Below, piece after piece: positions 1-64,000 of a stretch of 64,000 nucleotides of DNA. The position numbers and the translations under genes are program-made. The first letter of the stretch is position 1; every line of letters starts with the position of its first letter. The notes under the pieces are model-generated. The model was not told the DNA's origin, made no database searches, and worked only from the letters and a program-made list of their open reading frames with translations. Source of the DNA: Thermoplasmata archaeon (GTDB lineage: Archaea > Thermoplasmatota > E2 > JACPAO01 > JAHFTW01); NCBI GenBank assembly GCA_034667725.1, contig JAXDQS010000003.1, positions 256,001-320,000 on the forward strand, in the 5' to 3' direction.

Positions 1-1008
1 GAGCTCAACGACCTCTGGCTCTTGGCGCCCGTCGTGCTCGGCGTCTCGCTCTTGCCCCTGGTCATCCTGCGCTTCGCCCCCCGCGCCTTCGACTGGGTCG
101 GCAACCGCCGCCGCGCCACCCCGCCCGCCTGGTACCGCTTCGTCGTGAGCGGCATCCTGGTCGGCGCCCTGTTCGCCATCAGCCTGCCCGCCTTCGCCAA
201 GGGCCTGCCCCAGTTCGTGGACCTGCCCGGCATGTTCGGCTGGCCCATCCTCGCCATGGCCGCCGTCGGCCTCGCCATCCTGCCGTTCGCCCGCAGCCCC
301 GGCGCCCACCTTGGCGTCGCCATGGCGATCGCGACCTACCCCTTCGTGGTCCACAACCCGCTCGACTCCGAGTTCTGGCCGCACCGCACCGCCGTCTACC
401 TCGGCGTGGCGCTCGCGATGCTGGCCGGTGTCGCCGGCGGCTTCCTGGCCCGCGTCACCTGCAAGGCCTTCGAGGACGCCACCTCGTCCGGCCGCAGCGG
501 CGCCGAGGCCGAGACCGAGGCCGCCTACACGCTGCCCAAGACCCCCTCGGCCCGCCCGATGTTCGTCGTGCTGCCCGCCCTGATCGTGGCGGTCTGCCTG
601 GCCGGCGGCGTGTACGCGGCCACCCCCGACCGCTACGACGAGGGCTGGTACCGCCTCTACAGCAACTGCGAGCTCAAGGGCCTGCAGGAGGTCGCCTCCT
701 GGGTCGACGCCGAGCCGGAGGCGCTGGTGATCGCCGGCTCCTGGCAAGCCAAGCTGGTCTTGGCCGGTGTGGCCACCGACGCCTCGCGCATCTGGTTCAA
801 GCCCGAGTTCTTCACCGACGCGGGCGAACGCGACGCCACCATGCGGCAACTGGCCAAGGACGGCCGGCCCTTGGTCGTCGTCGTGGACGGCCACCTCCCC
901 GACGAGACGCCCGGCGCCGACCTCAGCTTCCTCGAGTCGATGCCCTACCAGAAGATCGGCTCCTGGTGCAGCAACACCAAGCCGATGGCGGCCTACACGG
1001 CGGTGTGA
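1..1008 (+). CDS. Multi-pass membrane protein, 5' truncated by the window edge (possible GT-C-like glycan assembly protein)
   Basis: Frame open from base 1; several hydrophobic helices followed by a soluble C-terminal domain; directly upstream of a GT2 gene. Confidence 0.6.
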   Translation, partial: ELNDLWLLAPVVLGVSLLPLVILRFAPRAFDWVGNRRRATPPAWYRFVVSGILVGALFAISLPAFAKGLPQFVDLPGMFGWPILAMAAVGLAILPFARSPGAHLGVAMAIATYPFVVHNPLDSEFWPHRTAVYLGVALAMLAGVAGGFLARVTCKAFEDATSSGRSGAEAETEAAYTLPKTPSARPMFVVLPALIVAVCLAGGVYAATPDRYDEGWYRLYSNCELKGLQEVASWVDAEPEALVIAGSWQAKLVLAGVATDASRIWFKPEFFTDAGERDATMRQLAKDGRPLVVVVDGHLPDETPGADLSFLESMPYQKIGSWCSNTKPMAAYTAV

Positions 1009-1012
1009 CGCG

Positions 1013-1780
1013 ATGCAGCCCCCCACCCCGGCCGCCGCGCCGCACAAGCCCGGCCTCGTCACCATCGTCGTGCCCGCCAAGGACGAGGAGGCCGCCATCG
1101 GCGGCACCCTGCGCTCCCTCCCCGTCGAGACCCTGGCCGCCGCCGGCTTCCGCTCGGAGGTGTTCGTGCTCGACGGCCGCAGCAAGGACCGCACCGCCGA
1201 CATCGCCCGCGCATGGGGCGCGCAGGTCCTCACCGACCGCGTGCCCGGCAAGGCCGCCGCCCTCCGGGAGGCCCGCCCGCTGTTCGCCGGCGACTACGTC
1301 GTGATGCTGGACGCCGACGGCACCTACGCCCCGGACGCCATCCCGCGCATGGCCTCGCTCTTGGCCTGGGACCACGCCGACGTCGTCATGGGCCGCCGCA
1401 TCATCCAGGAAGGCGCCATGTCGGTGACGCACCGCTACGGCAACCGCGCCCTCAGCCTCGGCGCCACCATGCTCTACGGCCGCCGCTGCCCCGACCTGTG
1501 CACCGGCCTGTGGGGCTTCCGCCGCGACGCGTTCCAGAGCCTGCCCCTGACCAGCACCGGCTTCGAGCTGGAGGCCGAGCTGTTCGCGCTCTCCGCCCGC
1601 CTGGGCTACCGCATCGCCCACGTGCGCGCCGACTACATGCCGCGCCCCGGCGAGTCCAAGCTCAACGGCGCCCGCGACGGCCTGCGCATCGGCTGGACCC
1701 TGGTCCGCACCCGCTTCACCACGCTGCCCGAGGTCGGCCCCGCCGGCGGCAACCGCAACCCCCGGGAGGCGAGCGCGTGA
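1013..1780 (+). CDS. Glycosyltransferase family 2 (DPM-synthase-like)
   Basis: IVVPAKDEE, LDGRSKDRT, MLDADGTY (DxD) and GFELEAE motifs; ATG at 1013. Confidence 0.92.
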   Translation: MQPPTPAAAPHKPGLVTIVVPAKDEEAAIGGTLRSLPVETLAAAGFRSEVFVLDGRSKDRTADIARAWGAQVLTDRVPGKAAALREARPLFAGDYVVMLDADGTYAPDAIPRMASLLAWDHADVVMGRRIIQEGAMSVTHRYGNRALSLGATMLYGRRCPDLCTGLWGFRRDAFQSLPLTSTGFELEAELFALSARLGYRIAHVRADYMPRPGESKLNGARDGLRIGWTLVRTRFTTLPEVGPAGGNRNPREASA

Positions 1781-3297
1781 AGGCAGCCGCCCTCGTCGCC
1801 ACCCTGTTCGTGGCGGCCGTCCTGCTGGCCGGCTGCGGCGACTCCGCCGGCGACACCGCGCTGCGGGAGAAGCTCAAGAAGCCCAGCCTGCAGATGCCGG
1901 GCGGCACCGACATGGTCAAGGTGCTCGGCACCCAGGACGGCGCCCTCCGCCTGCTGGGCGACCCCGACACCAGCGGCCTCGACGACTGGACCCCCGAGTT
2001 CGACTCGGTGCCCACCCTCGTCGACTTCGACGGCGACGGCCGCAGCGAGGTCGTCACCTACGGCGGCGACGGCCAGGTCCACGTCTTCCGCCAGGACGGC
2101 AAGGTGCTGGCGCGCCTGCCCACCACCGTCCCCGACGGCTGGTACGTGGACCGCTACCTCAACGGCGCCGACGCGGCCGTGATGCACCCCGGCGAGGCCC
2201 CCAGCATCGTCGTGGCCAGCCCGGCCGGCTACGTCGCGCTGTGGAAACTGCAAGGCAAGGGCGGCGACAGCCTGACCTTCGCGAAGGCATGGGAGCGCCG
2301 CATGGACGACTGCATCGACGGCGCCTCGATGGACGCCAGCGCCACGCTGGCCGACCTCGACGGCGACGGCGGCCGCGAAATCCTCGTCCAGGCGGAGGAG
2401 CGCGGCCTGTTCGCCCTCAACGCCGACGGCACGCTCCGCTGGGGCTGGTGCTGGGGCGGCGGCAACGCCGCGCCCATCGCCGAGGACCTCGACGGCGACG
2501 GCCGGCGCGAGGCCATCTTCGCCTCCGACGGCGGCGTCGTGTCGGTGTTCGACGGCGCCAAGGGCTTCCCGCTCTGGACCTTCGACGCCACCCAGTACGG
2601 CTTCACGCCCGCCAGCATCTCGGTGAGCCCCACGGTCGCCGAGCTCGACGGGGTCGCGCCCAAGGAGGTGCTGTTCACCGTCCGGCAGGCCGAGTCCGGC
2701 CGCCCCGACACCTTCGCCAGCCAGCACATGGGCATCTTCGCGGTCCACGGCCGGCAAGGCGCCGACCACGGCGCCGAGGCGCTCTGGGTCCGCAACCCGC
2801 AGTGGGCCAATCCCCTGAGCTACACCATGCTGCGCGCCGGCGACCTCGACGGCGACGGCATGACGGAAATCTACGGCATGGACTGGAACACCATCGGCCA
2901 CAACCCCGGCAACTGGGAGAACGTCGGCAAGCCGCACGTGTTCCGCCTGGACGCCAGCGGCCTCGAGGCCTGGGTCACCGAGCTGGAGACCTGGTGGTCG
3001 AACAAGGACATCGCGATCGCGGACCTGGACGGCGACGGCGTGCAGGACATCCTGGCCACCGGCCCCTACGAGGGCGCCGACGGCATCTGGGCCCTCCGGT
3101 CCAGCGACGGCCGCCCCACCGCGTTCGTGCCGACCCTCGGCTGGGAGCTGCTGCGCGGCCCCAGCGTCGCCGACCTCGACCGCGACGGCAAGGTGGACCT
3201 CGTCGTCCCCGTCAAGCCAGCCAACACCTCGGGCGAGGCGGGCGGCGTCGCGGTCATCCAGATCGAGGCCACCTACACGACGGGGGCTTGGCGATGA
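1777..3297 (+). CDS. FG-GAP/VCBS repeat beta-propeller lipoprotein
   Basis: GTG overlaps the upstream stop; lipobox LLAGC; repeated D(F/L)DGDG calcium-blade motifs. Confidence 0.85.
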   Translation: MKAAALVATLFVAAVLLAGCGDSAGDTALREKLKKPSLQMPGGTDMVKVLGTQDGALRLLGDPDTSGLDDWTPEFDSVPTLVDFDGDGRSEVVTYGGDGQVHVFRQDGKVLARLPTTVPDGWYVDRYLNGADAAVMHPGEAPSIVVASPAGYVALWKLQGKGGDSLTFAKAWERRMDDCIDGASMDASATLADLDGDGGREILVQAEERGLFALNADGTLRWGWCWGGGNAAPIAEDLDGDGRREAIFASDGGVVSVFDGAKGFPLWTFDATQYGFTPASISVSPTVAELDGVAPKEVLFTVRQAESGRPDTFASQHMGIFAVHGRQGADHGAEALWVRNPQWANPLSYTMLRAGDLDGDGMTEIYGMDWNTIGHNPGNWENVGKPHVFRLDASGLEAWVTELETWWSNKDIAIADLDGDGVQDILATGPYEGADGIWALRSSDGRPTAFVPTLGWELLRGPSVADLDRDGKVDLVVPVKPANTSGEAGGVAVIQIEATYTTGAWR

Positions 3298-5720
3298 AGA
3301 TTCTCCCACGCGTGGCCGTCACCGGCCTCTTGGTGATGACGGCGTTCGCGATGGTGCCGCCCGCGTCGGCCGCCACCAACCTGGTGCGCAGCATGACCAA
3401 CACCACCTCGAACCCGGCCGTCGCGTTCGCGGCCTTCGACGGCAACCCGGCCAAGCTGTTCGACTTCGACAACGACGGCGACCTGGAGATCGTCGCCCAG
3501 AACGACAACAACTGGGCGTACATCTTCGACTCCCGCACGGGCGCCATGAAGGCGGAGCTGAAGACCAGCTTCCCGTCCGGCTGGGGCGCCCGCACCTTCA
3601 ACGGCCCCGAGGCCTACCGTGAGGGCGGCACCTCCTACCTGGTGCTGGTCAACTCGGCCGCCACCGTCACCAAGTACCGCTTCGACGCAAGCACCGCCGC
3701 CAACGCCAAGTGGACCTTCGTCAAGGAGTGGGAACGCCGCCTGTCCGACTGCTTCAGCGGGCCGGGCAGCGACTCCAAGCCCGTGATCCACGACCTCGAC
3801 CGCGACGGCCACTACGACATCATCGGCACCACCGAGGAGTCCGGCGTCTACGCCCTGCGCGGCGACGGCTCGCTGCTGTGGAAGACCTGCATCGGCGGCG
3901 GCAACGCCGACGCGGCCGTGGCCGACCTCAACCTGGACGGCTGGCCCGAGGTGGTGCATGTCTCCGACGGCGGCGTCGTGACCGCGCTCAACGGCCGCAC
4001 CGGCGGCCAGGTGTGGCGCTACGACGCCCGCGCCGCCTTCAGCCTCGGCTCCGGCAGCATCCCCGTCGGCCCCGGCATCGGCCAGCTCGACGGCATCGGC
4101 GGCCCCGACGTGGTCTTCGGCGCCCGCGACTCGCACGACCCCGACAACGTCGACGCCAACCATGCCTTGATCGCGGCCTTGGACTCCAACGGCAAGCTGC
4201 TGTGGGGCCGCCGCGACCCGAACGCCAACCCGCTCACCTACACCCACCCGATCGTCGCGGACGCCGACAACGACGGCCGCAACGAGGTCTACTGGGGCGA
4301 CTGGAACACCATGGGCCACAAGCCGCCCTTCGACGAGTCGCAGGCGTGGCAGCTCACCGGCCCCGCCAACTACTACCGCTACGACCACGCCGGCAACCTG
4401 GTGTGGCGCACCGAGCTTGCCACCTACTGGAGCAACAAGGACCTGGTGCTTGCCGACGTGGACGGCGACGGCGCCCAGGAGATCGTGGCCAACGGCCCCG
4501 GCTCCGGCGGCGACGGCCTGTGGTACCTCAACGCCGCCACCGGCGCCAAGGAGACCTTCGTCGGCATCAACCCCTACAAGGTCCAGCGCAACGCCATCGC
4601 CGGCGACCTGTGGAACACCAACACGCTGCAGCTCGTCGTCGAGGCCAGCCCGGCCGCCAGCGGCGCGCAGGGCCCGGCCATCCAGATCTACGACACCCAC
4701 GTCGGCTACAACGCGATGTGGCCGCACCTGCCCGACCCCGCTCCCCTCGGCGGCGGCGTGACGCCTCCGCCGCCTCCGCCGCCCCCGCCTCCGCCCCCCC
4801 CGCCGACCGGGCCGTTCGACGCCACCTTCACCGCCGTGCGCGGCAACGAATGGTGGGTCCAGGCCAACGTCGGCGCCACCGGCGAGGCCCTCGACAAAGT
4901 GGACGTCAGCCTGAACGGCGGCGCCTGGAAGCCCCTCACGAAGCAGTCGTGGGGCGGCTGGGGCGCGTCCTACCAGGTCGTGCAAGGCACCGTGGTGCAG
5001 CTGCGCGCCACCTCGACGGCCGGCTCGACCGACCCGAGCGCGTGCTACCAGTGGATCCCGCCCAGCAACGTGGACGCGACCCAAGTGGACTGCGAGAGCA
5101 CGCCCACCGAGCCGCCCCCGCCCCCGCCGCCCAGCGGCGCGTTCGACGCCGTCTACAGCCAAGTGCGCGGCAACGAGTGGTGGGAGCAGACGGTCGTCAG
5201 CGCCGCCGGCCACACCGTCGCCAAGGTGGACGTCCGCCTCAACGGCGGCGCCTGGAAGCCCCTGACGAAACAGTCGTGGGGCGGCTGGGCCGCGTCCTAC
5301 CAGGTCGTGCAAGGCACCGTCGTGCAGTTCCAGGCGACCTCCGGCACGGGCGCCATCGACCTCAGCGACTGCTACCAGTGGATTCCGCCCAGCAACGTGG
5401 ACGCCAGCAAGGTCGCGTGCAGCGGCGGCACCCCGCCCCCGCCACCCCCGCCGCCTCCGCCGCCGACCGGGACGTTCACCGCCTCGTTCGTGCCCAAGTC
5501 GCAAGGCAACGACTGGTGGGTCGAGGTGCAGGTCACCGCCAACCACCCCCTCGCCAAGGTGGAGGCCCAGGTCAACACCAACGGCTGGGTCGTCCTCGAC
5601 AAGCAGAGCTGGGGCAACTACGCCAAGTCGTTCTTCGTCGCCAACGGCAGCATCGTCAAGTTCCGCGCCACCGACACCGGCGGCGCCATGGTCGTGAGCG
5701 GCAGCTACCTGTGGGGATGA
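3294..5720 (+). CDS. Secreted FG-GAP repeat protein with three C-terminal Trp-rich repeats and polyproline linkers
   Basis: Signal peptide MKILPR...PASA; DFDNDG/DLDRDG/DVDGDG motifs; three GN(E/D)WW...KQSWG modules. Confidence 0.85.
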   Translation: MKILPRVAVTGLLVMTAFAMVPPASAATNLVRSMTNTTSNPAVAFAAFDGNPAKLFDFDNDGDLEIVAQNDNNWAYIFDSRTGAMKAELKTSFPSGWGARTFNGPEAYREGGTSYLVLVNSAATVTKYRFDASTAANAKWTFVKEWERRLSDCFSGPGSDSKPVIHDLDRDGHYDIIGTTEESGVYALRGDGSLLWKTCIGGGNADAAVADLNLDGWPEVVHVSDGGVVTALNGRTGGQVWRYDARAAFSLGSGSIPVGPGIGQLDGIGGPDVVFGARDSHDPDNVDANHALIAALDSNGKLLWGRRDPNANPLTYTHPIVADADNDGRNEVYWGDWNTMGHKPPFDESQAWQLTGPANYYRYDHAGNLVWRTELATYWSNKDLVLADVDGDGAQEIVANGPGSGGDGLWYLNAATGAKETFVGINPYKVQRNAIAGDLWNTNTLQLVVEASPAASGAQGPAIQIYDTHVGYNAMWPHLPDPAPLGGGVTPPPPPPPPPPPPPPTGPFDATFTAVRGNEWWVQANVGATGEALDKVDVSLNGGAWKPLTKQSWGGWGASYQVVQGTVVQLRATSTAGSTDPSACYQWIPPSNVDATQVDCESTPTEPPPPPPPSGAFDAVYSQVRGNEWWEQTVVSAAGHTVAKVDVRLNGGAWKPLTKQSWGGWAASYQVVQGTVVQFQATSGTGAIDLSDCYQWIPPSNVDASKVACSGGTPPPPPPPPPPPTGTFTASFVPKSQGNDWWVEVQVTANHPLAKVEAQVNTNGWVVLDKQSWGNYAKSFFVANGSIVKFRATDTGGAMVVSGSYLWG
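4813..5717 (+). repeat. Three intragenic ~80-95 aa domain repeats (about 4813-5092, 5141-5420, 5474-5717) separated by CCG-rich polyproline tracts
   Basis: Copies 1 and 2 share near-identical DNA (aacggcggcgcctggaagccc...tcctaccaggtcgtgcaaggcaccgt); copy 3 is more diverged. Confidence 0.9.
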
Positions 5721-6892
5721 CCATGGGCGAGAGCAAGCGCATCACCCTGGTCTCGCCCTACGACCCCACGCCGGACCAGCTCGACACCAAAGGCGCCAAG
5801 GTCGGCGGCGTCGAGCGGGTGTTCGCCGAGGTCGCCAAGGGCCTGGTGGCCCGCGGCCACGACGTGACGATGCTGTGCAGCACCTCGGGCCCGCCCCGGC
5901 GGACGGTCGACGACAACCTGCGCACCATCCGGGTCCATCGCCACGCGACCCTGTTCCGTGACCCGGTGTGCCGCCTCGACCGGCACCTGCCGCCCGGCGC
6001 GGACATCGTGCACGTCGCGGCCACCTACCCGTTCACGACGGCGCCCGTGCTGCGGCGCGCCGACCGCGACGGCGCGGTGCCGGTGCTGGACTTCCACTTC
6101 GAGCCGCACCCCGGCAGCGCCGCCGGCCGCCTTGCCGCAGCACTCTACCGCAAGGTCGGCCCGCCGAGCTACAGCGTCGCCCAGGCGGTCCTGGTGCGCT
6201 CGCACGCCTACGCCGAGTCGGCCCCGAGCCTGGCCGGCGTGCCGGCGGAGCGGCTCCGGATCGTGCCCAACGGCATCGACCCGGCCCGCTTCCGCCCGGA
6301 CGGCCCCGCCAGCCCCGGCGACTACCTGCTGTTCGTCGGCCGCCTCGTGCCCTACAAGGGCGTCGAGGTGCTGCTGCACGCCATGGCCCTCGCCCGCCTC
6401 GGCCTTCCCTTGGTGGTCGTCGGCGACGGCCCGCGCAAGCCGTTCCTGGAGTCGCTGGCGCGCAACCTCGGCGTCGAGGTGCGCTGGCTCGGCCACATCC
6501 CCGACGACATGCTGCCCATCCTGTACCGCGGCGCCACCCTCACGGTGCTGCCCAGCGTCAACCGCCAGGAGGCCTTCGGCATCGCCCTCATCGAGTCGAT
6601 GGCGTGCGGCACCCCGGTCGTGGCCTCCGCGCTGCGCGGCGTCGAGGACGTCGCCAAGGTCGGCGGCCTCACGGTGCCGCCCGGCGACCCGGCCGCCCTC
6701 GCCCAAGCGCTGCAGCAGGCCATCGCCGCCAACCTGCCGCGCGGCGCGGCGCTGGCCCGCAAGGTGCACGCCCTGTTCTCGTGGGACGCGGTCACCGACC
6801 GCCTCGTCCAAGTGTACGACGAGGCGCTCGCGGGCCGCCCCCGCCGCGAGGTGAACCCCCATGCGCATCCTGGCGGTCACGCCGTACTATAG
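5717..6892 (+). CDS. Glycosyltransferase family 4
   Basis: GGVER, VPNGID, FVGRLVPYKG and EAFGIALIESMACGTPVV (Ex7E) motifs. Confidence 0.93.
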   Translation: MTMGESKRITLVSPYDPTPDQLDTKGAKVGGVERVFAEVAKGLVARGHDVTMLCSTSGPPRRTVDDNLRTIRVHRHATLFRDPVCRLDRHLPPGADIVHVAATYPFTTAPVLRRADRDGAVPVLDFHFEPHPGSAAGRLAAALYRKVGPPSYSVAQAVLVRSHAYAESAPSLAGVPAERLRIVPNGIDPARFRPDGPASPGDYLLFVGRLVPYKGVEVLLHAMALARLGLPLVVVGDGPRKPFLESLARNLGVEVRWLGHIPDDMLPILYRGATLTVLPSVNRQEAFGIALIESMACGTPVVASALRGVEDVAKVGGLTVPPGDPAALAQALQQAIAANLPRGAALARKVHALFSWDAVTDRLVQVYDEALAGRPRREVNPHAHPGGHAVL

Positions 6893-7985
6893 CCCCGAGG
6901 GCGGCGGCCTGGAGCGGTACGCGCACCAGATCCTGCGCCGCCTGGCCGGGCGCGGCCACGACGTGCAGGCGCTCGCCTTCAGCCAGACGCGCGCCGGCCG
7001 CGTCGACGTCGAGGGCGTCCCGGTCGAGTTCACCATGCCCGACTTCCGCATCGGCAACGCCCCCGTCGGCGCCGGCTTCCTGGGCGCCGTGCGCGACCGC
7101 ATCGCCCGCGACCGCCCCGACGTCGTGCTGGCGCACACGCCCGTGCCGTTCTCGGCCGAGATGGCAAGCCTCGCCGCCGCGCGCGCCGGCGTCCCGTTCG
7201 TCGCGACCTACCACGCCGGCCGGCTGCAAGGCAGCACCGGCGTCCGCAACGTGCTCGCGGCCCTCGACCGCGCCACCTTGGAGCGCCGGATGCTCAAGAA
7301 CGCCGCGCGGCTGATCGCCGTGACACCGTACGTCCGCGACCACGCGCTCGGGAAGCACAAGGACCGCGTCGCCATCATCCCGCCGGGCGTCGACCACGCC
7401 ACCTTCGCGCCGCAGCCGATGGAGGACGCGCCCCCCAAGGAGGTGCTGTTCGTCGGCCCGCTGGACCGCAGCTACGGCTGGAAAGGGGCCGACGTGCTGT
7501 GGGACGCGTTCCAGGCCGTCGCCAAGGCGCACCCCGCCGCCCGGCTGCGGCTGGTGGGCAAGGGCGACCGCGCCGCCGAGTTCCGGCGCCTGGGCGCCCG
7601 CCTCGGCGGCGTCGAGGTCAGCGGCCGCCTCAGCGACCCGGAGCTGGTCGCGGCCTACAACCGCGCCTGCGTCACGGTGCTGCCCAGCCTGACCGACGCC
7701 GAGTCGTTCGGCATGGTGCTGGCCGAGGCCAACGCCTGCGAGCGGCCCGTGGTGGCAAGCCGGGTCGGCGGCATCCCCGACTTCGTGGCCCACGGCGAGA
7801 ACGGCCTGCTGGCGGCGCCCGGCGACGCGCGCGACCTGGCGGCGCAGCTGTGCGCGGTGCTGGCGGACGAAGGGATGGCGCGCCGGATGGGCCGCGCGGG
7901 CCGCAAGCGCGTGATCGAGGGGCACGACTGGGACGAGCTTGCGAAGCGGACGGAAGCCGTGCTGGCCGACGCCGCCAACGCTTAG
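6861..7985 (+). CDS. Glycosyltransferase family 4
   Basis: GGLERY, IPPGVD, ESFGMVLAEANAC and GENGLL motifs. Confidence 0.93.
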   Translation: MRILAVTPYYSPEGGGLERYAHQILRRLAGRGHDVQALAFSQTRAGRVDVEGVPVEFTMPDFRIGNAPVGAGFLGAVRDRIARDRPDVVLAHTPVPFSAEMASLAAARAGVPFVATYHAGRLQGSTGVRNVLAALDRATLERRMLKNAARLIAVTPYVRDHALGKHKDRVAIIPPGVDHATFAPQPMEDAPPKEVLFVGPLDRSYGWKGADVLWDAFQAVAKAHPAARLRLVGKGDRAAEFRRLGARLGGVEVSGRLSDPELVAAYNRACVTVLPSLTDAESFGMVLAEANACERPVVASRVGGIPDFVAHGENGLLAAPGDARDLAAQLCAVLADEGMARRMGRAGRKRVIEGHDWDELAKRTEAVLADAANA

Positions 7986-8056
7986 TCTGGTTCGTTCGAG
8001 GCAAGCGGTGCCGCGCCAGCAAGTCCTTTCCGCGCGGACGGTTGCCGACGCTTGCG

Positions 8057-10087
8057 ATGGGGACTGCCGGAGCCGGGCGCGAGCCGCCGGAGCAGGACGT
8101 CCGCCGGCTGCTGCGGGTCGCGGCCAAGGAGGACGGCAGCGGGCCGCGCCGGGCCGCGGCGGAGGACGCCATCGCCGGCATGGTCTCGGGCCTGGTCGAG
8201 ACCAGCGCGTTCCTTGCCAACATCCTGGAGTCGAGCACCGAGCACAGCATCATCGCCAAGGACCTGGAGCGGCGCATCCTGAGCTGGAACGCCGGCGCCC
8301 GCCGCAACTACGGCTACGCGCCCGACGAGGTGCTCGGCAAGTCTTCCGACCTGCTGCACAGCCCGGAGGACCTGGAGGAGGGCGTCGTCAAGCGGCTCCA
8401 CGACGAGGCCTTGGCGCACGGCCACGCGGAAGGCAAGTTCCGGCGCCGCCGCAAGGACGGCACCACCTTCCTCGCCAGCGTCGTCATCACCCGCCGCGAC
8501 GACGCGCACGGGCGGCCCATCGGCTACCTCCTGGTGAGCCGCGACATCACGGCGGAGGAGCGGCTGCGGCGCGAGGCGGACGAGAACCGCCGCCTGCTGG
8601 CCAACATCCTCGAGTCGAGCACGCAGTACAGCATCATCGCCGAGGACCTGGAGCGGCGCATCCTGAGCTGGAACGCCGGCGCCCGCCGCAACTACGGCTA
8701 CACCGCCGACGAGGTGCTCGGCAAGTCCTCCGACCTGCTGCACGACGACCAGGACCTGCGCACGGGCGTGGTGGGCCGGATGCACGCCACGGCCCTGCGC
8801 GACGGCTACGCCGAGGGCGTCTTCCACCGGCGGCGCAAGGACGGCTCGTCGTTCCAGGCCTCGGTGGTGCTGACCCGCCGCGACGACGCGCACGGCAAGC
8901 CCCTCGGCTACCTGCTGGTGAGCCGCGACGTCACCGAGGAGCTGGCGCTCCGGCAGGAGGCCGAGGAGCGCCACCGCCGGCTCGCCGAGGCCGACCGCCG
9001 CAAGGACGAGTTCCTGGCGACCCTGGCGCACGAGCTGCGCAACCCGCTGTCGCCGCTGGCCATGGCGTCGGAGCTGCTGAAGCGGGAGCCGGACCCCGCC
9101 AAGCAAGCCCACTACCACGACATCCTGGACCGCCAGGTCGCGCACCTGACGCGCCTGGTGGACGACCTCCTGGACGTCGCCCGCTTCTCGCGCGGCAAGA
9201 TCCAGGTCCGCCGCGAGCCGATGCCGCTGGCCGCCGCCGTGCTGCAGGGCGCCGAGATCGCCGGCCCGCTGATGCAGGAGAAAGCCCAGGCGTTCAAGCT
9301 GCGCGGCGCCGCGGCCCCCCTGCTGGTGGCCGGCGACGCGGTGCGGCTGGCCCAGGTGTTCGGCAACCTGCTCCGCAACGCCGCCAAGTACACGCCGGCC
9401 GGCGGCCGCATCGAGGCCACCGTCGAGGCCGAGGGTGGCGAGGCGGTGGTGCGCATCGCCGACAACGGCCTCGGCATCCCCGCCGACCGCCTCGCCAGCA
9501 TCTTCGACCCGTTCGTCCAGGCCCACGCCGGGCAAGGAGGCGGCGGCCTCGGCATCGGGCTCACGCTGGCCAAGAGCATCGTGGAGCTGCACGACGGCAC
9601 CGTGGTGGCGTCCAGCGCCGGCGAGAACCAAGGCAGCACGTTCACGGTGCGCCTGCCGCTGCTGACGGTCCCGGCCGCCGGCGAGCCCGCCGCGCCGCCG
9701 CGCACGGACGCCACGCCGGCCCGCCGCGTCCTGGTGGTCGACGACAACCCGGACGTCGGCGAGACCCTGGCCGACCTGCTGCGCCTCGAAGGGCACACGG
9801 TCCAGGCCGCCACCTCAGGGCAGGAAGGGCTGGCCAAGGCCCGCTCGCTCCGGCCGGACATCATCTTCTGCGACCTCGGGATGCCGGGCATGGACGGCCA
9901 CGAGGTGGCGCGCCGCGTCCGGGCCGACCCCAGCCTGGCCGGCTGCACCTTGGTGGCGCTCTCCGGCTACGCCACCGATGCGGACCGGGCCCGCTCGATG
10001 CGGCAGGGCTTCGACCACCACCTGGCCAAGCCGCCGCTTGCGGCCGACCTGCTGGCGCTGGTGCGGCGCGCGCCGCGGCTGGCCTAG
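8057..10087 (+). CDS. Hybrid sensor histidine kinase (PAS-PAS-HisKA-HATPase-REC)
   Basis: Two PAS/PAC repeats; H-box LAHELRNPL; N-box NLLRNAAKY; DNGLGI and GLGIGL; receiver VVDD...CDLGMP...KP. Confidence 0.93.
   Translation: MGTAGAGREPPEQDVRRLLRVAAKEDGSGPRRAAAEDAIAGMVSGLVETSAFLANILESSTEHSIIAKDLERRILSWNAGARRNYGYAPDEVLGKSSDLLHSPEDLEEGVVKRLHDEALAHGHAEGKFRRRRKDGTTFLASVVITRRDDAHGRPIGYLLVSRDITAEERLRREADENRRLLANILESSTQYSIIAEDLERRILSWNAGARRNYGYTADEVLGKSSDLLHDDQDLRTGVVGRMHATALRDGYAEGVFHRRRKDGSSFQASVVLTRRDDAHGKPLGYLLVSRDVTEELALRQEAEERHRRLAEADRRKDEFLATLAHELRNPLSPLAMASELLKREPDPAKQAHYHDILDRQVAHLTRLVDDLLDVARFSRGKIQVRREPMPLAAAVLQGAEIAGPLMQEKAQAFKLRGAAAPLLVAGDAVRLAQVFGNLLRNAAKYTPAGGRIEATVEAEGGEAVVRIADNGLGIPADRLASIFDPFVQAHAGQGGGGLGIGLTLAKSIVELHDGTVVASSAGENQGSTFTVRLPLLTVPAAGEPAAPPRTDATPARRVLVVDDNPDVGETLADLLRLEGHTVQAATSGQEGLAKARSLRPDIIFCDLGMPGMDGHEVARRVRADPSLAGCTLVALSGYATDADRARSMRQGFDHHLAKPPLAADLLALVRRAPRLA
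8216..8935 (+). repeat. Tandem duplication of the PAS/PAC coding module (384 nt period)
   Basis: The stretch aggacctggagcggcgcatcctgagctggaacgccggcgcccgccgcaactacggctac occurs identically in both copies. Confidence 0.9.
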
Positions 10088-10956
10088 TCCGCCGGCTTCG
10101 GCTCGGGCTCCGGCTTCGGCTCCCAGCGCCGCAGCACCACGAACCAGAAGCACGCCATGAACAAGGCGAACAGGATCCAGCCCATGTGGGCGTGCGCGGT
10201 CTGCAGCGCGGCGGGGCCCCAGGCGATGCCGATGCGGGCCAGGATCACCAGCCGGAGGATGTTCATCACCCACAGTCCGGCCAGGCCCAGCAACAGCGTG
10301 GCCGCCAGGCGGGTGCCCGGCATCTTGGTCTGCCAGGCGTGCAGCCCGACCAGCCCGAGGAACAGGACGATGGGGTACAAGCCGGCGCAGACCAGGCCGA
10401 CGCCAAGCGTCAGCCCGCCGCGCGGGGTCTCGAGGACCAGGTTGTGGCCGACGACCTCGACGGGGGTGCCCAGCAGCACCAGGCCGAAGGCGGTGGGGGC
10501 GACGACCAAGGAGGCGACCGCGCCCGCGGCGCCAGAGCCCGCCTCGGGGCTCGACACCATCGCGTTGGAGGCGAACAGCACCATCGGCGCCAGCAGCAAG
10601 GGGAACGACCAGCCGACAAGGCTGCCGACCTCGACCTTGCCGAGCTTCCGGTCCAAGAACGGGGAGGAGGCGAGAAGGGCGGCGCCGTAGGCCAGGAGGC
10701 CCCACTCGGGGAGGCCGAGGCCGTTGGCGCGCACCGCGTTGACCGCGATGGTGCCGACGACCAAGGCCGCCCCGAGGGCGGCGACCCAGCGGCCGCGCCG
10801 CATCTGGATGCGCGGGAGCCCGAAGGCGAGGATGGCTGCGCCCGCGGCCAGGCTCAGGAACCCCGCGACCGGGGATTCGTGGGCCAGGAGGCCGAGGAGG
10901 ACGAGGAGCCCGTAGCCGGCCAACAGGAGGCCGAGGAGGCTGCGCAGCCCGCCCAT
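10084..10956 (-). CDS. Archaeosortase/exosortase family membrane transpeptidase
   Basis: About 8 TM helices with the Cys (LVCAGL), Arg (NILRL) and His (AHAHMGW) triad in exosortase order. Confidence 0.88.
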   Translation of the reverse strand: MGGLRSLLGLLLAGYGLLVLLGLLAHESPVAGFLSLAAGAAILAFGLPRIQMRRGRWVAALGAALVVGTIAVNAVRANGLGLPEWGLLAYGAALLASSPFLDRKLGKVEVGSLVGWSFPLLLAPMVLFASNAMVSSPEAGSGAAGAVASLVVAPTAFGLVLLGTPVEVVGHNLVLETPRGGLTLGVGLVCAGLYPIVLFLGLVGLHAWQTKMPGTRLAATLLLGLAGLWVMNILRLVILARIGIAWGPAALQTAHAHMGWILFALFMACFWFVVLRRWEPKPEPEPKPAD

Positions 10957-10960
10957 CGGC

Positions 10961-11785
10961 TCACTCCTGCTTCCGGCGGGCGATGGCGTAGGCCGCGGTG
11001 CCGAGGAGGCCGGCGGCGCCGACCGCGACGAAGGTCGGCAGGTCGGGGATGGTGGTGACCTCGACCTGCGCGCAGCCCTCGCTCTCGGAGTCGCCGAACA
11101 GCGCCGTCACCATGTAGGTGTAAGTGACGCCGTCCTCGGTGTCCGCGTCGATGTACGTACCGACGCCGGCGTCGAGGTTGGCGATGTGCTCGAAGTCGCC
11201 GTCGCCCTCGGCGCGGTACACCATGGTGCCGTTGCTGCCGGGGGCGGGCGTGAAGGTCAGCTCGACCGAGCCGTCGCTGCGGGCCAGCAGCACGAGGTCG
11301 GTGGGGCACGGCAGCTCCTCCGGGGGCGGGCACTGCTCGGAGCCCTCCTCGCACTCGGGCGCGCACTCCTCGACCCAGAACATCTTGTTCTTGGTGCTGT
11401 CCTTGCCGTCGTCCTCGGTGACCTCGAGGCGGTAGTGGCCGGCGGCCAGGGTGTAGGGGCCGCTCAGGAAGTGGAAGCCCTCCTCGTCGTCGCCCGTGTC
11501 CGCCGTCCATTCGCCGTCCAGCACCATCGTCATGTCGCCCGTCGGGGGCCAGGAGAAGATCTCGAACGAGCCGGTGCCGGCGTTCATGTTGAAGCCTTCG
11601 ATCCAGAAGTCCTCGCAGTCGACGTGCGGGATGTTGCGCGTCGGCGGGTCGGCGGTCTCCTCGTCGTGGACCTTGACGTCGCCCGCGTGGCCGTGGGCGC
11701 TGGTGGGCGTGGCAAAGAGGACGAAAGCCCCGGCGATGGCCAGGGACAGGACGGTGGCGGTGCGTGCATTGAGCATAAGGCTCAC
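10961..11785 (-). CDS. Secreted acidic protein with FN3-like domain and C-terminal sorting signal (IPDLPT-TM-RRK)
   Basis: Signal peptide; VYRAEG...YIDADTEDGVTYTYMVTA FN3-like pattern; tripartite C-terminus; 4 nt upstream of the archaeosortase. Alternative ATG at 11776. Confidence 0.82.
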   Translation of the reverse strand: MSLMLNARTATVLSLAIAGAFVLFATPTSAHGHAGDVKVHDEETADPPTRNIPHVDCEDFWIEGFNMNAGTGSFEIFSWPPTGDMTMVLDGEWTADTGDDEEGFHFLSGPYTLAAGHYRLEVTEDDGKDSTKNKMFWVEECAPECEEGSEQCPPPEELPCPTDLVLLARSDGSVELTFTPAPGSNGTMVYRAEGDGDFEHIANLDAGVGTYIDADTEDGVTYTYMVTALFGDSESEGCAQVEVTTIPDLPTFVAVGAAGLLGTAAYAIARRKQE

Positions 11786-11868
11786 TGGAATGTCTCGCGC
11801 GGCGCTCCATTAGGCGTGTTGGGACAACGATCCATGGCACGTTCCTCGAAGCTACTGCCGGGTCGCCG

Positions 11869-11958
11869 CCTAGGGGCTTCGCCCCTAGGACCCCCTGGCG
11901 CGTCACGGCGCTGCGCGCGCGACGCACCGAACGCCTTCGCTTCGCGTTCGGCGCGCGC
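11869..11958. promoter_or_regulatory. Two inverted repeats between the nucleotidyltransferase and the sortase-substrate gene
   Basis: CCTAGGGGC-ttc-GCCCCTAGG (11869-11889, perfect 9 bp) and CCGAACGC-N9-GCGTTCGG (11927-11951); function unknown. Confidence 0.5.
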
Positions 11959-11978
11959 CGACGCGCGACCCTTCCCCA

Positions 11979-12968
11979 TCATTGCCGCGTCGCCGCCCGC
12001 AGCCTTGCCAACTCCGCCGTGGGGTCCGGCGCCGCGCGCGGCCCGAGGATGCGGACGGCGTCAGCGGGTGCGATGGCGGGCTCCGGCGTTGCCTCCAGCA
12101 GCCGCAGCGTCGCCTGCCGCACCTTCATGGTGGGGTGCCGCAGCAGCCGGGCCTGCGCCTGGCCTCGGCTCCGCGCCAGGTACAAGAGGTGGTCGACCAC
12201 GCCGTCGCCGGCCGGCCCCGCCAGCCGCAGCGCGGTCGGCACGGCGTCGAGCAGGGCCGCGCGCGCGGCCCGCCACGCCTGCGCGGCGTCGCGCGGGGGC
12301 GCGTGCGCGAGGTCCACCTTGAAGGCGAAGGCCCACTCGAACCACGCCCGCCGCGCCTCGACGGCGGGGATCGGGGGCAGCCGGGCCCACAGCTCCTGGC
12401 GCTCGCGCTGGCTGGGCGCGAACGCGCCCGCGCCCAGGAGGTGCGCGTCCAAGGCGGCAAGCAGCGCCTTGGCCGCCTGGATGCGGCGCGCGTGCGGGTC
12501 GGCGTTCGGCGTCACCAAGAGGAGGCCGGCGGCGCGGTTGGCCACCAGCCGGAGCGCCTCGCCGGGCGCCAGGTCCTGGGGGCCGCGCACTGGGATGCGG
12601 TCCAACAGCGGTTCGCCCCACACGGTCTTGCCCCGGAGCGCGGTCTCGTACCAGAAGATGGACGGGGCGACGCGCGGCAGGCGGGCGGCGGCGACGGGCG
12701 CGAGGTCGATGTGCAGGCCCAGCTCGGCCTCGAGCTGGCGCGCGAGGGGGCCGTAGCGCGCGGGCGCGCCCAGCCGCCGGACGGCGACGAAGTCGTAGTC
12801 GTTCTGCGGGACGCCGTCGAGCACCGTGCCCTCGCCGCGCGCGAACCCGCCCGTCAGCACCAGGCTGCGGAGGGCGGGGTCGCGGGCGCGGACCGCCTCG
12901 GCGACGCGGGCGAGGTCGCCTTCGACCCGCGCCACGACCTCCGGCGTGTCCCGGAGGGTGTAGCTCAT
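11979..12968 (-). CDS. Pol-beta superfamily nucleotidyltransferase-domain protein
   Basis: LVLTGGFARGEG...NDYDFV motif and a later IDL third Asp; ATG overlaps the upstream stop. Confidence 0.8.
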   Translation of the reverse strand: MSYTLRDTPEVVARVEGDLARVAEAVRARDPALRSLVLTGGFARGEGTVLDGVPQNDYDFVAVRRLGAPARYGPLARQLEAELGLHIDLAPVAAARLPRVAPSIFWYETALRGKTVWGEPLLDRIPVRGPQDLAPGEALRLVANRAAGLLLVTPNADPHARRIQAAKALLAALDAHLLGAGAFAPSQRERQELWARLPPIPAVEARRAWFEWAFAFKVDLAHAPPRDAAQAWRAARAALLDAVPTALRLAGPAGDGVVDHLLYLARSRGQAQARLLRHPTMKVRQATLRLLEATPEPAIAPADAVRILGPRAAPDPTAELARLRAATRQ

Positions 12969-14230
12969 GCCTGCTTGCGGGCCGAGGCGGGGGCCACTTG
13001 GATGGGGGCCCGGAGCAGCGACTCGCCCTCGTTGGTGTCGGGGACGGGCAGGCGGAGCATGTCGCACAGGGTGGGGAACACGTCCACGAGGCTGCGGTTG
13101 CCGACGGGGTGGGGCGGGACCCGGCCGGGGCTCGACGAGATGACCATGGCGCCCATGCCCTCCTCGGACTTGTCGAGGTAGCCGTGCATGCCGACGATCT
13201 TCGAGTCGGTGACGTGGAAGTAGTCGGGCCAGTACATCACACCCGGGTTCGCGATGAGCATCCGGTCGCCCCAGCGCCGGTCCATCGGGATGCGGCGCGC
13301 CTTGCGCTCGTCGTCGGACAGCACCCGGCTGCCGGCGATGCCGGGCAGGACGGCCTCGACGGCGTCGCGGCCCTTGGGGGTCAGGTACCACAGCACCGCG
13401 ATGGTCGAGTTGACGAAGACCACGTAATCCTCGGCTTCCTTGGCGCCGCTGGCCCGGAGCGCCTTGAGGACGTTGACCTCCTGGCGGACGGGGCCCATGC
13501 CGTGGTCGCCGCAGATGAACAGGTCCCACGAGTCGTAGCCGGCGGACAGGGCGGCGTGGATGCTGGCGAACTTCTGGTCGAGCTCGCGCAGGTGGCCTTT
13601 CTGCATCTTGTCGCTGAAGGGGCCGTCGACGTGGCCGCGCTGGTCGCACACCGAGAACTGGGCGACGTAGAGGTCGTAGGGGGCCGAGGCGCGCAGCTCG
13701 CGCACCAGGATCTCGTGGATCTCGTTGTCGACGCCGGAGATGGGGTGGGCCAGGTAACGGAAGCGGAGGTCGTTCTCGCGGCACAGGTCGAAGATCGACT
13801 TGGCGCCCAAGGCACCGGGCTCGTACATCGGCTTCATGTCCTCGCACATGGCGAAGCTGGGCAGGAACTTCGGCGGGATCCAGGCGGGGTCGGTGTGGAA
13901 CGCGCCGGTCTTCATCTTGGTGATCTTCTCGACCACCTTGCGCGTCGGCCAGAACAGCTTCTTGGGACGCACCAGCGCCCGCAGCGGGCCGAGCTTGCGG
14001 ACCCACTTGAACGGGCTCTCCTCGGGGTTGAACACGAACTGGCTGAAGTTGCCGGAGGTGTCGGGGTAGCGGCCGGAGAACAGCACCGTGCGCTGGGCGA
14101 AGCCGGGCGGGCTCTCGAACGAGCCCGTGAGGGACTTCTGGGCAAGGCCGTGCAAAAACGGCATCGTGTCGGGGCGGACGTAGTCGGCCCTGCCGGCATC
14201 CATGATGATGAAGACGGTCGCGTGGGTCAT
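12965..14230 (-). CDS. Alkaline phosphatase superfamily / type I phosphodiesterase-like protein
   Basis: IIMDAGR, DQRGH, GDHGM and GMHGY metal-ligand motifs; SLVDVFPTL. Confidence 0.87.
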   Translation of the reverse strand: MTHATVFIIMDAGRADYVRPDTMPFLHGLAQKSLTGSFESPPGFAQRTVLFSGRYPDTSGNFSQFVFNPEESPFKWVRKLGPLRALVRPKKLFWPTRKVVEKITKMKTGAFHTDPAWIPPKFLPSFAMCEDMKPMYEPGALGAKSIFDLCRENDLRFRYLAHPISGVDNEIHEILVRELRASAPYDLYVAQFSVCDQRGHVDGPFSDKMQKGHLRELDQKFASIHAALSAGYDSWDLFICGDHGMGPVRQEVNVLKALRASGAKEAEDYVVFVNSTIAVLWYLTPKGRDAVEAVLPGIAGSRVLSDDERKARRIPMDRRWGDRMLIANPGVMYWPDYFHVTDSKIVGMHGYLDKSEEGMGAMVISSSPGRVPPHPVGNRSLVDVFPTLCDMLRLPVPDTNEGESLLRAPIQVAPASARKQA

Positions 14231-15186
14231 GTGGGGGTCTCCTTGGGGGTCTTGCGGCGGCTGCGCCCGAGGGCGAGCCCGTGCACATACTGGACGAGGA
14301 AGGCGAGGTCGAAGGCGGGGGAGGCGGCGACCCCGCGCACGAGGTGCAGGGCCGGCAGGCTGCGGCGGCGGCGCACGGCGCGCCGCACGGCCGGGACCCA
14401 GAGGGCGCCGGCCAAGAGGGGCAAGCCGAGGATGGGCAGCCAGACGGCAACCAGGGCGCAAGCGGCAAGCCCGCCGCCCCACGCGAGCACCTCGCGCTGG
14501 ACGCCGAGCTCGCTGGCGTAGGCGCCGCAGCCGTAGCCCTCGCGGACGTTCTTGCGCATCTCCTGGCGCAAGGTGGCGACGTCGTGGTGGCGGACCACCA
14601 TGCGCGGGTTGTAGACGGCGGTGTAGCCCTCGGCGGCGGCCCGTTGCGCCAGCAGCAGGTCCTCGGCGGCGTTGGCCCACGGGTCGAACGGGTGGCGCTC
14701 CAGGATGGTGCGCTTGTAGCCGGCGGCGACGTTGGAGGCGAACCGTAGCGGCTCGGGGGTCTCGCCGTCGGGGAAGTGGTAGCGCAGGCCGCGCACGGCG
14801 GCGGCCGTCGTCCAGCGCTCGGGCGAGTGGATCTGCGGGCCGAACGCCATGTCGGCCTTGGCCAGCGAGGACGCCATCTCGGCGGTCCAGTGCTCGTCGG
14901 GCTCGGCGTCGGCGGACAGGAACGCGATCCAGTCCGATTTGGCCATCGCGACGCCGCGGTTGCGGGCCTCGCCGATCGGGAGGCAGGTGTCGGCCATGCT
15001 CAGGCGCAGCGGGACCGGGAACTCGGTCTGGGCCTGGCGCAGGATGGCGCCGGTGCGGTCGGTGCTGGCGGCGTCGACCACGAGGACCTCGAAGTCGCGC
15101 ATCCGTTGGCGGGCGAGCGCTGCGAGGGTGGCGCCGATGTTGCGCTCCTCATTCAGCGTCAGCACCACGACCGACAGGCGCGGCAT
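14227..15186 (-). CDS. Glycosyltransferase family 2 with C-terminal membrane helices
   Basis: SVVVLTLNEE, VVDAASTDRT, ARNRG, FLSADA and AED motifs. Confidence 0.9.
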   Translation of the reverse strand: MPRLSVVVLTLNEERNIGATLAALARQRMRDFEVLVVDAASTDRTGAILRQAQTEFPVPLRLSMADTCLPIGEARNRGVAMAKSDWIAFLSADAEPDEHWTAEMASSLAKADMAFGPQIHSPERWTTAAAVRGLRYHFPDGETPEPLRFASNVAAGYKRTILERHPFDPWANAAEDLLLAQRAAAEGYTAVYNPRMVVRHHDVATLRQEMRKNVREGYGCGAYASELGVQREVLAWGGGLAACALVAVWLPILGLPLLAGALWVPAVRRAVRRRRSLPALHLVRGVAASPAFDLAFLVQYVHGLALGRSRRKTPKETPT

Positions 15187-16435
15187 CCGGCATCACCTCC
15201 TGCGGGCGGGCTTCGCGGGTTTCTTGGTGCAGGCGCCAGGTGGCGTAGGCGGCGAACGGCACGTTGGCCAACAGCCAGGCGAACGCGGCGCCGGTGGTGC
15301 CGGACGAGCCGGCGAGGGTGGGGGCAAGCACGAGGAGCATGGCGAGCGTGAGGGTGGGCAGCAGCACCATGGGGGCGGTGTGCTCGCGGGCGCGCAGCAC
15401 CGACAGCGCGAGGCTGGCGGGGGCCGCAAGCAGGGCGCTGGCGGCCAGCACCACGAGCGCCGGCGCGGCGTCGGCGTAGCCGGGCCCGAAGACGCCGAGC
15501 AGCCACGGCGCCAGCAGCGCGAGGCCGGCGGCGCCGGGCAGGACGATCCACGCCTGCTGCCGCAGCGCCCGCCGGAGGGTGGCGGGGTCGGGCTCGCGCG
15601 CGACCAGTTGCCGCAGCGCGCTGCGGGCGATGGCGGAGCACGCCAGCAGCAGCATCGAGGCCAGGGTCCAGGCCATGGCGAAGTGCGCCGCGGCCTCGGG
15701 GCCCTGCACCGCGAGCAGGATGGGGGTCAAGAGCAGGCCCGGCAGGAACTCGGCGGCGGTGCCGGCCATGTTCCGCACGGCGCTTGCGACGAAGGTGCGG
15801 CGCGAGACGGGCGTCCCGCCCGCGTGCTCGATGCGGCGCTGGATGCGGTTGCCGACGACGACGGCGCACAGCACGCCGATGGCCCAGGCCAGCGGGATGA
15901 CCAACGGCAGCACCAAGGCGAGGGCGACGGCGGCGACGATGCGCACGACGGCGCCGCCCAGGTTGCGCGCGGCGGCCTGGCCGGCGCGGCCGCCGGACAG
16001 CAGCACGGCGTCCTGGAGCCAGGCGTAGAGCAGCAGCATCCCGATGAGGGCGACGAGCAGCCATTCGGTGCGGCCCAGCTCGGGCCACGCGCCGGCGGAG
16101 GTGCCCCACAGGGCCAGCACGCCCCAGACGGCGAGCAGGAAGGCGCCGCCGAGGCCGAGGGCGAAGCCGAACAGGTTGCCCTCGCGGCCCGTGGACGGCA
16201 GGTAGCGCAACAGCGCGGTGTCGAGGCCGCCCTTGGCGAGCACCGCGACCAAGGTGCCGAGGGCGATGACCGCGGAGCCGACGCCGACCTCACGGGCGGG
16301 GAGTTGCAGCACCCGGGTCGCCACCAGCCAGAACACGAGTCCCGCCGCTGCCGTGGCGACCGTGTTCAGCATGAGGTAGGCGGCGTCGCGGTGCTGCGCC
16401 TGGGCCCAGGCCTGGCGGAGTCTCGGCAGGGTCAT
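15149..16435 (-). CDS. Oligosaccharide flippase (Wzx/MOP family)
   Basis: About 12 TM helices; GLVFWLVATR...EVGVGS...GLDTALLRYLP and LGVFGPGY patterns; located in a GT operon. Confidence 0.8.
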   Translation of the reverse strand: MTLPRLRQAWAQAQHRDAAYLMLNTVATAAAGLVFWLVATRVLQLPAREVGVGSAVIALGTLVAVLAKGGLDTALLRYLPSTGREGNLFGFALGLGGAFLLAVWGVLALWGTSAGAWPELGRTEWLLVALIGMLLLYAWLQDAVLLSGGRAGQAAARNLGGAVVRIVAAVALALVLPLVIPLAWAIGVLCAVVVGNRIQRRIEHAGGTPVSRRTFVASAVRNMAGTAAEFLPGLLLTPILLAVQGPEAAAHFAMAWTLASMLLLACSAIARSALRQLVAREPDPATLRRALRQQAWIVLPGAAGLALLAPWLLGVFGPGYADAAPALVVLAASALLAAPASLALSVLRAREHTAPMVLLPTLTLAMLLVLAPTLAGSSGTTGAAFAWLLANVPFAAYATWRLHQETREARPQEVMPDAAPVGRGADAE

Positions 16436-16444
16436 CCGGCACGC

Positions 16445-16981
16445 TCAGGGAGAGGCCGGGACGGCTTCGTTCAGGACGCGCTGCGCGGCCGGGCTCAGGG
16501 CGTACAGCGTGCCGCCGGGGCCTTGGCGCTCGAGGTCGCCGGCCTGCAGCATCCGGGTGAGGTGGTAGCCGAGGGTGCTGTCGGCGCAGCCGAGGCGGCG
16601 GCGCAGCTCGGTGCGCGCCAGCGGCCCGGCCAATAGCAACTGGGCGATCTGGCGGGGCACCGGGCGGGCCAGGCGCGCCATGCCGGGGCGGAGCTGGGGC
16701 TCGTGGCCGTCGGTGACGAAGAACCGGCTGAACCGGCCGTCCTTGACCTCCACCAGGAGGCCTTGGCGGGCCAGGCGGTCGACGTGGTGGCGGAGCTGGC
16801 CGTTGGAGTGCAGGCTGGCGGCGCGCTCCAGGCCGCGGAAGTGGATGCCGGGGCTGGCGCGCACGATGTGGCAGAGCTTGACGCCGACGGGGGCTTCGGC
16901 GGGGGCCTGCATGGGGGCGGACATCCACGATGGGCCGGTCGCGGCCGAGGCAAGGGCGGGGCGGGGCTCGTCCATGGTCAT
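16445..16981 (-). CDS. Archaeal double winged-HTH transcriptional regulator
   Basis: PGIHFRGLER...GQLRHHVDRL and RTELRRRLG...STLGYHLTRM HTH motifs; start uncertain (16981, 16975 or 16924). Confidence 0.82.
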   Translation of the reverse strand: MTMDEPRPALASAATGPSWMSAPMQAPAEAPVGVKLCHIVRASPGIHFRGLERAASLHSNGQLRHHVDRLARQGLLVEVKDGRFSRFFVTDGHEPQLRPGMARLARPVPRQIAQLLLAGPLARTELRRRLGCADSTLGYHLTRMLQAGDLERQGPGGTLYALSPAAQRVLNEAVPASP

Positions 16982-16986
16982 CCGCC

Positions 16987-17009
16987 AACCATCTGGCGTC
17001 GAGATGGTT
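16987..17009. promoter_or_regulatory. Candidate operator palindrome AACCATCT-N7-AGATGGTT overlapping the wHTH promoter
   Basis: Perfect 8-bp inverted repeat between a TTCATAA box (minus strand, 17014-17008) and the ATG at 16981. Confidence 0.55.
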
Positions 17010-17134
17010 ATGAAGCATGGGGGCGGATTCGTTGCCACATCCCTCGAAATGTGGGAACAAACCTAGGCAATGCCGCGGCGGCGCGCGGCGGGAGGGGCAA
17101 GGTTCAAGGGTTCCATCGGCCCAAGTCCCGTGAC

Positions 17135-18082
17135 ATGCACGGCGCAATGGCCGAAGGACTTGTGGACATGGTGCGGGAGGGGCTGTCCGCCCGCCCGCGC
17201 CGCTTGCCCTCCATGCTGTTCTACGACGAAGAAGGGTCGCGGCTGTTCGACGCCATCACCCAGACCCCGGAATACTACCTGACGGAGACGGAGCGCCGCA
17301 TCCTCACGGAGCACGCCGCCGCCATCGTCGCCGCCGCCGGCACGCCGGCCCAAGTGGTCGAGCTGGGCGCCGGCTCCGCCGCCAAGACCCGCGTCCTATT
17401 GTCCGCCTTGCTGCAGCAGCAAGCCCAGGTCCACTACACCCCGATCGACGTGAGCCCGACCGCGCTGGCGCCGCTCAAGCCCGCGCTGGAGGCCGAGCTG
17501 CCAGGCGTCCAGGTGACTCCCGTCGTCGCCCGCAACCGTGCCGGGCTTGCCGCCTTGCCGTCGTCGCCGTCGCGCCGCCTCGTGCTGTTCTTGGGCTCCA
17601 GCATCGGCAACATGGACCCGATGCAGCAGGCCCGCTTCCTCCGGGACGTGGCCGAAGGGCTCGGGCCCGGCGACCGCATCCTCCTGGGCACCGACCGCGC
17701 CAAGGCCCGCCCCATGCTGGAGCGCGCCTACAACGACGCCGCCGGCGTCACCGCCGCCTTCAACCGCAACGCCCTGGTCCGCCTCAACCGCGAGATGGGC
17801 GCCGACTTCGAGCTGGAGGCGTTCCGCCACCGCGCCTTCTTCAACGTGGGCGCCAGCCGGGTCGAGATGCACCTGGAGGCCGGCCGCGACATGCGGGTCG
17901 AGGTGCAGGCCATCGACCTGTCGATGCGGATGCGCCGGGGCGAGACCATCCACACCGAGTCGTCCTACAAGTTCACCGACGCCTCGCTCGGCCGCCTGTG
18001 CAAACGCGCCGGGCTGGCCGTCGACGCCACCTGGGCGGACCCGCAGGGCTGGTTCAGCGTGCAGTTGCTGCGCAAGCCGTGA
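17135..18082 (+). CDS. egtD: L-histidine N-alpha-trimethyltransferase
   Basis: LFYDEEGSRLFDAIT..PEYY, ELGAGSAAKT, FLGSSIGN, AYNDAAGVTAAFN and IHTESSYKF motifs; alternative start 17147. Confidence 0.95.
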   Translation: MHGAMAEGLVDMVREGLSARPRRLPSMLFYDEEGSRLFDAITQTPEYYLTETERRILTEHAAAIVAAAGTPAQVVELGAGSAAKTRVLLSALLQQQAQVHYTPIDVSPTALAPLKPALEAELPGVQVTPVVARNRAGLAALPSSPSRRLVLFLGSSIGNMDPMQQARFLRDVAEGLGPGDRILLGTDRAKARPMLERAYNDAAGVTAAFNRNALVRLNREMGADFELEAFRHRAFFNVGASRVEMHLEAGRDMRVEVQAIDLSMRMRRGETIHTESSYKFTDASLGRLCKRAGLAVDATWADPQGWFSVQLLRKP

Positions 18083-18812
18083 CCCGGCCCGACGCCAGGC
18101 GCAGCACCGCGCCCGCCGGCACCGGCGTCCAGTCGCCGGGCCAGAGCGGCTCGCTGGCCACGAACGCGGTCCCGTCCCGCTCGGCGGTGTAGAGCGAGTT
18201 GCTGCGCGGCAGGTTGCCCGCGCGGGTCGCCCACACGCCGGCGGTGTCGGCGGCGATGAGGTTGAGCTGCGCGGGCGCCCGCTGCGCCGCCGCAAGGGCC
18301 AGCGCGTCGGCCACGAGCGCCGGCAACGCCTCCGCCATCGGCCGGTCGCGCAGCAGCGTGCACAGCCAGCGCAGCAGATGCTCGGTGTCGATGGCGGACG
18401 GCGGCGGCACCAGGTCGGGCGCGATGCGGGCCCGCACCGCCGCCTGCAGTGCTGCGAACCCGCCCAGGTAGCCGTTGAGCGACAGCAGCACGCCCTCGCA
18501 CGCAAACGGCGCGCACGCGGCCGGGTCGGGCGGCGCCGGCACGGTGGCGTTGCGCACCGCGGCCACGGCGACCGTCGCCCGCACCTCGCGCGCGAACCCC
18601 ATCTGCTCCTGCGCCTCCCAGGCGGGCGTCGCGCTGCGCACCAGCCGGACGTCGCCGCCATGGAGCCAGCCGACGCCCCAGCCGTCGCCGCACGCGGCGC
18701 CCGACAGCAGCTCGCGCGCGTCGCACGCCTGGCGGGCCAGCGGATGCGGCCCGTCCAGAAGCAGCGCGGACAGCGGCTGCGGCGCGCCCGCGAAGGCGGC
18801 GTGGCGGCACAT
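18054..18812 (-). CDS. egtC: EgtC-like class II glutamine amidotransferase (Ntn hydrolase)
   Basis: N-terminal MCRH nucleophile Cys; DGWGVGW, AAVRNAT, IDTE and VASEPL motifs; coupled to egtB. Confidence 0.85.
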   Translation of the reverse strand: MCRHAAFAGAPQPLSALLLDGPHPLARQACDARELLSGAACGDGWGVGWLHGGDVRLVRSATPAWEAQEQMGFAREVRATVAVAAVRNATVPAPPDPAACAPFACEGVLLSLNGYLGGFAALQAAVRARIAPDLVPPPSAIDTEHLLRWLCTLLRDRPMAEALPALVADALALAAAQRAPAQLNLIAADTAGVWATRAGNLPRSNSLYTAERDGTAFVASEPLWPGDWTPVPAGAVLRLASGRVTACAATAR

Positions 18813-20113
18813 CAGGAACCCTCCGCGTCCCGCGCCAGGCGGACGCCGGCGAAGATCTGGCGACGCATGGGCAGGTCCCAGTTGCGGAACGTGCCCGTGG
18901 CGCAGCCGGCGCGCGTGGCCCACGAGCCGCCCCGCAGGGCCTTGGAGGGGCCGCCGAAGAACGGCGCGGAGTAGCCCTCGTAGGCGAACGGCGCGAAGCC
19001 GCGGTAGGGCAGGAACGAGCTGGAGGTCCACTCCCACACGTCGCCCACCATGTGCTCGACGCCGTAGGGCGAGGTGCCCGCCGGGTAGGCGCCGGCGCGG
19101 GCCGGGCCCCAGCCCAGGTGGTCGAGGTTGGCGCACGCCGTCGTCGCGGGCGCGTTGCCCCACGGGTTGCGGCGCGCGCCGTCGGGGCCGCGGCAGGCCT
19201 TCTCCCACTCGGCCTCGGTCGGCAGCCGGGCGCCCGCCCAGGCCGCGTAGGCCTCCGCCTCCCAGTAGCCCACGTGGCACAGAATTTCGTCGGCCACGTC
19301 CCGCACGCGGGCGGTGCCTTGCAGGCCGGCGCGGTGCCAGGTGTCGCCGTGGCGGGACCAGTGCAGCGGCGCGTGGTGCGGCTCCGCCTCCAGCCAAGCC
19401 CGGCCGTCCTCGCTCCACCAGGCGGGGTCGTGGTAGCCGCCCTCCTCCAGGAACTCGAGGTAGTCGCCGTTGGTGACGGGGAAGCGCGCCATCTCGAAGG
19501 CGACGGTGCGCGCCTGGTGCGGCGGCGCCTCGTTGTCGTGGACGCCGGGCGCCATCGGCGTGCCCATCTCGAAGGCGCCGGCCGGCACTCGCACCCATGC
19601 CGGCTCACGGTGGGCGTCCGGCATCGGCTCGGGCAACGGGCGGGCGGCGGGCTTGCGGTAGCTGGCGTGCCGCAGCGCGATGGTCTGCAGCAGCGTTTCT
19701 TGATGCTGCTCCTCGTGCAGCGCGGCCAGCTCGTGCAAGGCGCCGTCGCGGGTGTCGGGCCGGCCGTCCAGGTCCAGCCCGACCAGGACGGCAAGGCACT
19801 CCTCTTGGACGCGCGCCATGTAGGCCAGCACGCCGGCGCGGTCGGGCAGGCGCAGCCTCGGCCGCTCGGGGCGCGGGTGCAGCATCGGGTCGTAGGTGTC
19901 GTCGTCCGCCGTCGCCGGGGCGCCCGTCAGGCGCTGCACCAGGAAGCGGCGGTGGAAGTTCGCCATGTGCCCAAGGTCCCACACGGGCGGGCCGAGGATC
20001 GGCAGGGCCGGCGCCGCCAGGTCGGCGTCCGACAGGCCGGAGGCCAGCAGCAAGGTGCGGGCGCGCGCCTCCTGGAGCCGCCCGGCCAGGCGCGGCTGGA
20101 GCAGCTGGCGCAT
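18812..20113 (-). CDS. egtB: Ergothioneine sulfoxide synthase (DinB-like + FGE-sulfatase domains)
   Basis: WDLGH and HEEQHQE iron ligands; RPER; YEGYSAPFF; FRNWDLPMRRQIF. Confidence 0.92.
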   Translation of the reverse strand: MRQLLQPRLAGRLQEARARTLLLASGLSDADLAAPALPILGPPVWDLGHMANFHRRFLVQRLTGAPATADDDTYDPMLHPRPERPRLRLPDRAGVLAYMARVQEECLAVLVGLDLDGRPDTRDGALHELAALHEEQHQETLLQTIALRHASYRKPAARPLPEPMPDAHREPAWVRVPAGAFEMGTPMAPGVHDNEAPPHQARTVAFEMARFPVTNGDYLEFLEEGGYHDPAWWSEDGRAWLEAEPHHAPLHWSRHGDTWHRAGLQGTARVRDVADEILCHVGYWEAEAYAAWAGARLPTEAEWEKACRGPDGARRNPWGNAPATTACANLDHLGWGPARAGAYPAGTSPYGVEHMVGDVWEWTSSSFLPYRGFAPFAYEGYSAPFFGGPSKALRGGSWATRAGCATGTFRNWDLPMRRQIFAGVRLARDAEGS

Positions 20114-20170
20114 GGCAGGCCGCAACCCGCACCGCGGCAAGAAGGGCTCGTTCCGCGGCCAGACGGCCCG

Positions 20171-20254
20171 TCGTTGCGCGATGTTCGCGGCAATTGTTTC
20201 TCGGCAACGAGGGAACAGGGGCCAAACCGGATAGGGCGCAAGCCCAATCCCCGG
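20171..20254 (+). ncRNA. Candidate structured 5' leader with two GCAA-tetraloop hairpins
   Basis: TGTT.CTCG-GCAA-CGAG..AACA (20195-20217) and GGAT.GGGC-GCAA-GCCC.ATCC (20229-20250); alternative pairing of 20171-20181 with 20201-20210. Confidence 0.4.
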
Positions 20255-20265
20255 CCCACTTTCCC

Positions 20266-20778
20266 ATGACCGAAGCATCCTCGCGAACCCTTGTCCGCAG
20301 CCCGCGGCCGCCCCTCTCCGTCTCGCCGCGCACCTGGATGCGCTGGGTCCAGGAGGTGGACGAGGCGTGGGTGCGCGCCCTGCCCATCCCCAAGGAGCAG
20401 TACGGCCGCCACGTCGTGCGCGACGACGACGAGGCCGAAATCATCGCCTGCACCTGGACCCGCGGCGAGGGCACGCCGCTGCACGGCCACGGCAGCAGCC
20501 AAGGCGTCACCTACGTCGTCGAAGGCACCCTGCTGGAGGAGCGGTTCATCCCGTTCGGCGCCGGCGCCGGCTTCAAGCACGAGGTCCGCCGCATCGAGGC
20601 CGGCGCCTGGGCGCACCACCCGCTCGGCTTGTACCACCGCGTCTACGGCGCCACCAAGGCAAGAAGCATCCAATGCACGGTCCCGCCGCTGGAGGACCCG
20701 CTCGCCCCCGTCCCCGCCGACGTGTGGCCCCGCCTCGACGCCGCCCGCACGCGCACCATGCTCCAGGAGTCGCTGTGA
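20266..20778 (+). CDS. Cysteine/thiol dioxygenase-like cupin
   Basis: YGRH, WTRGEGTPLHGHG and YHRV (3-His pattern). Confidence 0.78.
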   Translation: MTEASSRTLVRSPRPPLSVSPRTWMRWVQEVDEAWVRALPIPKEQYGRHVVRDDDEAEIIACTWTRGEGTPLHGHGSSQGVTYVVEGTLLEERFIPFGAGAGFKHEVRRIEAGAWAHHPLGLYHRVYGATKARSIQCTVPPLEDPLAPVPADVWPRLDAARTRTMLQESL

Positions 20779-21902
20779 AGGCCCTGCTGCGCTCCCGTCC
20801 CCTCCTCGATGAGCGGCTGCTGGAGGCGTGGGGCCAGCGCGAGGCCGCCGCCGACGCCCAACGCCACCGCCGCCTCCCCGAGGAGACCGTCGCGGACATC
20901 CGCGCCTCCAGCGTCCTCTTGGCTCCCGTCCCGGTCGAGCTCGGCGGCCAAGGCCTCCGCCTCCCCGAATGCCTCGGCATCCTGCGCCAGGTCGCGCAGC
21001 ACGCCCCCGCCACCGCGCTGGCGCTCGCCATGCCGCTCGGCAACGCCGCCACCGCCTGCATCCCCGACAGCGCCGTGCCCGCCAACCGCCGGCGCGAGCT
21101 GGCCGCCGGCCGCCACTGGATCGCCGAGCAGGCGCGCGCCGGCCGCATCCTGGCCGTCGCCAACTCCGAGCCCGGCGCCGGCGGCGACCTGGAGAACACC
21201 AAGACCGCCGCCCGCCTCGACGGCGCCGCCTGGCGCCTCACCGGCCAGAAGGCGTTCGCCACCTTCGGCTCCGACGCCGACTACTTCCTGTGCGCCGGCC
21301 GCACGCCCGACGGCGTCGAGGGCTTCTTCGTGCCCCGCGACGCGCCCGGCGTCGTCGTCGGCGACGACTGGGACGGCTTCGGCATGCGCACCAGCGCCAG
21401 CGTCACCCTCCGGCTCGACGACGCGCCCGCGGCGGCCGTCCTGGGCTACCGCGGCGCGCTCCGGGGCGCCAACGCCCGCCACTGGTCCACGCTGCTGTTC
21501 GGCGCCGTGTTCGTCGGCGTCGGCGAAGGGGCCCTCCGGGAGGCGTGCAAGGTCGCCGACCCCGGCAGCCCCTTCACGCGCGCCAGCGTCGCCGAGGCGG
21601 CGCTCGGGCTGGAGGCCGCGGCCGGCTTCCTGGAGGCGGTCGCGGCGCGCGACGGCTTCCCGTTCCGCGCCGCCAACGCCGCCCAGCGCGCCAAGACCGT
21701 GGCCGCCCAGGCCGCGCTGGCCGCCGCCACCACGGCGGCCGTCGTGGGCGGCGGGCGCTGCTACACCGACCGTTCCCCTATCGGCAAGTTCGTGCGCGAC
21801 GCCATGGCCGGCCCCCACCTCCGGCCGCCGCTGCCGAAGGTGCTGGACGCCGTCGCCGCCGAATGGCTCGACCAAGCCGACCGCCAACAGCCTCAAGCCT
21901 AG
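20775..21902 (+). CDS. Acyl-CoA dehydrogenase-fold flavoprotein (possible sulfur-acquisition monooxygenase type)
   Basis: NSEPGAGGD, LTGQKAFAT and WDGFGMRTSAS motifs; GTG overlaps the cupin stop. Confidence 0.82.
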   Translation: MKALLRSRPLLDERLLEAWGQREAAADAQRHRRLPEETVADIRASSVLLAPVPVELGGQGLRLPECLGILRQVAQHAPATALALAMPLGNAATACIPDSAVPANRRRELAAGRHWIAEQARAGRILAVANSEPGAGGDLENTKTAARLDGAAWRLTGQKAFATFGSDADYFLCAGRTPDGVEGFFVPRDAPGVVVGDDWDGFGMRTSASVTLRLDDAPAAAVLGYRGALRGANARHWSTLLFGAVFVGVGEGALREACKVADPGSPFTRASVAEAALGLEAAAGFLEAVAARDGFPFRAANAAQRAKTVAAQAALAAATTAAVVGGGRCYTDRSPIGKFVRDAMAGPHLRPPLPKVLDAVAAEWLDQADRQQPQA

Positions 21903-21921
21903 GACGCGGCGTCCCGGCCCC

Positions 21922-22941
21922 ATGCGCGCATGGGCATGCCTCGGCCTGGTCGTCCTGTTGGCCGGCTGTGTCGCCGAGCCGCCGGTCTGGACCAACGACG
22001 TGGCACCCATGGCGCCCAGCGAGGGCGGCACCGGCCCGCGCACCCTGCGCGTCCACGCCACCGACGGCCAGGCCGCCATGCCGGCCGCCGTCCTTCTGGT
22101 CTGGCAGCAGGACCCCGAGGCGCCGCCCGCGGCGGACCCGTTCGTCCTGCTCCAGCTTGGCCTGCGCACCGCCAACGGCACCGTCACGGGCCACGTCCCG
22201 AACGACCGGGTCGTGTACGCCCTCGTCGGCGCCGGCGACGCCTGGACCGAGGAGTGGACCCGCGTCCAGGCCGGCGCCGACGCCACCGACCTCACCGTCC
22301 GCCTGTTCCACCGCGGGCCGTATCCCTTCGCCATCGAGAAGTCCTGGCAGGGCGCCGCCGTCGGCTTCGACGCCTGGCCTTACGCCGAGCACGCCGAGTG
22401 GGACCCGTCGCCGCTGGTGCTGTCCCCCGACGAGCAGGTCAACGCCGCGCTCCAGGCCCGGCTCGGCAGCCTCGAAGGCACCCTGAAGTGGGAGAACACC
22501 CCGACCGCCATGGGCGACCTCGGCGTCATCGCGGCCACCCGCGGCGGCGCCAGCGCCTGCGCCATCCACGACGACGAGCGCGACCTGGCCCTCGGCGCCG
22601 CCACCCAGGAGTTCCGGATGCCGTACGACAGCCACTGCACGTTCTTCGGCCCCAACACCATCACCAGCATCGCGCTGCCCATCGACATCGGCCCCGCCAC
22701 CCGCAGCCACATGGCCGCCCCGCTCGGCCTGCCCTACACCATCGAGGGCAGCGGGTCGCTCTTGGCCTCCTACGGCTGGCAGGCGCTGGCCGACGAGTTC
22801 GGCGAACGCCCCTACTCCCGCGTCTGGGTCAACCCCGAGACCGGCGCGGCCGAGAAGCCCGTGGCCGGCCACTACTCGGGCTGGGCCGTCGCAGGCCTGG
22901 CCGGCGTGCTGCTGGCGCTGGCCCTTCGGCGGCGGGCCTAG
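21922..22941 (+). CDS. Hypothetical lipoprotein with C-terminal TM helix and RRR tail
   Basis: Lipobox LLAGC; C-terminus WAVAGLAGVLLALALRRRA. Confidence 0.72.
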   Translation: MRAWACLGLVVLLAGCVAEPPVWTNDVAPMAPSEGGTGPRTLRVHATDGQAAMPAAVLLVWQQDPEAPPAADPFVLLQLGLRTANGTVTGHVPNDRVVYALVGAGDAWTEEWTRVQAGADATDLTVRLFHRGPYPFAIEKSWQGAAVGFDAWPYAEHAEWDPSPLVLSPDEQVNAALQARLGSLEGTLKWENTPTAMGDLGVIAATRGGASACAIHDDERDLALGAATQEFRMPYDSHCTFFGPNTITSIALPIDIGPATRSHMAAPLGLPYTIEGSGSLLASYGWQALADEFGERPYSRVWVNPETGAAEKPVAGHYSGWAVAGLAGVLLALALRRRA

Positions 22942-23105
22942 TCGCCGCGGAAGTCCTCGTGCATGTTGCGGGTCCAGACCCGGAACTCGGCTTGGCAGCC
23001 CGGCGAGTCGCCCAAATGGCCAAGGAACGCCAGGTTCTCGGGATAGGACGGGTCGTCCGTCAGGGGCGCATGGCAGAACATGCACTCGGTGGTTGGCGCC
23101 TGCAT
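22938..23105 (-). CDS. Small (55 aa) zinc-finger-like protein, not in the ORF track
   Basis: Manual translation MQAPTTECMFCHAPLTDDPSYPENLAFLGHLGDSPGCQAEFRVWTRNMHEDFRGD; CxxC...H...C; fills the intergenic gap. Confidence 0.68.
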   Translation of the reverse strand: MQAPTTECMFCHAPLTDDPSYPENLAFLGHLGDSPGCQAEFRVWTRNMHEDFRGD

Positions 23106-23160
23106 GCCCAGGCTTTCGGCGTCCCCCCGGCATGAGGGTTGCGCCGTGGAAACCGCGGGC

Positions 23161-23472
23161 CTAGGCGACCTTGACCGTCATTTCCATGGACGGGTGGATG
23201 TCGCAGTGGACGTGGAACTCCCCCGCTTCCTTGAACGTGTGCTGGACGGTCGCGCCGGGGTCGAGCGTCATGTCGGCCACGCCGTGGATGGTGACGGTGT
23301 GCGGGTTCTTGCCCTCCGACACCCAGGCGATGGTCTCGCCCTTGACGATGTTGACCGTCGTCGGGTCGAAGCTGTTGTCGTGGACCTTCACCGTCTTGGC
23401 GGGGGTCGGGTCGGAGCCGGAGCAGCCGGCAAGCAGGAACACGGCGAGGGCGAGGACGGCGAAGACGCGCAT
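23161..23472 (-). CDS. Cupredoxin (plastocyanin/halocyanin-like) lipoprotein
   Basis: Lipobox LLAGC; PHTV and HCDIHPSM type-1 copper ligands. Confidence 0.9.
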   Translation of the reverse strand: MRVFAVLALAVFLLAGCSGSDPTPAKTVKVHDNSFDPTTVNIVKGETIAWVSEGKNPHTVTIHGVADMTLDPGATVQHTFKEAGEFHVHCDIHPSMEMTVKVA

Positions 23473-23579
23473 CGGCCGGGCGACGGGGACGGGGATTGAT
23501 GGCCTTGCCGGATGCCCGCGCGGCCTCAGGCCCACGCCTGCGCCAATACCGTCAAGAGAGCCCCTCCCGTCCGAGCGGC

Positions 23580-25763
23580 GTGGCCCTCCAGGAGCTCGGC
23601 ATCGACCCCCGCGTCGCCGCCGCCCTGGAGGCGCAAGGCATCCGGGACCTCTACCCGCCCCAGAAGGAGGCGTGGAAGGCGATCAAGGAGGGCCGCAACG
23701 CCTTGGTCGCGATCCCCACCGCGAGCGGCAAGTCGCTCATCGCGTACCTCGCCATCCTGCACCGCTGGCTTGCCACCGGCAAGAAGTCGCTCTACATCGT
23801 GCCGCTGCGGGCGCTGGCGTCGGAGAAGCACGAGGAATTGCAGGCGTTCAAGGCGCTCGGCGTCACCGTCGGCCTGGCCACCGGCGACCTCGACGACAAG
23901 GACCCGCGCCTCGGCCGGTTCGACGTCATCGTCTGCACCAGCGAGAAGGCCGACGCGCTGCTGCGGCACCGCACCGAGTGGACCCTCGACATCGGCTGCG
24001 TCGTCGTGGACGAGCTGCACCTCTTGAACGACGCCAGCCGCGGCCCCACCCTGGAGGTCATCCTCGCCCGCTTCCGCGCCTTGGTCCCCAAGTGCCAGGT
24101 GGTCGGCCTCAGCGCCACCGTCGCCAACGCCAAGGACCTGGCCGAGTGGCTCGACGCCAAGCTGGTGACGAGCGAATGGCGCCCCGTGCAACTCCACCTC
24201 GGCACCTACACCGGCGACCGCCTCGAGTTCCTCGGCCAGCCCGCCCGCCGCCTGGAGGCCGGCGGCGACCCGGTGGCGAGCCTGGCGGAGGACACCATCC
24301 GGACGGGCGGCCAATGCCTGGTGTTCGTCAGCACCCGCAAGTCCGCCGAGGCGCAGGCCACCAAGCTTGCCGGCCCGGTGCGCGCGCTGCTCTCGGCCGA
24401 CGAGCTGGCCCGCGTGGACGCGGCCGCCGCCGACCTGGACGGCGAGGACGGCTCCGCGGCCGGCAAGAAGCTCGCCAAGCTCGCCCGCGCCGGGGTCGCC
24501 TACCACACGGCCGGGCTGGACTCGGCGCAGCGCCGCTGGATCGAAGCCGCGTTCCGCAAAGGCCTCCTCAAGGTGCTGTGCGCGACCCCGACGCTGGCGG
24601 CCGGCGTCAACACGCCGGCCCGCCGCGTGGTGGTGCGCGACCTCAGCCGCTTCGAGATGGGCGAAGGCTCGCGGCCGCTGCCCGTGATGGAGGTCAAGCA
24701 GATGATGGGCCGCGCCGGCCGCCCGCGCTACGACCCCTACGGCGAGGCGGTGCTGCTCGCCAAGTCGCAGGAGCACAAGGAGGCCATCGAGGAGACCTAC
24801 CTGCGCGGCGAGGTCGAGCCCGTCACGTCGAAGCTGGCCGCCGAGTCGCCGCTCCGAATCCACGTCCTGGCCTCGATCGCCGGCGGCTACTGCTCGACCC
24901 CCGGCGAGCTGGAGGCGTTCTTCGGCCGCACCTTCTGGGCCCGCGAGACCTCCGACTGGAAGGTGCGCGACCGCATCGAGGACGTGCTGGCGTTCCTGCA
25001 GGACAACGATTTCGTCCACCCCCAAGGAACCCGCTTGAAGGCCAGCCCGTTCGGGGCGCGCACCAGCGATCTCTACATCGACCCCCTGTCCGCGCTCCGG
25101 CTCCGGGAGGCGCTCGAGTCCAAGGGCGAGCCGACGACGTTCGCCGTGCTGGAGGCGGTGTGCGGCTGCCCCGACCTGTTCCCGCTCTACCTCCGCCAAG
25201 GCGACGACTGGGTGCAGGAGCGCTTCTGGCAGCACCACGAGGAGATCCTGGTCGAGGCCGACGGCCGCGACCTTGAGTCCGCCATGAGCTACGCCAAGAC
25301 CGCGTTCCTGCTCACGGACTGGCTGCACGAACGCCCGATGGACGCGCTGGAGGAGCGCTACGCCGTCGGCCCCGGCGACGTCCGGATGCGCCTCGACGCC
25401 GCCGCCTGGCTGCTGCACGCCATGAAGGAACTGGCCCGCGTCATGCGCCCCGACTGGCAAGCCCCGCTCACCGACCTCACGCTGCAACTGGAGCACGGCG
25501 TCAAGCCGGAGCTGCTCCCCTTGATCCGCCTCAAGGGCATCGGCCGCGTCCGCGCCCGCACCCTCTGGAACGCCGGCTTCACCACACCCGCCAAGCTGCG
25601 CGGCACCCCCGTCGAGCGGCTCGCAAGCCTGCCCGGCTTCGGCGTCAAGCTCGCCCTCGACCTCCTGCGCCAGGTCGGCACCGCCGCGGCGGCCGTGCCC
25701 GAGCCGCCCGCCCCCACCCCGAAGGAGGCCGGCGGCCAATCCAGCCTCGGCCGGTGGTCCTGA
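23580..25763 (+). CDS. hel308: ATP-dependent DNA helicase Hel308/Hjm (Ski2-like)
   Basis: PTASGKS, DELH, LSAT, TPTLAAGVN and QMMGRAGR motifs; C-terminal HhH GIGRVRAR; GTG start inferred. Confidence 0.93.
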   Translation: MALQELGIDPRVAAALEAQGIRDLYPPQKEAWKAIKEGRNALVAIPTASGKSLIAYLAILHRWLATGKKSLYIVPLRALASEKHEELQAFKALGVTVGLATGDLDDKDPRLGRFDVIVCTSEKADALLRHRTEWTLDIGCVVVDELHLLNDASRGPTLEVILARFRALVPKCQVVGLSATVANAKDLAEWLDAKLVTSEWRPVQLHLGTYTGDRLEFLGQPARRLEAGGDPVASLAEDTIRTGGQCLVFVSTRKSAEAQATKLAGPVRALLSADELARVDAAAADLDGEDGSAAGKKLAKLARAGVAYHTAGLDSAQRRWIEAAFRKGLLKVLCATPTLAAGVNTPARRVVVRDLSRFEMGEGSRPLPVMEVKQMMGRAGRPRYDPYGEAVLLAKSQEHKEAIEETYLRGEVEPVTSKLAAESPLRIHVLASIAGGYCSTPGELEAFFGRTFWARETSDWKVRDRIEDVLAFLQDNDFVHPQGTRLKASPFGARTSDLYIDPLSALRLREALESKGEPTTFAVLEAVCGCPDLFPLYLRQGDDWVQERFWQHHEEILVEADGRDLESAMSYAKTAFLLTDWLHERPMDALEERYAVGPGDVRMRLDAAAWLLHAMKELARVMRPDWQAPLTDLTLQLEHGVKPELLPLIRLKGIGRVRARTLWNAGFTTPAKLRGTPVERLASLPGFGVKLALDLLRQVGTAAAAVPEPPAPTPKEAGGQSSLGRWS

Positions 25764-26263
25764 TGCACGGCGAGTTCGCCTGGGCCGGCGTCCTCGGCCC
25801 CCTCAGCCTGGAGGACCTTCTGTTCACGGCCGCCAAGTCGAACCGCATCGCGCCGCTGCAGGTCGTGCGCGCCGACCGCGTCGTCGGCGAAGCCCACCTC
25901 CGCTCCGCCGCCCTGCACGCCCAACGCGCCGAGCGCGAGGGCCGGATGCAGGCCAAGAGCCTGGAGGTCGAGTTCGTCCGCTACCTCGCCGGCGAGCGCC
26001 AGATCCGCGCCGCCCTCGCCAAGGTCGGCGTCGTGGATGGCGCCGCGGCCGGCGTCGTGGTCGGCCTCGGGCCGAAAGGGCACGACGCGGTGGCACACTT
26101 CGTCCATAGCCTGGGCTTGCGCACCGACGACGCCGTCGCGGCGGCCGACGAAGCGAAGCTGGCAGGATTCGGCGTGACCCCCGCGATGCGGGCCGCGACC
26201 TTGGGCGACCCGGCGGGCATCGTGCTGGAGATGGTGGCGATGGTGGACTTGATGCGGAGCTGA
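25763..26263 (+). CDS. cgi121: KEOPS complex subunit Cgi121
   Basis: QVVRADRVVGEAHL...AKSLEVEFVRYLAGERQI..AL..VG; conserved position after hel308. Confidence 0.85.
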   Translation: MHGEFAWAGVLGPLSLEDLLFTAAKSNRIAPLQVVRADRVVGEAHLRSAALHAQRAEREGRMQAKSLEVEFVRYLAGERQIRAALAKVGVVDGAAAGVVVGLGPKGHDAVAHFVHSLGLRTDDAVAAADEAKLAGFGVTPAMRAATLGDPAGIVLEMVAMVDLMRS

Positions 26264-26335
26264 ACGGGGTTCTTCGGCAGGTCGCCACCCCTCGGCCTTA
26301 TCGCCGCCCAACCGATCGCGGCCCGGCGACATCCC

Positions 26336-26863
26336 ATGGCTCCAACCACGACGCAAGGCAAGCAGGCCAGGCCGCCGGTCCAGGGCTTGGACGCCATCAC
26401 CCCATGCCTGTGGTTCGACGGCCAGGCCGAGGAGGCGGCGCGGTTCTACGTCTCCGTCTTCCCCGATTCCAGCCTCGACCGCGTCGTGCCATCGCCCAGC
26501 GACTACCCGGCGGGCAAGAAGGGCGACACCGTCGTCGTCGACTTCACGCTCATGGGACGCAAGTTCATGGCCCTCAACGGCGGCCCCTACTTCCGCTTGA
26601 ACGAGGCCGTCTCCTTCGTCGTGCCCTGCAAGGACCAGGCCGAGGTGGACCGCTACTGGAAGGCCCTGTCCGCCGTGCCGGAGGCCGAGCAATGTGGCTG
26701 GCTCAAGGACAAGTTCGGCGCCTCGTGGCAGATCGTCCCCAACCGCATGTTCGAGCTGCTGATGGACCCGGACCCCAAGAGGGCGGCGCGGGCGTACCAG
26801 GCCATGATGGACATGAAGAAGCTCGACGTCGCCGCGTTGGAGCGCGCCGCCAACGGAAGGTAG
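26336..26863 (+). CDS. VOC family protein (PhnB / 3-demethylubiquinone-9 3-methyltransferase-like)
   Basis: ITPCLWFDGQAEEAA..Y, ALNGGP and CGWLKDKFG.SWQIVP motifs. Confidence 0.92.
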   Translation: MAPTTTQGKQARPPVQGLDAITPCLWFDGQAEEAARFYVSVFPDSSLDRVVPSPSDYPAGKKGDTVVVDFTLMGRKFMALNGGPYFRLNEAVSFVVPCKDQAEVDRYWKALSAVPEAEQCGWLKDKFGASWQIVPNRMFELLMDPDPKRAARAYQAMMDMKKLDVAALERAANGR

Positions 26864-26968
26864 CGTCGAGGCCCTCGCGCTTATGTAGGGGACGCAAGTG
26901 GCCGACCCTGCGTCCCTCTGTGGCGGCCGCCTCTCCGCAAGGTGGCTCCCAACGCCAAAGAAGGACCT

Positions 26969-27042
26969 GGGCCCATGGGGTAGCTTGGATATCCTTTAGG
27001 CTTGCGGAGCCTGCGACGAGGGTTCGAATCCCTCTGGGCCCG
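26969..27042 (+). tRNA. tRNA-Arg(GCG)
   Basis: Acceptor GGGCCCA/TGGGCCC; anticodon arm TAGGC-TTGCGGA-GCCTG (GCG at 27004-27006); T arm GAGGG-TTCGAAT-CCCTC; no encoded CCA, no intron. Confidence 0.95.
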
Positions 27043-27052
27043 CTTCATCCGG

Positions 27053-28474
27053 TCAGGGCTTCGAGCGCTTGGCCTTCCTGCGCTCCGGCGCCCGCAACGC
27101 CTCGGCGATGAACGACGCCGCGTGCGCGAACGCGCGCAGGCCGGCGACCGAGGACATGGATTGGACTTCGCGGCGCATGGCGCGCACCATCTCGGACACG
27201 TGCCGGACTTCGGGTTCGGCCATGCGGGCGACGATGGGCAGCGACGCCAGGGCGGCCGCCGCGGAGGCGAAGGCCAGGAAATGGAAGCCGCGCAGGCCCC
27301 AGGCGGCGTCGCCCCACAAGGGGATTTGCACGAGGACGCCGGTGCCGATCTCGCGCCACACGAAGGCGGCCGTGAGGGTGGTGACGCCGGCGACGGCGGC
27401 GCGGGTGATGCCGAAGGCGGCCAGGTGGGCGGGCGCGGCGCCGGGGGGCGCGGTCTTCAGCAGCAGGTTGCTGGTGGTCAGCTCCAGTCCGGCGACGGCG
27501 GCGCCGGTGGCGACGTGCAGCAGGAGCAGGTGGACGTAGAGGCCGGGGCCTTGGGGCCATTCGATGCCCCAGCCCACCATGGTGAGCGCGAGCAGCACGG
27601 TGGAGAGCTGCATGACGGGGCGGTTGCCGTAGTGGTCGGAGAAGCGGCCCCAGGCGCGCAGCACGAGGATGTAGGCGAGCAGGTTGGCGAGCGTGAGGAC
27701 GGTGACGGCGAGGAACGAGAACCCGAGGCTGCGCAGCAGGTACACGGCGGTGAAGGGCAGCGCGGTGCTGACGGCGACGGCGAGGAGGCCGAGGGCGAGG
27801 ACGATGCGCGGGTTGCCGGGGGCGCGCAGGTTGCGCAGGATGGCGCGGGTGGCGCCTTGGACTTGCGCGGGCTGGAGCGCGGGCGGGGTGCCCTTCGGGG
27901 TGCGGGCGAGGATGGCGATGCTGACGAAGCCGGCGCCGGCGGCGGCCCAGTAGAGCAGCGCGTAGGCTTGGGTGGCGGGGCCGACGGCGCTCCAGGCGTC
28001 GAGGAACCAGGCTCCGGCAAGCAGCGCGGCGGCGCCGACGGCGGTGGTGGCCTGCATCCGGGCGGCGAAGAACCGGCCGAGGCGGCGGGGCTCCAGCAGG
28101 TCGCGCATCCAGGTGTTCCAGGCGGCGGTGGCGACCACGGTGAACACGGCGGCGACGGCGAGCAGCACGATGAGGATGGTCGGCGTGACCTTGCCGAGCA
28201 GGATGACGCCGGCCAGGACGGCGAGGAGGGCGCGGCTGGCGGCGCAGAAGGCGACGACGATGCCGCGGCGGCTCTGGAAGCGGGCCATGAGGTGGACGGC
28301 GGGCAGCTGCGCGACCTGGGCCAAGAACGGCAGGGCGGCCAGGATGCCGATCTCGAAGTTGTCGGCGCCGGCCAGGAGGGCGAGGCCGGCGAGGAAGACG
28401 CCGCCGGTCCAGGCGTCCATGAGGCGGCTGAAGGCGCCGTCGAGCATGACGAGCCGCTCGGCCTGCGACCGCAC
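27053..28474 (-). CDS. MFS transporter
   Basis: About 12 TM helices; WGRFSDHYGNRP loop motif. Confidence 0.88.
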   Translation of the reverse strand: MRSQAERLVMLDGAFSRLMDAWTGGVFLAGLALLAGADNFEIGILAALPFLAQVAQLPAVHLMARFQSRRGIVVAFCAASRALLAVLAGVILLGKVTPTILIVLLAVAAVFTVVATAAWNTWMRDLLEPRRLGRFFAARMQATTAVGAAALLAGAWFLDAWSAVGPATQAYALLYWAAAGAGFVSIAILARTPKGTPPALQPAQVQGATRAILRNLRAPGNPRIVLALGLLAVAVSTALPFTAVYLLRSLGFSFLAVTVLTLANLLAYILVLRAWGRFSDHYGNRPVMQLSTVLLALTMVGWGIEWPQGPGLYVHLLLLHVATGAAVAGLELTTSNLLLKTAPPGAAPAHLAAFGITRAAVAGVTTLTAAFVWREIGTGVLVQIPLWGDAAWGLRGFHFLAFASAAAALASLPIVARMAEPEVRHVSEMVRAMRREVQSMSSVAGLRAFAHAASFIAEALRAPERRKAKRSKP

Positions 28475-28560
28475 GCTCCCGCAAGGGCGCGGGGGTCTTC
28501 AGGGTGGGGGCCGAGGTGCCGCGGCCAAAGGCCTTGAAGGCGTGGGGCCGATTGGAGGCC

Positions 28561-28716
28561 ATGGCCGACAAGGGAATCCTGGACGCATGGTGCCCGGAGT
28601 GCGTCGAGGTCCGCAAGCACAAGCTGCTGGACCCGGGCTCCTGCCAATGCACGGTGTGCGGCCACGTCGAGCAGATGACCCGGCCGCTCAAGCCCGGCGA
28701 GGAAGTCCAGGCGTAG
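28561..28716 (+). CDS. Small (51 aa) zinc-ribbon protein
   Basis: CPEC...CTVCGH; TTGAA box 27 nt upstream of the ATG. Confidence 0.75.
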   Translation: MADKGILDAWCPECVEVRKHKLLDPGSCQCTVCGHVEQMTRPLKPGEEVQA

Positions 28717-29167
28717 CGGGCCGCGCCCGCTCGGCGGCGCGCTGCACGCGGCGGCTGAGGGCGGCCACGTCGAACGGCTTGTGGACGACGTGGACGCCGA
28801 CGGCGCCAGCCTCGTCGGCAAGCGCGCGGTCGCCGAACGCGGTCACGAGGAACGCGGCGCGGCAGCGGCCGCGGGCGCGCAGGTCGTGGGCGAGCGCGAG
28901 GCCGTCCATGTCGGGCAGGCGGTAGTCGGTCACGAGCACGTCGAAGCGGCCCTCGTGGGCCAGCCGCAGTGCGCCGGCGCCGCTGTCGGCGGCGCGCACC
29001 TGGAATCCGGGCAGCATCGCCGTGAACGCGTCCACCAGCGCATCGCGGATGTCCTCGTCGTCGTCCACCACGAGGACGCGGCCGGCGTGCGTGGCCGCCG
29101 TGGCCTCGGCCTGCGGCTCCGGATGCACCAGCTCGGCGACCCCGAACGGCTCCAGCGGCTCGGTCAT
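28688..29167 (-). CDS. Single-domain response regulator
   Basis: VLVVDDD, TDYRLPDMDG, VTAF and KPFD motifs. Confidence 0.9.
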   Translation of the reverse strand: MTEPLEPFGVAELVHPEPQAEATAATHAGRVLVVDDDEDIRDALVDAFTAMLPGFQVRAADSGAGALRLAHEGRFDVLVTDYRLPDMDGLALAHDLRARGRCRAAFLVTAFGDRALADEAGAVGVHVVHKPFDVAALSRRVQRAAERARPATPGLPRRA

Positions 29168-30531
29168 TGCGCCGCCTCCGGGGGCGGGCTGTTGGGCAGG
29201 CGCACGGTGAAGGTCGCGCCTTGGTCGGGGCCGGGGCTGTCGACGGCGACGGCGCCGCCGTGCTCGCCGATGATGCCGTGCGTGATGTAGAGCCCGAGGC
29301 CGCTGCCGCCGTTGCTGGCCTCTTGGCCGTGCACCTGCGTGAACGGCTGGAACAGGCGGTCGCGTTGCGCCGTCGTGAGGCCGCGGCCGGTGTCGGACAC
29401 TTGCAGGATGGTCTCGTTGGGGGCCTGGTCGAGGCGGACCCGGACGATGCCGCCGGCGGGCGTGAACTTCAGGGCGTTCGAGATCAAGTTGGTCACCACT
29501 TGGAGGAGGCGGTCGGAGTCGCCGTGGAGCCATGTCGGGCCGGCGCATTCGACCAGGAGCCGGATGCCTTTGCTGCGCGCCTGGGCGTCGTGCCGCTCGA
29601 TGGCCTCCGCCAGGACCTCGGCGAGGTCGACGGGCTCGCGCCGTGTCCGCAGCTGCACCGCCTGCACGCGGGCCGCGTCGAGCACGTCCTCGACCAGCTT
29701 CTGCAGCCGCGCCATGCCCTTGCGGGCCGCGCGCACGGCCTTGAGCTGCCCCGGCGGCGCGTCCGCGCCCAACAGCGCCTCCAGGAGGTCGAGGTGGATG
29801 ACGATCGGCGTCATGGGGGTCTTGAGCTCGTGCGCGGCGACGTTGATGAAGCGCGCGCGGAACTCGTCCATGAGCCGCAGCCGCTCGGCCTCGGAGGCCT
29901 CGCCGGCGCGGCGCCGGTGCTCGGTCACGTCGCGCACGGTCCCCACGACGCGGACGGCGGCGCCTTCGGCGTCGCGCACCACGCGCCGCTGCGACTGCAG
30001 GCTGCGCACCTCGCCGTCGCTGCGCCGGATGCGGTAGTCCACCGCGCTCTCGTCGGGGCCGCCGGGCGCCATGGCGGAGCGCAGGCGGGCCCGGTCCTCC
30101 GGCAGCACGGCGGAGGCCAACTGGGCGTCGGCGGGCCGGGGCTGGTCCGGGTCGTAGCCGTAGATGCGCAGCATCTCGCGGCTGAGCTCGGTGCGCCCGG
30201 AGGCCGCCGAGTACTCCCAGCTCCCGGTGCCGCTGACCGCCTGCGCCTCCTCCAGCGGCACCGTGCCGGCCGGCAGCACGGCCAAGACGTGGCCGCCGCC
30301 CGCCGCCGGCGTCGCGGCGGCCTCCAGCGCCACCGAGGCGCCGCCCGGCAGGCGCAGCCGGCCCTGCCAGCGCGGGCCGCTGGGCGGCGGGTCGAGGCGG
30401 CCGCCGTCCGGCCGGCGCCCGACCATCCGGGCCAGGGCGGCGTTGCCGGACTGGACGACGTGGTCGGCGTCGGTGCGAAGGACAGGCAGGGGAAGCGCCT
30501 CGAGGATGCGCGCGGCGTCCAAGGGGTCCAC
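29164..30531 (-). CDS. PAS-domain sensor histidine kinase
   Basis: AHELKTP, NLISNALKF, DTGRG and GSGLGL motifs; N-terminal PAS/PAC. Confidence 0.92.
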   Translation of the reverse strand: MDPLDAARILEALPLPVLRTDADHVVQSGNAALARMVGRRPDGGRLDPPPSGPRWQGRLRLPGGASVALEAAATPAAGGGHVLAVLPAGTVPLEEAQAVSGTGSWEYSAASGRTELSREMLRIYGYDPDQPRPADAQLASAVLPEDRARLRSAMAPGGPDESAVDYRIRRSDGEVRSLQSQRRVVRDAEGAAVRVVGTVRDVTEHRRRAGEASEAERLRLMDEFRARFINVAAHELKTPMTPIVIHLDLLEALLGADAPPGQLKAVRAARKGMARLQKLVEDVLDAARVQAVQLRTRREPVDLAEVLAEAIERHDAQARSKGIRLLVECAGPTWLHGDSDRLLQVVTNLISNALKFTPAGGIVRVRLDQAPNETILQVSDTGRGLTTAQRDRLFQPFTQVHGQEASNGGSGLGLYITHGIIGEHGGAVAVDSPGPDQGATFTVRLPNSPPPEAAQ

Positions 30532-30662
30532 GGCCCTGCCACAACGATGGACCCATCGTGATGATTATGCGGGGTTTCGGCGTTGACGAAACGGCCCGAG
30601 GGATTCTTGGGCTGGAGGGGGGCCGCGCCACGGTTATGAGGCGCCCCCGTGTCGCCGGCCCG

Positions 30663-31715
30663 ATGCATCTGCGGACGGCGCTCTACGACACCCACGCGGC
30701 GGCAGGCGCCACCTTCGTCGAGTTCGCCGGCCACGACATGCCGGTCCACTACGGCAGCATCAAGGAAGAGCACGCCGCCGTCCGCGCCAGCGCCGGCCTG
30801 TTCGACGTCTCGCACATGAGCAACCTCTGGGTGTCCGGGCCCACCGCCGCCAAGGCGCTCGCCCGCACCACGCCCACCGACCCTGAATCGGTTCCGGTCG
30901 GGAAGGGCAAGTACACCGTCTTCCTGCGCGACGACGGCACCATCCTCGACGACGCGTTCTACTTCCGCGCCGAGCCCGACCGCTACTTCGTGGTCCCCAA
31001 CGCGGGCCGCAACGTCGCCGTGCTGGAGCACCTGTCGGCCAACGGCGCCAAGGACGTCGAGGACGTCACCCGCGCCTGGAGCATCCTCGCCCTGCAAGGG
31101 CCCAAGGCCAAGGAGGTCCTCGCCGCCGCCTCCGCATCGGCGCCCCCCAAGTTCCACCACCTCGCCACCATGGAGGTCGCGGGCGTCCAGGTCCTCGCCT
31201 CCGGCACCGGCTACACCGGCGAGAAGGGCTGCGAGCTCTACGTCCCGTTCGCGGACACCAAGAAAGTGTGGGACCACCTCATGCACGCCGGCAAGCCCCA
31301 GGGCCTGCGCCCCATCGGCCTCGGCGCCCGCGACACGCTGCGGCTGGAGAAGGGCTACTGCCTCGCAGGCAACGAGTTCGCCGGCGGCCGCACCCCCATC
31401 GAGGCCGGCCTGGAGTGGACCATGGGCTGGGACGGCGACTTTCTCGGCAAGTCCCGCCTGCTGCGCCAGAAGGAGCAGGGCGACCACCTCCGCCTGGTCG
31501 GCCTCACCCAGGAAAAGGGCATCCCGCGCCACGGCTACGGGATTCTGAAGGAAGGCCAGAGCATCGGCACCGTCACGAGCGGCACCCTCAGCCCCACGCT
31601 GGGCGTCGGGATCGCGCTGGGCTACGTCAAGGGCGTCGAGGTCGGCGACGAAGTGGCCGTCGACGTGCGCGGCAAGGCGATGCAGGCGATAGTCGTGAAG
31701 ACGCCGTTTTTGTAG
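30663..31715 (+). CDS. gcvT: Glycine cleavage system aminomethyltransferase T
   Basis: EHAAVRASAGLFDVSHM, TGYTGE and GLGARDTLRLEKG motifs. Confidence 0.96.
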   Translation: MHLRTALYDTHAAAGATFVEFAGHDMPVHYGSIKEEHAAVRASAGLFDVSHMSNLWVSGPTAAKALARTTPTDPESVPVGKGKYTVFLRDDGTILDDAFYFRAEPDRYFVVPNAGRNVAVLEHLSANGAKDVEDVTRAWSILALQGPKAKEVLAAASASAPPKFHHLATMEVAGVQVLASGTGYTGEKGCELYVPFADTKKVWDHLMHAGKPQGLRPIGLGARDTLRLEKGYCLAGNEFAGGRTPIEAGLEWTMGWDGDFLGKSRLLRQKEQGDHLRLVGLTQEKGIPRHGYGILKEGQSIGTVTSGTLSPTLGVGIALGYVKGVEVGDEVAVDVRGKAMQAIVVKTPFL

Positions 31716-31730
31716 AATTTACCTGAAAAA

Positions 31731-32696
31731 TTAGCGGTTTAACTTGGCCAACGTGGTGCGTCCTTCTGCTGCATTTTCCAGGCTTTGGCGCAACCTACCT
31801 AAACCTAGGCATTCCCTCAGCATATCGCAATAAATATGTGCAACCCATTGATTGAATGGGAAATCAAGTTGAGGCGTAAAACCATTATGAATAATTTTAC
31901 TTCGCAGCCCAAGCAGTCGGCCCAACGGAATAACCTCTTCCAACCGGTCAAGCGGCAAATCCAAGGCGGCTGCAATTATCTTTTTATGTACAGCGATATT
32001 GCTCTGGTCGCTACCCACTAAAGTTTCAATCGCAATCCAATGATAAAGGAAAGAATCAAGGCCTTCTTCCGCTAACCCTCGCATATGCCAGTGCAAAGAG
32101 AGCCTTGCGCCGAAGAGCCCATCGCCCATCTTATTAAAACAGGAATCGGCATTCGTGATTTCTGAATTCATTAAACTTTTGCCACCCACCGAAACAGGTG
32201 GCATTGAACCAATCACTGATCGCGTTCCTCGGGCCGGGTCATATACATTCTCAAAAATTTGGAACTGGACTAGATATGGTCCAACCATTACGGCAACGAG
32301 TCCAGCCAATTGATCAGCAATTCTCTTGGCCTTTTGGGCTCCAAATTCAAATTCCGTTTCATTGTGGGGACAAATGATGAGCAAGTTTGGCCCCGCCAAT
32401 GTCGCATCTTGACTTGGAAGCGGCATTCCTACGTAATTTGCACCAGTTGAAGAGGGGGTGGCAAAAATCATACCGAACGGGCCCGCTGTTGTAATGCCCG
32501 GTGGTGCGTTCGGAATGTAAATGACGGGTTCGTTGCTTCGAACAATCCAACCGTCCTCCAGTTTGACAATCAATTGATTCTGATTTGAGTCTGGATTGGT
32601 CATCAGTTTGTACCCACGGACCCATACTTCTCGAGTCCCTGGGCGAGCCACTGCAAATTCTTCTATGAGCGCCTTTAGCCAAGGACTCCCAGGCAT
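31731..32696 (-). CDS. Low-GC protein with C-terminal HEPN-like domain
   Basis: FLYHWIAIETL followed by RSKIIH (Rx4H); GC far below the flanks; TTAAAA box 28 nt upstream of the ATG. Confidence 0.7.
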   Translation of the reverse strand: MPGSPWLKALIEEFAVARPGTREVWVRGYKLMTNPDSNQNQLIVKLEDGWIVRSNEPVIYIPNAPPGITTAGPFGMIFATPSSTGANYVGMPLPSQDATLAGPNLLIICPHNETEFEFGAQKAKRIADQLAGLVAVMVGPYLVQFQIFENVYDPARGTRSVIGSMPPVSVGGKSLMNSEITNADSCFNKMGDGLFGARLSLHWHMRGLAEEGLDSFLYHWIAIETLVGSDQSNIAVHKKIIAAALDLPLDRLEEVIPLGRLLGLRSKIIHNGFTPQLDFPFNQWVAHIYCDMLRECLGLGRLRQSLENAAEGRTTLAKLNR

Positions 32697-32762
32697 TGGC
32701 CAACAAGATGTGGTTGCATTTTAAGGATAATGTAGGGACGCGCGTTTTCGCAGGGCCAGAGA

Positions 32763-33704
32763 CTACCTCAATCCCACCGCGAACTCTCCCACCAGCTGCG
32801 CCGCCGTCCGCGCCGTCATCCCTCCAACGTCCAGGTTGGGGGCGACCTCCACCAGGTCCATGCCGCGCACCCGCGGATCCGCCGCCACCGTGCGCACCAA
32901 CGTCGCCGCCTCGTCGAACGTCAAGCCGCCCGGCCCCGGCGCGCTGCATCCGGGCGCGATGGCCTGGTCGAGCCCGTCGATGTCCACGCTCAGCCACAAG
33001 TGCTCCGTGCCCTTGCCCGCTTCCTTGAGCGCCTGCCTTGCCACCCGTGCCATGCCGCGGCGCCGCACCTCGCCCACGGTGTGGACCTGGATGCCTTTGC
33101 TTGCGGCATAATCCGCCAGCACCTTGGTGTTGGCGAGCGGCCGGATGCCCACTTCGGCGAGGTTGGGCCCGCGCACCCGGCCGTCCAGCTCCTCCAGCAC
33201 GCGCCGGTACGGCGTCCCGCTCGTCGGCTGGCCTTCCCACGGCCGCACGTCGTAGTGCGCGTCCAGCACGACCAGGCCGATGGGCCCTGACGTCTCGGCC
33301 GAAAGCGCGTCGAGCACCGGGAAGCTGAGGGAGTTGTCGCCGCCCAGCACGACCAGCGGCTTGCGGTGGGCGAACGCCGGCCGCAGCGCGCGCTTCGCGG
33401 CGGCGTGCGCGGCCAGCACGTCCTCCTCCGGCAGCCCGGCGACGTCGCCGAGGTCGTGCAGCCGCAGGCTGGCGAGGTCGACGCGGGCGTCCGGGTCCCA
33501 GGTGGCAACATAGCGCAGCGCCTCGCGGATGGCGGTCGGGCCGCCGCGGGCGCCCTTGCGGCCGATGACTGCTTCGTCGAACGGGATGCCGCACAGCAGC
33601 ACGTCGGCGGCGGCGGGCGCGTCCACGAACAGGTCGAGGAGGCGCGGGTCCGGCGCGCCGTCGCGGCGCGGCGGCAGGCGGGCGGGGCTGGGCGCGAAGG
33701 CCAT
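32763..33704 (-). CDS. hutG: Formimidoylglutamase (arginase family)
   Basis: GARGGP, LGGDNS, DAHYD, SGTPY and SVDIDGLD motifs; divergent from hutI; alternative start 33725. Confidence 0.85.
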   Translation of the reverse strand: MAFAPSPARLPPRRDGAPDPRLLDLFVDAPAAADVLLCGIPFDEAVIGRKGARGGPTAIREALRYVATWDPDARVDLASLRLHDLGDVAGLPEEDVLAAHAAAKRALRPAFAHRKPLVVLGGDNSLSFPVLDALSAETSGPIGLVVLDAHYDVRPWEGQPTSGTPYRRVLEELDGRVRGPNLAEVGIRPLANTKVLADYAASKGIQVHTVGEVRRRGMARVARQALKEAGKGTEHLWLSVDIDGLDQAIAPGCSAPGPGGLTFDEAATLVRTVAADPRVRGMDLVEVAPNLDVGGMTARTAAQLVGEFAVGLR

Positions 33705-33728
33705 CGGGTCCGTGACCGCCGCCATCGC

Positions 33729-33735
33729 CTTGAAA
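33729..33735. promoter_or_regulatory. Putative bidirectional TATA-like element for hutG/hutI
   Basis: CTTGAAA; TTGA is 29 nt before the hutI GTG and TTCA (minus strand) is 30 nt before the hutG ATG. Confidence 0.5.
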
Positions 33736-33758
33736 CCCCACCTCCGCTTGCCTGCCGC

Positions 33759-35021
33759 GTGCCCCCCGGCGACGCCGACAAGGCCGACCTCTTAATCCGC
33801 AACGCCACCGTGGCGACGATGGAGGGCCCGCGCAAGCCGCGCGACGGCTTCGAGGCGTCCGACTGCGCGCTGGAGGCGGGCTGGGCGGTCGCCGTCAAGG
33901 ACGGCCGCATCCTGTGGGTCGGGCCGGAGCCGGACTGGCGCGGCAAGACCGCCCGCGCCCTCGATGCGCGCCGCAAGCTGGTGACGCCGGGCTACGTGGA
34001 CAGCCATACGCACTTGGTGTACGCCGGCGACCGGGTCAACGAGCTGAAGATGAAGCTCGCGGGCAAGTCGTACATGGAGATCCTGGCGGCCGGCGGCGGC
34101 ATCATGCAGACCGTGCGGGCGACCCGCGAGGCAACCGAGAACGAGCTGGAGGAGCAGGCCACGGGACGGCTGCGCCGGATGCTGGAGCTGGGCACGACGA
34201 CGGTGGAGGGCAAGTCGGGCTACGGCCTGGAGACCAAGACCGAGCTCAAGCAGCTCGCGGTCGCGCCGCGCCTGCGCAAGCGGACGGGGATGGCGGTGGT
34301 CTCCACGTTCCTCGGCGCCCACGCCGTGCCGGAGGAGTTCAAGGGCCGCACCGACGCCTACGTGGACCTGGTGGTGGACGAGATGCTGCCCGCCGTGGGC
34401 GCGCAGGACATCGCGCGCTACTGCGACGTCTTCGTCGAGGAGGGCGTCTTCACCTTCGAGCAGGGCGAGCGCATCCTCATGGCGGCGAAGAAGCTCGGCT
34501 TCGAGACGCGGCTGCACGCGGACGAGATCGTCAACACCAAGGGCGCGGAGCTGGCGGCCAAGGTCGGCTGCGTGTCGGCGGACCACCTGCTGAACGTCTC
34601 GGACGCGGGCGTCCAGGCGATGGCCGACGCGGGCACCATCGCGACCCTGCTGCCCACCGTGCCGCTCACCATGATGAAGCCGCGCTGGGCCCCCGCCGCC
34701 AAGCTCCTGGACGCCTTGGTGCCGGTCGTCGTGGCCACCGACCACAACCCGAACAACCCGGTGCTGGACCTGGGCTTCGCGGCGCAGCTGGCCTGCTACT
34801 CCCTCGGCCTCAACGCGCCCCAGGCCCTCACCGCCGTCACCTGGAACGCCGCCTGCGCCTTGGGCGTGGAGGACAAGGTCGGCAGCATCGAGGCCGGCAA
34901 GGTGGCCAACCTGCTGGTGCACGACGCCCCCACCATCCACCACTGGGCCGCCGGGCTGGGCCACTCCAGCGTCGCGCACGTCATCCTCAACGGCAAGCTG
35001 GTCCCGCCCCGCGCCGCCTGA
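33759..35021 (+). CDS. hutI: Imidazolonepropionase
   Basis: PGYVDSHTH, GGGI..TV.ATR, EGKSGYGL, LHADE, SADHL and ATDHNP motifs. Confidence 0.95.
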   Translation: MPPGDADKADLLIRNATVATMEGPRKPRDGFEASDCALEAGWAVAVKDGRILWVGPEPDWRGKTARALDARRKLVTPGYVDSHTHLVYAGDRVNELKMKLAGKSYMEILAAGGGIMQTVRATREATENELEEQATGRLRRMLELGTTTVEGKSGYGLETKTELKQLAVAPRLRKRTGMAVVSTFLGAHAVPEEFKGRTDAYVDLVVDEMLPAVGAQDIARYCDVFVEEGVFTFEQGERILMAAKKLGFETRLHADEIVNTKGAELAAKVGCVSADHLLNVSDAGVQAMADAGTIATLLPTVPLTMMKPRWAPAAKLLDALVPVVVATDHNPNNPVLDLGFAAQLACYSLGLNAPQALTAVTWNAACALGVEDKVGSIEAGKVANLLVHDAPTIHHWAAGLGHSSVAHVILNGKLVPPRAA

Positions 35022-35025
35022 AGAT

Positions 35026-35213
35026 GCAGGCAACTGCCTGCCTGCCGGCTCGTTGGTTGCGCATCCAGGTTCCACCTGCAACCAACCCCCTAGCCTCTCC
35101 TGGAGGCCCCGGGTTCGTCAGGAGGGAAACGGTCCATGGGCCGGTTCAGCGAAACCTGAACCCGTTCGATTCCTGACGCGAAATCCACCAGGAAAACAAC
35201 GGAAACCGGGGCC
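35026..35213 (+). ncRNA. Candidate structured leader / nested inverted-repeat element upstream of the giant gene
   Basis: At least six complementary pairs: GCAGGC/GCCTGC, GTTGGTTG..CAGGT/ACCTGCAACCAAC, GCCTC/GAGGC, GGCCCCGG/CCGGGGCC, CGTCAGGA/TCCTGACG, GGTTCAG/CTGAACC. Confidence 0.45.
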
Positions 35214-35236
35214 ACGATCAGCCAAAAAGACCAAGA

Positions 35237-38200
35237 ATGTCCCAAGTGCGTCGGGCCGTCGTGTCCGCCCGTGCGCTGTCGCAAGCCCGGCCCCTCGTCG
35301 CCCTCCTGGCCCTCCTGATGGTGGTCGCCCCCGCCCTGGCGCCCGCCACCCAGGCCATCACCGTCGGCCCCGCCGACGTGACCCAGGCCGTCCAGGAGGT
35401 CCGCACCACGGCCACCAGCGCCAGCAGCAGCGCCCGCGCCGCCGTCACCGAGGCCGTCCTCGACGCCGCCGACCCCGCCCTCGACCTGGCCCTCGCGGAA
35501 CTGGACCAGGTCGAGGCCGAGGCCAACGCCGCCCGCGACCAGGCGCTGGCGCTCCTGGCCCAGGACGCGGCCTGGCGCGACGAGGTCCGCGCCATCCCCG
35601 AGGCGCTCTACGGCGTCCTGGCGATCCTCGACCAGACCCTTGCCGACGCCCGGCAGGCCGCCGACCCGCGCCCCTACCTCGCGCCGCTTTCGACCCTGGT
35701 CGCCGAGCAGGCCGCCCTGGTCGAAGAGCTGCGCGCGGCGGTCGCGGCCGCCACCGACGTCGCGCCCGACGCCCCGGTCGAGGCCGACGCCCCCGACGAG
35801 CCGACCGAGCAGGAGCACGTCCACGCCGCCGGCTACGGCGAGGAGGAGCACGCCGACGGCCAGGCCGGCCGCGTGTTCGCCGACGACCTGGCGGACGACC
35901 TCGGCCACCGCGCCTACTTCGCGATGGACCGCAACTGGGCCGTCGTCGGCGCCCCCATCAGTGTTGCCTCCCTGAGCAAGCCCGCCGCCACCCTGGCGGG
36001 CGTGCAGTGGCACTTCGACGAGCACCCCATCGCGGGCGTCGGCTTCGTCGGCGGCGACTCCGGCGCCAACGCCGCGGCCATCGTCCCGAGCTTCGAGGGC
36101 GACCGCCTCAGCGTCCGCCCGATGCGCTCCGGCCTGCACCACCTCACCCTCACCGCCACCTGGGAGGACGCCGACGGCACCCACCTCGACCGCGTCACGA
36201 CGCCCATCTACGTCGAGGACCCCGCCATCGCCACCCTCCAGGCGCTGCCGCCCCCCTCCGAGTGGGAGGCCGACGTCGTGGGTGCTCTCACCAGCCTCAA
36301 GCCGGGCGACGCGACGGGTGCAGGCGGCCTGGACGGCCTGCTGCTGCGCGACCGCCCCACGGTCCTCTTGATCTCCGACTTCCTCGGCGGCTACGACCCG
36401 CCCGCGGGTGTCGTCGCCCCGACCCAGGGCGCGCTCGACGCGCTGGCCGAGTCGGTGGCCAGCTTCGACCCGGACGCCGGCCTCGGCCAGATCGAGGCGT
36501 GGGGCGTCACCGACTACGGCGCCGACATCACCCACCACGGCGGCGCCATGGCCGCGACCCTGGTGGAGGCCGGCCTCGCCAACGTCGTGTTCGCAAGCGG
36601 CATCGACCCCGACACCGGCGTCCTCGACCGCGCCGCCATCCGCAACGCGCTGCTGTACGCCCAGCACTCCGGCAACATCGACGCCGTGCTGTGGGGCCTG
36701 CCCGCGAGCGCCTACCTGCCCGGCGTGCTGCAGAACGCCGCCCGCCCCAACCTGAACTTCCAGTCCACCCCCATGCTGCCGCTGGCGGCCGACGCGCCGC
36801 TGCCCGCCGCCGCCCGCGACTGGCGCGCCGCCCCGCTCATGCCGGCCGACACCTCGTCCGTGCTGACCGACCTCATGAAGCTCGGCTTCGCGCTCGACCC
36901 CGGCTCCGACGGCACCGGCCTCATCGGCCGCCTGCACGCCAACCTCGACCAGGTCTACAACCGCTACAAGCCGCTGGTCGAGGCCGTCCACAACGACCTC
37001 CAGTTCGACGCCTTCCTCCAGACCCAGCTGTTGGCGCTGGGCGAGCAGGGCATCCCCACCGTGGTCCCCGCCGAGGAGTGCGCCGCCCTCGCCTCGACCT
37101 ACATGACCGTGCTCGGCCTCGGCCACCTCGTCGGCACCTACACCGTCGCCGCCGGCACCAAGGACGACGGCGTCGACCCCACCAGCTGCAAGGGCCCCGA
37201 CCGCCGCGCCCACGGCCACGGCCAAGGCATCGACTTCGTCGCCGACCCCCGCCCCGCCAAGGCCACCCTGCTGGACGCCGTCCTCCCCGAGGCCCGCCTG
37301 ATTCCCTACGTCGAGGGCTCGCTGGGTGCTGCCGCCAAGGTCGCCGCCAAGCTGGCCGACCTGCGCTTCCGGCTGCGCGACGACGGCCACCCCTGGCAAG
37401 GCCAGGACCTCGCCGGCATCCTTGCCAGCCACGCCGAGTCGAGCGACCTCAGCCCCTGGGCCGAAGGCATCGGCTTCGTCGACGTCGACGGCATCCCCAG
37501 CACGCTGCCGCGCATGTTCGCCCGCCAGACGGGCGTCACCTTCCAGCCGTTCGACCTCGAGGCCGGCAAGGCCACCGGCTTCGCCCAGGTCGTCGTCACC
37601 GGCCCTGACGCCGCCACCGCCCTCGCCACCGCGGCCACCTGGGACGCCGAAGGCGGCACCCAGTGGCGCATGGCGGACGACGGGTGGGGCGGCCGCGCCG
37701 TCGAGCAAGTGACCCCGGAGACGCCGGGCCACATCGGCGTCCACCAAGGCGACAGCGTCGCCACCGCGGTCGCGCCCGACGTCACCATCGTCACGATGGA
37801 GCTGCAGGCCGAGCCCGCGACCACCTCCGGCGGCGGCTGGATGGGCACGCCGTGGGCGCCGCCGCGCGACTGGCTGCTCCCCGGCCTCTACTCGGGCCGC
37901 ACCTGGATCAGCACCTCCGCCGGCGTCCTCCAGCTTCCGATCAACCTCGGCGTCGGCACCATCGTGGACGTGTACCGCTTCCTCGCGCCCGACAAGCCCG
38001 TCGGCGACACGCTGGTCTGCCTCGCGCTCCCCGACATCGTCGGCGACGTGCTGGGCCTGCGCGAGACCAGCCACGAGCTGGGCCTCGACGAGCTCTGCCT
38101 CTACGTCGCCAGCACCGACGTGCACGGCATCGCGCGCTTCTACACGCCGCTGCCGGTCATCCCTTACAAGCTCATCTCCTGGTTCGACGGCCGCTTCAAC

Positions 38201-41200
38201 ACCCGCGGCGGCGGCATCGGCAAGGTGTACCCGCACATCGAGGTCGAGGACGTCGCGTTCCCGCTGCCCCTGAACCTGGCCGGCGCCGCGGCGTTCGCGG
38301 CCGAGGCCGTCGGCTCGGTCGCAGGCTACAACCCCCCGCCGCCCGACCAGCTCCCCGAGGAGGGCCTCCAACTGGGCTGGGCCGAGGTGGACGCCACCCC
38401 GGAGAACGAGACCCACCCCATCTTCGTGCGCGCCGACCTGCCCTACCCGCTGCTGTACGTCCCGATCAACATGACGTTCCAGCTCGCGATCGCCGTCAAC
38501 TGGCGCTACCGCGACAACATGGAGACCGACCACTTCGTCCCCGTGGCCACCACCGACGTCCTGGGCGTCCTCGACCTGCTCTCCGGCGGCCGCCTGCCCG
38601 GCTTCGTCAGCGACGTCTACTTCGAGGCCGTCCAGACCAGCGACGTGCTCACCAAGGCCGCCCAAGGCATCGAGGCGCAAGTGCTCGGCGCCGCCACCGA
38701 CCTGCCTGGCCTCAACGGCACCATCCTCGACGACATCCTCGGCCAAGGCGTCCTCAAGTCGCTGCCCGCCCTCAGCGACGTCCCCGGCACCTGCAGCTGG
38801 GGCTACGGCCATGCCACCAGCCCCGCGCTGACGCCCGAGATGGCGCCCATCCTGGCCGCCGACGACCACGCCGGCTGGAGTGCTGCCAGCTTCCTTGCCG
38901 ACAAGGTCCGCCCCGCCGTCGACCGCGAGGCCAAGGACCCCAACCAGTTCGCCTGGCCCGACACCCTGACGATGCGCAGCCGGCCCACCATCGAGAACCT
39001 GCTCACGATGGGCCTCAGCCTGCCGCTGTGCACCGCGGCCTACCCGTTCAACGTCCCGCAGCCGAACTACTACCCCACCTCCGTCGTCCACTCGTTCAAC
39101 CTCGGCATGGAGAACACCATCCTCATCGTCTGCATCTCCGCCGGCATGGACACGGTGTGCTGGATCATCCTCGCCGGCCCCGAAGGCCCCGCCATCATCG
39201 TGCCGTGGGACCTGGACGCCAAGCTGCGCGAGCTGCTGAAGGAAGCCAACGGCCTCGTCAACTTCGGCATCGAGCCGCTGCCCGAGCCCGCCGACCCGAC
39301 CCTCGCGGACCTCACCGCCGGCATCCGCGGCCTCGCCAACGTCCCGCAGCTCAACGTGGACCTGCCCGTCCTGCCCGGCATCCAGGTCGGCGGGGACGGC
39401 GGCCGCATCACGCTGGCCACCGACCTCGTCACGGCCGGCGCCCAGAGCGGCCTCATCACCTACACCGCCATCCCGCTCGCGGTCGCCGACACCGGCCTGC
39501 TGGACCCCATCGTGGGCATCCTCACGGCCAACGGCATCGACGTCGCAAGCCTCGCCCGCAGCGCCCGCATCGACATGGGACTGCCCGGCGGCGGCCTCGT
39601 CGACGGCGCCGTCAACGTCACCGCCGACCTGCCCGCCCTGCTGCGCGACTCGATCCAGGACCTCCTGGGCATCGAGTCCAAGGTCGCCATCTCGCGCGGC
39701 AGCCTCGACCTCAACGCCTGGTGGTGGGACGACTCGTTCTTCGACGCCCCCATCGCCCTCAACGCCCACCTGCCCCGCTCCACCACGACCGACTGCCTCC
39801 GGAGCTGGGACGTCGCCACCGACCCGGACCTCATGGCCGGCCCGCGCTGGCCCGCCGACGGCGACGACCCGACCTGCCTGCGCGACGCCGACGGCGACAT
39901 CGTCCTCCAGTCCGGCACCGTCGGCACCCCGAACGGCGGCTTCGACCTCGGCGAGGACTGGTGGTGGCGCACCTTCCCCAACGTGGACCGCCAATTGTTC
40001 GAGCGCGGCATGCGCTACTGGGACCCCGCGACCCTGGTGCCCGACCGCGCCGCCATGCAGGCCGACGGCTACCCGTGGGCCCAGCCCGAGATGTTCGAGG
40101 TGCTGCTGGAGCAGTTCGACGACGAGGAGATCACCGGCACGCTCCCGAACCAGAACCACTTCCACGCCGGCAACGGCCACAACGCCCACGACTTCGTCAG
40201 CACCGCCGCCCACTGCACCCGCGAGCAGGTCTACGACACCATCACCGGCGACCCGCTCCTGAACGAGAACGGCGAATACTGCTACGAGGGCCTGCTGGCG
40301 TTCGAGGAGGGCAACGGCTACCTGTTCCACGACAACACCCGCGACGGCTCCGGCATCTACGACCCGGACATGGGCCTCGGCGGCGTCGACGCGAAGCTGC
40401 TCCCGCTGCTGGACCTGCTCGGCGCCCCCACCGTGGCCAACCCCGTCGTCTGGTCGCTCGGCTTCGAGTGGGGCGGCACCCGCGCCACCACGCCGGGCCT
40501 GGTCGAGAACGTCACCGGCCACGACCCGCGCGAGCTCGACTGGTGGTCCCGCGGCGTGAGCTTCACCGCCAACCGCACCATCTACTCGGACCAATACAGC
40601 AACACGACGCTGCTCTTGGGCGACCACTTCAAGCCGTGCGAGGAGATCTCGCTGTTCAGCCGCGCCCCATTGTTCCGCATGGACGGCGTCTACGACAAAC
40701 GCCCGCGCTGGCAGGTCGCCTGCCCCATGCTGCCCGGCCCCACCGCCGTGCTGGCCCGCCAGGCCGACCCGACCCTCCCCGTGGGCTACGTGCCCGCCGG
40801 CTTCGCCGACCCCGCGGCGCCCGCCTACTGGGACTGGCAGCCGCGCCGCATGGACATGGGCCCCGACGCGCAGCTGCTGACGGCGCCCACCGTCGACGGC
40901 TGGGTCCAGGACGGCCCGCTGCTGGCGCCCTGGCTGGAGGCGCCCAGCGAGGCGCCCGAAGGCCAGGCGTGGTTCGCCAACGAGGGCGTCCGCTGCCGCC
41001 GCGAGCGCTGGATGGGCTGGGCCCCTGGCGCCGACGCGCAGGCGCGCCAGGCCGCCATCGTGCGCTTCTACGGCCAGCAGGCGCAGGACGTCCACGAGGT
41101 GCGCGTCGTCGTGCCCGAGGCCGGCCGCAGCAGCCTGTCCGGCTTCAAGGACGAGTGCGCCACCTATGACGGCTGGACCTACTGGGTCCGCGCCGACGTC

Positions 41201-44200
41201 GGCTTCAACGGCGGCGCCGTGCCGCGCTGGAACGCCTACATCCGCAACCTGCACCCGCTCTACAGCAACGGCACCTTCGCCGTCAACCTGGAGGCGTGGA
41301 ACCAGTGCCGCGCCACCGCCGACCACAAGCTCGACGGCTGGTCGTGCGCGGCCCCCGACCCGATCGCCCAGGCATGGCGCGACCTCCTGGCCCAGGCCGC
41401 CGTGCGCCACGAGGAGTACGTGCAGCCGACGACGGGTGCTGCCGTCACCACGCCCCTCACGGACGACGTGGTGGACCGCTACTGGGTCGCCAAGGCGCTC
41501 GACTTCTTCGGCATGAACGTCCAGGAGTCCGGCTACGACTACGACGGCGCCACCGACCCGACGGCGGCGCCCGCCGGCGTGCCCGTCGGCCCCGACCGCA
41601 CCGAGCGCGTCGTCACCGTGCCCCTGGCCGCCAACCCCGACGGCTGGTATGGCCTGAGCCCCGACGCCACCGAATGGGACGCCTTGTTCCACAACCTGGG
41701 GTTGCGCCAGGCCGACTGGAACCCCAACGACCCCAGCGTGCAAGTGGGCGGCATGGCGCTGCTGCAAGACTCGCTGGCCGACCTGTCGTTCCTGCTGCGC
41801 GCCTACCTCGAAGGCGACCAGGCCGCCGCGCTCGCGTGGCTGGCCTCGGAGCGTGCCCACCCGACGCTGGCAGACCCTGAGATCCGCAAGGCCGACTACT
41901 ACGAGGCCGCCCCCGCCTGGACCGGCGCCACCACCGGCCCCAACCCGTTCTGGACCGACGTGTCCGGCCACCTCGTGCCCTACGTCGAGCTCGACCGCCC
42001 CCGCCGCGACCCGACCGGCGCCCCCTGCGTCGGCCACTTCTGGCTCGGCGAGTGCCATCGCTTCGAGGTCAAGATGGACGCTGGCGACCTCACCGGCATC
42101 CGCGCCGCCGGCCCGTGGGAGAAGGACCGCGCCGCCAACGGCGCCCCGCTTCCCAAGGACAAGACCGCCTTCATCCCGCAAGGCTCCTCCTACGCCCGCT
42201 GGAACCGCCAGCACCGCGTCCCCGTCGACCTCGCCGTCGACGGCGGCCTCGCCATCGACGAGCTGCACGCGCTGCCCGCCACCGTGTCGTCCTGCCCCGG
42301 CGCGGCCACCGATTTCTGGATCCGCACCGCCGAGGCCCGGCACGCCCCCGACGGCTGGACCGCCGCGTTCCTTGGCCCCGCCGGCGCCCCCACCGCCAGC
42401 CTGCCCGGCTGGTGGACGATGACCGCGTGCGCCGTCGACACGACGCCCTGGGAGGCCTGGGCCGCCCTGGTCCACTTCGAGCCCGGCGCCCACACCGACC
42501 CCGTGTCGTACGCGCTGCCGCCCGCCCTCGGCGCGGCGTTGCTGCCCGGCGACGACGTCGGCGCCGTCAAGCTGCTGCACGCCTACTACACGTTCGGCGA
42601 GACCGACCCCAACGACCCGATCGGCAAGGCCCGCGTCACCGTCACCACGCGGGAGGCGCCCAGCGCCGAGCACCCGCTCGGCCGCGACCTCGGCTGCTGG
42701 ATCGACCGCCGCGCCCAGCACGGCACCGTGCCCCACCTGGAGTTCCGCCAGTTCGACACGACGTTCTGGAACGGCGTGGTCCGCAGCGGCTTCTACCACA
42801 ACGTCGAGGAGAACGCCCACCAGTCGTGGAACGGCGTCTCCGGCCTCGGCGGCCTGCTGTCGGGCGACGACTACGACGCCCAGTACGATGAGCCGGTGCC
42901 CGCGACCCGCTACGGCCCCTGGTGCGTCGTCCCCGGCGAGGGCGGCGACCCCGTCCTGGTGCCCGCCCGCAGCGACCGCGAATACATCCAGCAGCGCCTT
43001 GCGTGGAACATGCAGGGCGGCACCCGGCACGCCAACCGCACCATGCTGGCGCCCGCCAACCCGTTCGGCCCTGTCGGCCGCCCGATGGAGGACAGCCCGC
43101 TGCAGCTCGACGTCGGCGCCCTCCTGCGCCTGCTCGATGCCCTGCTGAACGACGTCACAGCCCTTGCCGACCTCGGCATCCCGGTGCCCGACCTGAGCGG
43201 CGCCGTCGCAGGCGTCGTCGCGGACACCCGCCTCCTCAACCACACGGGCGACATCGCCCAGGCCGCCAAGGATCTGCGCACCACGCTGGAGGCGCTGCCC
43301 ATCGACATCGGCATCGAGGCGTCGGCGCCGGACCTGGTCCGCTTCGACCTCGCAAGCCCCGTCGTGCCCCTGGCCCGCGTCAGCATCGCCAGCGACGTCA
43401 CCGTCGCCGAGGCGGCGCTGCGCCAGACGCACAGCTTCCCGCCCGGCACGCAAGGCATCTTCCTGGCGTCGCTCGACGGCGAGACCTGGCATCACCTGCC
43501 CGGCCGGCTGCGCGTCGGCGTCACCAGCGGCGACGCCGAAGCCGGCGAGCGCATGGAGTTCCTCGACCTGAGCGCCTTCCGCGGCCAGAGCGTCCTTTTG
43601 GGCACCCAGTTGCTGGGCGCCGGCTGGGGCGACGCCTCCTGGCGCATCGACGGCCTGCAGGCCTACGGCACGGGGGTCGCCACCGGCGTCGGCCCTGCCA
43701 TGGACGCCTTCCCGGGCAGCCTGGGCGGCGCCGTCGCGTTCGACCCGCCGCACACGCCCGGCCAGACCTGGGCGTCGCTCGGCGCGCTGGCGCCCGGCTC
43801 CGTCGTCCACCTCAAGGCGCCCCTCACCATCCCGACCGGCCAGACCCTGACGCTCAACGGCGTCAAGCTGGTGGCGGGCCGCTGCGGCGCCGCCGCCTGC
43901 GCCATCACCGTCGATGGCACGCTGCGGATGACCGGCGGCGAGATCGCGCCGGCCACGGTCGCCGCGCCCGACGCCAGCCAGGTCGCCCAAGGCGCCCTCG
44001 TGCAGGTGCACGGCCTGCTGGAGGCCAGCGGCACCACGCTGCGCGGCCTGCTCGGCGGCATCCACGTCCTCGGCGGCAAGCTCGTTGCCCGCGACTGCTG
44101 GGTCGTCGACACCGGCGTCCTCGGCATCGCGAGCCTGTTCGGCGAGCTCGACGTCCAAGACTGCGTCTTCATGGGCCAGACCGTCGGCCTCTACACCCTC

Positions 44201-47200
44201 GGCAGCCGCGTCCGAGTCGAGGACAACCTGTTCGCGCGCATGGACCGCGTCGCCGGCGCCTTCGACGACTCGTGGGGCACCCTCCGCGGCAACGCTGTGC
44301 TGCACGCCGAGAAGGCCGGCTTCCTCGTCAAGGGCATCCTCGGCGCCCAGAACCTCGCCATCCTCGACAACGTCGTGCGCGAGACCTCCACCGGCATGGG
44401 CAGCCTGTTCGCCCTCGAGCAGCGCATCCTCGCCCTCGACCCGCTGCACGGCGGCGTCCCGCTGTCGGCCCGCACCCGCTACCAAGGCAACGACATCGAG
44501 TTCGCCACCCTGGAGGGCCTGTTCGCCAGCGACCTGGCGGCACCCTACTTCGTCGGCAACGACGTGACCCACGACGGCTACGGCGCCACCAACGGCATGC
44601 TGTCGGACGGCGCGTTCCACCACAACAGCCTGTACACCAACTTCAACGGCTGGATGGACCCCGTGCGCGCCGACCCGCCGCAAGGCGACGCCTGGTTCGA
44701 GGCCGGCAACGCGCCGCGGCCGTTCGCGCCGCCGGTGCGCCGCGGCCCCGTCCCCGAGGACGGCAACCTCCTGGGCGGCGCCCGCGGCCACTCGGTGGCC
44801 CCCGGCGCGATGGACTACAACTACTGGGGCCCGGAGCGCGTCGGCGGCTCGCCCGAAGGCCGCGTCCCCAAGGGCCCCGGCGGCTTCCGCCTGGCGGCCC
44901 CGCCCGACAAGCCGATGATGGCGGCCCTGACCGCGCCGGCCTACGGCGGCGGCGCCCTGCCGGACCTGCTCGACGCCACCGGCGGCGTCCTCGACCCCGC
45001 CACCGACATCCTCGGCGTCGGCGGCGACAGCCAGCCCTTCGCCGGCCTGCCCGACCTGGTGGACGTCGACCAAGTGAAGCTTGGCCTGTTCCGCGACCGG
45101 CTCGTGCCGCTCGAGGTGGACGTGCCGCCCGGCGTCACCGCGGTCACCGTCCAGGCCACGTTCCGCGAGACCGGCTTCATGCAGGCGCTCCAGATCGCCG
45201 ACCTGGACGAGCTGGCCGACACCTCGTTGGAGGAGTTCGTGGGCAGCCTGCGCGACCTCGTCGGCACCATCGTGGACGACCCCGCCGTCACCCGCACCGA
45301 GACCTGGACCCTCACCGTCCCGGGCGGCCAGTCGCACGCCGGCCGGACCTTCGCGTTTGACGGCATCCGCGAGGCCTACGTCGACGTCGAGGTGGCGAGC
45401 TTCACCGTGGACCCCGCCCTGTGGAGCCCCGCCCGGATGGCCGCCATGGGCGCCGTCGCCGTAGGCACGAACGCCTACCAGGGCGACGTGCTTCTCACCA
45501 AGGACGTCCGCGTCCACAACTCGATCACCTGGCCCCTGCTGCTGGACCTGACGACCCTCGTGCACGACCTCACCTTCACGGTCGTCAACGAGACCCTGGC
45601 CACCTTCGACCAGACGGTGCTCGGCGTCGGGCTCACGGCCTCCATCGACGGCGCCAGCAACGCCGGCCTGCCGGTCCTCCCCATGCCGGACGGCACCCTG
45701 CCGCTGCACGGCGTCCCCGACCTCCTGACATTGGCCAAAGACCAGGACCCCGTGCGCGGCATCGAGGCCCGCTTCGAGCTCGGCGCCGACGCCACCGCCC
45801 TCGCGGGCGTCCTCACCGGCATCGGCATGGACAAGAGTGTTGCCCTGCCCGACGTGCCCGAGGGCCTGACCCTGGCCGTCGAGGCCCGCGCCATGGACGC
45901 CAGCAACCTGGTGTCCCCGTGGGTCGGCGTCCGCCTGCTCACCGACCTGCACCCGCCCGCCATCGCGCTCGACAGCGAATGCCTGTCGGACACGCAAGGC
46001 GGCGTGCCCTACGAGGTCCACGAATGGCGCGGCACGGGCTGGACCGCGGCGCACCGCGCCAGCGGCGTCAGCAACGTCGCCATCCGTGTCGCCCCGGCCA
46101 TCGAGGTCGAAGGCGGCCCGCAGCCGTTCCGCGTCGACCTGCCGTTCCCCGGCGACGACGTCACGGGCGCCATCCCGATCCCCTCCTACGGCATGGTCGA
46201 CGGCATGGTGTACCAGGTCCGCGGTGTTGCCCAGGACCGCGCCGGCAACGCCGGCAGCGACGAGCTGACCCGCCTCGTGGTGGACCTGTCCGGCCCGCGC
46301 ATCCAGCTCGGCACCCTGCTCGACGCCATCGTCAGCCGCGCCCAGTCGGGCAAGCCGTTCGTCGGCCTCGGCGACCTGGTGGGCGGCAAGCTCGCCATCC
46401 GCGTCGACGTCGACGACGGCCCCACCGCGGTCGCGGAGGCGCTGCGGAACTCGTGCGGCCTCTTGGAGGCCAGCCTGGAGATGCGCACCGCCGCCAACGG
46501 CCCCTGGACCACCCTGGCCTCCTGGTCGGGCGACTCGGGCGCCAACCACGCCGACCTCGACCACGACCTCGACGTCGCCGCCGCCCTGAGCGGCCGCTAC
46601 CTCGAGCTTCGGGTGCGCGCCCGCGACGGCGCCAACCACCAGGCCGAGGCGACCACCGGCAACCTGCTGGCCGACCTGACCATCCCCGTGCCCATCGTCC
46701 TGCCCGACCTGCCCGCCTGCGTCGGCGACACCCTCGGCACCGTCGCCGTCCAATGGGGCGGCCGCGAGCTCATCCCCACGGGCGGCCTGGCCGGCAGCGG
46801 CCTCGCCTCCGGCGAGCTGGTCGCCCTCAAGGGCGCCGCCACGACGACGCTCGACCAGTTCACGGCGCCCGTCGGCACCATGGCCGTGCAACAGCCGTAC
46901 AGCCTCGACCCCGTCGCCCGCCTCACCGACGGCAGCTACGTCCTGGCCGTCCGCCTGCACGACCACGCCGGCAACAGCCAGCTCTGGAGCAGCGTCAGCG
47001 GGCTCACCCCCGCCCAGGCCGCGGAGGCCGTCGCCCTCGGCGCCCTCGCCGTGGACCCGCACGACCCCGTGCTCACGGAGCAGACGTTCCGCCACTGGGA
47101 AGGCACGGTCGCCAGTCTCCTCACGAGCGACCCGCTCAACGGCGACCTCGTCAACGTCGACGCCGCCATTGACGACGCCCTGGCCGGGATCTACAGCTGC

Positions 47201-50113
47201 GGCCTCAAGGTCGTCCAACTGTTCCTCGACAGCGCCGCCGGCACCGAGCTGCTGTCGCAGGAGAACCCGACGGGCACCGCGCAGCCGTTCTACGGCCGCG
47301 GCGTCAACCTCGCCACCAAGCCCGCGCTCGACGGCCGCACCGCGACGCTGCGCGTGCGGGCCGAGGACAACGGCGGCAACGTCCGCCAAGCCACCTCGCC
47401 CACGTTCCTGGTGGACTTGACGGCGCCCGTCATCGGCACGCTGCCCACGCTGCCCGCCTGCGTCGGCACGGCCGGCGCCGCCATCCCGTGGACCACCGTG
47501 GACGGCGCCCCCAGCGGCGTCGGCTACCCGTACACGCCCTCCGGCCTCGCCACCGACCGCGCCCGGGTCTACCGCAACGGCATCGCCACCTCGACCTACC
47601 TTGCCCCAGGCGCCGCCTGGGCGCCGGGCACGGGCGACCACGGCGTCGGCTTCACGTTCCGCGTCGAGGCCGCCGACCGCGCCGGCAACGCCGCCGCAGC
47701 CAAGACCTTCGCCACCACGGTCACGGCCGACCTCACCGGCCCGCCGCTGACGCTCGGCCTCGCTGGTCTCGGGATGCAGCTCGTCCCGCTGCCCGGGGGC
47801 GCGGACGACGGCGCCATCCACCTCTACGCCACGCCTGGCGCGGACGTCGGCTGCGCCGGCGCCGCCGGCCTCAAGGTCATGGCGCAGCGCGTCGTGGACG
47901 GCGCCGACTGGGGCAGCCCCGTCGACATCACGGCCACCGCCGCCGACTGGAGCGACCCGCTCTCGACCAACGCGGCGCTGCACCACCACAACGTGAAGTA
48001 CAAGGTGTACGCCCAGGACAGCCTCGGCAACAAGGGCGCCACCAAGGAGACGCAGCAGCTCCACGTCGACTACCGCTACCCGAACATCGACCTCGGCAGC
48101 ACCGCCGCGTTCTTCGGCCGCCTCGTCGCCACCGGCACCGACCTCGGCAACCCCTACACGGGCGTCCTCGACCTCGGCCCCGGCTTCGGCACCGAGGACG
48201 GCGCCGGCCTCGCCACCGTCGTCGGCCCCAACGCGCGTCTGCTGTCGGGCTACACCACGCTCCCGATCCGCGCCACCGTCACCATGCCCGGCGCCGTCGC
48301 CATCAAGGCCGGCCCCACCGCCACCATGGACGGCCTCAGCGCGGGCCTGTCCGGCACCGGGCCGTGGACCCACACCTACAACGTGCTGGGCGCCGCCGTG
48401 AACGCCGAGCACGCCTTCGTGGCGAGCGTCACGGGCAGCAACGGCCTCACCGGGCAAGCCAGGCACCGCGTCTTCGTGCCCCAGGACAGCAGCACCATGC
48501 TGGAGGAGTCGGCCTGGACCAAGACCGGCACCGGCACCGGCGACCGCCTGTTCGGCTCGCCCACGGGCACCACCGGCTACGCCCTGCGCATTGACGCCTC
48601 GACGACGCAGGCCGTCGACCTGCGGCGCACCGTCGCCAACCCGTCGCCGCGGCTGGCCGTCGCGGCCGACGTCCGCCTGGAGCGCAAGGACGCCACCGGC
48701 GACCTGCGCGTGCTCGACGTCCTCGACACGGCCACCACCAGCCGCGCGGCCCTCGTCGTCAAGGACGCCACCCGCGAACTGTTCCTGCGCACCAGCGCCG
48801 GCGACACCGCCACCGGCAAGTCGTTGCCCCTCGGCAGCTACACCCACGTCGCCCTCGTGCTGCGCGGCACCATCGCCGAGCTGCACGTCGGCGGCGCCTT
48901 CGTCGGCGAATACGCCGTCCCGGCCGCCACGGCGGGCGTGGCGGCGCTGGCCACCGGCGGCACGGGCGGGAAGGTGCATCTGGACAACGTGCAGGTGCAC
49001 GGGCTCGAGCTGTCGTTGAAGGAGGTCGATCCGCTGCCGTTCGGGGACGCAGGCGCCTGGACGCCCGTCGGGCTCGGCGTGACGCTCACCAGCGTCGGCT
49101 TCGGCACCGACACCGCGACCAAGATCCAGGCCACGACCACCGCCGAGGCCACGATGCCCTTCGTGGAGTCCGGCACGCGCGGCCAGGCGACCGTCCACTT
49201 CCTGCAGTCGGCCACCATCTCCACGAGCGAGGTGGCGCGCTTCGTCGACGCGGACGGCGACGCGGTCCTGACCGCCAAGCTCGGCGGCAACCGGCTGCTG
49301 GTCTCCGACGGCCTCAGCGGCTTCCACATCTTCAGCACGCCGCTCAACCTCGACTGGCACCGCCTCGACGTCTTCCGCGAGGGCAGCGACGTCTTCGCGC
49401 AGCTCGACCAAGGGACCGCCGTCAAGCTCGCGGCCAGCAGCCCCGACCCGATCGCCGACGTGGCCGCCGGCCGCGGCGGCACGGTCTACCTCGGCGACGC
49501 GCGCAGCCTCGACAGCGTGCCGTTCAAGCTCGACAACAGCCGCGGCCTCTCGGAGGCCGGCGGCTGGACGGTCGGCGGCACGGCCGCCGCCGTCACCACG
49601 GCGGTGGGCGGCCACTGGACGCCGGGTGCGTTCTCGGTCGACCCGGCCGCCAACGAGGCCGCCTACCTGGCGGTCGACGTCGCGCCAGCCGGCAGCGCCT
49701 ACACCGCGAAGGCATCGTTCCGGCCGCCGTTCGCGGGCTCGCCGGCCGCCGACCAGTGGGTGCTCGCCTTCCTGGATGCAAGCCTGGCGCCGAAGTTCGG
49801 CGTCTACTCGCTGCCGGTCGGGGCGCCGGGCGCCTACGCCGGCTACGACCTGGTCTACCGCGACCCGGCCGGCGGCGAGACGACCGTCGCCGAGGTCCGG
49901 GGCTCCAACGTCTGGCAGACCGTGGCCGTGAAGGTGGACGCCAAGGCCGGGACCGTCGAGGTGCTGGCCAACGGCGTCTCGTTCGGCGCGGCGGCCTTCG
50001 CGCCCTTCCCCGCCATCGCCAAGGTCGCGGCCGGCGACGTCTCCACCGCCGCGGCCGCCAGCCCCGGCCCAGGCGAATACGACGACCTCGTGCTCCTGCC
50101 GGGAATCAACTGA
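35237..50113 (+). CDS. Giant (4958 aa) secreted multidomain protein: degenerate subtilase-like domain, parallel beta-helix, Ig-like repeats, C-terminal beta-sandwich domains
   Basis: Uninterrupted ORF with host-like GC3-rich codons; signal peptide ending PATQA; S8-like motifs near 36350-37500; seven DxxxN Ig-like motifs. Confidence 0.88.
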   Translation: MSQVRRAVVSARALSQARPLVALLALLMVVAPALAPATQAITVGPADVTQAVQEVRTTATSASSSARAAVTEAVLDAADPALDLALAELDQVEAEANAARDQALALLAQDAAWRDEVRAIPEALYGVLAILDQTLADARQAADPRPYLAPLSTLVAEQAALVEELRAAVAAATDVAPDAPVEADAPDEPTEQEHVHAAGYGEEEHADGQAGRVFADDLADDLGHRAYFAMDRNWAVVGAPISVASLSKPAATLAGVQWHFDEHPIAGVGFVGGDSGANAAAIVPSFEGDRLSVRPMRSGLHHLTLTATWEDADGTHLDRVTTPIYVEDPAIATLQALPPPSEWEADVVGALTSLKPGDATGAGGLDGLLLRDRPTVLLISDFLGGYDPPAGVVAPTQGALDALAESVASFDPDAGLGQIEAWGVTDYGADITHHGGAMAATLVEAGLANVVFASGIDPDTGVLDRAAIRNALLYAQHSGNIDAVLWGLPASAYLPGVLQNAARPNLNFQSTPMLPLAADAPLPAAARDWRAAPLMPADTSSVLTDLMKLGFALDPGSDGTGLIGRLHANLDQVYNRYKPLVEAVHNDLQFDAFLQTQLLALGEQGIPTVVPAEECAALASTYMTVLGLGHLVGTYTVAAGTKDDGVDPTSCKGPDRRAHGHGQGIDFVADPRPAKATLLDAVLPEARLIPYVEGSLGAAAKVAAKLADLRFRLRDDGHPWQGQDLAGILASHAESSDLSPWAEGIGFVDVDGIPSTLPRMFARQTGVTFQPFDLEAGKATGFAQVVVTGPDAATALATAATWDAEGGTQWRMADDGWGGRAVEQVTPETPGHIGVHQGDSVATAVAPDVTIVTMELQAEPATTSGGGWMGTPWAPPRDWLLPGLYSGRTWISTSAGVLQLPINLGVGTIVDVYRFLAPDKPVGDTLVCLALPDIVGDVLGLRETSHELGLDELCLYVASTDVHGIARFYTPLPVIPYKLISWFDGRFNTRGGGIGKVYPHIEVEDVAFPLPLNLAGAAAFAAEAVGSVAGYNPPPPDQLPEEGLQLGWAEVDATPENETHPIFVRADLPYPLLYVPINMTFQLAIAVNWRYRDNMETDHFVPVATTDVLGVLDLLSGGRLPGFVSDVYFEAVQTSDVLTKAAQGIEAQVLGAATDLPGLNGTILDDILGQGVLKSLPALSDVPGTCSWGYGHATSPALTPEMAPILAADDHAGWSAASFLADKVRPAVDREAKDPNQFAWPDTLTMRSRPTIENLLTMGLSLPLCTAAYPFNVPQPNYYPTSVVHSFNLGMENTILIVCISAGMDTVCWIILAGPEGPAIIVPWDLDAKLRELLKEANGLVNFGIEPLPEPADPTLADLTAGIRGLANVPQLNVDLPVLPGIQVGGDGGRITLATDLVTAGAQSGLITYTAIPLAVADTGLLDPIVGILTANGIDVASLARSARIDMGLPGGGLVDGAVNVTADLPALLRDSIQDLLGIESKVAISRGSLDLNAWWWDDSFFDAPIALNAHLPRSTTTDCLRSWDVATDPDLMAGPRWPADGDDPTCLRDADGDIVLQSGTVGTPNGGFDLGEDWWWRTFPNVDRQLFERGMRYWDPATLVPDRAAMQADGYPWAQPEMFEVLLEQFDDEEITGTLPNQNHFHAGNGHNAHDFVSTAAHCTREQVYDTITGDPLLNENGEYCYEGLLAFEEGNGYLFHDNTRDGSGIYDPDMGLGGVDAKLLPLLDLLGAPTVANPVVWSLGFEWGGTRATTPGLVENVTGHDPRELDWWSRGVSFTANRTIYSDQYSNTTLLLGDHFKPCEEISLFSRAPLFRMDGVYDKRPRWQVACPMLPGPTAVLARQADPTLPVGYVPAGFADPAAPAYWDWQPRRMDMGPDAQLLTAPTVDGWVQDGPLLAPWLEAPSEAPEGQAWFANEGVRCRRERWMGWAPGADAQARQAAIVRFYGQQAQDVHEVRVVVPEAGRSSLSGFKDECATYDGWTYWVRADVGFNGGAVPRWNAYIRNLHPLYSNGTFAVNLEAWNQCRATADHKLDGWSCAAPDPIAQAWRDLLAQAAVRHEEYVQPTTGAAVTTPLTDDVVDRYWVAKALDFFGMNVQESGYDYDGATDPTAAPAGVPVGPDRTERVVTVPLAANPDGWYGLSPDATEWDALFHNLGLRQADWNPNDPSVQVGGMALLQDSLADLSFLLRAYLEGDQAAALAWLASERAHPTLADPEIRKADYYEAAPAWTGATTGPNPFWTDVSGHLVPYVELDRPRRDPTGAPCVGHFWLGECHRFEVKMDAGDLTGIRAAGPWEKDRAANGAPLPKDKTAFIPQGSSYARWNRQHRVPVDLAVDGGLAIDELHALPATVSSCPGAATDFWIRTAEARHAPDGWTAAFLGPAGAPTASLPGWWTMTACAVDTTPWEAWAALVHFEPGAHTDPVSYALPPALGAALLPGDDVGAVKLLHAYYTFGETDPNDPIGKARVTVTTREAPSAEHPLGRDLGCWIDRRAQHGTVPHLEFRQFDTTFWNGVVRSGFYHNVEENAHQSWNGVSGLGGLLSGDDYDAQYDEPVPATRYGPWCVVPGEGGDPVLVPARSDREYIQQRLAWNMQGGTRHANRTMLAPANPFGPVGRPMEDSPLQLDVGALLRLLDALLNDVTALADLGIPVPDLSGAVAGVVADTRLLNHTGDIAQAAKDLRTTLEALPIDIGIEASAPDLVRFDLASPVVPLARVSIASDVTVAEAALRQTHSFPPGTQGIFLASLDGETWHHLPGRLRVGVTSGDAEAGERMEFLDLSAFRGQSVLLGTQLLGAGWGDASWRIDGLQAYGTGVATGVGPAMDAFPGSLGGAVAFDPPHTPGQTWASLGALAPGSVVHLKAPLTIPTGQTLTLNGVKLVAGRCGAAACAITVDGTLRMTGGEIAPATVAAPDASQVAQGALVQVHGLLEASGTTLRGLLGGIHVLGGKLVARDCWVVDTGVLGIASLFGELDVQDCVFMGQTVGLYTLGSRVRVEDNLFARMDRVAGAFDDSWGTLRGNAVLHAEKAGFLVKGILGAQNLAILDNVVRETSTGMGSLFALEQRILALDPLHGGVPLSARTRYQGNDIEFATLEGLFASDLAAPYFVGNDVTHDGYGATNGMLSDGAFHHNSLYTNFNGWMDPVRADPPQGDAWFEAGNAPRPFAPPVRRGPVPEDGNLLGGARGHSVAPGAMDYNYWGPERVGGSPEGRVPKGPGGFRLAAPPDKPMMAALTAPAYGGGALPDLLDATGGVLDPATDILGVGGDSQPFAGLPDLVDVDQVKLGLFRDRLVPLEVDVPPGVTAVTVQATFRETGFMQALQIADLDELADTSLEEFVGSLRDLVGTIVDDPAVTRTETWTLTVPGGQSHAGRTFAFDGIREAYVDVEVASFTVDPALWSPARMAAMGAVAVGTNAYQGDVLLTKDVRVHNSITWPLLLDLTTLVHDLTFTVVNETLATFDQTVLGVGLTASIDGASNAGLPVLPMPDGTLPLHGVPDLLTLAKDQDPVRGIEARFELGADATALAGVLTGIGMDKSVALPDVPEGLTLAVEARAMDASNLVSPWVGVRLLTDLHPPAIALDSECLSDTQGGVPYEVHEWRGTGWTAAHRASGVSNVAIRVAPAIEVEGGPQPFRVDLPFPGDDVTGAIPIPSYGMVDGMVYQVRGVAQDRAGNAGSDELTRLVVDLSGPRIQLGTLLDAIVSRAQSGKPFVGLGDLVGGKLAIRVDVDDGPTAVAEALRNSCGLLEASLEMRTAANGPWTTLASWSGDSGANHADLDHDLDVAAALSGRYLELRVRARDGANHQAEATTGNLLADLTIPVPIVLPDLPACVGDTLGTVAVQWGGRELIPTGGLAGSGLASGELVALKGAATTTLDQFTAPVGTMAVQQPYSLDPVARLTDGSYVLAVRLHDHAGNSQLWSSVSGLTPAQAAEAVALGALAVDPHDPVLTEQTFRHWEGTVASLLTSDPLNGDLVNVDAAIDDALAGIYSCGLKVVQLFLDSAAGTELLSQENPTGTAQPFYGRGVNLATKPALDGRTATLRVRAEDNGGNVRQATSPTFLVDLTAPVIGTLPTLPACVGTAGAAIPWTTVDGAPSGVGYPYTPSGLATDRARVYRNGIATSTYLAPGAAWAPGTGDHGVGFTFRVEAADRAGNAAAAKTFATTVTADLTGPPLTLGLAGLGMQLVPLPGGADDGAIHLYATPGADVGCAGAAGLKVMAQRVVDGADWGSPVDITATAADWSDPLSTNAALHHHNVKYKVYAQDSLGNKGATKETQQLHVDYRYPNIDLGSTAAFFGRLVATGTDLGNPYTGVLDLGPGFGTEDGAGLATVVGPNARLLSGYTTLPIRATVTMPGAVAIKAGPTATMDGLSAGLSGTGPWTHTYNVLGAAVNAEHAFVASVTGSNGLTGQARHRVFVPQDSSTMLEESAWTKTGTGTGDRLFGSPTGTTGYALRIDASTTQAVDLRRTVANPSPRLAVAADVRLERKDATGDLRVLDVLDTATTSRAALVVKDATRELFLRTSAGDTATGKSLPLGSYTHVALVLRGTIAELHVGGAFVGEYAVPAATAGVAALATGGTGGKVHLDNVQVHGLELSLKEVDPLPFGDAGAWTPVGLGVTLTSVGFGTDTATKIQATTTAEATMPFVESGTRGQATVHFLQSATISTSEVARFVDADGDAVLTAKLGGNRLLVSDGLSGFHIFSTPLNLDWHRLDVFREGSDVFAQLDQGTAVKLAASSPDPIADVAAGRGGTVYLGDARSLDSVPFKLDNSRGLSEAGGWTVGGTAAAVTTAVGGHWTPGAFSVDPAANEAAYLAVDVAPAGSAYTAKASFRPPFAGSPAADQWVLAFLDASLAPKFGVYSLPVGAPGAYAGYDLVYRDPAGGETTVAEVRGSNVWQTVAVKVDAKAGTVEVLANGVSFGAAAFAPFPAIAKVAAGDVSTAAAASPGPGEYDDLVLLPGIN

Positions 50114-50124
50114 GGGAACCACCC

Positions 50125-51297
50125 ATGCGAAACAACCACCGAACCACCGCCGCCGCGCTCGTGACCGCCCTCGCCTTCAGCCTGGGCGCGCTCGCGCACC
50201 TCCCGTTGCCCGCCGCCGGCGCCTACCTGGCGCCGTCGCAGTCCGCGACCATCTCGTCCGACCCCGTCAACGGCACGGACTTCACGACCGGGTACGACCC
50301 CGACGTGCGCAACCAGGACGGCACGCTCATCGGCGACGGCGTCGAGCCTGTGCCCGGCGCCACCGGCAAGCTGGTCAACGGCCAGTTCGGCTGGCTGAAA
50401 GGCACTGGCAAGCACATCCTGAGCCCCCAGGAAAGCCTGGACGGCCAGCTGAGCGAGCTGCGGCTGGTGCCCGGCCTCGGCTGGTTCTGGAGCATCGACC
50501 GCCCCAGCCAGATCTCCGACGACGACCTGCACACCAGCGAGGTCGCCACCGCCACCCTGTCCCCCGTCGCCGGCGAGTACCTGCGCGTGTCGCTCTCCTG
50601 GAGCTCGCCCACCTGCGGCGCCTCCTACACGCAGCGCGACATCTGGAACGCGGGCGCGCCCATGAGCGGCCTCAAGCTCGGCGTCTTCTACCAGAAGGAC
50701 CCCGTCAACTTCATGGACAACCCGAACAATGTCGAGGAGGTCGCCAACATGCGGCATGACCGCCTGGTCCTGAACGTCGACGCCACCCCCGCCTCGGCCC
50801 TTTGCCAGGCCACCGTCGAGTACGCCTTCAACCTCCGCTTCGTCTTCGAGACCTCGTACATCAGCCCGTGGGACGGCACCGGCGCGTTGTCGAACCTCGG
50901 CGCCCAGCGGGAGGAGATGCGCGCCTGGGTCGTCCAGCCCGGCGCCACCCAGGCCCCGGCCACGGCCAGCCAGCCGAGCGACGTGCTGTACGCGCCCGTC
51001 ATCCCGCTGGTGTGGGTCTGCTCCGAGCTGCCCCGCGAAGCCCCCGACGCTTGCGCCCAGACCGCGATGGCCAACGCCCGCGCCGGCGGCCCCAAGGCGG
51101 TCGTGTTCCCAGACCCCACGAACGGCTGGCACACGCTCGTCATGAAGGTCTACCCGACCGGCGTCGTCCAAGGCTCCCGGACCTACGTGCCCGACCCCTA
51201 CACGTCGTACACTGTCACGCGGACCCGGCTGGCGACCCTGGACAGCCTGAACTACTACAACGAGCAGCCCTGGCCGTTCGCGCCGATGTACACGTGA
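50125..51297 (+). CDS. Secreted hypothetical protein (390 aa), probably co-transcribed with the giant gene
   Basis: ATG 11 nt after the giant gene stop; signal peptide MRNNHRTTAAALVTALAFSLGALA. Confidence 0.8.
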   Translation: MRNNHRTTAAALVTALAFSLGALAHLPLPAAGAYLAPSQSATISSDPVNGTDFTTGYDPDVRNQDGTLIGDGVEPVPGATGKLVNGQFGWLKGTGKHILSPQESLDGQLSELRLVPGLGWFWSIDRPSQISDDDLHTSEVATATLSPVAGEYLRVSLSWSSPTCGASYTQRDIWNAGAPMSGLKLGVFYQKDPVNFMDNPNNVEEVANMRHDRLVLNVDATPASALCQATVEYAFNLRFVFETSYISPWDGTGALSNLGAQREEMRAWVVQPGATQAPATASQPSDVLYAPVIPLVWVCSELPREAPDACAQTAMANARAGGPKAVVFPDPTNGWHTLVMKVYPTGVVQGSRTYVPDPYTSYTVTRTRLATLDSLNYYNEQPWPFAPMYT

Positions 51298-51308
51298 CGG
51301 CGGGCCGC

Positions 51309-51330
51309 TCCTTTTCCTCCTCTTTCTTCT
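51309..51330 (+). terminator. Pyrimidine-rich tract, archaeal-type terminator candidate
   Basis: tccttttcctcctctttcttct between the convergent stops of the secreted protein and hutH. Confidence 0.5.
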
Positions 51331-52864
51331 AGTCCAGCCTGACGCCCGCCTTCGCCACCGCCGCCCGCAGCGTCCCCTCGCGCAGCAGCCGCGCCACCGC
51401 GGCGACGTCGTCGGCGAGGATGCGGTCCTTGTCGAGCTTCGGCACGCGGGCCCGGATGGCGCGGTGCGCCGCCGCGGAGCCGGCGCCGGGCGCAAGCGGC
51501 GCCTTGAAGTCGAGCGCCTGGGCGGCGCAGAGCGCCTCGATGGCGACCACGTTGCGGGCGTTCTCCAGCACTTGGCCGAGCTTGAGCGCCGAGATGCTGC
51601 CCATGCTGACGTGGTCCTCCTGGTTGGCGCTGGTCGGGATCGAGTCCACGCTCGCGGGGTGGGCGTGCACCTTGTTCTCGGACACCAGCGCCGCCGCGAC
51701 GTACTGCGCGATCATGAAGCCGGAGTTGAGGCCGCCCGCGTCCACCAGGAACGGCTTGAGCCCCTCGCTCAGGTCCGGGTTGACGAGGCGCTCGACCCGG
51801 CGCTCCGCGATGCTGGCCACCTCGGCCAGGGCGATGGCCAAGAAGTCGAGCTGGAACGCCAGCACCTCGCCGTGGAAGTTGCCTTGGCTGACGATGCTGC
51901 CGTCGGGGAACACGAGCGGGTTGTCGGTGGCGGCGTTGACCTCGATCGCCAACACTTGGGCCGCTGTCTCCACCACGTCGCGGCAGGCGCCCAGCACCTG
52001 CGGGATGCAGCGCAGCGAGTAGGCGTCCTGCACGCGCTCGCAGCCGGCATGGCTCTGGACGATCGCCGAGCCGGCGGTGGCGGCGCGCAGGTTGGCGGCG
52101 ACGACGGCCTGGCCCGGATGCGGGCGGGCGGCGTGGACGCGCGGGTCCATCGGCGCCGTCGAGCCCATCAGGGCCTCCAGGCTCATGGCGGCCGCCACCT
52201 GGGCGTCGTGCAGCAGGCCGCGGGCGTCGTGGACGGCGAGCACGCCGATGGCCGCCATCATCTGGGTGCCGTTGATGAGCGCCAAGCCCTCCTTGGCCTC
52301 CAGCACGAGCGGCGCCAGGCCGGCCTCGCGCAGCGCCACGTCGGCGGGCACGATGCCGCCGTCGGCGCGCGCGACGTGGCCGAGGCCGATGATGGGGAGT
52401 GCCATGTGCGACAGCGGCGCCAGGTCGCCGGAGGCGCCAACGCTGCCGCGCGACGGCACCATGGGCACCAGGTCCTTCTCCAGCAAGAGCAGGATGCGCT
52501 CGACCAGCAGGCGCCGGACGCCTGATAGGCCCTTCAGCAGCGTGTTGGCGCGAACCAGCATCATCGCGCGCACCACCTCGCGCGGGAGCGCCGGACCGAC
52601 GCCGACGCTGTGGCTCATCAGCAGGTTGCGCTGCAATTCGCGGACCTGGGCGGGGTCGATGCGGACGTGCGCGAACTCGCCGAAGCCCGTCGTGATGCCG
52701 TAGGCCACCTCGCCTTTCCGGACGAGGGCATCGACGACCTTGCGGCTGGCCTCGACGGCGGCCCAGGCAGCGGGAGCGACCTCGACGCGGGTGGCGGGGT
52801 CGCGGGCGACGCGGGCCACGTCCTCAAGGGTCAGGCTGGAGCCGTCCAGGCGCACCGGCTGCAC
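51329..52864 (-). CDS. hutH: Histidine ammonia-lyase
   Basis: YGITTGFG, GSVGASGDLAPL (MIO-forming ASG), QDAYSLRC, GNFHG and NQEDHVSMG motifs; GTG start inferred. Confidence 0.95.
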   Translation of the reverse strand: MQPVRLDGSSLTLEDVARVARDPATRVEVAPAAWAAVEASRKVVDALVRKGEVAYGITTGFGEFAHVRIDPAQVRELQRNLLMSHSVGVGPALPREVVRAMMLVRANTLLKGLSGVRRLLVERILLLLEKDLVPMVPSRGSVGASGDLAPLSHMALPIIGLGHVARADGGIVPADVALREAGLAPLVLEAKEGLALINGTQMMAAIGVLAVHDARGLLHDAQVAAAMSLEALMGSTAPMDPRVHAARPHPGQAVVAANLRAATAGSAIVQSHAGCERVQDAYSLRCIPQVLGACRDVVETAAQVLAIEVNAATDNPLVFPDGSIVSQGNFHGEVLAFQLDFLAIALAEVASIAERRVERLVNPDLSEGLKPFLVDAGGLNSGFMIAQYVAAALVSENKVHAHPASVDSIPTSANQEDHVSMGSISALKLGQVLENARNVVAIEALCAAQALDFKAPLAPGAGSAAAHRAIRARVPKLDKDRILADDVAAVARLLREGTLRAAVAKAGVRLD

Positions 52865-52910
52865 GGTGGGGCGGACCCTGGGGGGGCGGTTCAATGCTTC
52901 GCGCGGCCGG

Positions 52911-53585
52911 CTAGGGCATCCACCGCACCACCCTCATCCTCCCCCGCGCCGCGCACGCCGCCACGATGCGCTCCGCCCACGCCAGTTTCCTCGGCTTCGT
53001 CGTGGGGTCCCAGTCATGCGAATACGGCCCGGGCAGGCGATCAAAGTCGAACCCGAACAGCCGGACCTCCAACGCGCCGACGGCTTCGCACAGCAGCACG
53101 GCGCGGTCGCCGTCGGTGAAGCCGCCGAGGTTCCGCAAGGGCTCAAGCTCCGGCGTCGGCTCGACCTGGTGGGTGCCGTAGCCGGCGGCCAACTTGGGCG
53201 CGAGGTCCCGGATGCGCGTCCGGTTGTCGCCGTGCGCGTGCACCACCATGTGCGCGCCGGCCTGCGCCGCCCATGCCAAGTCCTCGGGGGCGCCGTCGAG
53301 GTCGGTGACGACGACGTGCGGCACCAGGCCTTGCTGGCGGAGCCAGGTGCAGGCGCCGTCGGCGGCCACCACGACCTTGCCGGCAAGCTGGCTGGCGGGC
53401 ACTTGGTCGAGGCTGGGCCCGCAGCCGAGGACGGCGACGTTGCGGCGGTTCCGGAGCTCGACGCCGAGCATCCGCCAGTGCTGGGGGCGCAACGCGGCCT
53501 TCAACTCCAGGGCGGCGGCACGGTCGGCCGCTTCGTCGTAGCCGAACTCGGCGCGGATGGCGTCCCAGTCGGCCGTGCTGGTCAT
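52911..53585 (-). CDS. mptE: 6-hydroxymethyl-7,8-dihydropterin pyrophosphokinase (archaeal, DUF115)
   Basis: FGYD...D, AADGA, VVTDLDG, HAHGDN, GGFTDGDRA and KLAWAE motifs. Confidence 0.9.
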   Translation of the reverse strand: MTSTADWDAIRAEFGYDEAADRAAALELKAALRPQHWRMLGVELRNRRNVAVLGCGPSLDQVPASQLAGKVVVAADGACTWLRQQGLVPHVVVTDLDGAPEDLAWAAQAGAHMVVHAHGDNRTRIRDLAPKLAAGYGTHQVEPTPELEPLRNLGGFTDGDRAVLLCEAVGALEVRLFGFDFDRLPGPYSHDWDPTTKPRKLAWAERIVAACAARGRMRVVRWMP

Positions 53586-54703
53586 GGGCGGGGGCGGGCG
53601 GCGGTGCTGAAGCTGCGGATGTAGCGGTGCACGAGGATGCCGCCCATGCCCACGACGAGGCCGGCCATGAACTGGACGAAGCGCGGGAAGGTGACGAGGT
53701 GGTAGATGTCGCGGGCTTCGAGGTAGTCGACGGCGACGTCGGCGGCGACGGTGCCCATGAGGCCGATGGCGATGAGGGTGAAGGCGGCGGTCCAGTGGCC
53801 GATGCCGGCGCGGCCGTGGCGGACCCAGGCGTCGAACAGGCCGCCCGCGATGCGGACCAAGAGGGCGCTCACGAGGTAGGGCAGGAACGCCTGGGTGAAC
53901 ACGGTGGCTTCCAGGAGGGCGATGTTGCGCACGAAGACGTTGGGGGGCAGGCGGTGGTCCTGGACGGCGCCGATGGCGGCCAGCGCGCCCACGAACAGCA
54001 GGACGAGCATGAGGCCGGTGGCGAACAGCGTGAGCTTGCCGGAGCGCAGCGCGCGCCCCATGTCGTGCATGGTCTGCTTCACCTTCTCCTCCCACTTCAT
54101 GGCGTGCATCAGGAGCCAGAAGCCGAAGACCGCAAGGGTCGCGCCCCAGGCGTAGGTCTGGAGGTTGACGAGGTAGGCGATGCCCCACAGCATCAGGATG
54201 ATCCCGAACGGCAGCACGAACCGCTTGGCCTGCTTCTCGTCGTCCAGGATCCGCGTCAGCACGTAGTAGAAGCCCTCCAGCCGCGGCGCCTGCTTGACGA
54301 CGCTGCGGTGGACGTGCACCACCTTCGTGCGCGACTGGAGGATCGGGAGGATCTGCTCGTCCTCGGCGCCGTCGGACACCAGCACGACCTCGTCGGGGCG
54401 CACCGCGGCCAGCACCTGCTCCAGCTCCGCCGCCATCTTGCGGTCGGCGCGGATGCCCATCGCCTTGTCGCCCGCCACGGCGGCGACCTCGACCGGGGCC
54501 CCGCCGCGCTTGGCGTCGGCCAGCTCGCGGTCGTAGAGGTGCACCGCGGCCAGCAGGGCGTTGGTGTCCGAGTCCTCCGGGTCCGCGAGGCCCAGCGCCA
54601 TCGCGGCGTCCAAGGCGCGGCGGCGGCCGATGACGGGGGTGACGACGCCGGCCTTGACGCCCAGGTCGTCGTCGCGGTCCACGCACAGGATGAGGGTCTT
54701 CAC
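53582..54703 (-). CDS. DUF373 family membrane protein
   Basis: LCVDRDDDLG, ADPEDSDTN, VSDGAEDE and VVKQ motifs. Confidence 0.9.
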   Translation of the reverse strand: MKTLILCVDRDDDLGVKAGVVTPVIGRRRALDAAMALGLADPEDSDTNALLAAVHLYDRELADAKRGGAPVEVAAVAGDKAMGIRADRKMAAELEQVLAAVRPDEVVLVSDGAEDEQILPILQSRTKVVHVHRSVVKQAPRLEGFYYVLTRILDDEKQAKRFVLPFGIILMLWGIAYLVNLQTYAWGATLAVFGFWLLMHAMKWEEKVKQTMHDMGRALRSGKLTLFATGLMLVLLFVGALAAIGAVQDHRLPPNVFVRNIALLEATVFTQAFLPYLVSALLVRIAGGLFDAWVRHGRAGIGHWTAAFTLIAIGLMGTVAADVAVDYLEARDIYHLVTFPRFVQFMAGLVVGMGGILVHRYIRSFSTAARPRP

Positions 54704-54801
54704 GGGAGGCAGGGGGAAGTGCGGCTCCCCGTTCATAAAGCGACGCAGGCGGCTTGCTTCGGCACGAAACACCCATAGCGACCCCGCAAGTCCCCCGCCC
54801 A

Positions 54802-56448
54802 ATGGCCCCGCGCCCCGCCGTCGCGACCCCGAAGACCCCGCTGCGCGCCAAGTCGTGGCGCACCGAGGCCATCCTGCGGATGCTGGAGAACAACCTGCAC
54901 AACGCCGAGGACCCCGACAAGCTGGTCGTCTACGGCGGCACCGGGAAGGCGGCCCGCAACCCCGAGTCGCTCGCGGCCATCAAGAAGGCCCTGAAGGCGC
55001 TCGGCGACGACGAGACCCTGCTCATCCAGTCCGGCAAGCCGGTCGCGGTGTTCCCCACCTGGCCCCAGGCGCCCCGCGTCCTCATCGCCAACTCCCACCT
55101 GGTCCCGCACTGGTCGAACTGGACCGAGTTCAACCGGCTGGAGGCGGAGGGCCTCACGATGTACGGCCAGATGACGGCGGGCTCGTGGTGCTATATCGGC
55201 ACGCAGGGCATCATCCAGGGCACCTACGAGACCTTCGCCGCCGCGGCGCAGGCCCACTTCAAGGCCAGCCTTGCAGGCCGCGTCGTGCTCACCGGCGGCC
55301 TCGGCGGCATGGGCGGCGCGCAGCCGCTCGCTGTCACGATGAACGGCGGCGTCTGCCTCGCCGTCGAGGTGGACCCGGCCCGGGCGCGGCGCCGCCTCGA
55401 CGCCGGCTTCCTGGACATCATCGTCGACGACCTCGACCTTGCGCGCGACCTTGCCGAGCAGGCGGCCGCCAGCGGCACGCCGCGCAGCATCGGCCTCATC
55501 GCCAACGCGGCCGAGGCGTTCCCCGCGCTGCTGCGGGCGGGCTTCAAGCCGGACCTGGTGACCGACCAGACCTCGGCGCATGACCCGTTGAACGGCTACG
55601 TGCCCGCCGGCCTGACCATCACGGCCGCCGCCGCGCTCCGGAAGAAGTCGCCGGCCGCCTACACCAAGCGGGCCCATGCCTCGATGGCGGCGCAGGTGCA
55701 GGCGATGGTCGGCTTCGCCAAGAAGGGCAGCCACGTCTTCGACTACGGCAACAACATCCGCGAAGGCGCCCGGCTCGGCGGATTGGACCGCAAGGTGGCG
55801 TTCTCGTTCCCCGGCTTCGTGCCCGCCTACATCCGCCCGATGTTCTGCGAAGGCCGCGGGCCGTTCCGCTGGTTGAGCCTCCAGAACCGCCCCGCCGACA
55901 TCCGCCGCACCGAGGCGCTGGTGCGCGCGATGTTCCCCGACAACCGGACGCTCACGAACTGGCTCGACCTCGCCGAGAAGCACCTTCCGTGGGAAGGCCT
56001 GGCCGCCCGTGTCTGCTGGCTTGGCATGGGGGAGCGCGACCGCTTCGCCCTCGCCATCAACGACCTGGTGCGCGCTGGCGAGATCGGCCCCATCGCGGTC
56101 ACGCGCGACCACCTCGACTGCGGCAGCGTTGCCTCCCCTTACCGCGAGACCGAGGGCATGAAGGACGGCAGCGACGCCATCGCCGACTGGCCGATCCTCA
56201 ACGCCATGCTCAACGTCGCCGCCGGCGCCGACTCGGTCCACCTGCACAACGGCGGCGGCGTCGGCATCGGCTACTCCACCCACGCCGGCGTCGTCGTGGT
56301 GCTCGACGGCTCCGACCTGGCCGCCGCCAAGGCCGAACGGGTGTTCCGCGCCGACCCGGGCATGGGCATCGTGCGGCACGTGGACGCGGGCTACGACGCC
56401 GCCCGCAAAGTCGCTAAGAAGACCGGGGTCCGCACTCCGCTCATGTAA
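54802..56448 (+). CDS. hutU: Urocanate hydratase
   Basis: LVVYGGTGKAAR, MYGQMTAGSW, TDQTSAHD and RDHLDCGSVASPYRETE motifs. Confidence 0.97.
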   Translation: MAPRPAVATPKTPLRAKSWRTEAILRMLENNLHNAEDPDKLVVYGGTGKAARNPESLAAIKKALKALGDDETLLIQSGKPVAVFPTWPQAPRVLIANSHLVPHWSNWTEFNRLEAEGLTMYGQMTAGSWCYIGTQGIIQGTYETFAAAAQAHFKASLAGRVVLTGGLGGMGGAQPLAVTMNGGVCLAVEVDPARARRRLDAGFLDIIVDDLDLARDLAEQAAASGTPRSIGLIANAAEAFPALLRAGFKPDLVTDQTSAHDPLNGYVPAGLTITAAAALRKKSPAAYTKRAHASMAAQVQAMVGFAKKGSHVFDYGNNIREGARLGGLDRKVAFSFPGFVPAYIRPMFCEGRGPFRWLSLQNRPADIRRTEALVRAMFPDNRTLTNWLDLAEKHLPWEGLAARVCWLGMGERDRFALAINDLVRAGEIGPIAVTRDHLDCGSVASPYRETEGMKDGSDAIADWPILNAMLNVAAGADSVHLHNGGGVGIGYSTHAGVVVVLDGSDLAAAKAERVFRADPGMGIVRHVDAGYDAARKVAKKTGVRTPLM

Positions 56449-56452
56449 GGCC

Positions 56453-56797
56453 TCATCCCGCCGGCCGCAGCGTCTTGCCCTTCTGCTCGCGCTGCACGCC
56501 CACCGCCCACGCCGCGTACTCCTCGCTTCCCTCCACCATCCAGGCCTCGATGCACGGCAACTGGTACGGGTGGGCCTTGCGGAGGTAGCGCCGCGTCTCC
56601 TCGACCACGTCGCCCGTGGTGCGCGCCTCCAGCAGCCACTCGGTCTCCTCGCACGCCTCGCCCTCCCACATGTAGGTGGACGTGACCTCCTGCACGTGGA
56701 CGCACGCCGCCAGGCCTGACTCCGCCAGGTCGCGCGCCAGTTCGGCCGCCAGGCTGCCGTCGGCGAAGGTCGTGCGCACCAGCCACATCCGCTGCAT
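56453..56797 (-). CDS. cutA: Divalent-cation tolerance protein CutA
   Basis: LAACV, STYMWEG and HPYQLP motifs. Confidence 0.9.
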   Translation of the reverse strand: MQRMWLVRTTFADGSLAAELARDLAESGLAACVHVQEVTSTYMWEGEACEETEWLLEARTTGDVVEETRRYLRKAHPYQLPCIEAWMVEGSEEYAAWAVGVQREQKGKTLRPAG

Positions 56798-56857
56798 GGC
56801 GCCCCGGATGCTGCAAGCCAAGAAACCTTATGCCAAACCGGTTCGTGGAACAACCGC

Positions 56858-58276
56858 TTGGACATCGGCATCTACGTCGCCTTGGGCCTCCTGGCGGTGT
56901 ACCTCCTCTTCGTGTACTGGGTCATCCGCACCGGCAAGCTGGAGAAGTGGAACCTCAGCCTGATGCTCGGCGTCGTGCTGATGGTGCGCACCGAGCGCGG
57001 CCGCGGCCTCCTCACCGCCATCGCCCGCCCCCGCCGCTTCTGGAACGTCGTCGGCGACCTCGGCATCGTCCTCACCCTGGGCGGCATGCTGGTGATCACG
57101 TTCTTCTTCCTCTGGTCGGTGTGGTTCGTCCTCCAGCCCGGTTCCGGCGTGCCCGCCCTCGGCGCCTCCGAAATCCTCGTCATCCCCGGCGTCAACCCCT
57201 TCGTGCCGCTCTGGTACGGCCTCGCCGCCCTCGCCTTCACGCTCGTCGTCCACGAGGCCGGCCACGGCGTCTTGGCCCGCGCCAACGGGATGCGCGTCAA
57301 GTCCATCGGCCTCCTCATCGCCGTCGTCCCCGTCGGCGCCTTCGTCGAGCCCGACGACCTGGACCTGAAGGTCGCCAGCCGCCGCGCCCGATTGCGGGTC
57401 TTCGGCGCCGGCCCCGCCGTCAACCTCGGCTTCGCCGCCCTCGCGCTGGCCGCGTTCGCCCTCCTGGTCGGCGCCGCGACGCCCACCCCGGGCGCCCATG
57501 TGGCGCAGCTGGTGCAGGACGCGCCCAGCATGAAGGCCGGCCTCGCGGTCGGCGACACCATCGTGCTCGCCGACGCCCAGCCGGTGCGCGACTGGACCGC
57601 GTTCCAAGGCGTCCTCAACCGCTCCACGCCCGGCCAGGAGCTGCACCTCACCCTCGCCGATGGCGGCGTGCGCACCGCCACCCTGGCCAGCTACTGGGCC
57701 CAGCTCTCCAGCCGCGACAAGGACAACGTCACCGCCGGCACGCCCGCGGGCATGACGACCTGCCGCGCCCGGCTGGAGCCCGACCCCGCCACCGGCGACG
57801 AGTGCGCCACCCGCCTCCAGGCGCAGGCCTACATCGGCATCGTGCCCCTGCTGCCGCAGCACACCGCCTTCCTGTCCGACCCCTTCGTCGGCGGCGGCCG
57901 CGGCCTGCTGAACATGATGTCGCTCCCGGTGGCCGAGGTGCGCGGCAACGCCCCGTACCTCTCGACCTACCTGCCCGCGTTCCACGACGCCCCGTTCGAG
58001 CCGGCCCTGTTCTGGGGCCTGGTGTCGCTGGCGTTCTGGATCTTCTGGATCAACCTCATGGTCGGCCTCACCAACATCCTGCCGATGCTGCCCCTGGACG
58101 GCGGGCACATCTTCCGCGACGCCGTCGGCGGCGTCGTGCAGCGGTTGCGCCCAGGGCTGGCGGCCGAGACGCGGGAACGGATGGTCGGCCGGTTCGCCAC
58201 CGGCATGAGCCTGCTGATCCTGGGCGCGTTCCTGCTGCAGATCCTGGGGCCGCACCTGGTGCAGTCGTTCGTGTAG
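56858..58276 (+). CDS. Site-2 protease (M50) with PDZ domain
   Basis: HEAGH, GAFVEPD, AGPAVN and NILPMLPLDGGH motifs. Confidence 0.93.
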   Translation: MDIGIYVALGLLAVYLLFVYWVIRTGKLEKWNLSLMLGVVLMVRTERGRGLLTAIARPRRFWNVVGDLGIVLTLGGMLVITFFFLWSVWFVLQPGSGVPALGASEILVIPGVNPFVPLWYGLAALAFTLVVHEAGHGVLARANGMRVKSIGLLIAVVPVGAFVEPDDLDLKVASRRARLRVFGAGPAVNLGFAALALAAFALLVGAATPTPGAHVAQLVQDAPSMKAGLAVGDTIVLADAQPVRDWTAFQGVLNRSTPGQELHLTLADGGVRTATLASYWAQLSSRDKDNVTAGTPAGMTTCRARLEPDPATGDECATRLQAQAYIGIVPLLPQHTAFLSDPFVGGGRGLLNMMSLPVAEVRGNAPYLSTYLPAFHDAPFEPALFWGLVSLAFWIFWINLMVGLTNILPMLPLDGGHIFRDAVGGVVQRLRPGLAAETRERMVGRFATGMSLLILGAFLLQILGPHLVQSFV

Positions 58277-58343
58277 GCCGCCGTTCCCGGAAGGGCGCGG
58301 TCGAAGCCCTCTTATCAACCCAGGCCTGCGCCTCATCCCGGAC

Positions 58344-59687
58344 ATGGCCGTCTCGCTCGACCGCGTCAAGATCCCGGAGCTCCAGCCCGAGCTTCGCGTG
58401 AAGACCTACGACGAGGCCGTCCTCGGCTACTCCCGCAAGCTCGCGATCGAGGAGGCCGCGCGCTGCATCGACTGCAAGACCAAGCCCTGCACCTACGCCT
58501 GCCCCGCCCTCACGCGGGCGCCGGAGTACATCCAGGCCATCGCCGCCGGCGACTTCGACAAGTCCCTCGCCATCGCGCTCGAGACCTACCCGCTGCCCGG
58601 CACCTTGGGCCGCACCTGCTTCCACCCGTGCGAGGACTCCTGCGTCGTCGGCTTCAAGGGCGAGCCGGTCGCCATCTGCGCCCTCAAGCGCGCCGCCTTC
58701 GACTACGGCCAATGGCCCGAGATCCAGCCGCCCGCGCCCACGGGCCGCAAGGTCGCCGTCGTCGGCTCCGGCCCCGCCGGCCTCCAGGTCGCCTACGACC
58801 TTGCCCGCCAGGGCCACGCCGTCACCGTCCACGAGGCGCTGCCGAAGCTGGGCGGGATGCTCACCGTCGGCATCCCCGAATACCGCCTGCCGCGCGACGT
58901 GGTGGACCGCGAGGTCGCGAAGCTCCAGGAGTGGGGCGTGCGTTTCGAGAAGGAGTGGCGCCTTGGCGAGGGTGGGCACACGCTGGACGCCCTCCTGGCC
59001 GCCAACGACCTGGTGTTCCTCGGCGTCGGCTGCCACAGCCCGAAGGCGATCCGCGTCCCCGGCGAGGACTCCAAGGGCGTCACGCACGCCGTCGACTGGC
59101 TGCGCCGCCTGGAGCTGGGCGAGCGCCACGACCTCGCGGGCCAGCGCATCGTCATCATCGGCGGCGGCTCGACCGCGATGGACGTTGCCCGCAACGCCAT
59201 CCGGCTGGGCGCCCGCAGCGTCCACATCGTCTACCGTCGCGGTCGCCGCGAGATGACGGCTTCCCCCGAGGAGGTCGTGCAGGCGCGCGACGAGCGCATC
59301 AAGTTCCTCATGCTCGCCAACCCCGTGCGCATCGTGACGCGCGAGGACGGCAACGTCAAGGCGGTCGAGTGCATCCAGATGGAGATGGGGGCCGCCGACA
59401 AGGCCGGCCGCCGCAGCCCCGAGCCCATCCCCGAGTCCGAGTTCCTGCTGGCCGCCGACCAGGTGGTGCTCGCCGTCGGCCAGAACCCGAGCCTGCTGCA
59501 CGACGCCGTCAAGGGCCAGGTCACGCTCTCCAAGTGGGGCGACATCGTGGTGGACGCCGACTGCCGCACCAGCCACGCGCGCATCTACGCCGCCGGCGAC
59601 ATCGCCTTGGGTCCGTCGAGCATCATCGAGGCCATCGCCCAGGCCCGCAAGGCCGCCCAGTCGATGCAGCGCGCCCTTGCCCGGTGA
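58344..59687 (+). CDS. GltD/SudA-like Fe-S flavoprotein (NAD(P)-dependent oxidoreductase)
   Basis: RCIDC...C...CP, GRTCFHPCEDSC, GSGPAG, GIPEYRLP, GGGSTAMD and AAGD motifs. Confidence 0.9.
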   Translation: MAVSLDRVKIPELQPELRVKTYDEAVLGYSRKLAIEEAARCIDCKTKPCTYACPALTRAPEYIQAIAAGDFDKSLAIALETYPLPGTLGRTCFHPCEDSCVVGFKGEPVAICALKRAAFDYGQWPEIQPPAPTGRKVAVVGSGPAGLQVAYDLARQGHAVTVHEALPKLGGMLTVGIPEYRLPRDVVDREVAKLQEWGVRFEKEWRLGEGGHTLDALLAANDLVFLGVGCHSPKAIRVPGEDSKGVTHAVDWLRRLELGERHDLAGQRIVIIGGGSTAMDVARNAIRLGARSVHIVYRRGRREMTASPEEVVQARDERIKFLMLANPVRIVTREDGNVKAVECIQMEMGAADKAGRRSPEPIPESEFLLAADQVVLAVGQNPSLLHDAVKGQVTLSKWGDIVVDADCRTSHARIYAAGDIALGPSSIIEAIAQARKAAQSMQRALAR

Positions 59688-59691
59688 CCCG

Positions 59692-60039
59692 ATGCGCCTG
59701 CCCGACGTGAGCGGCCAGGTCCCGACCCACCGCATGGCCGTCGCCCGCGGCACCCTGCACGCCGACGTCGACCCCGCCCGCGTCCCCGCCGCCCAGGCCG
59801 CCGCCCTCCTGGCCGTCAAGCACGCCGCCACCCTCCAGCCGGACGCGGTGCCGTTCCAGCTCACCGACGCGTTCTGCGACGTCGCGCACGGCACCGCCAC
59901 CGTGACCGTCCAAGGCATGGCGCGGACGCCGATCGGGCACGCGGCGCTGGCGGGCGTGGCGGCGGCGCTGGTGGCGCTGGCGGGTCCTGCGGGCGAGGGC
60001 CGGATGGAGCTGGCGATCGTGCAGAACGTCGAGCACTAG
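59692..60039 (+). CDS. Degenerate MoaC-fold protein
   Basis: Collinear with MoaC (DVS...R.A.A.G; AA.LAVK; T....AL.GV.AA) but lacks the LIPLCHP, GVEMEAL and YDMCK motifs. Confidence 0.55.
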   Translation: MRLPDVSGQVPTHRMAVARGTLHADVDPARVPAAQAAALLAVKHAATLQPDAVPFQLTDAFCDVAHGTATVTVQGMARTPIGHAALAGVAAALVALAGPAGEGRMELAIVQNVEH

Positions 60040-60040
60040 G

Positions 60041-60976
60041 CTAGGATTTCCCGCCCGCTTCCTCGATCGCCCGCATCACGGTGACCGCCTGCCGCTTGAG
60101 GTCGGCCTTCACCTGGTCGTAGACCTCGACCGGCATCTCGTTGTTCTGGCGGGCCACCTCGACCTCCTTGAGGGCGGCGACCAGGGCGCGCTTCTTGCCC
60201 TCCAGCACGGGGACCGGCTCGGCCTTGGCGACCTCGACGTGGGCGGCGGTGGCGACGACCTGGCGGCGGCTGCGGGCCTGCACCATGCCGCGCGAGACCA
60301 GCAGGGCCCACAGCAGCGCGCCCAGCACCAGGGCGCCGACGAGCCACGGCAGCATCTGGCCCAAGGTCGGGGCGCCGGCAGGTGCCGTGACGGTCGTGGT
60401 GGTGGCGGTGCCGCCCGGGGCGCCGCCGGCCGGATGGAGGGTGACCCAGAAGGGCATGGGGAACGGATGCTCGGCGGAGGCGGCGTGGACCTGGATGGTG
60501 CAGGGCGCGCCGCCGGTGCAGGGGAGGGTCTGGGTGACGGGGACCGGCGTGTCGAGGGCGGCGCCGTTGGGGACGTAGAAGATGGCGATGGCCTGGGCGC
60601 CGAAGTTGGGGTTCTCCAGCTCGAAGCCGTAGGTGCGGCCGCCGAACGCCTGGTTGGTGGTCACGAACAGGGTGTGCGCGCCGGCGGTGAGGTTGAAGAC
60701 CACTTGCTGCCCGGCGTTGAAGCCGGCTTGATGGGTGGCGGTCTCGGCCCGGACGACGGCGGACCCGCGCGGGATGGGGACGAAAATCTGCTGGGCGGCG
60801 GTCAGGTTGAGCTCGATGCGCTGCTCCAGGCTGAACCCGCTGGCCGGCTCCGCCGTGGCGGTGGACGGGATGTCGCCGATGGCCCCGCGCAGCTGGTAAG
60901 GCTGGCTGAAGTCCATCTGGGCCTGGGCGGCAGGGAGCAGGACGAGGACGAGCAGCACGGTCGTCAGGACGCGCAT
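60041..60976 (-). CDS. Secreted single-pass membrane protein with cytoplasmic helical tail
   Basis: Signal peptide MRVLTTVLLVLVLLPAAQA; Thr-rich linker; TM helix; TTTTAT box about 30 nt upstream. Confidence 0.78.
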   Translation of the reverse strand: MRVLTTVLLVLVLLPAAQAQMDFSQPYQLRGAIGDIPSTATAEPASGFSLEQRIELNLTAAQQIFVPIPRGSAVVRAETATHQAGFNAGQQVVFNLTAGAHTLFVTTNQAFGGRTYGFELENPNFGAQAIAIFYVPNGAALDTPVPVTQTLPCTGGAPCTIQVHAASAEHPFPMPFWVTLHPAGGAPGGTATTTTVTAPAGAPTLGQMLPWLVGALVLGALLWALLVSRGMVQARSRRQVVATAAHVEVAKAEPVPVLEGKKRALVAALKEVEVARQNNEMPVEVYDQVKADLKRQAVTVMRAIEEAGGKS

Positions 60977-61020
60977 CGGGACGCGGCCAAGGGGGGGACC
61001 GATAAAAGGGCGGCTAGGGG

Positions 61021-61824
61021 TCAGGCGCCCAGCTCGGCCGACCGCCTGGCGGCCGCCTCGACCGCGTCCATCAGGATGGCCTGGAAGCCTTCCCGCCGCA
61101 GCACATGAAGCGCCGCGATGGCGGTGCCGCCGGGGCTCGTGACCTGGTCCTTCAAGGCGGCGGGATGCAGGTGCGAGTCCTGCGCCAGGCGGGCGGAGCC
61201 GATGACGGTCTGGACCGCGAGCCGGCTGGCCACGTCGCGCGACAGGCCGACCTTGACGCCGGCGTCGGCGAGCCCCTCGACCAGGTGGAACACGTACATC
61301 GGCCCGGTGCCGGACAGGCCCGTGACGGCGTCCATCAGCTTCTCGGGGACCTCCTCGACGACGCCGACGGCCTCGAACACGCTGCGGGCGAGGGCGAGGT
61401 GCTCGCGGGTGGCGTGGGCGCCGGGGCTCATGGCGGTGGCGCCGAGGCCGACGGTGCAGGCCAGGTTGGGCATGGTGCGCACCACCGGGAGGCCCGGGAG
61501 TGCTGCCTCGATGCGGGCGGTGGCGAAGCCGGCGGCCATCGACACCACGAGCGGGTGGCCGTCGAGCTCGGTGGCGATGCGCGGCAGCACCTCGGGCAGG
61601 ATTTGGGGCTTGACGCCGAGCAGCACGACGTCGGCGCCCGCCAGCGCCTTGCCGAGGTCGCTGCCCACCTGGAAGCCGGCCTGCTTGGCGATGGCGGCGG
61701 CGCGGTCGCGGCGGGGGTGGTAGCCGGCCACCTTGTCCTTCGTCGTCCACTTCGAGGCCAGGAGGCCGCGCACGACGGCGGTCGCCATGTTGCCGGGGCC
61801 GACGACGGCCAGGCGGCGGGTCAT
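61021..61824 (-). CDS. proC: Pyrroline-5-carboxylate reductase
   Basis: GPGNMA, VKPQ, RTMPN, TGLSGTGP and VTSPGGT motifs. Confidence 0.95.
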   Translation of the reverse strand: MTRRLAVVGPGNMATAVVRGLLASKWTTKDKVAGYHPRRDRAAAIAKQAGFQVGSDLGKALAGADVVLLGVKPQILPEVLPRIATELDGHPLVVSMAAGFATARIEAALPGLPVVRTMPNLACTVGLGATAMSPGAHATREHLALARSVFEAVGVVEEVPEKLMDAVTGLSGTGPMYVFHLVEGLADAGVKVGLSRDVASRLAVQTVIGSARLAQDSHLHPAALKDQVTSPGGTAIAALHVLRREGFQAILMDAVEAAARRSAELGA

Positions 61825-61876
61825 GCCCGGGCCATCCGGCCGGCAGGCTTGAAGCCGACCCCGCCGGTCGGAGGCC

Positions 61877-62893
61877 GTGCGGGTCTGCCTCGGCGGCACC
61901 TTCGAGCCGTTCCATGCCGGCCACCGCGCCCTGCTGCGCGCCGCCGCCGACGGCGCCACCGAACTGTTCGTCGGCATCACCGAGGGCAGCCTCGCGCACC
62001 GCGGCGACCGCGACGTGTCGCCTTGGCCCCGGCGCGCCGGCCTCGTCGAGTCGTTCCTGCGCAACGAAGGCCGGTACGCGGGCAAGCTCACCGTCCGCGC
62101 CCTCACCGACGCGCACGGGCCCGCCGCCACCGAGCCGTTCGACCGCATCGTCGTGAGCCCCGAGACCGAGCCGGGCGCGCACGCCATCAACGCCGCCCGC
62201 CGCGGCCGCGGCCTCGCGGAGCTGGAGGTCCGCGTCGTGCCGCACGTGCTGGGCGAGGACCTGCTGCCCATCGCCGCGACCGCCATCGCCGCCGGCCGCG
62301 TCGACCCGGACGGCAAGCGGCTGGCCCCGCTCCAGGTCGCCGTCGGATCCCAGAACGGCGTCAAGGTGGCCGCCGTGCGCGACGAGCTCGCCCGCCTCCT
62401 GCCGCTCACGGCCGAGGTGCGCGGCTTCGCGGTCGCAAGCGGCGTGCCCGAGCAGCCGCGCGACGGCGACACGCTGCGCGGCGCCCGCTCCCGCGCCCTC
62501 GCGGCGCGGACGGCGTGGCCCGGCTGCGACTACGCCGTCGGCATCGAGGCCGGGCTGGTGCGGTTTCCGGAGTCCGAGGGCTACCTGGAGGCGCAGGCGT
62601 GCGTCGTGCTCGACCGCGCCGGCTTCGAGACCCACGGCTGGGGACCCGCGTTCCACTACCCGGAGTGGGTGACGGAGCGGGCCTTGGCCGGCGAGATGGT
62701 GTCCACGATCTTGGGGCCCGTGGCCAACGATCCCAGGATCGGCAGCACGACGGGCGCCATCGGGTGGCTGACGGACGGCAAGATGGACCGGGTGGCGTTG
62801 TCGCGGGTGGCCGTGCTGATGGCGTTCGTGCCAAGGTTCCGGCGGAGGCTGTACGCTACGCGTCCCGCAACCCCGTCACCAGCCGCCCAATGA
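61877..62893 (+). CDS. coaD: Fused archaeal phosphopantetheine adenylyltransferase / inosine-xanthosine triphosphatase (DUF84/YjjX)
   Basis: GGTFEPFHAGH and IVVSPET, then VGSQNGVK, SGVPEQP, GIEAG and GAIGWLT motifs. Confidence 0.88.
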   Translation: MRVCLGGTFEPFHAGHRALLRAAADGATELFVGITEGSLAHRGDRDVSPWPRRAGLVESFLRNEGRYAGKLTVRALTDAHGPAATEPFDRIVVSPETEPGAHAINAARRGRGLAELEVRVVPHVLGEDLLPIAATAIAAGRVDPDGKRLAPLQVAVGSQNGVKVAAVRDELARLLPLTAEVRGFAVASGVPEQPRDGDTLRGARSRALAARTAWPGCDYAVGIEAGLVRFPESEGYLEAQACVVLDRAGFETHGWGPAFHYPEWVTERALAGEMVSTILGPVANDPRIGSTTGAIGWLTDGKMDRVALSRVAVLMAFVPRFRRRLYATRPATPSPAAQ

Positions 62894-64000
62894 TCAATCG
62901 CTGGATCTGGTTGGTGCCTTCGTAGATGCCGAGGATCTTGGCGTCGCGCCAGTAGCGCTCGACGGGGTAGGCGTCGGTGTAGCCGTTGGCGCCGTGGACC
63001 TGGATGGCGTCCTCGCACACCTTCAGCGACATCTCGGCGACGAACAGCTTGCAGCGCGACACGGCCAGGGTCCAGTCGTCGCGGGTGACCTCGCCGCGGT
63101 CGAACGCCTCGCGGGCGCGGGCGGCCTGCCAGACCAGGAGGCGGCCGGCCATGATCTGGACCTCCATGTCGGCGAGCATCGCCTGGACGAGCTGGAAGTT
63201 GCCGATGGGCTTGCCGAACGCCTTGCGGTCGCGGGCGTAGTCGAGGCTGGCCTCATAGGCGGCCTGCGCGATGCCGACGCCGCCGGCGGCGACGCTGAGG
63301 CGGCCGTGGTTGAGGACGTGCATGGCGTTCTTCCAGCCCTCGCCCTCCTTGCCGATGAGATGGTCGGCGGGGATGCGGCAGTCGGTGAACGCGAGGGTCG
63401 CGGTGGGGCTGCTGCGGAGGCCGAGCTTGTTCTTGGTCTCGACGCCGACGCACTCGAAGCCGGGCGTGCCCTTGTCCACCATGAAGCAGCTGATGCCCTT
63501 GTGGCCCTTGGCGGGGTCGGTCTTGGCGTACACGATGACATGGTCCGCGATGCCGCCGTTGGAGATCCACGCCTTGGTGCCGTCCAGGACGTACTCGTTG
63601 CCCTTGCGGGTCGCCGTGGTGGCCATGCCGGCGGCGTCGGAGCCGGAGCCGGGTTCGGTGAGCGCCCAGGCGCCCAGCTTCTTGCCGGCCGCCATGTCGG
63701 GCAGCCAGCGCTTCTTCTGCTCCGGGCTCGCGAAGTACTTCAGGGTCGAGCCGCACAGCGAGCCGTGCACCGAGATGCTGGTGCGCAGGCTGCTGCAGCC
63801 CTTGGCCAGCTCCTCGGTGAGCAGCGCGTAGGCGACGGCGTCGAGGCCGCCCCCGCCATACTCCGAAGGGAACGGTGCGCCCAGCAGGCCCTGCTCCGCC
63901 ATCCTGGTGTAGATCTCGTGCGGGTGGTCGCCGGCCTCCTCCCACTGCCGCACGATGGCGGGGGTGATGTGCTGCTGGACGAACGCGCGCGTCATGTCGC
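62856..64000 (-). CDS. Acyl-CoA dehydrogenase, 5' end beyond the window
   Basis: ALTEPGSGSD, GTKAWISN, RKAFGKPI, QVHGANGY and IYEGTNQIQR motifs. Confidence 0.95.
   Translation of the reverse strand, partial: DMTRAFVQQHITPAIVRQWEEAGDHPHEIYTRMAEQGLLGAPFPSEYGGGGLDAVAYALLTEELAKGCSSLRTSISVHGSLCGSTLKYFASPEQKKRWLPDMAAGKKLGAWALTEPGSGSDAAGMATTATRKGNEYVLDGTKAWISNGGIADHVIVYAKTDPAKGHKGISCFMVDKGTPGFECVGVETKNKLGLRSSPTATLAFTDCRIPADHLIGKEGEGWKNAMHVLNHGRLSVAAGGVGIAQAAYEASLDYARDRKAFGKPIGNFQLVQAMLADMEVQIMAGRLLVWQAARAREAFDRGEVTRDDWTLAVSRCKLFVAEMSLKVCEDAIQVHGANGYTDAYPVERYWRDAKILGIYEGTNQIQRLIIGRLVTGLRDA

Follow-up and report, generated by a model that had tools for sequence, protein, structure and literature searches.

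In a 64,000-nt stretch of a Thermoplasmata archaeon genome (GCA_034667725.1 JAXDQS010000003.1:256001-320000; hereafter the window, with positions counted from its first nucleotide), we identified what is, on balance, probably an archaeosortase system sitting within a conserved surface-glycan locus. The observations that carry this reading are the gene identities (by family or fold), the shared profile of enzyme and cargo across genomes, conserved synteny and the finding that the sortase–cargo cassette is optional. A first-pass annotation had described 14 genes in two convergent operons with overlapping junctions, and this layout is present at the coordinates reported below. None of the 14 genes contains an internal stop, overlaps span 4–38 nt (junctions of −4, −4, −4 and −32 nt in the plus-strand operon and −38, −4 and −4 nt in the minus-strand operon), and the stop codons of the facing kinase and sortase genes overlap by 4 nt. 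Because GC is 71–75%, genes were called by GC3; all genomes compared are MAGs.

The plus-strand operon begins with g1 (1–1008), the 3′ part of a gene for a 583-aa polytopic glycosyltransferase of the GT-C fold; the gene start (G000:C3:255257) precedes the window by 744 nt. No Pfam or NCBIfam model matched g1; its feature and structure neighbours in the ESM Atlas are PMT_2/ArnT/RgtA-like clusters and clusters labelled 'dolichyl-phosphooligosaccharide-protein glycotransferase' (TM 0.58–0.67), and L044, L052 and L062 have syntenic orthologues. The adjacent GT2a (1013–1780; PF00535, 76 bits), a small family-2 glycosyltransferase, resembles AglJ and dolichyl-phosphate hexose transferases at scores below both cut-offs (TIGR04182 AglJ, 151 versus 325 bits; NF041391 Dol-P-hexose transferase, 103 versus 375 bits). 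The earlier label 'membrane protein' thus needs correcting: the protein is a GT-C glycosyltransferase, and the GT2 next to it is Dol-P-hexose-synthase-like. Two FG-GAP beta-propeller proteins follow: one with a lipobox-like N terminus, LLAGC (1777–3297; PF13517, 77 bits; PF01839, 50.6 bits), and one secreted, with a signal peptide (3294–5720; PF13517, 56.5 bits) and C-terminal expansin/CBM63-like repeats (NF041144 expansin EXLX1, 43 bits, below cut-off), a module that recurs in the loci of relatives. GT4a (5717–6892; PF00534, 116.7 bits; PF13439, 69.2 bits) has syntenic orthologues of 54–63% identity, and GT4b (6861–7985; PF13692, 120.5 bits; PF00534, 114.3 bits) likewise has syntenic orthologues; both show sub-threshold similarity to the stp1-3 glycosyltransferase families of PEP-CTERM/XrtA systems and to EpsE.

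The minus-strand operon is headed by a double winged-helix regulator (16445–16981; PF24266, 46.4 bits; PF12840, 33.7 bits) that combines an HVO_0163-N HTH with an HTH_20/ArsR-like domain; orthologues occupy the same position in L037, L038, L040, L042 and L063, and also occur in genomes without a window-type sortase. It is followed by a MOP/Wzx flippase of approximately 10–12 transmembrane helices (15149–16435), which has no Pfam match of its own; an orthologue in L040 matches PF01943 at 6.8e-4, and the Atlas structure matches are Polysacc_synt/MurJ/flippase clusters (TM 0.81–0.88). GT2b (14227–15186; PF00535, 80 bits) is syntenic in relatives. The best-conserved gene of the locus (52–75% identity) encodes a cytoplasmic Phosphodiest/AlkP-superfamily protein (12965–14230; PF01663, 54 bits) with invariant metal ligands (D11, D242/H243 and H349) and an equally invariant G43 at the nucleophile position, where Thr or Ser is expected. 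A two-domain protein of the Pol-beta-type nucleotidyltransferase (NTase) fold (11979–12968; GGFARGEG, NDYD, Asp88) was recognized from its AlphaFold2 model (pLDDT 96) and PDB fold matches, with AadA/ANT(3'')(9) (TMq 0.47), MntA and HalB found by Foldseek; NTP_transf_2 is weakly matched in four of five orthologues, and the family counts 843 representatives, some fused to Phosphodiest or GT2 domains.

In Haloferax N-glycosylation, AglD, a GT2, makes Dol-P-hexose, the Wzx-like AglR flips it and the GT-C enzyme AglS adds the hexose on the outer face; the lipid-linked oligosaccharide is built by other GT2 and GT4 enzymes. GT2a, the Wzx-like flippase and g1 would follow the same logic, although their matches are only sub-threshold or at the level of fold, Agl has no equivalent of the AlkP-like, NTase-like and FG-GAP genes, and the sole AglB/STT3 match above the family cut-off lies on another contig (C10:64662–65921), not in or beside the cluster. 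The locus looks more like a pathway of Dol-P-type surface glycosylation, of protein or lipid, than like an exopolysaccharide pathway. The latter follows the earlier proposal of an analogue of PEP-CTERM/XrtA systems. In this reading, the locus would make a secreted or capsular polymer, possibly as the matrix of a biofilm or floc; the sorted protein would be attached to or organize this polymer, and the kinase and HTH protein would regulate it. We consider this improbable. Shared with XrtA (EpsH)/PEP-CTERM systems (Haft 2006, PMC1569441) are an enzyme of the same superfamily within a glycosyltransferase-rich locus, several tail-bearing cargos, the similarity of the GT4s to stp1-3 and EpsE, and kinases adjoining cargo or sortase genes, here beside PEF-type cargos and recalling PrsK/PrsR (PMC1569441); the FG-GAP and expansin-like modules also suggest an extracellular polysaccharide. 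However, Pfam, NCBIfam and Atlas comparisons recognized no Wzy-type polymerase, Wzz/chain-length regulator, synthase or exporter among the 14 genes (divergent forms could escape), the pairing of a GT-C enzyme with an AglJ/Dol-P-hexose-like GT2 points to transfer of Dol-P-sugars onto proteins or lipids, the XrtA and PEP-CTERM models do not match, the motif is IPDLP rather than PEP, and there is no outer membrane. The hybrid histidine kinase (8057–10087, plus strand; PAS-PAS-HisKA-HATPase_c-REC), a soluble protein in which no transmembrane segment was found, is of another type than PrsK and is specific to this genome at the junction, being absent there in L037–L048, L058, L063 and L071; it is not conserved with the locus, and we do not retain it as a member of the module.

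The sortase gene (10084–10956, minus strand) encodes a polytopic protein of 290 aa with approximately eight hydrophobic helices. A profile search bore out the exosortase-family similarity proposed for it, with PF09721 (31.9 bits versus a cut-off of 25.7) and TIGR04178 (48 versus 23) both above cut-off, and Cys190, Arg235 and His255 are invariant in three paralogues and 20 homologues. The best-scoring named subfamily is ArtC, below its cut-off (TIGR03762, 61.4 versus 100 bits), with only the C-terminal 125 residues (150–274) aligned; paralogues of the same genome score 50 and 57 bits. Neither TIGR04125 (ArtA; cut-off, 75 bits) nor, at E ≤ 0.01, TIGR03109 (XrtA) matched the enzyme, and TIGR02602 remained below cut-off (22.8 versus 105.55 bits). 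Judged from these profiles, the protein is a true member of the exosortase/archaeosortase family, ArtC-like and below the ArtC cut-off. It belongs to a clade of its own (support, 98/94), and the sortases linked to glycan genes form one subclade (100/98) that tracks taxonomy.

The cargo gene (10961–11785 from a GTG start or 10961–11776 from an ATG start, minus strand) precedes the sortase gene by 4 nt and encodes a tail-anchored secreted protein of 271 aa with a Sec signal, two beta-sandwich (FnIII-like) domains and a tail composed of TTIPDLPT, a transmembrane helix and RRKQE; the AlphaFold2 model (pLDDT 84) gave FnIII fold matches. Anatomy and motif class were compared over at least 11 homologues, and since the orthologues carry IPVFP, IPEFP or IPFFP, we read the tail as a variant PEF-type signal. 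The PEF-CTERM model TIGR03024 (cut-off, 23 bits) did not match the IPDLP tail, and scored an IPEFP paralogue at 17.7 bits and the tail from G010 at 13.1 bits, both below cut-off. Full-length cargo occurs in eight of the nine sortase-bearing genomes and in 0 of the 29 others; the ninth, G028, holds only FnIII-plus-tail copies. This distribution, together with the tripartite tail, makes the neighbouring protein a plausible substrate, as had been suggested, but not the single carrier to which the sortase was thought to be dedicated: seven PEF-like tails are encoded in the genome, five of them on FnIII-type cargos, of which four are encoded elsewhere, beside kinases. We found no conserved N-glycosylation sequon in the cargo.

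The PEF-CTERM/archaeosortase C system (ArtC, TIGR03762/TIGR03024) was reportedly defined by Haft, Payne and Selengut in 2012. It is also covered in PMC5244752 and PMC6098224. The window system resembles it in an enzyme of about 290 aa that is polytopic with conserved Cys, Arg and His, in a tripartite tail with IPx[FL]P (one paralogue and G010 show the canonical IPEFP) and in having several cargos per genome. It differs in its scores (61 versus 100 bits for the enzyme; 17.7 versus 23 for the best tail), in its host lineage (Thermoplasmatota rather than the methanogens in which ArtC was defined) and in that the enzymes form two local clades and the enzyme lies within a glycan locus. Cys-dependent removal of a C-terminal helix in archaea is also known from ArtA/PGF-CTERM anchoring of the Haloferax S-layer glycoprotein, and ArtA substrates are glycoproteins (PMC6098224); here, a separate true ArtA (TIGR04125, 123 bits versus 75) is encoded on contig C10, and PGF tails are carried by other proteins of the genome.

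Gene order argues for an association of sortase and glycan genes. Approximately 10 of 15 assessable loci, from five genera, have the arrangement HTH-Wzx-GT2-AlkP-NTase-(cargo)-sortase facing GT4-GT4-FG-GAP (synteny in G017, G044, G024, G026, G042, L039, L044, L063 and L071), and genes for sortase, substrate, flippase, GT2, AlkP, NTase, GT4s and FG-GAP proteins have stayed linked in several genera and two Thermoplasmatota families. A cassette between two conserved operons could persist by passive inheritance. Given this linkage and the exosortase-family similarity, neither of the two findings named beforehand as counting against the module (unlinked genes in relatives, or no such similarity) applies. 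Contrary to what the first-pass annotation had implied, the coupling is not obligatory: the glycan locus is found in 20 of the 38 genomes of the order and the window-type sortase in nine. At least G008, G027 and G002 have a complete, compact locus whose operons converge 46–840 bp apart with no sortase, substrate or kinase between them, and the same probably holds, as regards a junction sortase, for G005, G004, G012, G009 and G029. Sortase and cargo are therefore an optional insert, and the pathway does not need a window-type sortase.

It is possible, at rather low probability, that the two systems are independent neighbours. Sortase and cargo would then form a self-contained, ArtA-like lipid-anchoring system with an ordinary membrane lipid as acceptor; by chance they would occupy a permissive convergent junction and have been passed on there passively, the surrounding Agl-like glycosylation or lipoglycan locus being unrelated to them. 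The many intact loci without the cassette agree with this, as do the sortase orthologues away from glycan genes (G028, L045/L070, L046/L069 and L065, the last on a 226-kb contig), the majority of cargos encoded elsewhere and the lipid anchoring of ArtA substrates (PMC6098224); the genome's two further sortase paralogues have no recognizable glycan locus around them. The cassette also has its own upstream region, a 202-nt gap between the NTase and cargo genes in which a perfect 9-bp hairpin (CCTAGGGGC-GAA-GCCCCTAGG; 11869–11889, minus strand) and a TATA-like element (CCTAATGG; 11806–11813, minus strand, approximately 28 nt before the GTG at 11785) were read directly; the hairpin may act as a terminator or operator and the TATA-like box as a separate cargo promoter. 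Against independence, the window-type sortase was never found in a genome without the locus: AlkP-marked loci are present in nine of nine sortase genomes versus 11 of the remaining 29, and at the genus level all five sortase genera fall within the seven locus-bearing genera, of 16. Sortases of a second, separate lineage also adjoin the locus, at different positions: C1-type sortases lie 1.6–2 kb from the GT-C gene (G005 and G008) or 5.5–6 kb from the flippase (G002 and G009), and in G005 the cargo has the same N-domain together with an [IV]PVFP tail. Furthermore, flippase-GT2-AlkP-AlkP-NTase is followed directly by a cargo-family gene in G003, and in Methanoperedens a distant ArtC-like pair is embedded among sugar-modifying genes (WecB, a sugar aminotransferase and three FemAB genes).

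For an archaeosortase system within the glycan locus, we infer the catalytic steps, the acceptor and the functional coupling of sortase and glycan. After export through Sec, the cargo would stay anchored in the membrane through its C-terminal helix. Its [ST]IPx[FL]P motif would be recognized by the ArtC-like sortase (Cys190/Arg235/His255), which would remove the helix and pass the cargo on to a cell-surface acceptor. GT4a, GT4b and GT2b may build a lipid-linked oligosaccharide, modified by the coupled AlkP-like/NTase-like pair and moved outward by the Wzx-type flippase, with Dol-P-hexose made by GT2a and added on the outer face by the GT-C enzyme. The two propellers, one with expansin-like binding modules, may bind or process the glycan, and the sortase–cargo pair, which has an upstream region of its own, would be an accessory cassette. 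Most likely, the glycan decorates the sorted proteins; less likely, it receives them as acceptor. We found no description of a sortase and cargo arranged within a glycan locus in the literature searched, in agreement with the earlier remark that no description of such a module was known from this lineage.

Glycolipid-acceptor transpeptidation is performed by the eukaryotic GPI transamidase. It is also known for PorU of the T9SS with A-LPS (PMC7468200). As in those systems, a Cys enzyme here would cut a C-terminal signal and could join the protein to a lipid-linked glycan, and an AlkP-superfamily enzyme is encoded among the genes for making that glycan; the likeness is an analogy only, as the systems are not homologous and the window's AlkP-like protein is soluble and lacks the usual nucleophile. 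We think it quite unlikely that the sortase joins its cargo, in place of anchoring to a plain lipid, to the lipid-linked glycan of the flanking operons, with the AlkP-like/NTase-like pair installing a phospho-linked nucleophile. If true, this would constitute an archaeal protein anchor of the GPI-like glycolipid type, and the first acceptor pathway identified for an exosortase-superfamily enzyme other than ArtA.

Because of its 71% GC content, the genome of the Thermoplasmata archaeon (2.32 Mb, ~90% complete) was annotated by calling genes on GC3; relatives were deposits labelled Thermoplasmatota MAGs, and the MAGs derive from sand-filter, soil or sediment samples. All 14 genes listed in the first-pass annotation were located, none with internal stops, and the overlapping convergent operons that it described were recovered, with plus-operon junctions of −4, −4, −4 and −32 nt, minus-operon junctions of −38, −4 and −4 nt, and a 4-nt overlap between the stop codons of the hybrid kinase and the sortase. 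The first plus-operon gene begins 744 nt before the window and had been called only a membrane protein; its 583-aa product is a glycosyltransferase with a GT-C fold, of the PMT_2/ArnT/oligosaccharyltransferase type (TM 0.58–0.67). Pfam and NCBIfam confirmed the GT2, two FG-GAP proteins and two GT4s that follow, the hybrid kinase (8057–10087; PAS-PAS-HisKA-HATPase-REC) and, in the minus operon, a double wHTH regulator, a second GT2 (14227–15186) and a Phosphodiest-family AlkP protein (12965–14230). The small GT2 adjoining the GT-C gene resembles AglJ and Dol-P-hexose transferases, and the second FG-GAP protein carries C-terminal expansin/CBM63-like modules, both with scores below threshold. The flippase has no match in Pfam, but its Atlas model resembles Polysacc_synt/MurJ/flippase clusters (TM 0.81–0.88), in agreement with its earlier naming, and one orthologue touches PF01943. 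The nucleotidyltransferase (NTase, 11979–12968) likewise kept its assignment: its model (pLDDT 96) has a two-domain Pol-beta-type NTase fold resembling AadA, MntA and HalB, and the GGFxRGEG and NDYD motifs are retained, together with a third Asp. PDB sequence searches with the NTase, AlkP protein, flippase and a 551-aa membrane protein of contig C10 returned nothing useful. The genome also encodes AglB/STT3 and an aEF-1alpha/S10 pair, the latter recognised by inspection of the sequence alone. The divergent region that precedes the HTH gene contains an inverted repeat (CCACAT-N9-ATGTGG; 17000–17060, minus strand).

The predicted sortase (10084–10956) passes PF09721 and the TIGR04178 signature, as the first-pass annotation had anticipated; its best named subfamily is ArtC, for which its 61 bits fall short of the cut-off (100). 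Cys190, Arg235 and His255 do not vary across 20 homologues. Of the four family members encoded in the genome, one is a true archaeosortase A (123 bits; cut-off, 75); the other three are ArtC-like paralogues sharing 31–32% identity with one another. The third of these lies at L005:10434-13906 (G000:C10:175433-178905, in the source genome), convergent with the 551-aa polytopic protein, a DUF1616 protein and an ice-binding-like protein (PF11999, 194 bits; VPSFP tail). A possible glycosylation link for this paralogue was sought through its 551-aa neighbour, which has no similarity to the GT-C protein of the window.

The adjacent gene (10961–11785) has the features expected of the proposed sortase substrate: a 271-aa protein with a Sec signal, two beta-sandwich domains (AF2 pLDDT 84, FnIII matches) and the tail TTIPDLPT-helix-RRKQE. 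It is preceded by a 202-nt gap containing a perfect hairpin and a TATA-like box ~28 nt before the GTG at 11785; a conserved N-glycosylation sequon was sought in the cargo and not found. A genome-wide tail scan revealed seven PEF-like tails (IPDLP twice, IPDLG, IPEFP, IPSFP, VPSFP and VPFFP), two of which adjoin the other two ArtC-like sortases; none of the tails scored reached the cut-off of the PEF-CTERM model. We considered IPDLP as a new specificity class and ruled it out, because orthologous cargos beside orthologous sortases in other genomes end in IPVFP, IPEFP or IPFFP; IPDLP is therefore a variant inside one [ST]IPx[FL]P class. More broadly, ~130 predicted proteins of the genome have a C-terminal hydrophobic helix and an Arg/Lys cluster, with a PGF motif in only three and a PEF-like motif in only seven; many of the remaining tails have in common an Ala/Pro-rich stretch ahead of the helix and a terminal RRR, and may be either an additional class of sorting signal or simple tail anchors. 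Elsewhere in the window, a single ORF of 4,978 codons (35177–50113, plus strand; coding-like GC3 of 0.97) with only weak Laminin_G_3 and Big_13 matches in Pfam probably encodes a giant surface protein.

Across the 38 species genomes compared for the order, orthologues of the sortase (49–58% identity) occur in nine, spanning five genera and two families. Full-length cargo orthologues are present in eight of these nine (G028 has FnIII-plus-tail copies) and in none of the other 29, and the glycan locus, as marked by its AlkP gene, is found in all nine. The order HTH-Wzx-GT2-AlkP-NTase-(one or two cargos)-sortase, facing GT4-GT4-FG-GAP, recurs in G017, G044 and G024; the same minus-operon order is seen in G026 and the metagenome contig L063, which stop just past the sortase so that the minus side alone is visible, and a partial arrangement in L039, G042 (L043 and L048), L044 and L071. 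Sortase, cargo and glycan genes are linked in ~10 of 15 assessable loci, consistent with the linkage proposed from this one locus. The linked sortases form a single subclade (support, 100/98) that follows taxonomy. The sortase is unlinked in G028, in two deeper-branching homologues (L045/L070 and L046/L069) and on a 226-kb contig (L065), and no glycan genes were found near the G010 sortase on the assembled side.

The first-pass annotation had viewed the whole as a dedicated sortase-coupled module, which the comparison sustains only in part. The glycan locus is commoner than the sortase (20 of the 38 genomes, including 10 of 12 congeners), and its operons converge without sortase, cargo or kinase between them in G008, G027 and G002 (90, 46 and 840 bp apart, respectively). 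From this wider distribution, the sortase-free junctions and the cargo's own upstream gap, we conclude that the glycan locus is the older element, at whose junction sortase and cargo form an optional cassette. The hybrid kinase does not belong to the conserved locus: among the compared loci it occupies the junction solely in the source genome, and the proteins in its position in L038, L039 and L042 matched no Pfam family. Co-variation of the HTH regulator with the window-type sortase was also rejected, as HTH orthologues occur in 17 of the 38 genomes, many lacking that sortase. Within the source genome, four of the five FnIII-type PEF-like cargos lie no more than two genes from a PAS or hybrid histidine kinase (G000:C5:54938-58892, where one kinase has a cargo on either side; G000:C1:277433-281075; and 8057–11785 of the window); HATPase_c loci number only ~25 among ~2,000 genes. 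This proximity recalls PrsK/PrsR of bacterial PEP-CTERM systems.

An optional cassette could simply be a neighbour of the glycan genes, with no shared function. We regard such independence as rather unlikely, given several recurrences of the association. A separate sortase lineage, 52–57% identical to the paralogue on contig C1 of the source genome and forming a distinct clade in the tree, borders the same glycan locus at other positions (in G008 and G005 the distance to the GT-C gene is 1.6–2 kb; in G002 and G009 the flippase is 5.5–6 kb away), and the cargo beside this sortase in G005 and G004 shares its N-terminal domain with the window cargo and ends in IPVFP or VPVFP. In G003, a second flippase-GT2-AlkP-AlkP-NTase cassette is followed directly by a cargo-family gene (L059:1-1835, G003:C323; 611 aa, in which the shared N-domain is joined by repeated modules in the middle and two FnIII domains; the contig ends inside the gene). 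Farther afield, a Methanoperedens MAG (JAQUNZ010000034.1; L047:7516-18389) has two tandem ArtC-like sortases (TIGR03762, 68.6 and 34.5 bits) amid WecB, an acylphosphatase-domain protein, a sugar aminotransferase and three FemAB-family genes, the last resembling a family named by NCBI "XrtA/PEP-CTERM system-associated". On this evidence we lean, by a little, towards functional coupling between sortase/cargo and the glycan locus.

In the likeliest mechanism, the two GT4s and the second GT2 would assemble a lipid-linked oligosaccharide, which the AlkP-like/NTase-like pair may modify and Wzx would flip. The small GT2 could supply Dol-P-hexose for addition by the GT-C enzyme on the outer face, and the FG-GAP/expansin-like proteins may bind or process glycan. 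The sortase would remove the cargo helix and anchor the protein, which the glycan might decorate or, less probably, receive as an acceptor. Exosortases in bacterial EPS loci, with a dedicated kinase and regulator, are already known (PMC1569441), and the locus had first been read as an analogue of such systems. We consider that analogy improbable: we recognised neither a polymerase nor a chain-length regulator or exporter at the locus, and the pathway therefore resembles Agl-type glycosylation, as represented by AglD, AglR and AglS, more than EPS synthesis.

The AlkP-like protein is soluble and retains the metal ligands D11, D242/H243 and H349, with an invariant Gly in place of the expected Thr/Ser nucleophile. 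At E ≤ 0.001, 843 representatives of the NTase family were found; among ten long ones, the NTase domain is fused to Phosphodiest in five, GT2 in three and B12-radical-SAM in one (P0106, P0107, P0109, P0111, P0135, P0098, P0118, P0150 and P0110; window counterpart, 11979–14230). The fusions to Phosphodiest and GT2 thus indicate a coupled triad well beyond the Thermoplasmatota lineage, and GT2-AlkP-like-NTase-like represents a widespread, uncharacterized, putative glycan-modifying unit.

ArtA–E and their signals have been described, with experimental study of ArtA alone (PMC6098224); our literature search found no paper tying archaeosortases to Thermoplasmatota or describing this arrangement. 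These uncultured organisms provide natural presence/absence genome variants for comparison, and the locus has two sortase lineages, with both its cargo family and its candidate acceptor-building genes defined. It is a compact archaeal case for asking why bacterial exosortases reside in polysaccharide loci and what non-ArtA members of the superfamily use as acceptors; for one such member it represents a concrete candidate acceptor pathway.

Follow-up and report, generated by a model that had tools for sequence, protein, structure and literature searches.

Giant secreted proteins of modular build that contain unannotated stretches are a known kind, and uncultured Thermoplasmatota are abundant heterotrophs. 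The protein family considered here bears on how they make contact with particles, polymers or other cells. In cell-envelope proteinases of the PrtP and C5a peptidase (ScpA) type, a secreted S8 domain precedes a series of beta-sandwich domains and a stalk, and archaeal and bacterial adhesin-like proteins combine Big_13/Ig, beta-helix (NosD/CASH) and LamG/ConA modules. N-terminal S8 domains have also been reported in other giant secreted proteins, and the bacterial 'Archaeovorins' of the Omnitrophota, at >10,000-30,000 aa, have many transmembrane (TM) segments together with a SecA DEAD helicase domain of divergent sequence; S8-like domains lie at the N-terminus of some of them, and their attachment and carbohydrate modules were seen by structure prediction only (bioRxiv 10.1101/2023.11.21.568195).

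The window, a 64,000-nucleotide stretch of DNA from a Thermoplasmata archaeon, encodes a protein of 4958 aa (the giant, P0001), in which the following features were distinguished.

35237..50113, plus strand: giant gene, ORF of 4958 aa, found as the original prediction had claimed
35237..35353, plus strand: signal-peptide-like segment, aa 1-39, recognized in the sequence by a basic n-region, the hydrophobic core PLVALLALLMVVAPALAPA and Ala-x-Ala sites
35354..35878, plus strand: variable linker, aa 40-214, defined by composition (26.6% Ala in the giant)
35906..36217, plus strand: Ig-like beta-sandwich, aa 224-327, an all-beta segment in the AF2 model, conserved in all orthologues
36344..37546, plus strand: highly divergent domain of subtilisin fold (S8-like), aa about 370-770, from the fold model and ESM Atlas
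37568..38191, plus strand: pair of beta-rich modules behind the S8-like domain, aa about 778-985, seen as strands in a low-confidence AF2 model
38192..43306, plus strand: orphan core, aa about 986-2690, non-repetitive and Trp-rich, with paired cysteines
43334..43681, plus strand: conserved Asp-box module, SLDGETW at aa 2745 (family consensus S-x-D-x-G-x-T-W), no Pfam match
43814..44566, plus strand: probable right-handed parallel beta-helix, aa about 2860-3110, from a Pfam match in orthologue P0004
44567..45598, plus strand: conserved region, aa 3111-3454, kept among orthologues, no family match
45599..48082, plus strand: seven Ig-like units, aa about 3455-4282, with a D-x-(A/G)-G-N-type motif at the end of every unit
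48083..48556, plus strand: module of aa 4283-4440, no Pfam match and no relation to the adjoining modules by hhalign
48557..50110, plus strand: LamG/ConA-like region, aa 4441-4958, with Laminin_G_3, a weaker copy and a last module without assignment, ending YDDLVLLPGIN

In common with the Archaeovorins, the giant is a very large metagenomic ORF with a long N-terminal region lacking identifiable domains (bioRxiv 10.1101/2023.11.21.568195). It differs from them in being archaeal, in having a single N-terminal hydrophobic segment and in lacking detectable sequence similarity outside its own family; Pfam searches with the whole protein and with pieces of it gave no SecA/DEAD match. Unlike PrtP and ScpA, it has no detected PA domain, LPXTG or other anchor and adds 4000 residues that include the orphan core, beta-helix and LamG modules, and the catalytic competence of its S8-like domain is doubtful. 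The module types of the adhesin-like proteins recur in its C-terminal 2100 aa, but its repeats are too diverged for BLASTP, there is no anchor, and what the family conserves is its non-repetitive N-terminal 3100 aa, not the repeats.

The giant probably acts extracellularly as a binding or degrading scaffold. As an explanation of the whole protein, we lean toward a secreted, adhesin-like scaffold for binding that may carry a hydrolytic head, and rate this tentatively, at somewhat below an even chance. The protein would be exported via Sec and then work outside the cell as a long adhesin-like scaffold, its Ig stalk holding out the lectin-like LamG tips, and perhaps also the beta-helix, toward targets rich in glycans, be they particles, polymers or other cells. 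The conserved N-terminal half, made up of the S8-like domain and the orphan core, would form a functional head for binding or processing a ligand, either protein or polymer, and retention at the cell, if any, would be non-covalent, possibly via a 390-aa partner.

A signal-like segment was recognized at the N-terminus, and no other TM-like segment was counted. The N-terminal signal region is the sole strongly hydrophobic terminal segment, and 19-residue windows with a mean Kyte-Doolittle value >1.8 occur only at aa 13-41 and internally at aa 1294-1314. Every orthologue with an N-terminus begins with a signal-like segment, including P0003, P0004 and the G001 fragment. The lack of a C-terminal anchor likewise held, the giant ending in LLPGIN without a hydrophobic stretch; with no hydrophobic 19-mer past aa 1314, an archaeosortase/PGF-CTERM motif with its hydrophobic helix was not found (the C-terminus reads GEYDDLVLLPGIN). 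Because no anchor was found, surface attachment is a guess. The linker, Ala-rich in the giant, is poorly conserved: orthologues differ in its length and kind, and it is Pro-rich in P0003 and G001 and nearly missing in P0004. The protein is an acidic product of 519 kDa (pI 4.6) with 34 Cys, mostly conserved and closely paired, and its N-glycosylation sequons are not enriched (11 observed versus 14 expected). Because the cytoplasmic neighbors have pI values of 7-9, a salt-in halophilic lifestyle was rejected as the source of this acidity; the same contrast in pI, together with the cysteine pairs, speaks for export.

The Big_13/Ig-like units, LamG and the beta-helix are modules of a binding type, and the analysis supports the domain order originally proposed. 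The beta-helix-like stretch, tested with PF13229 (Beta_helix) and PF05048 (NosD), rises above Pfam cut-offs in P0004 alone, where aa 2339-2483 score 30.5 bits with Beta_helix (cut-off 25.9) and 24.0 with NosD (cut-off 23.6) and align with about 2940-3085 of the giant; the giant's own signal is weak (NosD at E 0.21 only), and G001 gives a weak Beta_helix match. All seven motifs by which Ig-like units had been marked (AMDASN, QDRAGN, RDGANH, HDHAGN, EDNGGN, ADRAGN and QDSLGN) lie where they were claimed, at aa 3552, 3666, 3796, 3908, 4043, 4146 and 4260 (nt 45890-48014), with a spacing of 103-135 aa. Comparison of the units by hhalign related U3 to U5 (97%), U2 to U3 (93%), U4 to U6 (90%), U5 to U6 (84%) and U3 to U7 (68%), with U1 reaching only 33%; an iterative HMM search from one unit failed to spread to the others. 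In 700-aa pieces, Big_13 (PF19077) matched at aa 3885-3915 with 32.3 and 33.4 bits (cut-off 27), spanning just 31 of 102 profile positions, and Pfam also gave a weak Big_3_2 match in this region. The LamG-like beta-sandwiches were recovered as one Pfam Laminin_G_3 match (PF13385) and a second, weaker unit. The former, at aa 4457-4597, covers profile positions 5-150 of 151 and scores 29.5 bits when scanned as a piece (cut-off 27.6) and 24.2 in the whole protein. The LamG and Big_13 scores lie only slightly over the Pfam cut-offs; hhalign gave 56% for module 4441-4605 against 4606-4790. The C-terminal 1709 aa have no paralogues in their own genome.

The subtilase-like region of the original prediction is backed by a predicted fold and by ESM Atlas, without HMM-level matches. 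An AF2 model of moderate confidence (pLDDT 57) displays the subtilisin alpha/beta fold, with the pseudoproteases CspC and PCSK9 among its fold matches. By contrast with the subtilases (MEROPS S8/PF00082, including CspC and PCSK9), the domain has no HMM-level similarity to them, carries an insertion of ~100 aa (aa about 495-600) and is embedded in a protein of 4958 aa. PF00082 was absent at E<=1 from the whole giant and from 700-aa pieces, a six-frame PF00082 search of the genome returned five places that did not include the giant gene, and hhalign against four S8 domains of the same genome, with shallow profiles, gave a probability of 0.1%. A subtilisin-fold domain can thus escape HMM annotation wholly, being visible through structure prediction and language-model features alone. 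In a further AF2 model of aa 215-1345 (five sequences, pLDDT 37), only aa 224-327 reached a pLDDT of about 60-82, and aa 860-1345 gave no readable fold. No part of the family is better conserved than the beta-rich modules at aa about 778-985 (48-61% identity between orthologues); a Pfam scan gave these modules no family. InhA-like_MAM (PF20773), precomputed for P0002, has no match in the giant.

Whether the domain is an enzyme bears on a second reading, in which the giant would chiefly be an extracellular depolymerase. Proteins or polysaccharides would be degraded by an S8 head that works as a protease, by a beta-helix or orphan catalytic domain that cleaves glycans, or by both, with the Ig and LamG modules binding the substrate. 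The triad-equivalent residues D381, H432/H433 and S695, whose register follows the order of the motifs and the secondary structure of the model rather than residue-level structural superposition, stand at the expected strand-end and helix-N-terminal positions in the giant and in 4 of 6 lineages, and since all are present in the giant, it may itself be proteolytic. D381 and S695 are invariant among family members. The His column, however, is His in P0001, P0002, G001 and P0007, Arg in P0003 and Phe in P0004, and the oxyanion-hole Asn of the AAGN motif is missing, being replaced by Glu or Asp in all members within the strand VVP(A/S)(E/D)(E/D/S)C; classical catalysis is therefore probably not needed for the domain's conserved role, a situation like that of CspC and PCSK9. 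Polysaccharide lyases and hydrolases commonly contain right-handed beta-helices and ConA-like modules, and the family has Pfam matches of both kinds. The wealth of invariant Asp, Glu and Trp in the core and the other secreted S8 proteases of the genome, which fit a protein-degrading lifestyle, point the same way. Against this, Pfam and NCBIfam scans found neither a glycoside hydrolase nor a lyase or peptidase family anywhere in the giant, and 519 kDa is an unusual format for an enzyme. We consider the depolymerase reading rather unlikely as a complete account.

The claim of a large unassignable core stood, with ~1700 aa lacking a match in Pfam, NCBIfam, PDB profiles, ESM Atlas and genome searches. 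The description of aa 755-2620 as rich in Trp, Cys, Asp and Pro is true only mildly (W 3.4%, C 1.2%, D 8.1%, P 8.5%), and the family alignment shows conserved columns of all four residues. Pfam and NCBIfam scans of the core gave no matches, nor did profile A2 and the core profile A4 against the PDB, where searches with the whole protein and with A2, A4 and A5 returned nothing credible. ESM Atlas gave no usable match for aa 1480-1850 (recognition value 1437). A word-indexed search with A4 and a homologue search at 'shorter' lengths found nothing; both are weak negatives, the former having missed even the family fragment P0009 (1934 aa). Strong core matches were restricted to family members among 401 Thermoplasmatota genomes. 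The N-terminal profile matched family members alone among 1.84 billion protein representatives. The low internal repetition noted at the outset was confirmed: BLASTP self-comparison gave no matches at E<0.01, and profile-profile comparison of 27 overlapping core windows gave no repeat at >52% probability.

A third of a half-megadalton secreted protein is conserved between lineages at 35-60% identity and yet has no known match, which makes it a compact target for new extracellular folds. Since about one-third of the giant has no assignable fold, its real activity may be located there. That the core holds at least one fold or catalytic domain without described relatives is possible, if doubtful; if true, core, S8-like domain and dedicated secreted partner would constitute an extracellular machine of a kind new to archaea, and not just an adhesin in a passive role.

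The partner, co-oriented and probably co-transcribed, is encoded immediately downstream.

50125..51297, plus strand: partner gene, a 390-aa secreted protein with signal peptide MRNNHRTTAAALVTALAFSLGALA and pI 4.9, starting 11 nt past the giant stop codon

It has no Pfam family. Partner genes follow the giant gene in three lineages, with a spacing of 11-14 nt or a 4-nt overlap, the homologues directly downstream of the G001 and G017 orthologues being 24% identical (E 9e-10 and 3e-6, respectively). None was found after the G004 orthologue, which also lacks the LamG tail, and both are therefore dispensable in at least one lineage. The G001 orthologue carries an in-frame TAG. The family comprises about seven lineages, and a survey of 38 genomes from a single order found it in 4. 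In its genus the giant gene sits near hutU/DUF373, a locus from which it is absent in the four congeners examined (G002, G005, G006 and G007); in G006 and G007, whose genomes are 92-94% complete, the hutU|DUF373 junction is empty and its flanks are intact. The giant gene is an accessory gene of few related genomes, and genes like it show the pattern of strain-level accessories accompanied by a secreted partner of their own. A functional link to histidine utilization was rejected as the likeliest reading because the hut neighborhood is common to congeners without the gene, and the G017 copy adjoins aEF-2 instead.

This patchy distribution within the genus would also suit a role in cell-cell interaction with another organism, be it host, prey, partner or antagonist, as in episymbiotic or predatory microbes. 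The fast divergence of the partner between lineages and the variable C-terminal module sets of the orthologues agree with such a role, for which there is a precedent in giant proteins that have been implicated in predation and carry an N-terminal S8 domain. Nevertheless, no toxin, lysin or secretion-system domain was found in the giant, the partner or the ten neighboring genes scanned, which are housekeeping hut and other genes; the giant lacks the multiple TM segments of the Omnitrophota giants, and the 2.3 Mb assembled genome, at 90% completeness, shows no sign of a symbiotic lifestyle. An interaction of this kind is decidedly unlikely to be what the protein is for.

A structural envelope or S-layer component would be expected to resemble the giant in part, many archaeal surface-layer and sheath proteins being built from Ig-like and beta-helix modules, and the giant being large, acidic and secreted. 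It has no S-layer family match, however, and neither a PGF-CTERM nor a TM anchor, and its distribution, with presence in so few genomes of the order and absence at an intact flanking locus in two congeners, nearly refutes this highly improbable reading.

That the ORF is an artefact, either an assembly chimera or a non-coding frame left open by high GC, is scarcely credible, for although chance long frames are expected at 73% GC, at least five other assemblies contain full-length collinear orthologues of 26-45% identity, with P0002, P0004 and P0007 collinear from ~aa 64/215 to the C-terminal LamG region, and codon-position GC (0.72, 0.51 and 0.97 at positions 1, 2 and 3) is uniform across ten 1.5-kb windows. 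The 4958-aa ORF is one genuine gene. Such a chance frame does exist on the opposite strand.

35090..50122, minus strand: antisense shadow ORF, not a gene, 5010 codons, overlapping the giant fully, with GC3 0.72 and odd composition

Domain-level matches are confined to the sense frame. The lower antisense GC3 and a translation in which S, T, I, K, Y and W each make up <=0.3% mark it as a shadow frame and rule it out as a true gene; at 15 kb, in very GC-rich DNA, it is a clean teaching case for annotators.

Two near-coextensive open reading frames were listed in the window, one of 4958 aa at 35237..50113 on the plus strand and one of 5010 aa at 35090..50122 on the minus strand, which overlap codon for codon with position 1 facing position 3. 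The GC contents of codon positions 1, 2, and 3 are 0.72, 0.51, and 0.97 in the plus frame, the same in every 1.5-kb slice, and 0.97, 0.51, and 0.72 in the minus frame, whose composition is without Ser, Thr, Ile, Lys, and Tyr. On the basis of codon-position GC and antisense amino acid composition, the coding frame is the plus ORF, whereas its antisense counterpart is no gene but a shadow arising from the 97% GC3, one that gene finders could mis-call. An assembly chimera, one of the two outcomes that would have overturned the original prediction, is very unlikely because the gene is collinear with homologues from at least five independent assemblies, and the chance that the ORF is an artefact is negligible.

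Among 5.8 billion protein clusters, the only near-length homologue is P0002 (5837 aa), collinear with the giant protein end to end (identity 37/31/26%). Six-frame searches of related genomes revealed orthologues in G004 (3995 aa), G017 (4717 aa), and G001, the last split across two contigs and carrying one in-frame TAG (L013:3765-3767, contig C201). The stop divides this orthologue into parts of 1254 and 2332 codons, both of high GC3; it may reflect a sequencing error, a pseudogene, or read-through. The family was found in 4 of the 38 genomes of the order, all within one taxonomic family, and a JGI contig (L019) bears the N terminus of the P0002 lineage. An HMM of aa 215-1345, searched against 1.84 billion representative proteins, returned seven proteins (all E ≤ 1e-99) and no distant relatives; each of the seven belongs to the family, among them a newly identified member, P0007 (4280 aa), and two fragments. 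Across 401 Thermoplasmatota genomes, a profile of aa 1346-2620 matched the window's own genome, G004, and G017; beyond these there were only three matches, short and marginal.

The giant gene sits among histidine-utilisation genes, in a window of ~73% GC from an assembly of 2.32 Mb (26 contigs, 90% complete); DUF373 and a Hel308-type helicase of archaeal kind are among its neighbors in the window.

Gene order around the giant gene
hutG, minus strand
hutI, plus strand
35237-50113, plus strand, giant gene
50125-51297, plus strand, partner gene, 390 aa, starting 11 nt after the giant's stop, clear signal peptide
hutH, minus strand
DUF373, minus strand
hutU, plus strand
M50 peptidase

In the congeners G006 and G007, the order is hutG-hutI-hutH-hutU|DUF373-orf-M50-gltD, hutU and DUF373 being separated by just 138-310 bp, and the giant gene is also absent from the hut-DUF373 regions examined in G002 and G005. 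In G004 and L019 it lies exactly inside the hutU|DUF373 gap; in the window's own genome the neighborhood is as in these, but rearranged, and in G017 the gene adjoins aEF-2 instead. The gene therefore belongs to the flexible genome as an accessory gene, and its hut context stems from common ancestry of the locus and not from function. A functional tie to histidine utilisation was rejected as the likeliest reading, since congeners without the giant gene keep the hut locus and the G017 copy lies elsewhere.

The hut cluster (window 51329-56448) is rearranged relative to the congeners' L038/L039, with hutH and DUF373 adjacent and hutU inverted, and this is probably connected with the presence of the giant gene. 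GC dips to ~0.65-0.69 in 2-kb slices over window 30-34 kb (including 31700-32760). The 215-nt hutI-giant intergenic region (35022-35236) is of lower GC, with no obvious TATA box; the sole Rfam match at gathering threshold in the whole window is a tRNA-Arg at 26969, with none in 35022-35236.

The giant protein (519 kDa) has a pI of 4.56, compared with 7-9 for its cytoplasmic neighbors, and 34 cysteines, mostly closely paired. Its signal-like N terminus and disulfide-type cysteine pairs are features of an exported protein. It ends in LLPGIN, as described, and the predicted lack of a C-terminal anchor held: apart from the signal-like segment at the N terminus, strongly hydrophobic 19-mers occur only in one internal stretch, aa 1294-1314. 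Run on the whole protein and ten overlapping 700-aa pieces, Pfam matched only Big_13 (aa 3885-3915), Laminin_G_3 (aa 4457-4597), and, weakly, NosD; NCBIfam and PDB sequence searches gave nothing useful. The motifs of the seven proposed Ig-like units (U1-U7) lie exactly where they had been placed (aa 3552, 3666, 3796, 3908, 4043, 4146, and 4260). The units are supported by the Big_13 match and by profile-profile comparison of orthologue alignments (U3~U5 97%, U2~U3 93%, U4~U6 90%, U5~U6 84%, U3~U7 68%), with U1 linked weakly (33%). LamG-like sandwiches are likewise upheld by the Laminin_G_3 match and a second C-terminal module resembling it at 56% probability; the last module matched no family. 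The proposed β-helix fared less evenly: the homologue P0004 exceeds Pfam cut-offs for Beta_helix and NosD where aligned to aa ~2940-3085, and the giant itself gives only the weak NosD match. An Asp-box motif, SLDGETW, occurs at aa 2745 within a conserved module.

The suggested subtilase-like region stood as a predicted fold and not as a family match. PF00082 matched neither the whole protein nor its 700-aa pieces, a six-frame scan of the genome matched five other genes and not the giant, and hhalign gave a probability of 0.1% against four S8 domains that this genome encodes. The ESM Atlas placed aa 340-770 beside Peptidase_S8 clusters in 29 of 30 matches (score 0.94), taken as a lead because only 128/256 features are common. 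A model of aa 335-775 from a seven-sequence alignment (pLDDT 56.9, pTM 0.66) was submitted to Foldseek, a check proposed at the outset; since subtilisins make up all of the top matches (best E 2e-3, TM ≤0.53 on target), we assign a subtilisin fold with moderate confidence. Two residues are invariant in the family: Asp381, which closes strand 1, and Ser695, which opens a long helix and has the motif N-S-[LMF]-G-A. The column for His, where the preceding helix begins, reads H in four lineages (the giant's among them), R in the homologue P0003, and F in P0004, and the oxyanion Asn position is Glu/Asp in every member, so that classical proteolysis is probably not the conserved function; the window's own protein may still be proteolytic. 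The giant departs from the S8 family by both HMM and oxyanion position.

The core (aa ~986-2690), originally described as unassignable and low in repetition, proved to be both: it has no Pfam or NCBIfam match, no PDB match with profiles, and no internal repeats at profile level; aa 1480-1850 have no ESM Atlas neighbor (low recognition value), and a weak test found no shorter or stand-alone relatives. AF2 of aa 215-1345 (five sequences) gave a pLDDT of 37, with only an Ig-like domain (aa 224-327) at 60-82. Yet the region is conserved: identity is 20-60%, pairs of cysteines are invariant, and so are many Trp, Asp, Glu, and Pro residues. The core is genuinely orphan sequence and not a low-complexity spacer.

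The partner matched no Pfam family. A search of MAGs for homologues and conserved partners yielded both, with partner homologues following the G001 (14-nt gap, 24% identity, E 9e-10) and G017 (4-nt overlap, 24% identity, E 3e-6) orthologues. The orthologue of G004 (L015/L017, JAZJZE010000011.1), a genome placed in the same archaeal genus as that of the window, has no LamG tail, ends in a Gly/Ser/Ala-rich tract, and is without a partner, DUF373 being directly next. It is possible, if somewhat doubtful, that orphan core and partner hide something new.

The giant combines lectin-like and Ig-like modules, a predicted subtilisin fold, a co-oriented secreted partner, and an accessory distribution. 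We tentatively favor an extracellular adhesin-like scaffold, in which the Ig stalk and LamG/β-helix modules would attach to glycan-rich targets and the N-terminal half, which is conserved, would serve as the functional head. A giant depolymerase is the less probable alternative that comes next, a factor for cell-cell interaction or antagonism is unlikely, and an envelope or S-layer component, disfavored by the distribution, is very improbable. S8-like domains at the N terminus and long stretches without annotation are reported for other metagenomic giants (bioRxiv 10.1101/2023.11.21.568195); unlike Omnitrophota giants, this protein is without their TM and SecA features. Judged by module types, it is one of the giant modular proteins, secreted or on the surface, that form a known kind, and as a whole it fits no curated family. 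The same genome seems to encode further big secreted proteins, unrelated to the giant, as InhA-like MAM-type matches (G000:C10:258205-258357 and G000:C3:418469-418618) lie in open frames of 2623 and 1128 codons.
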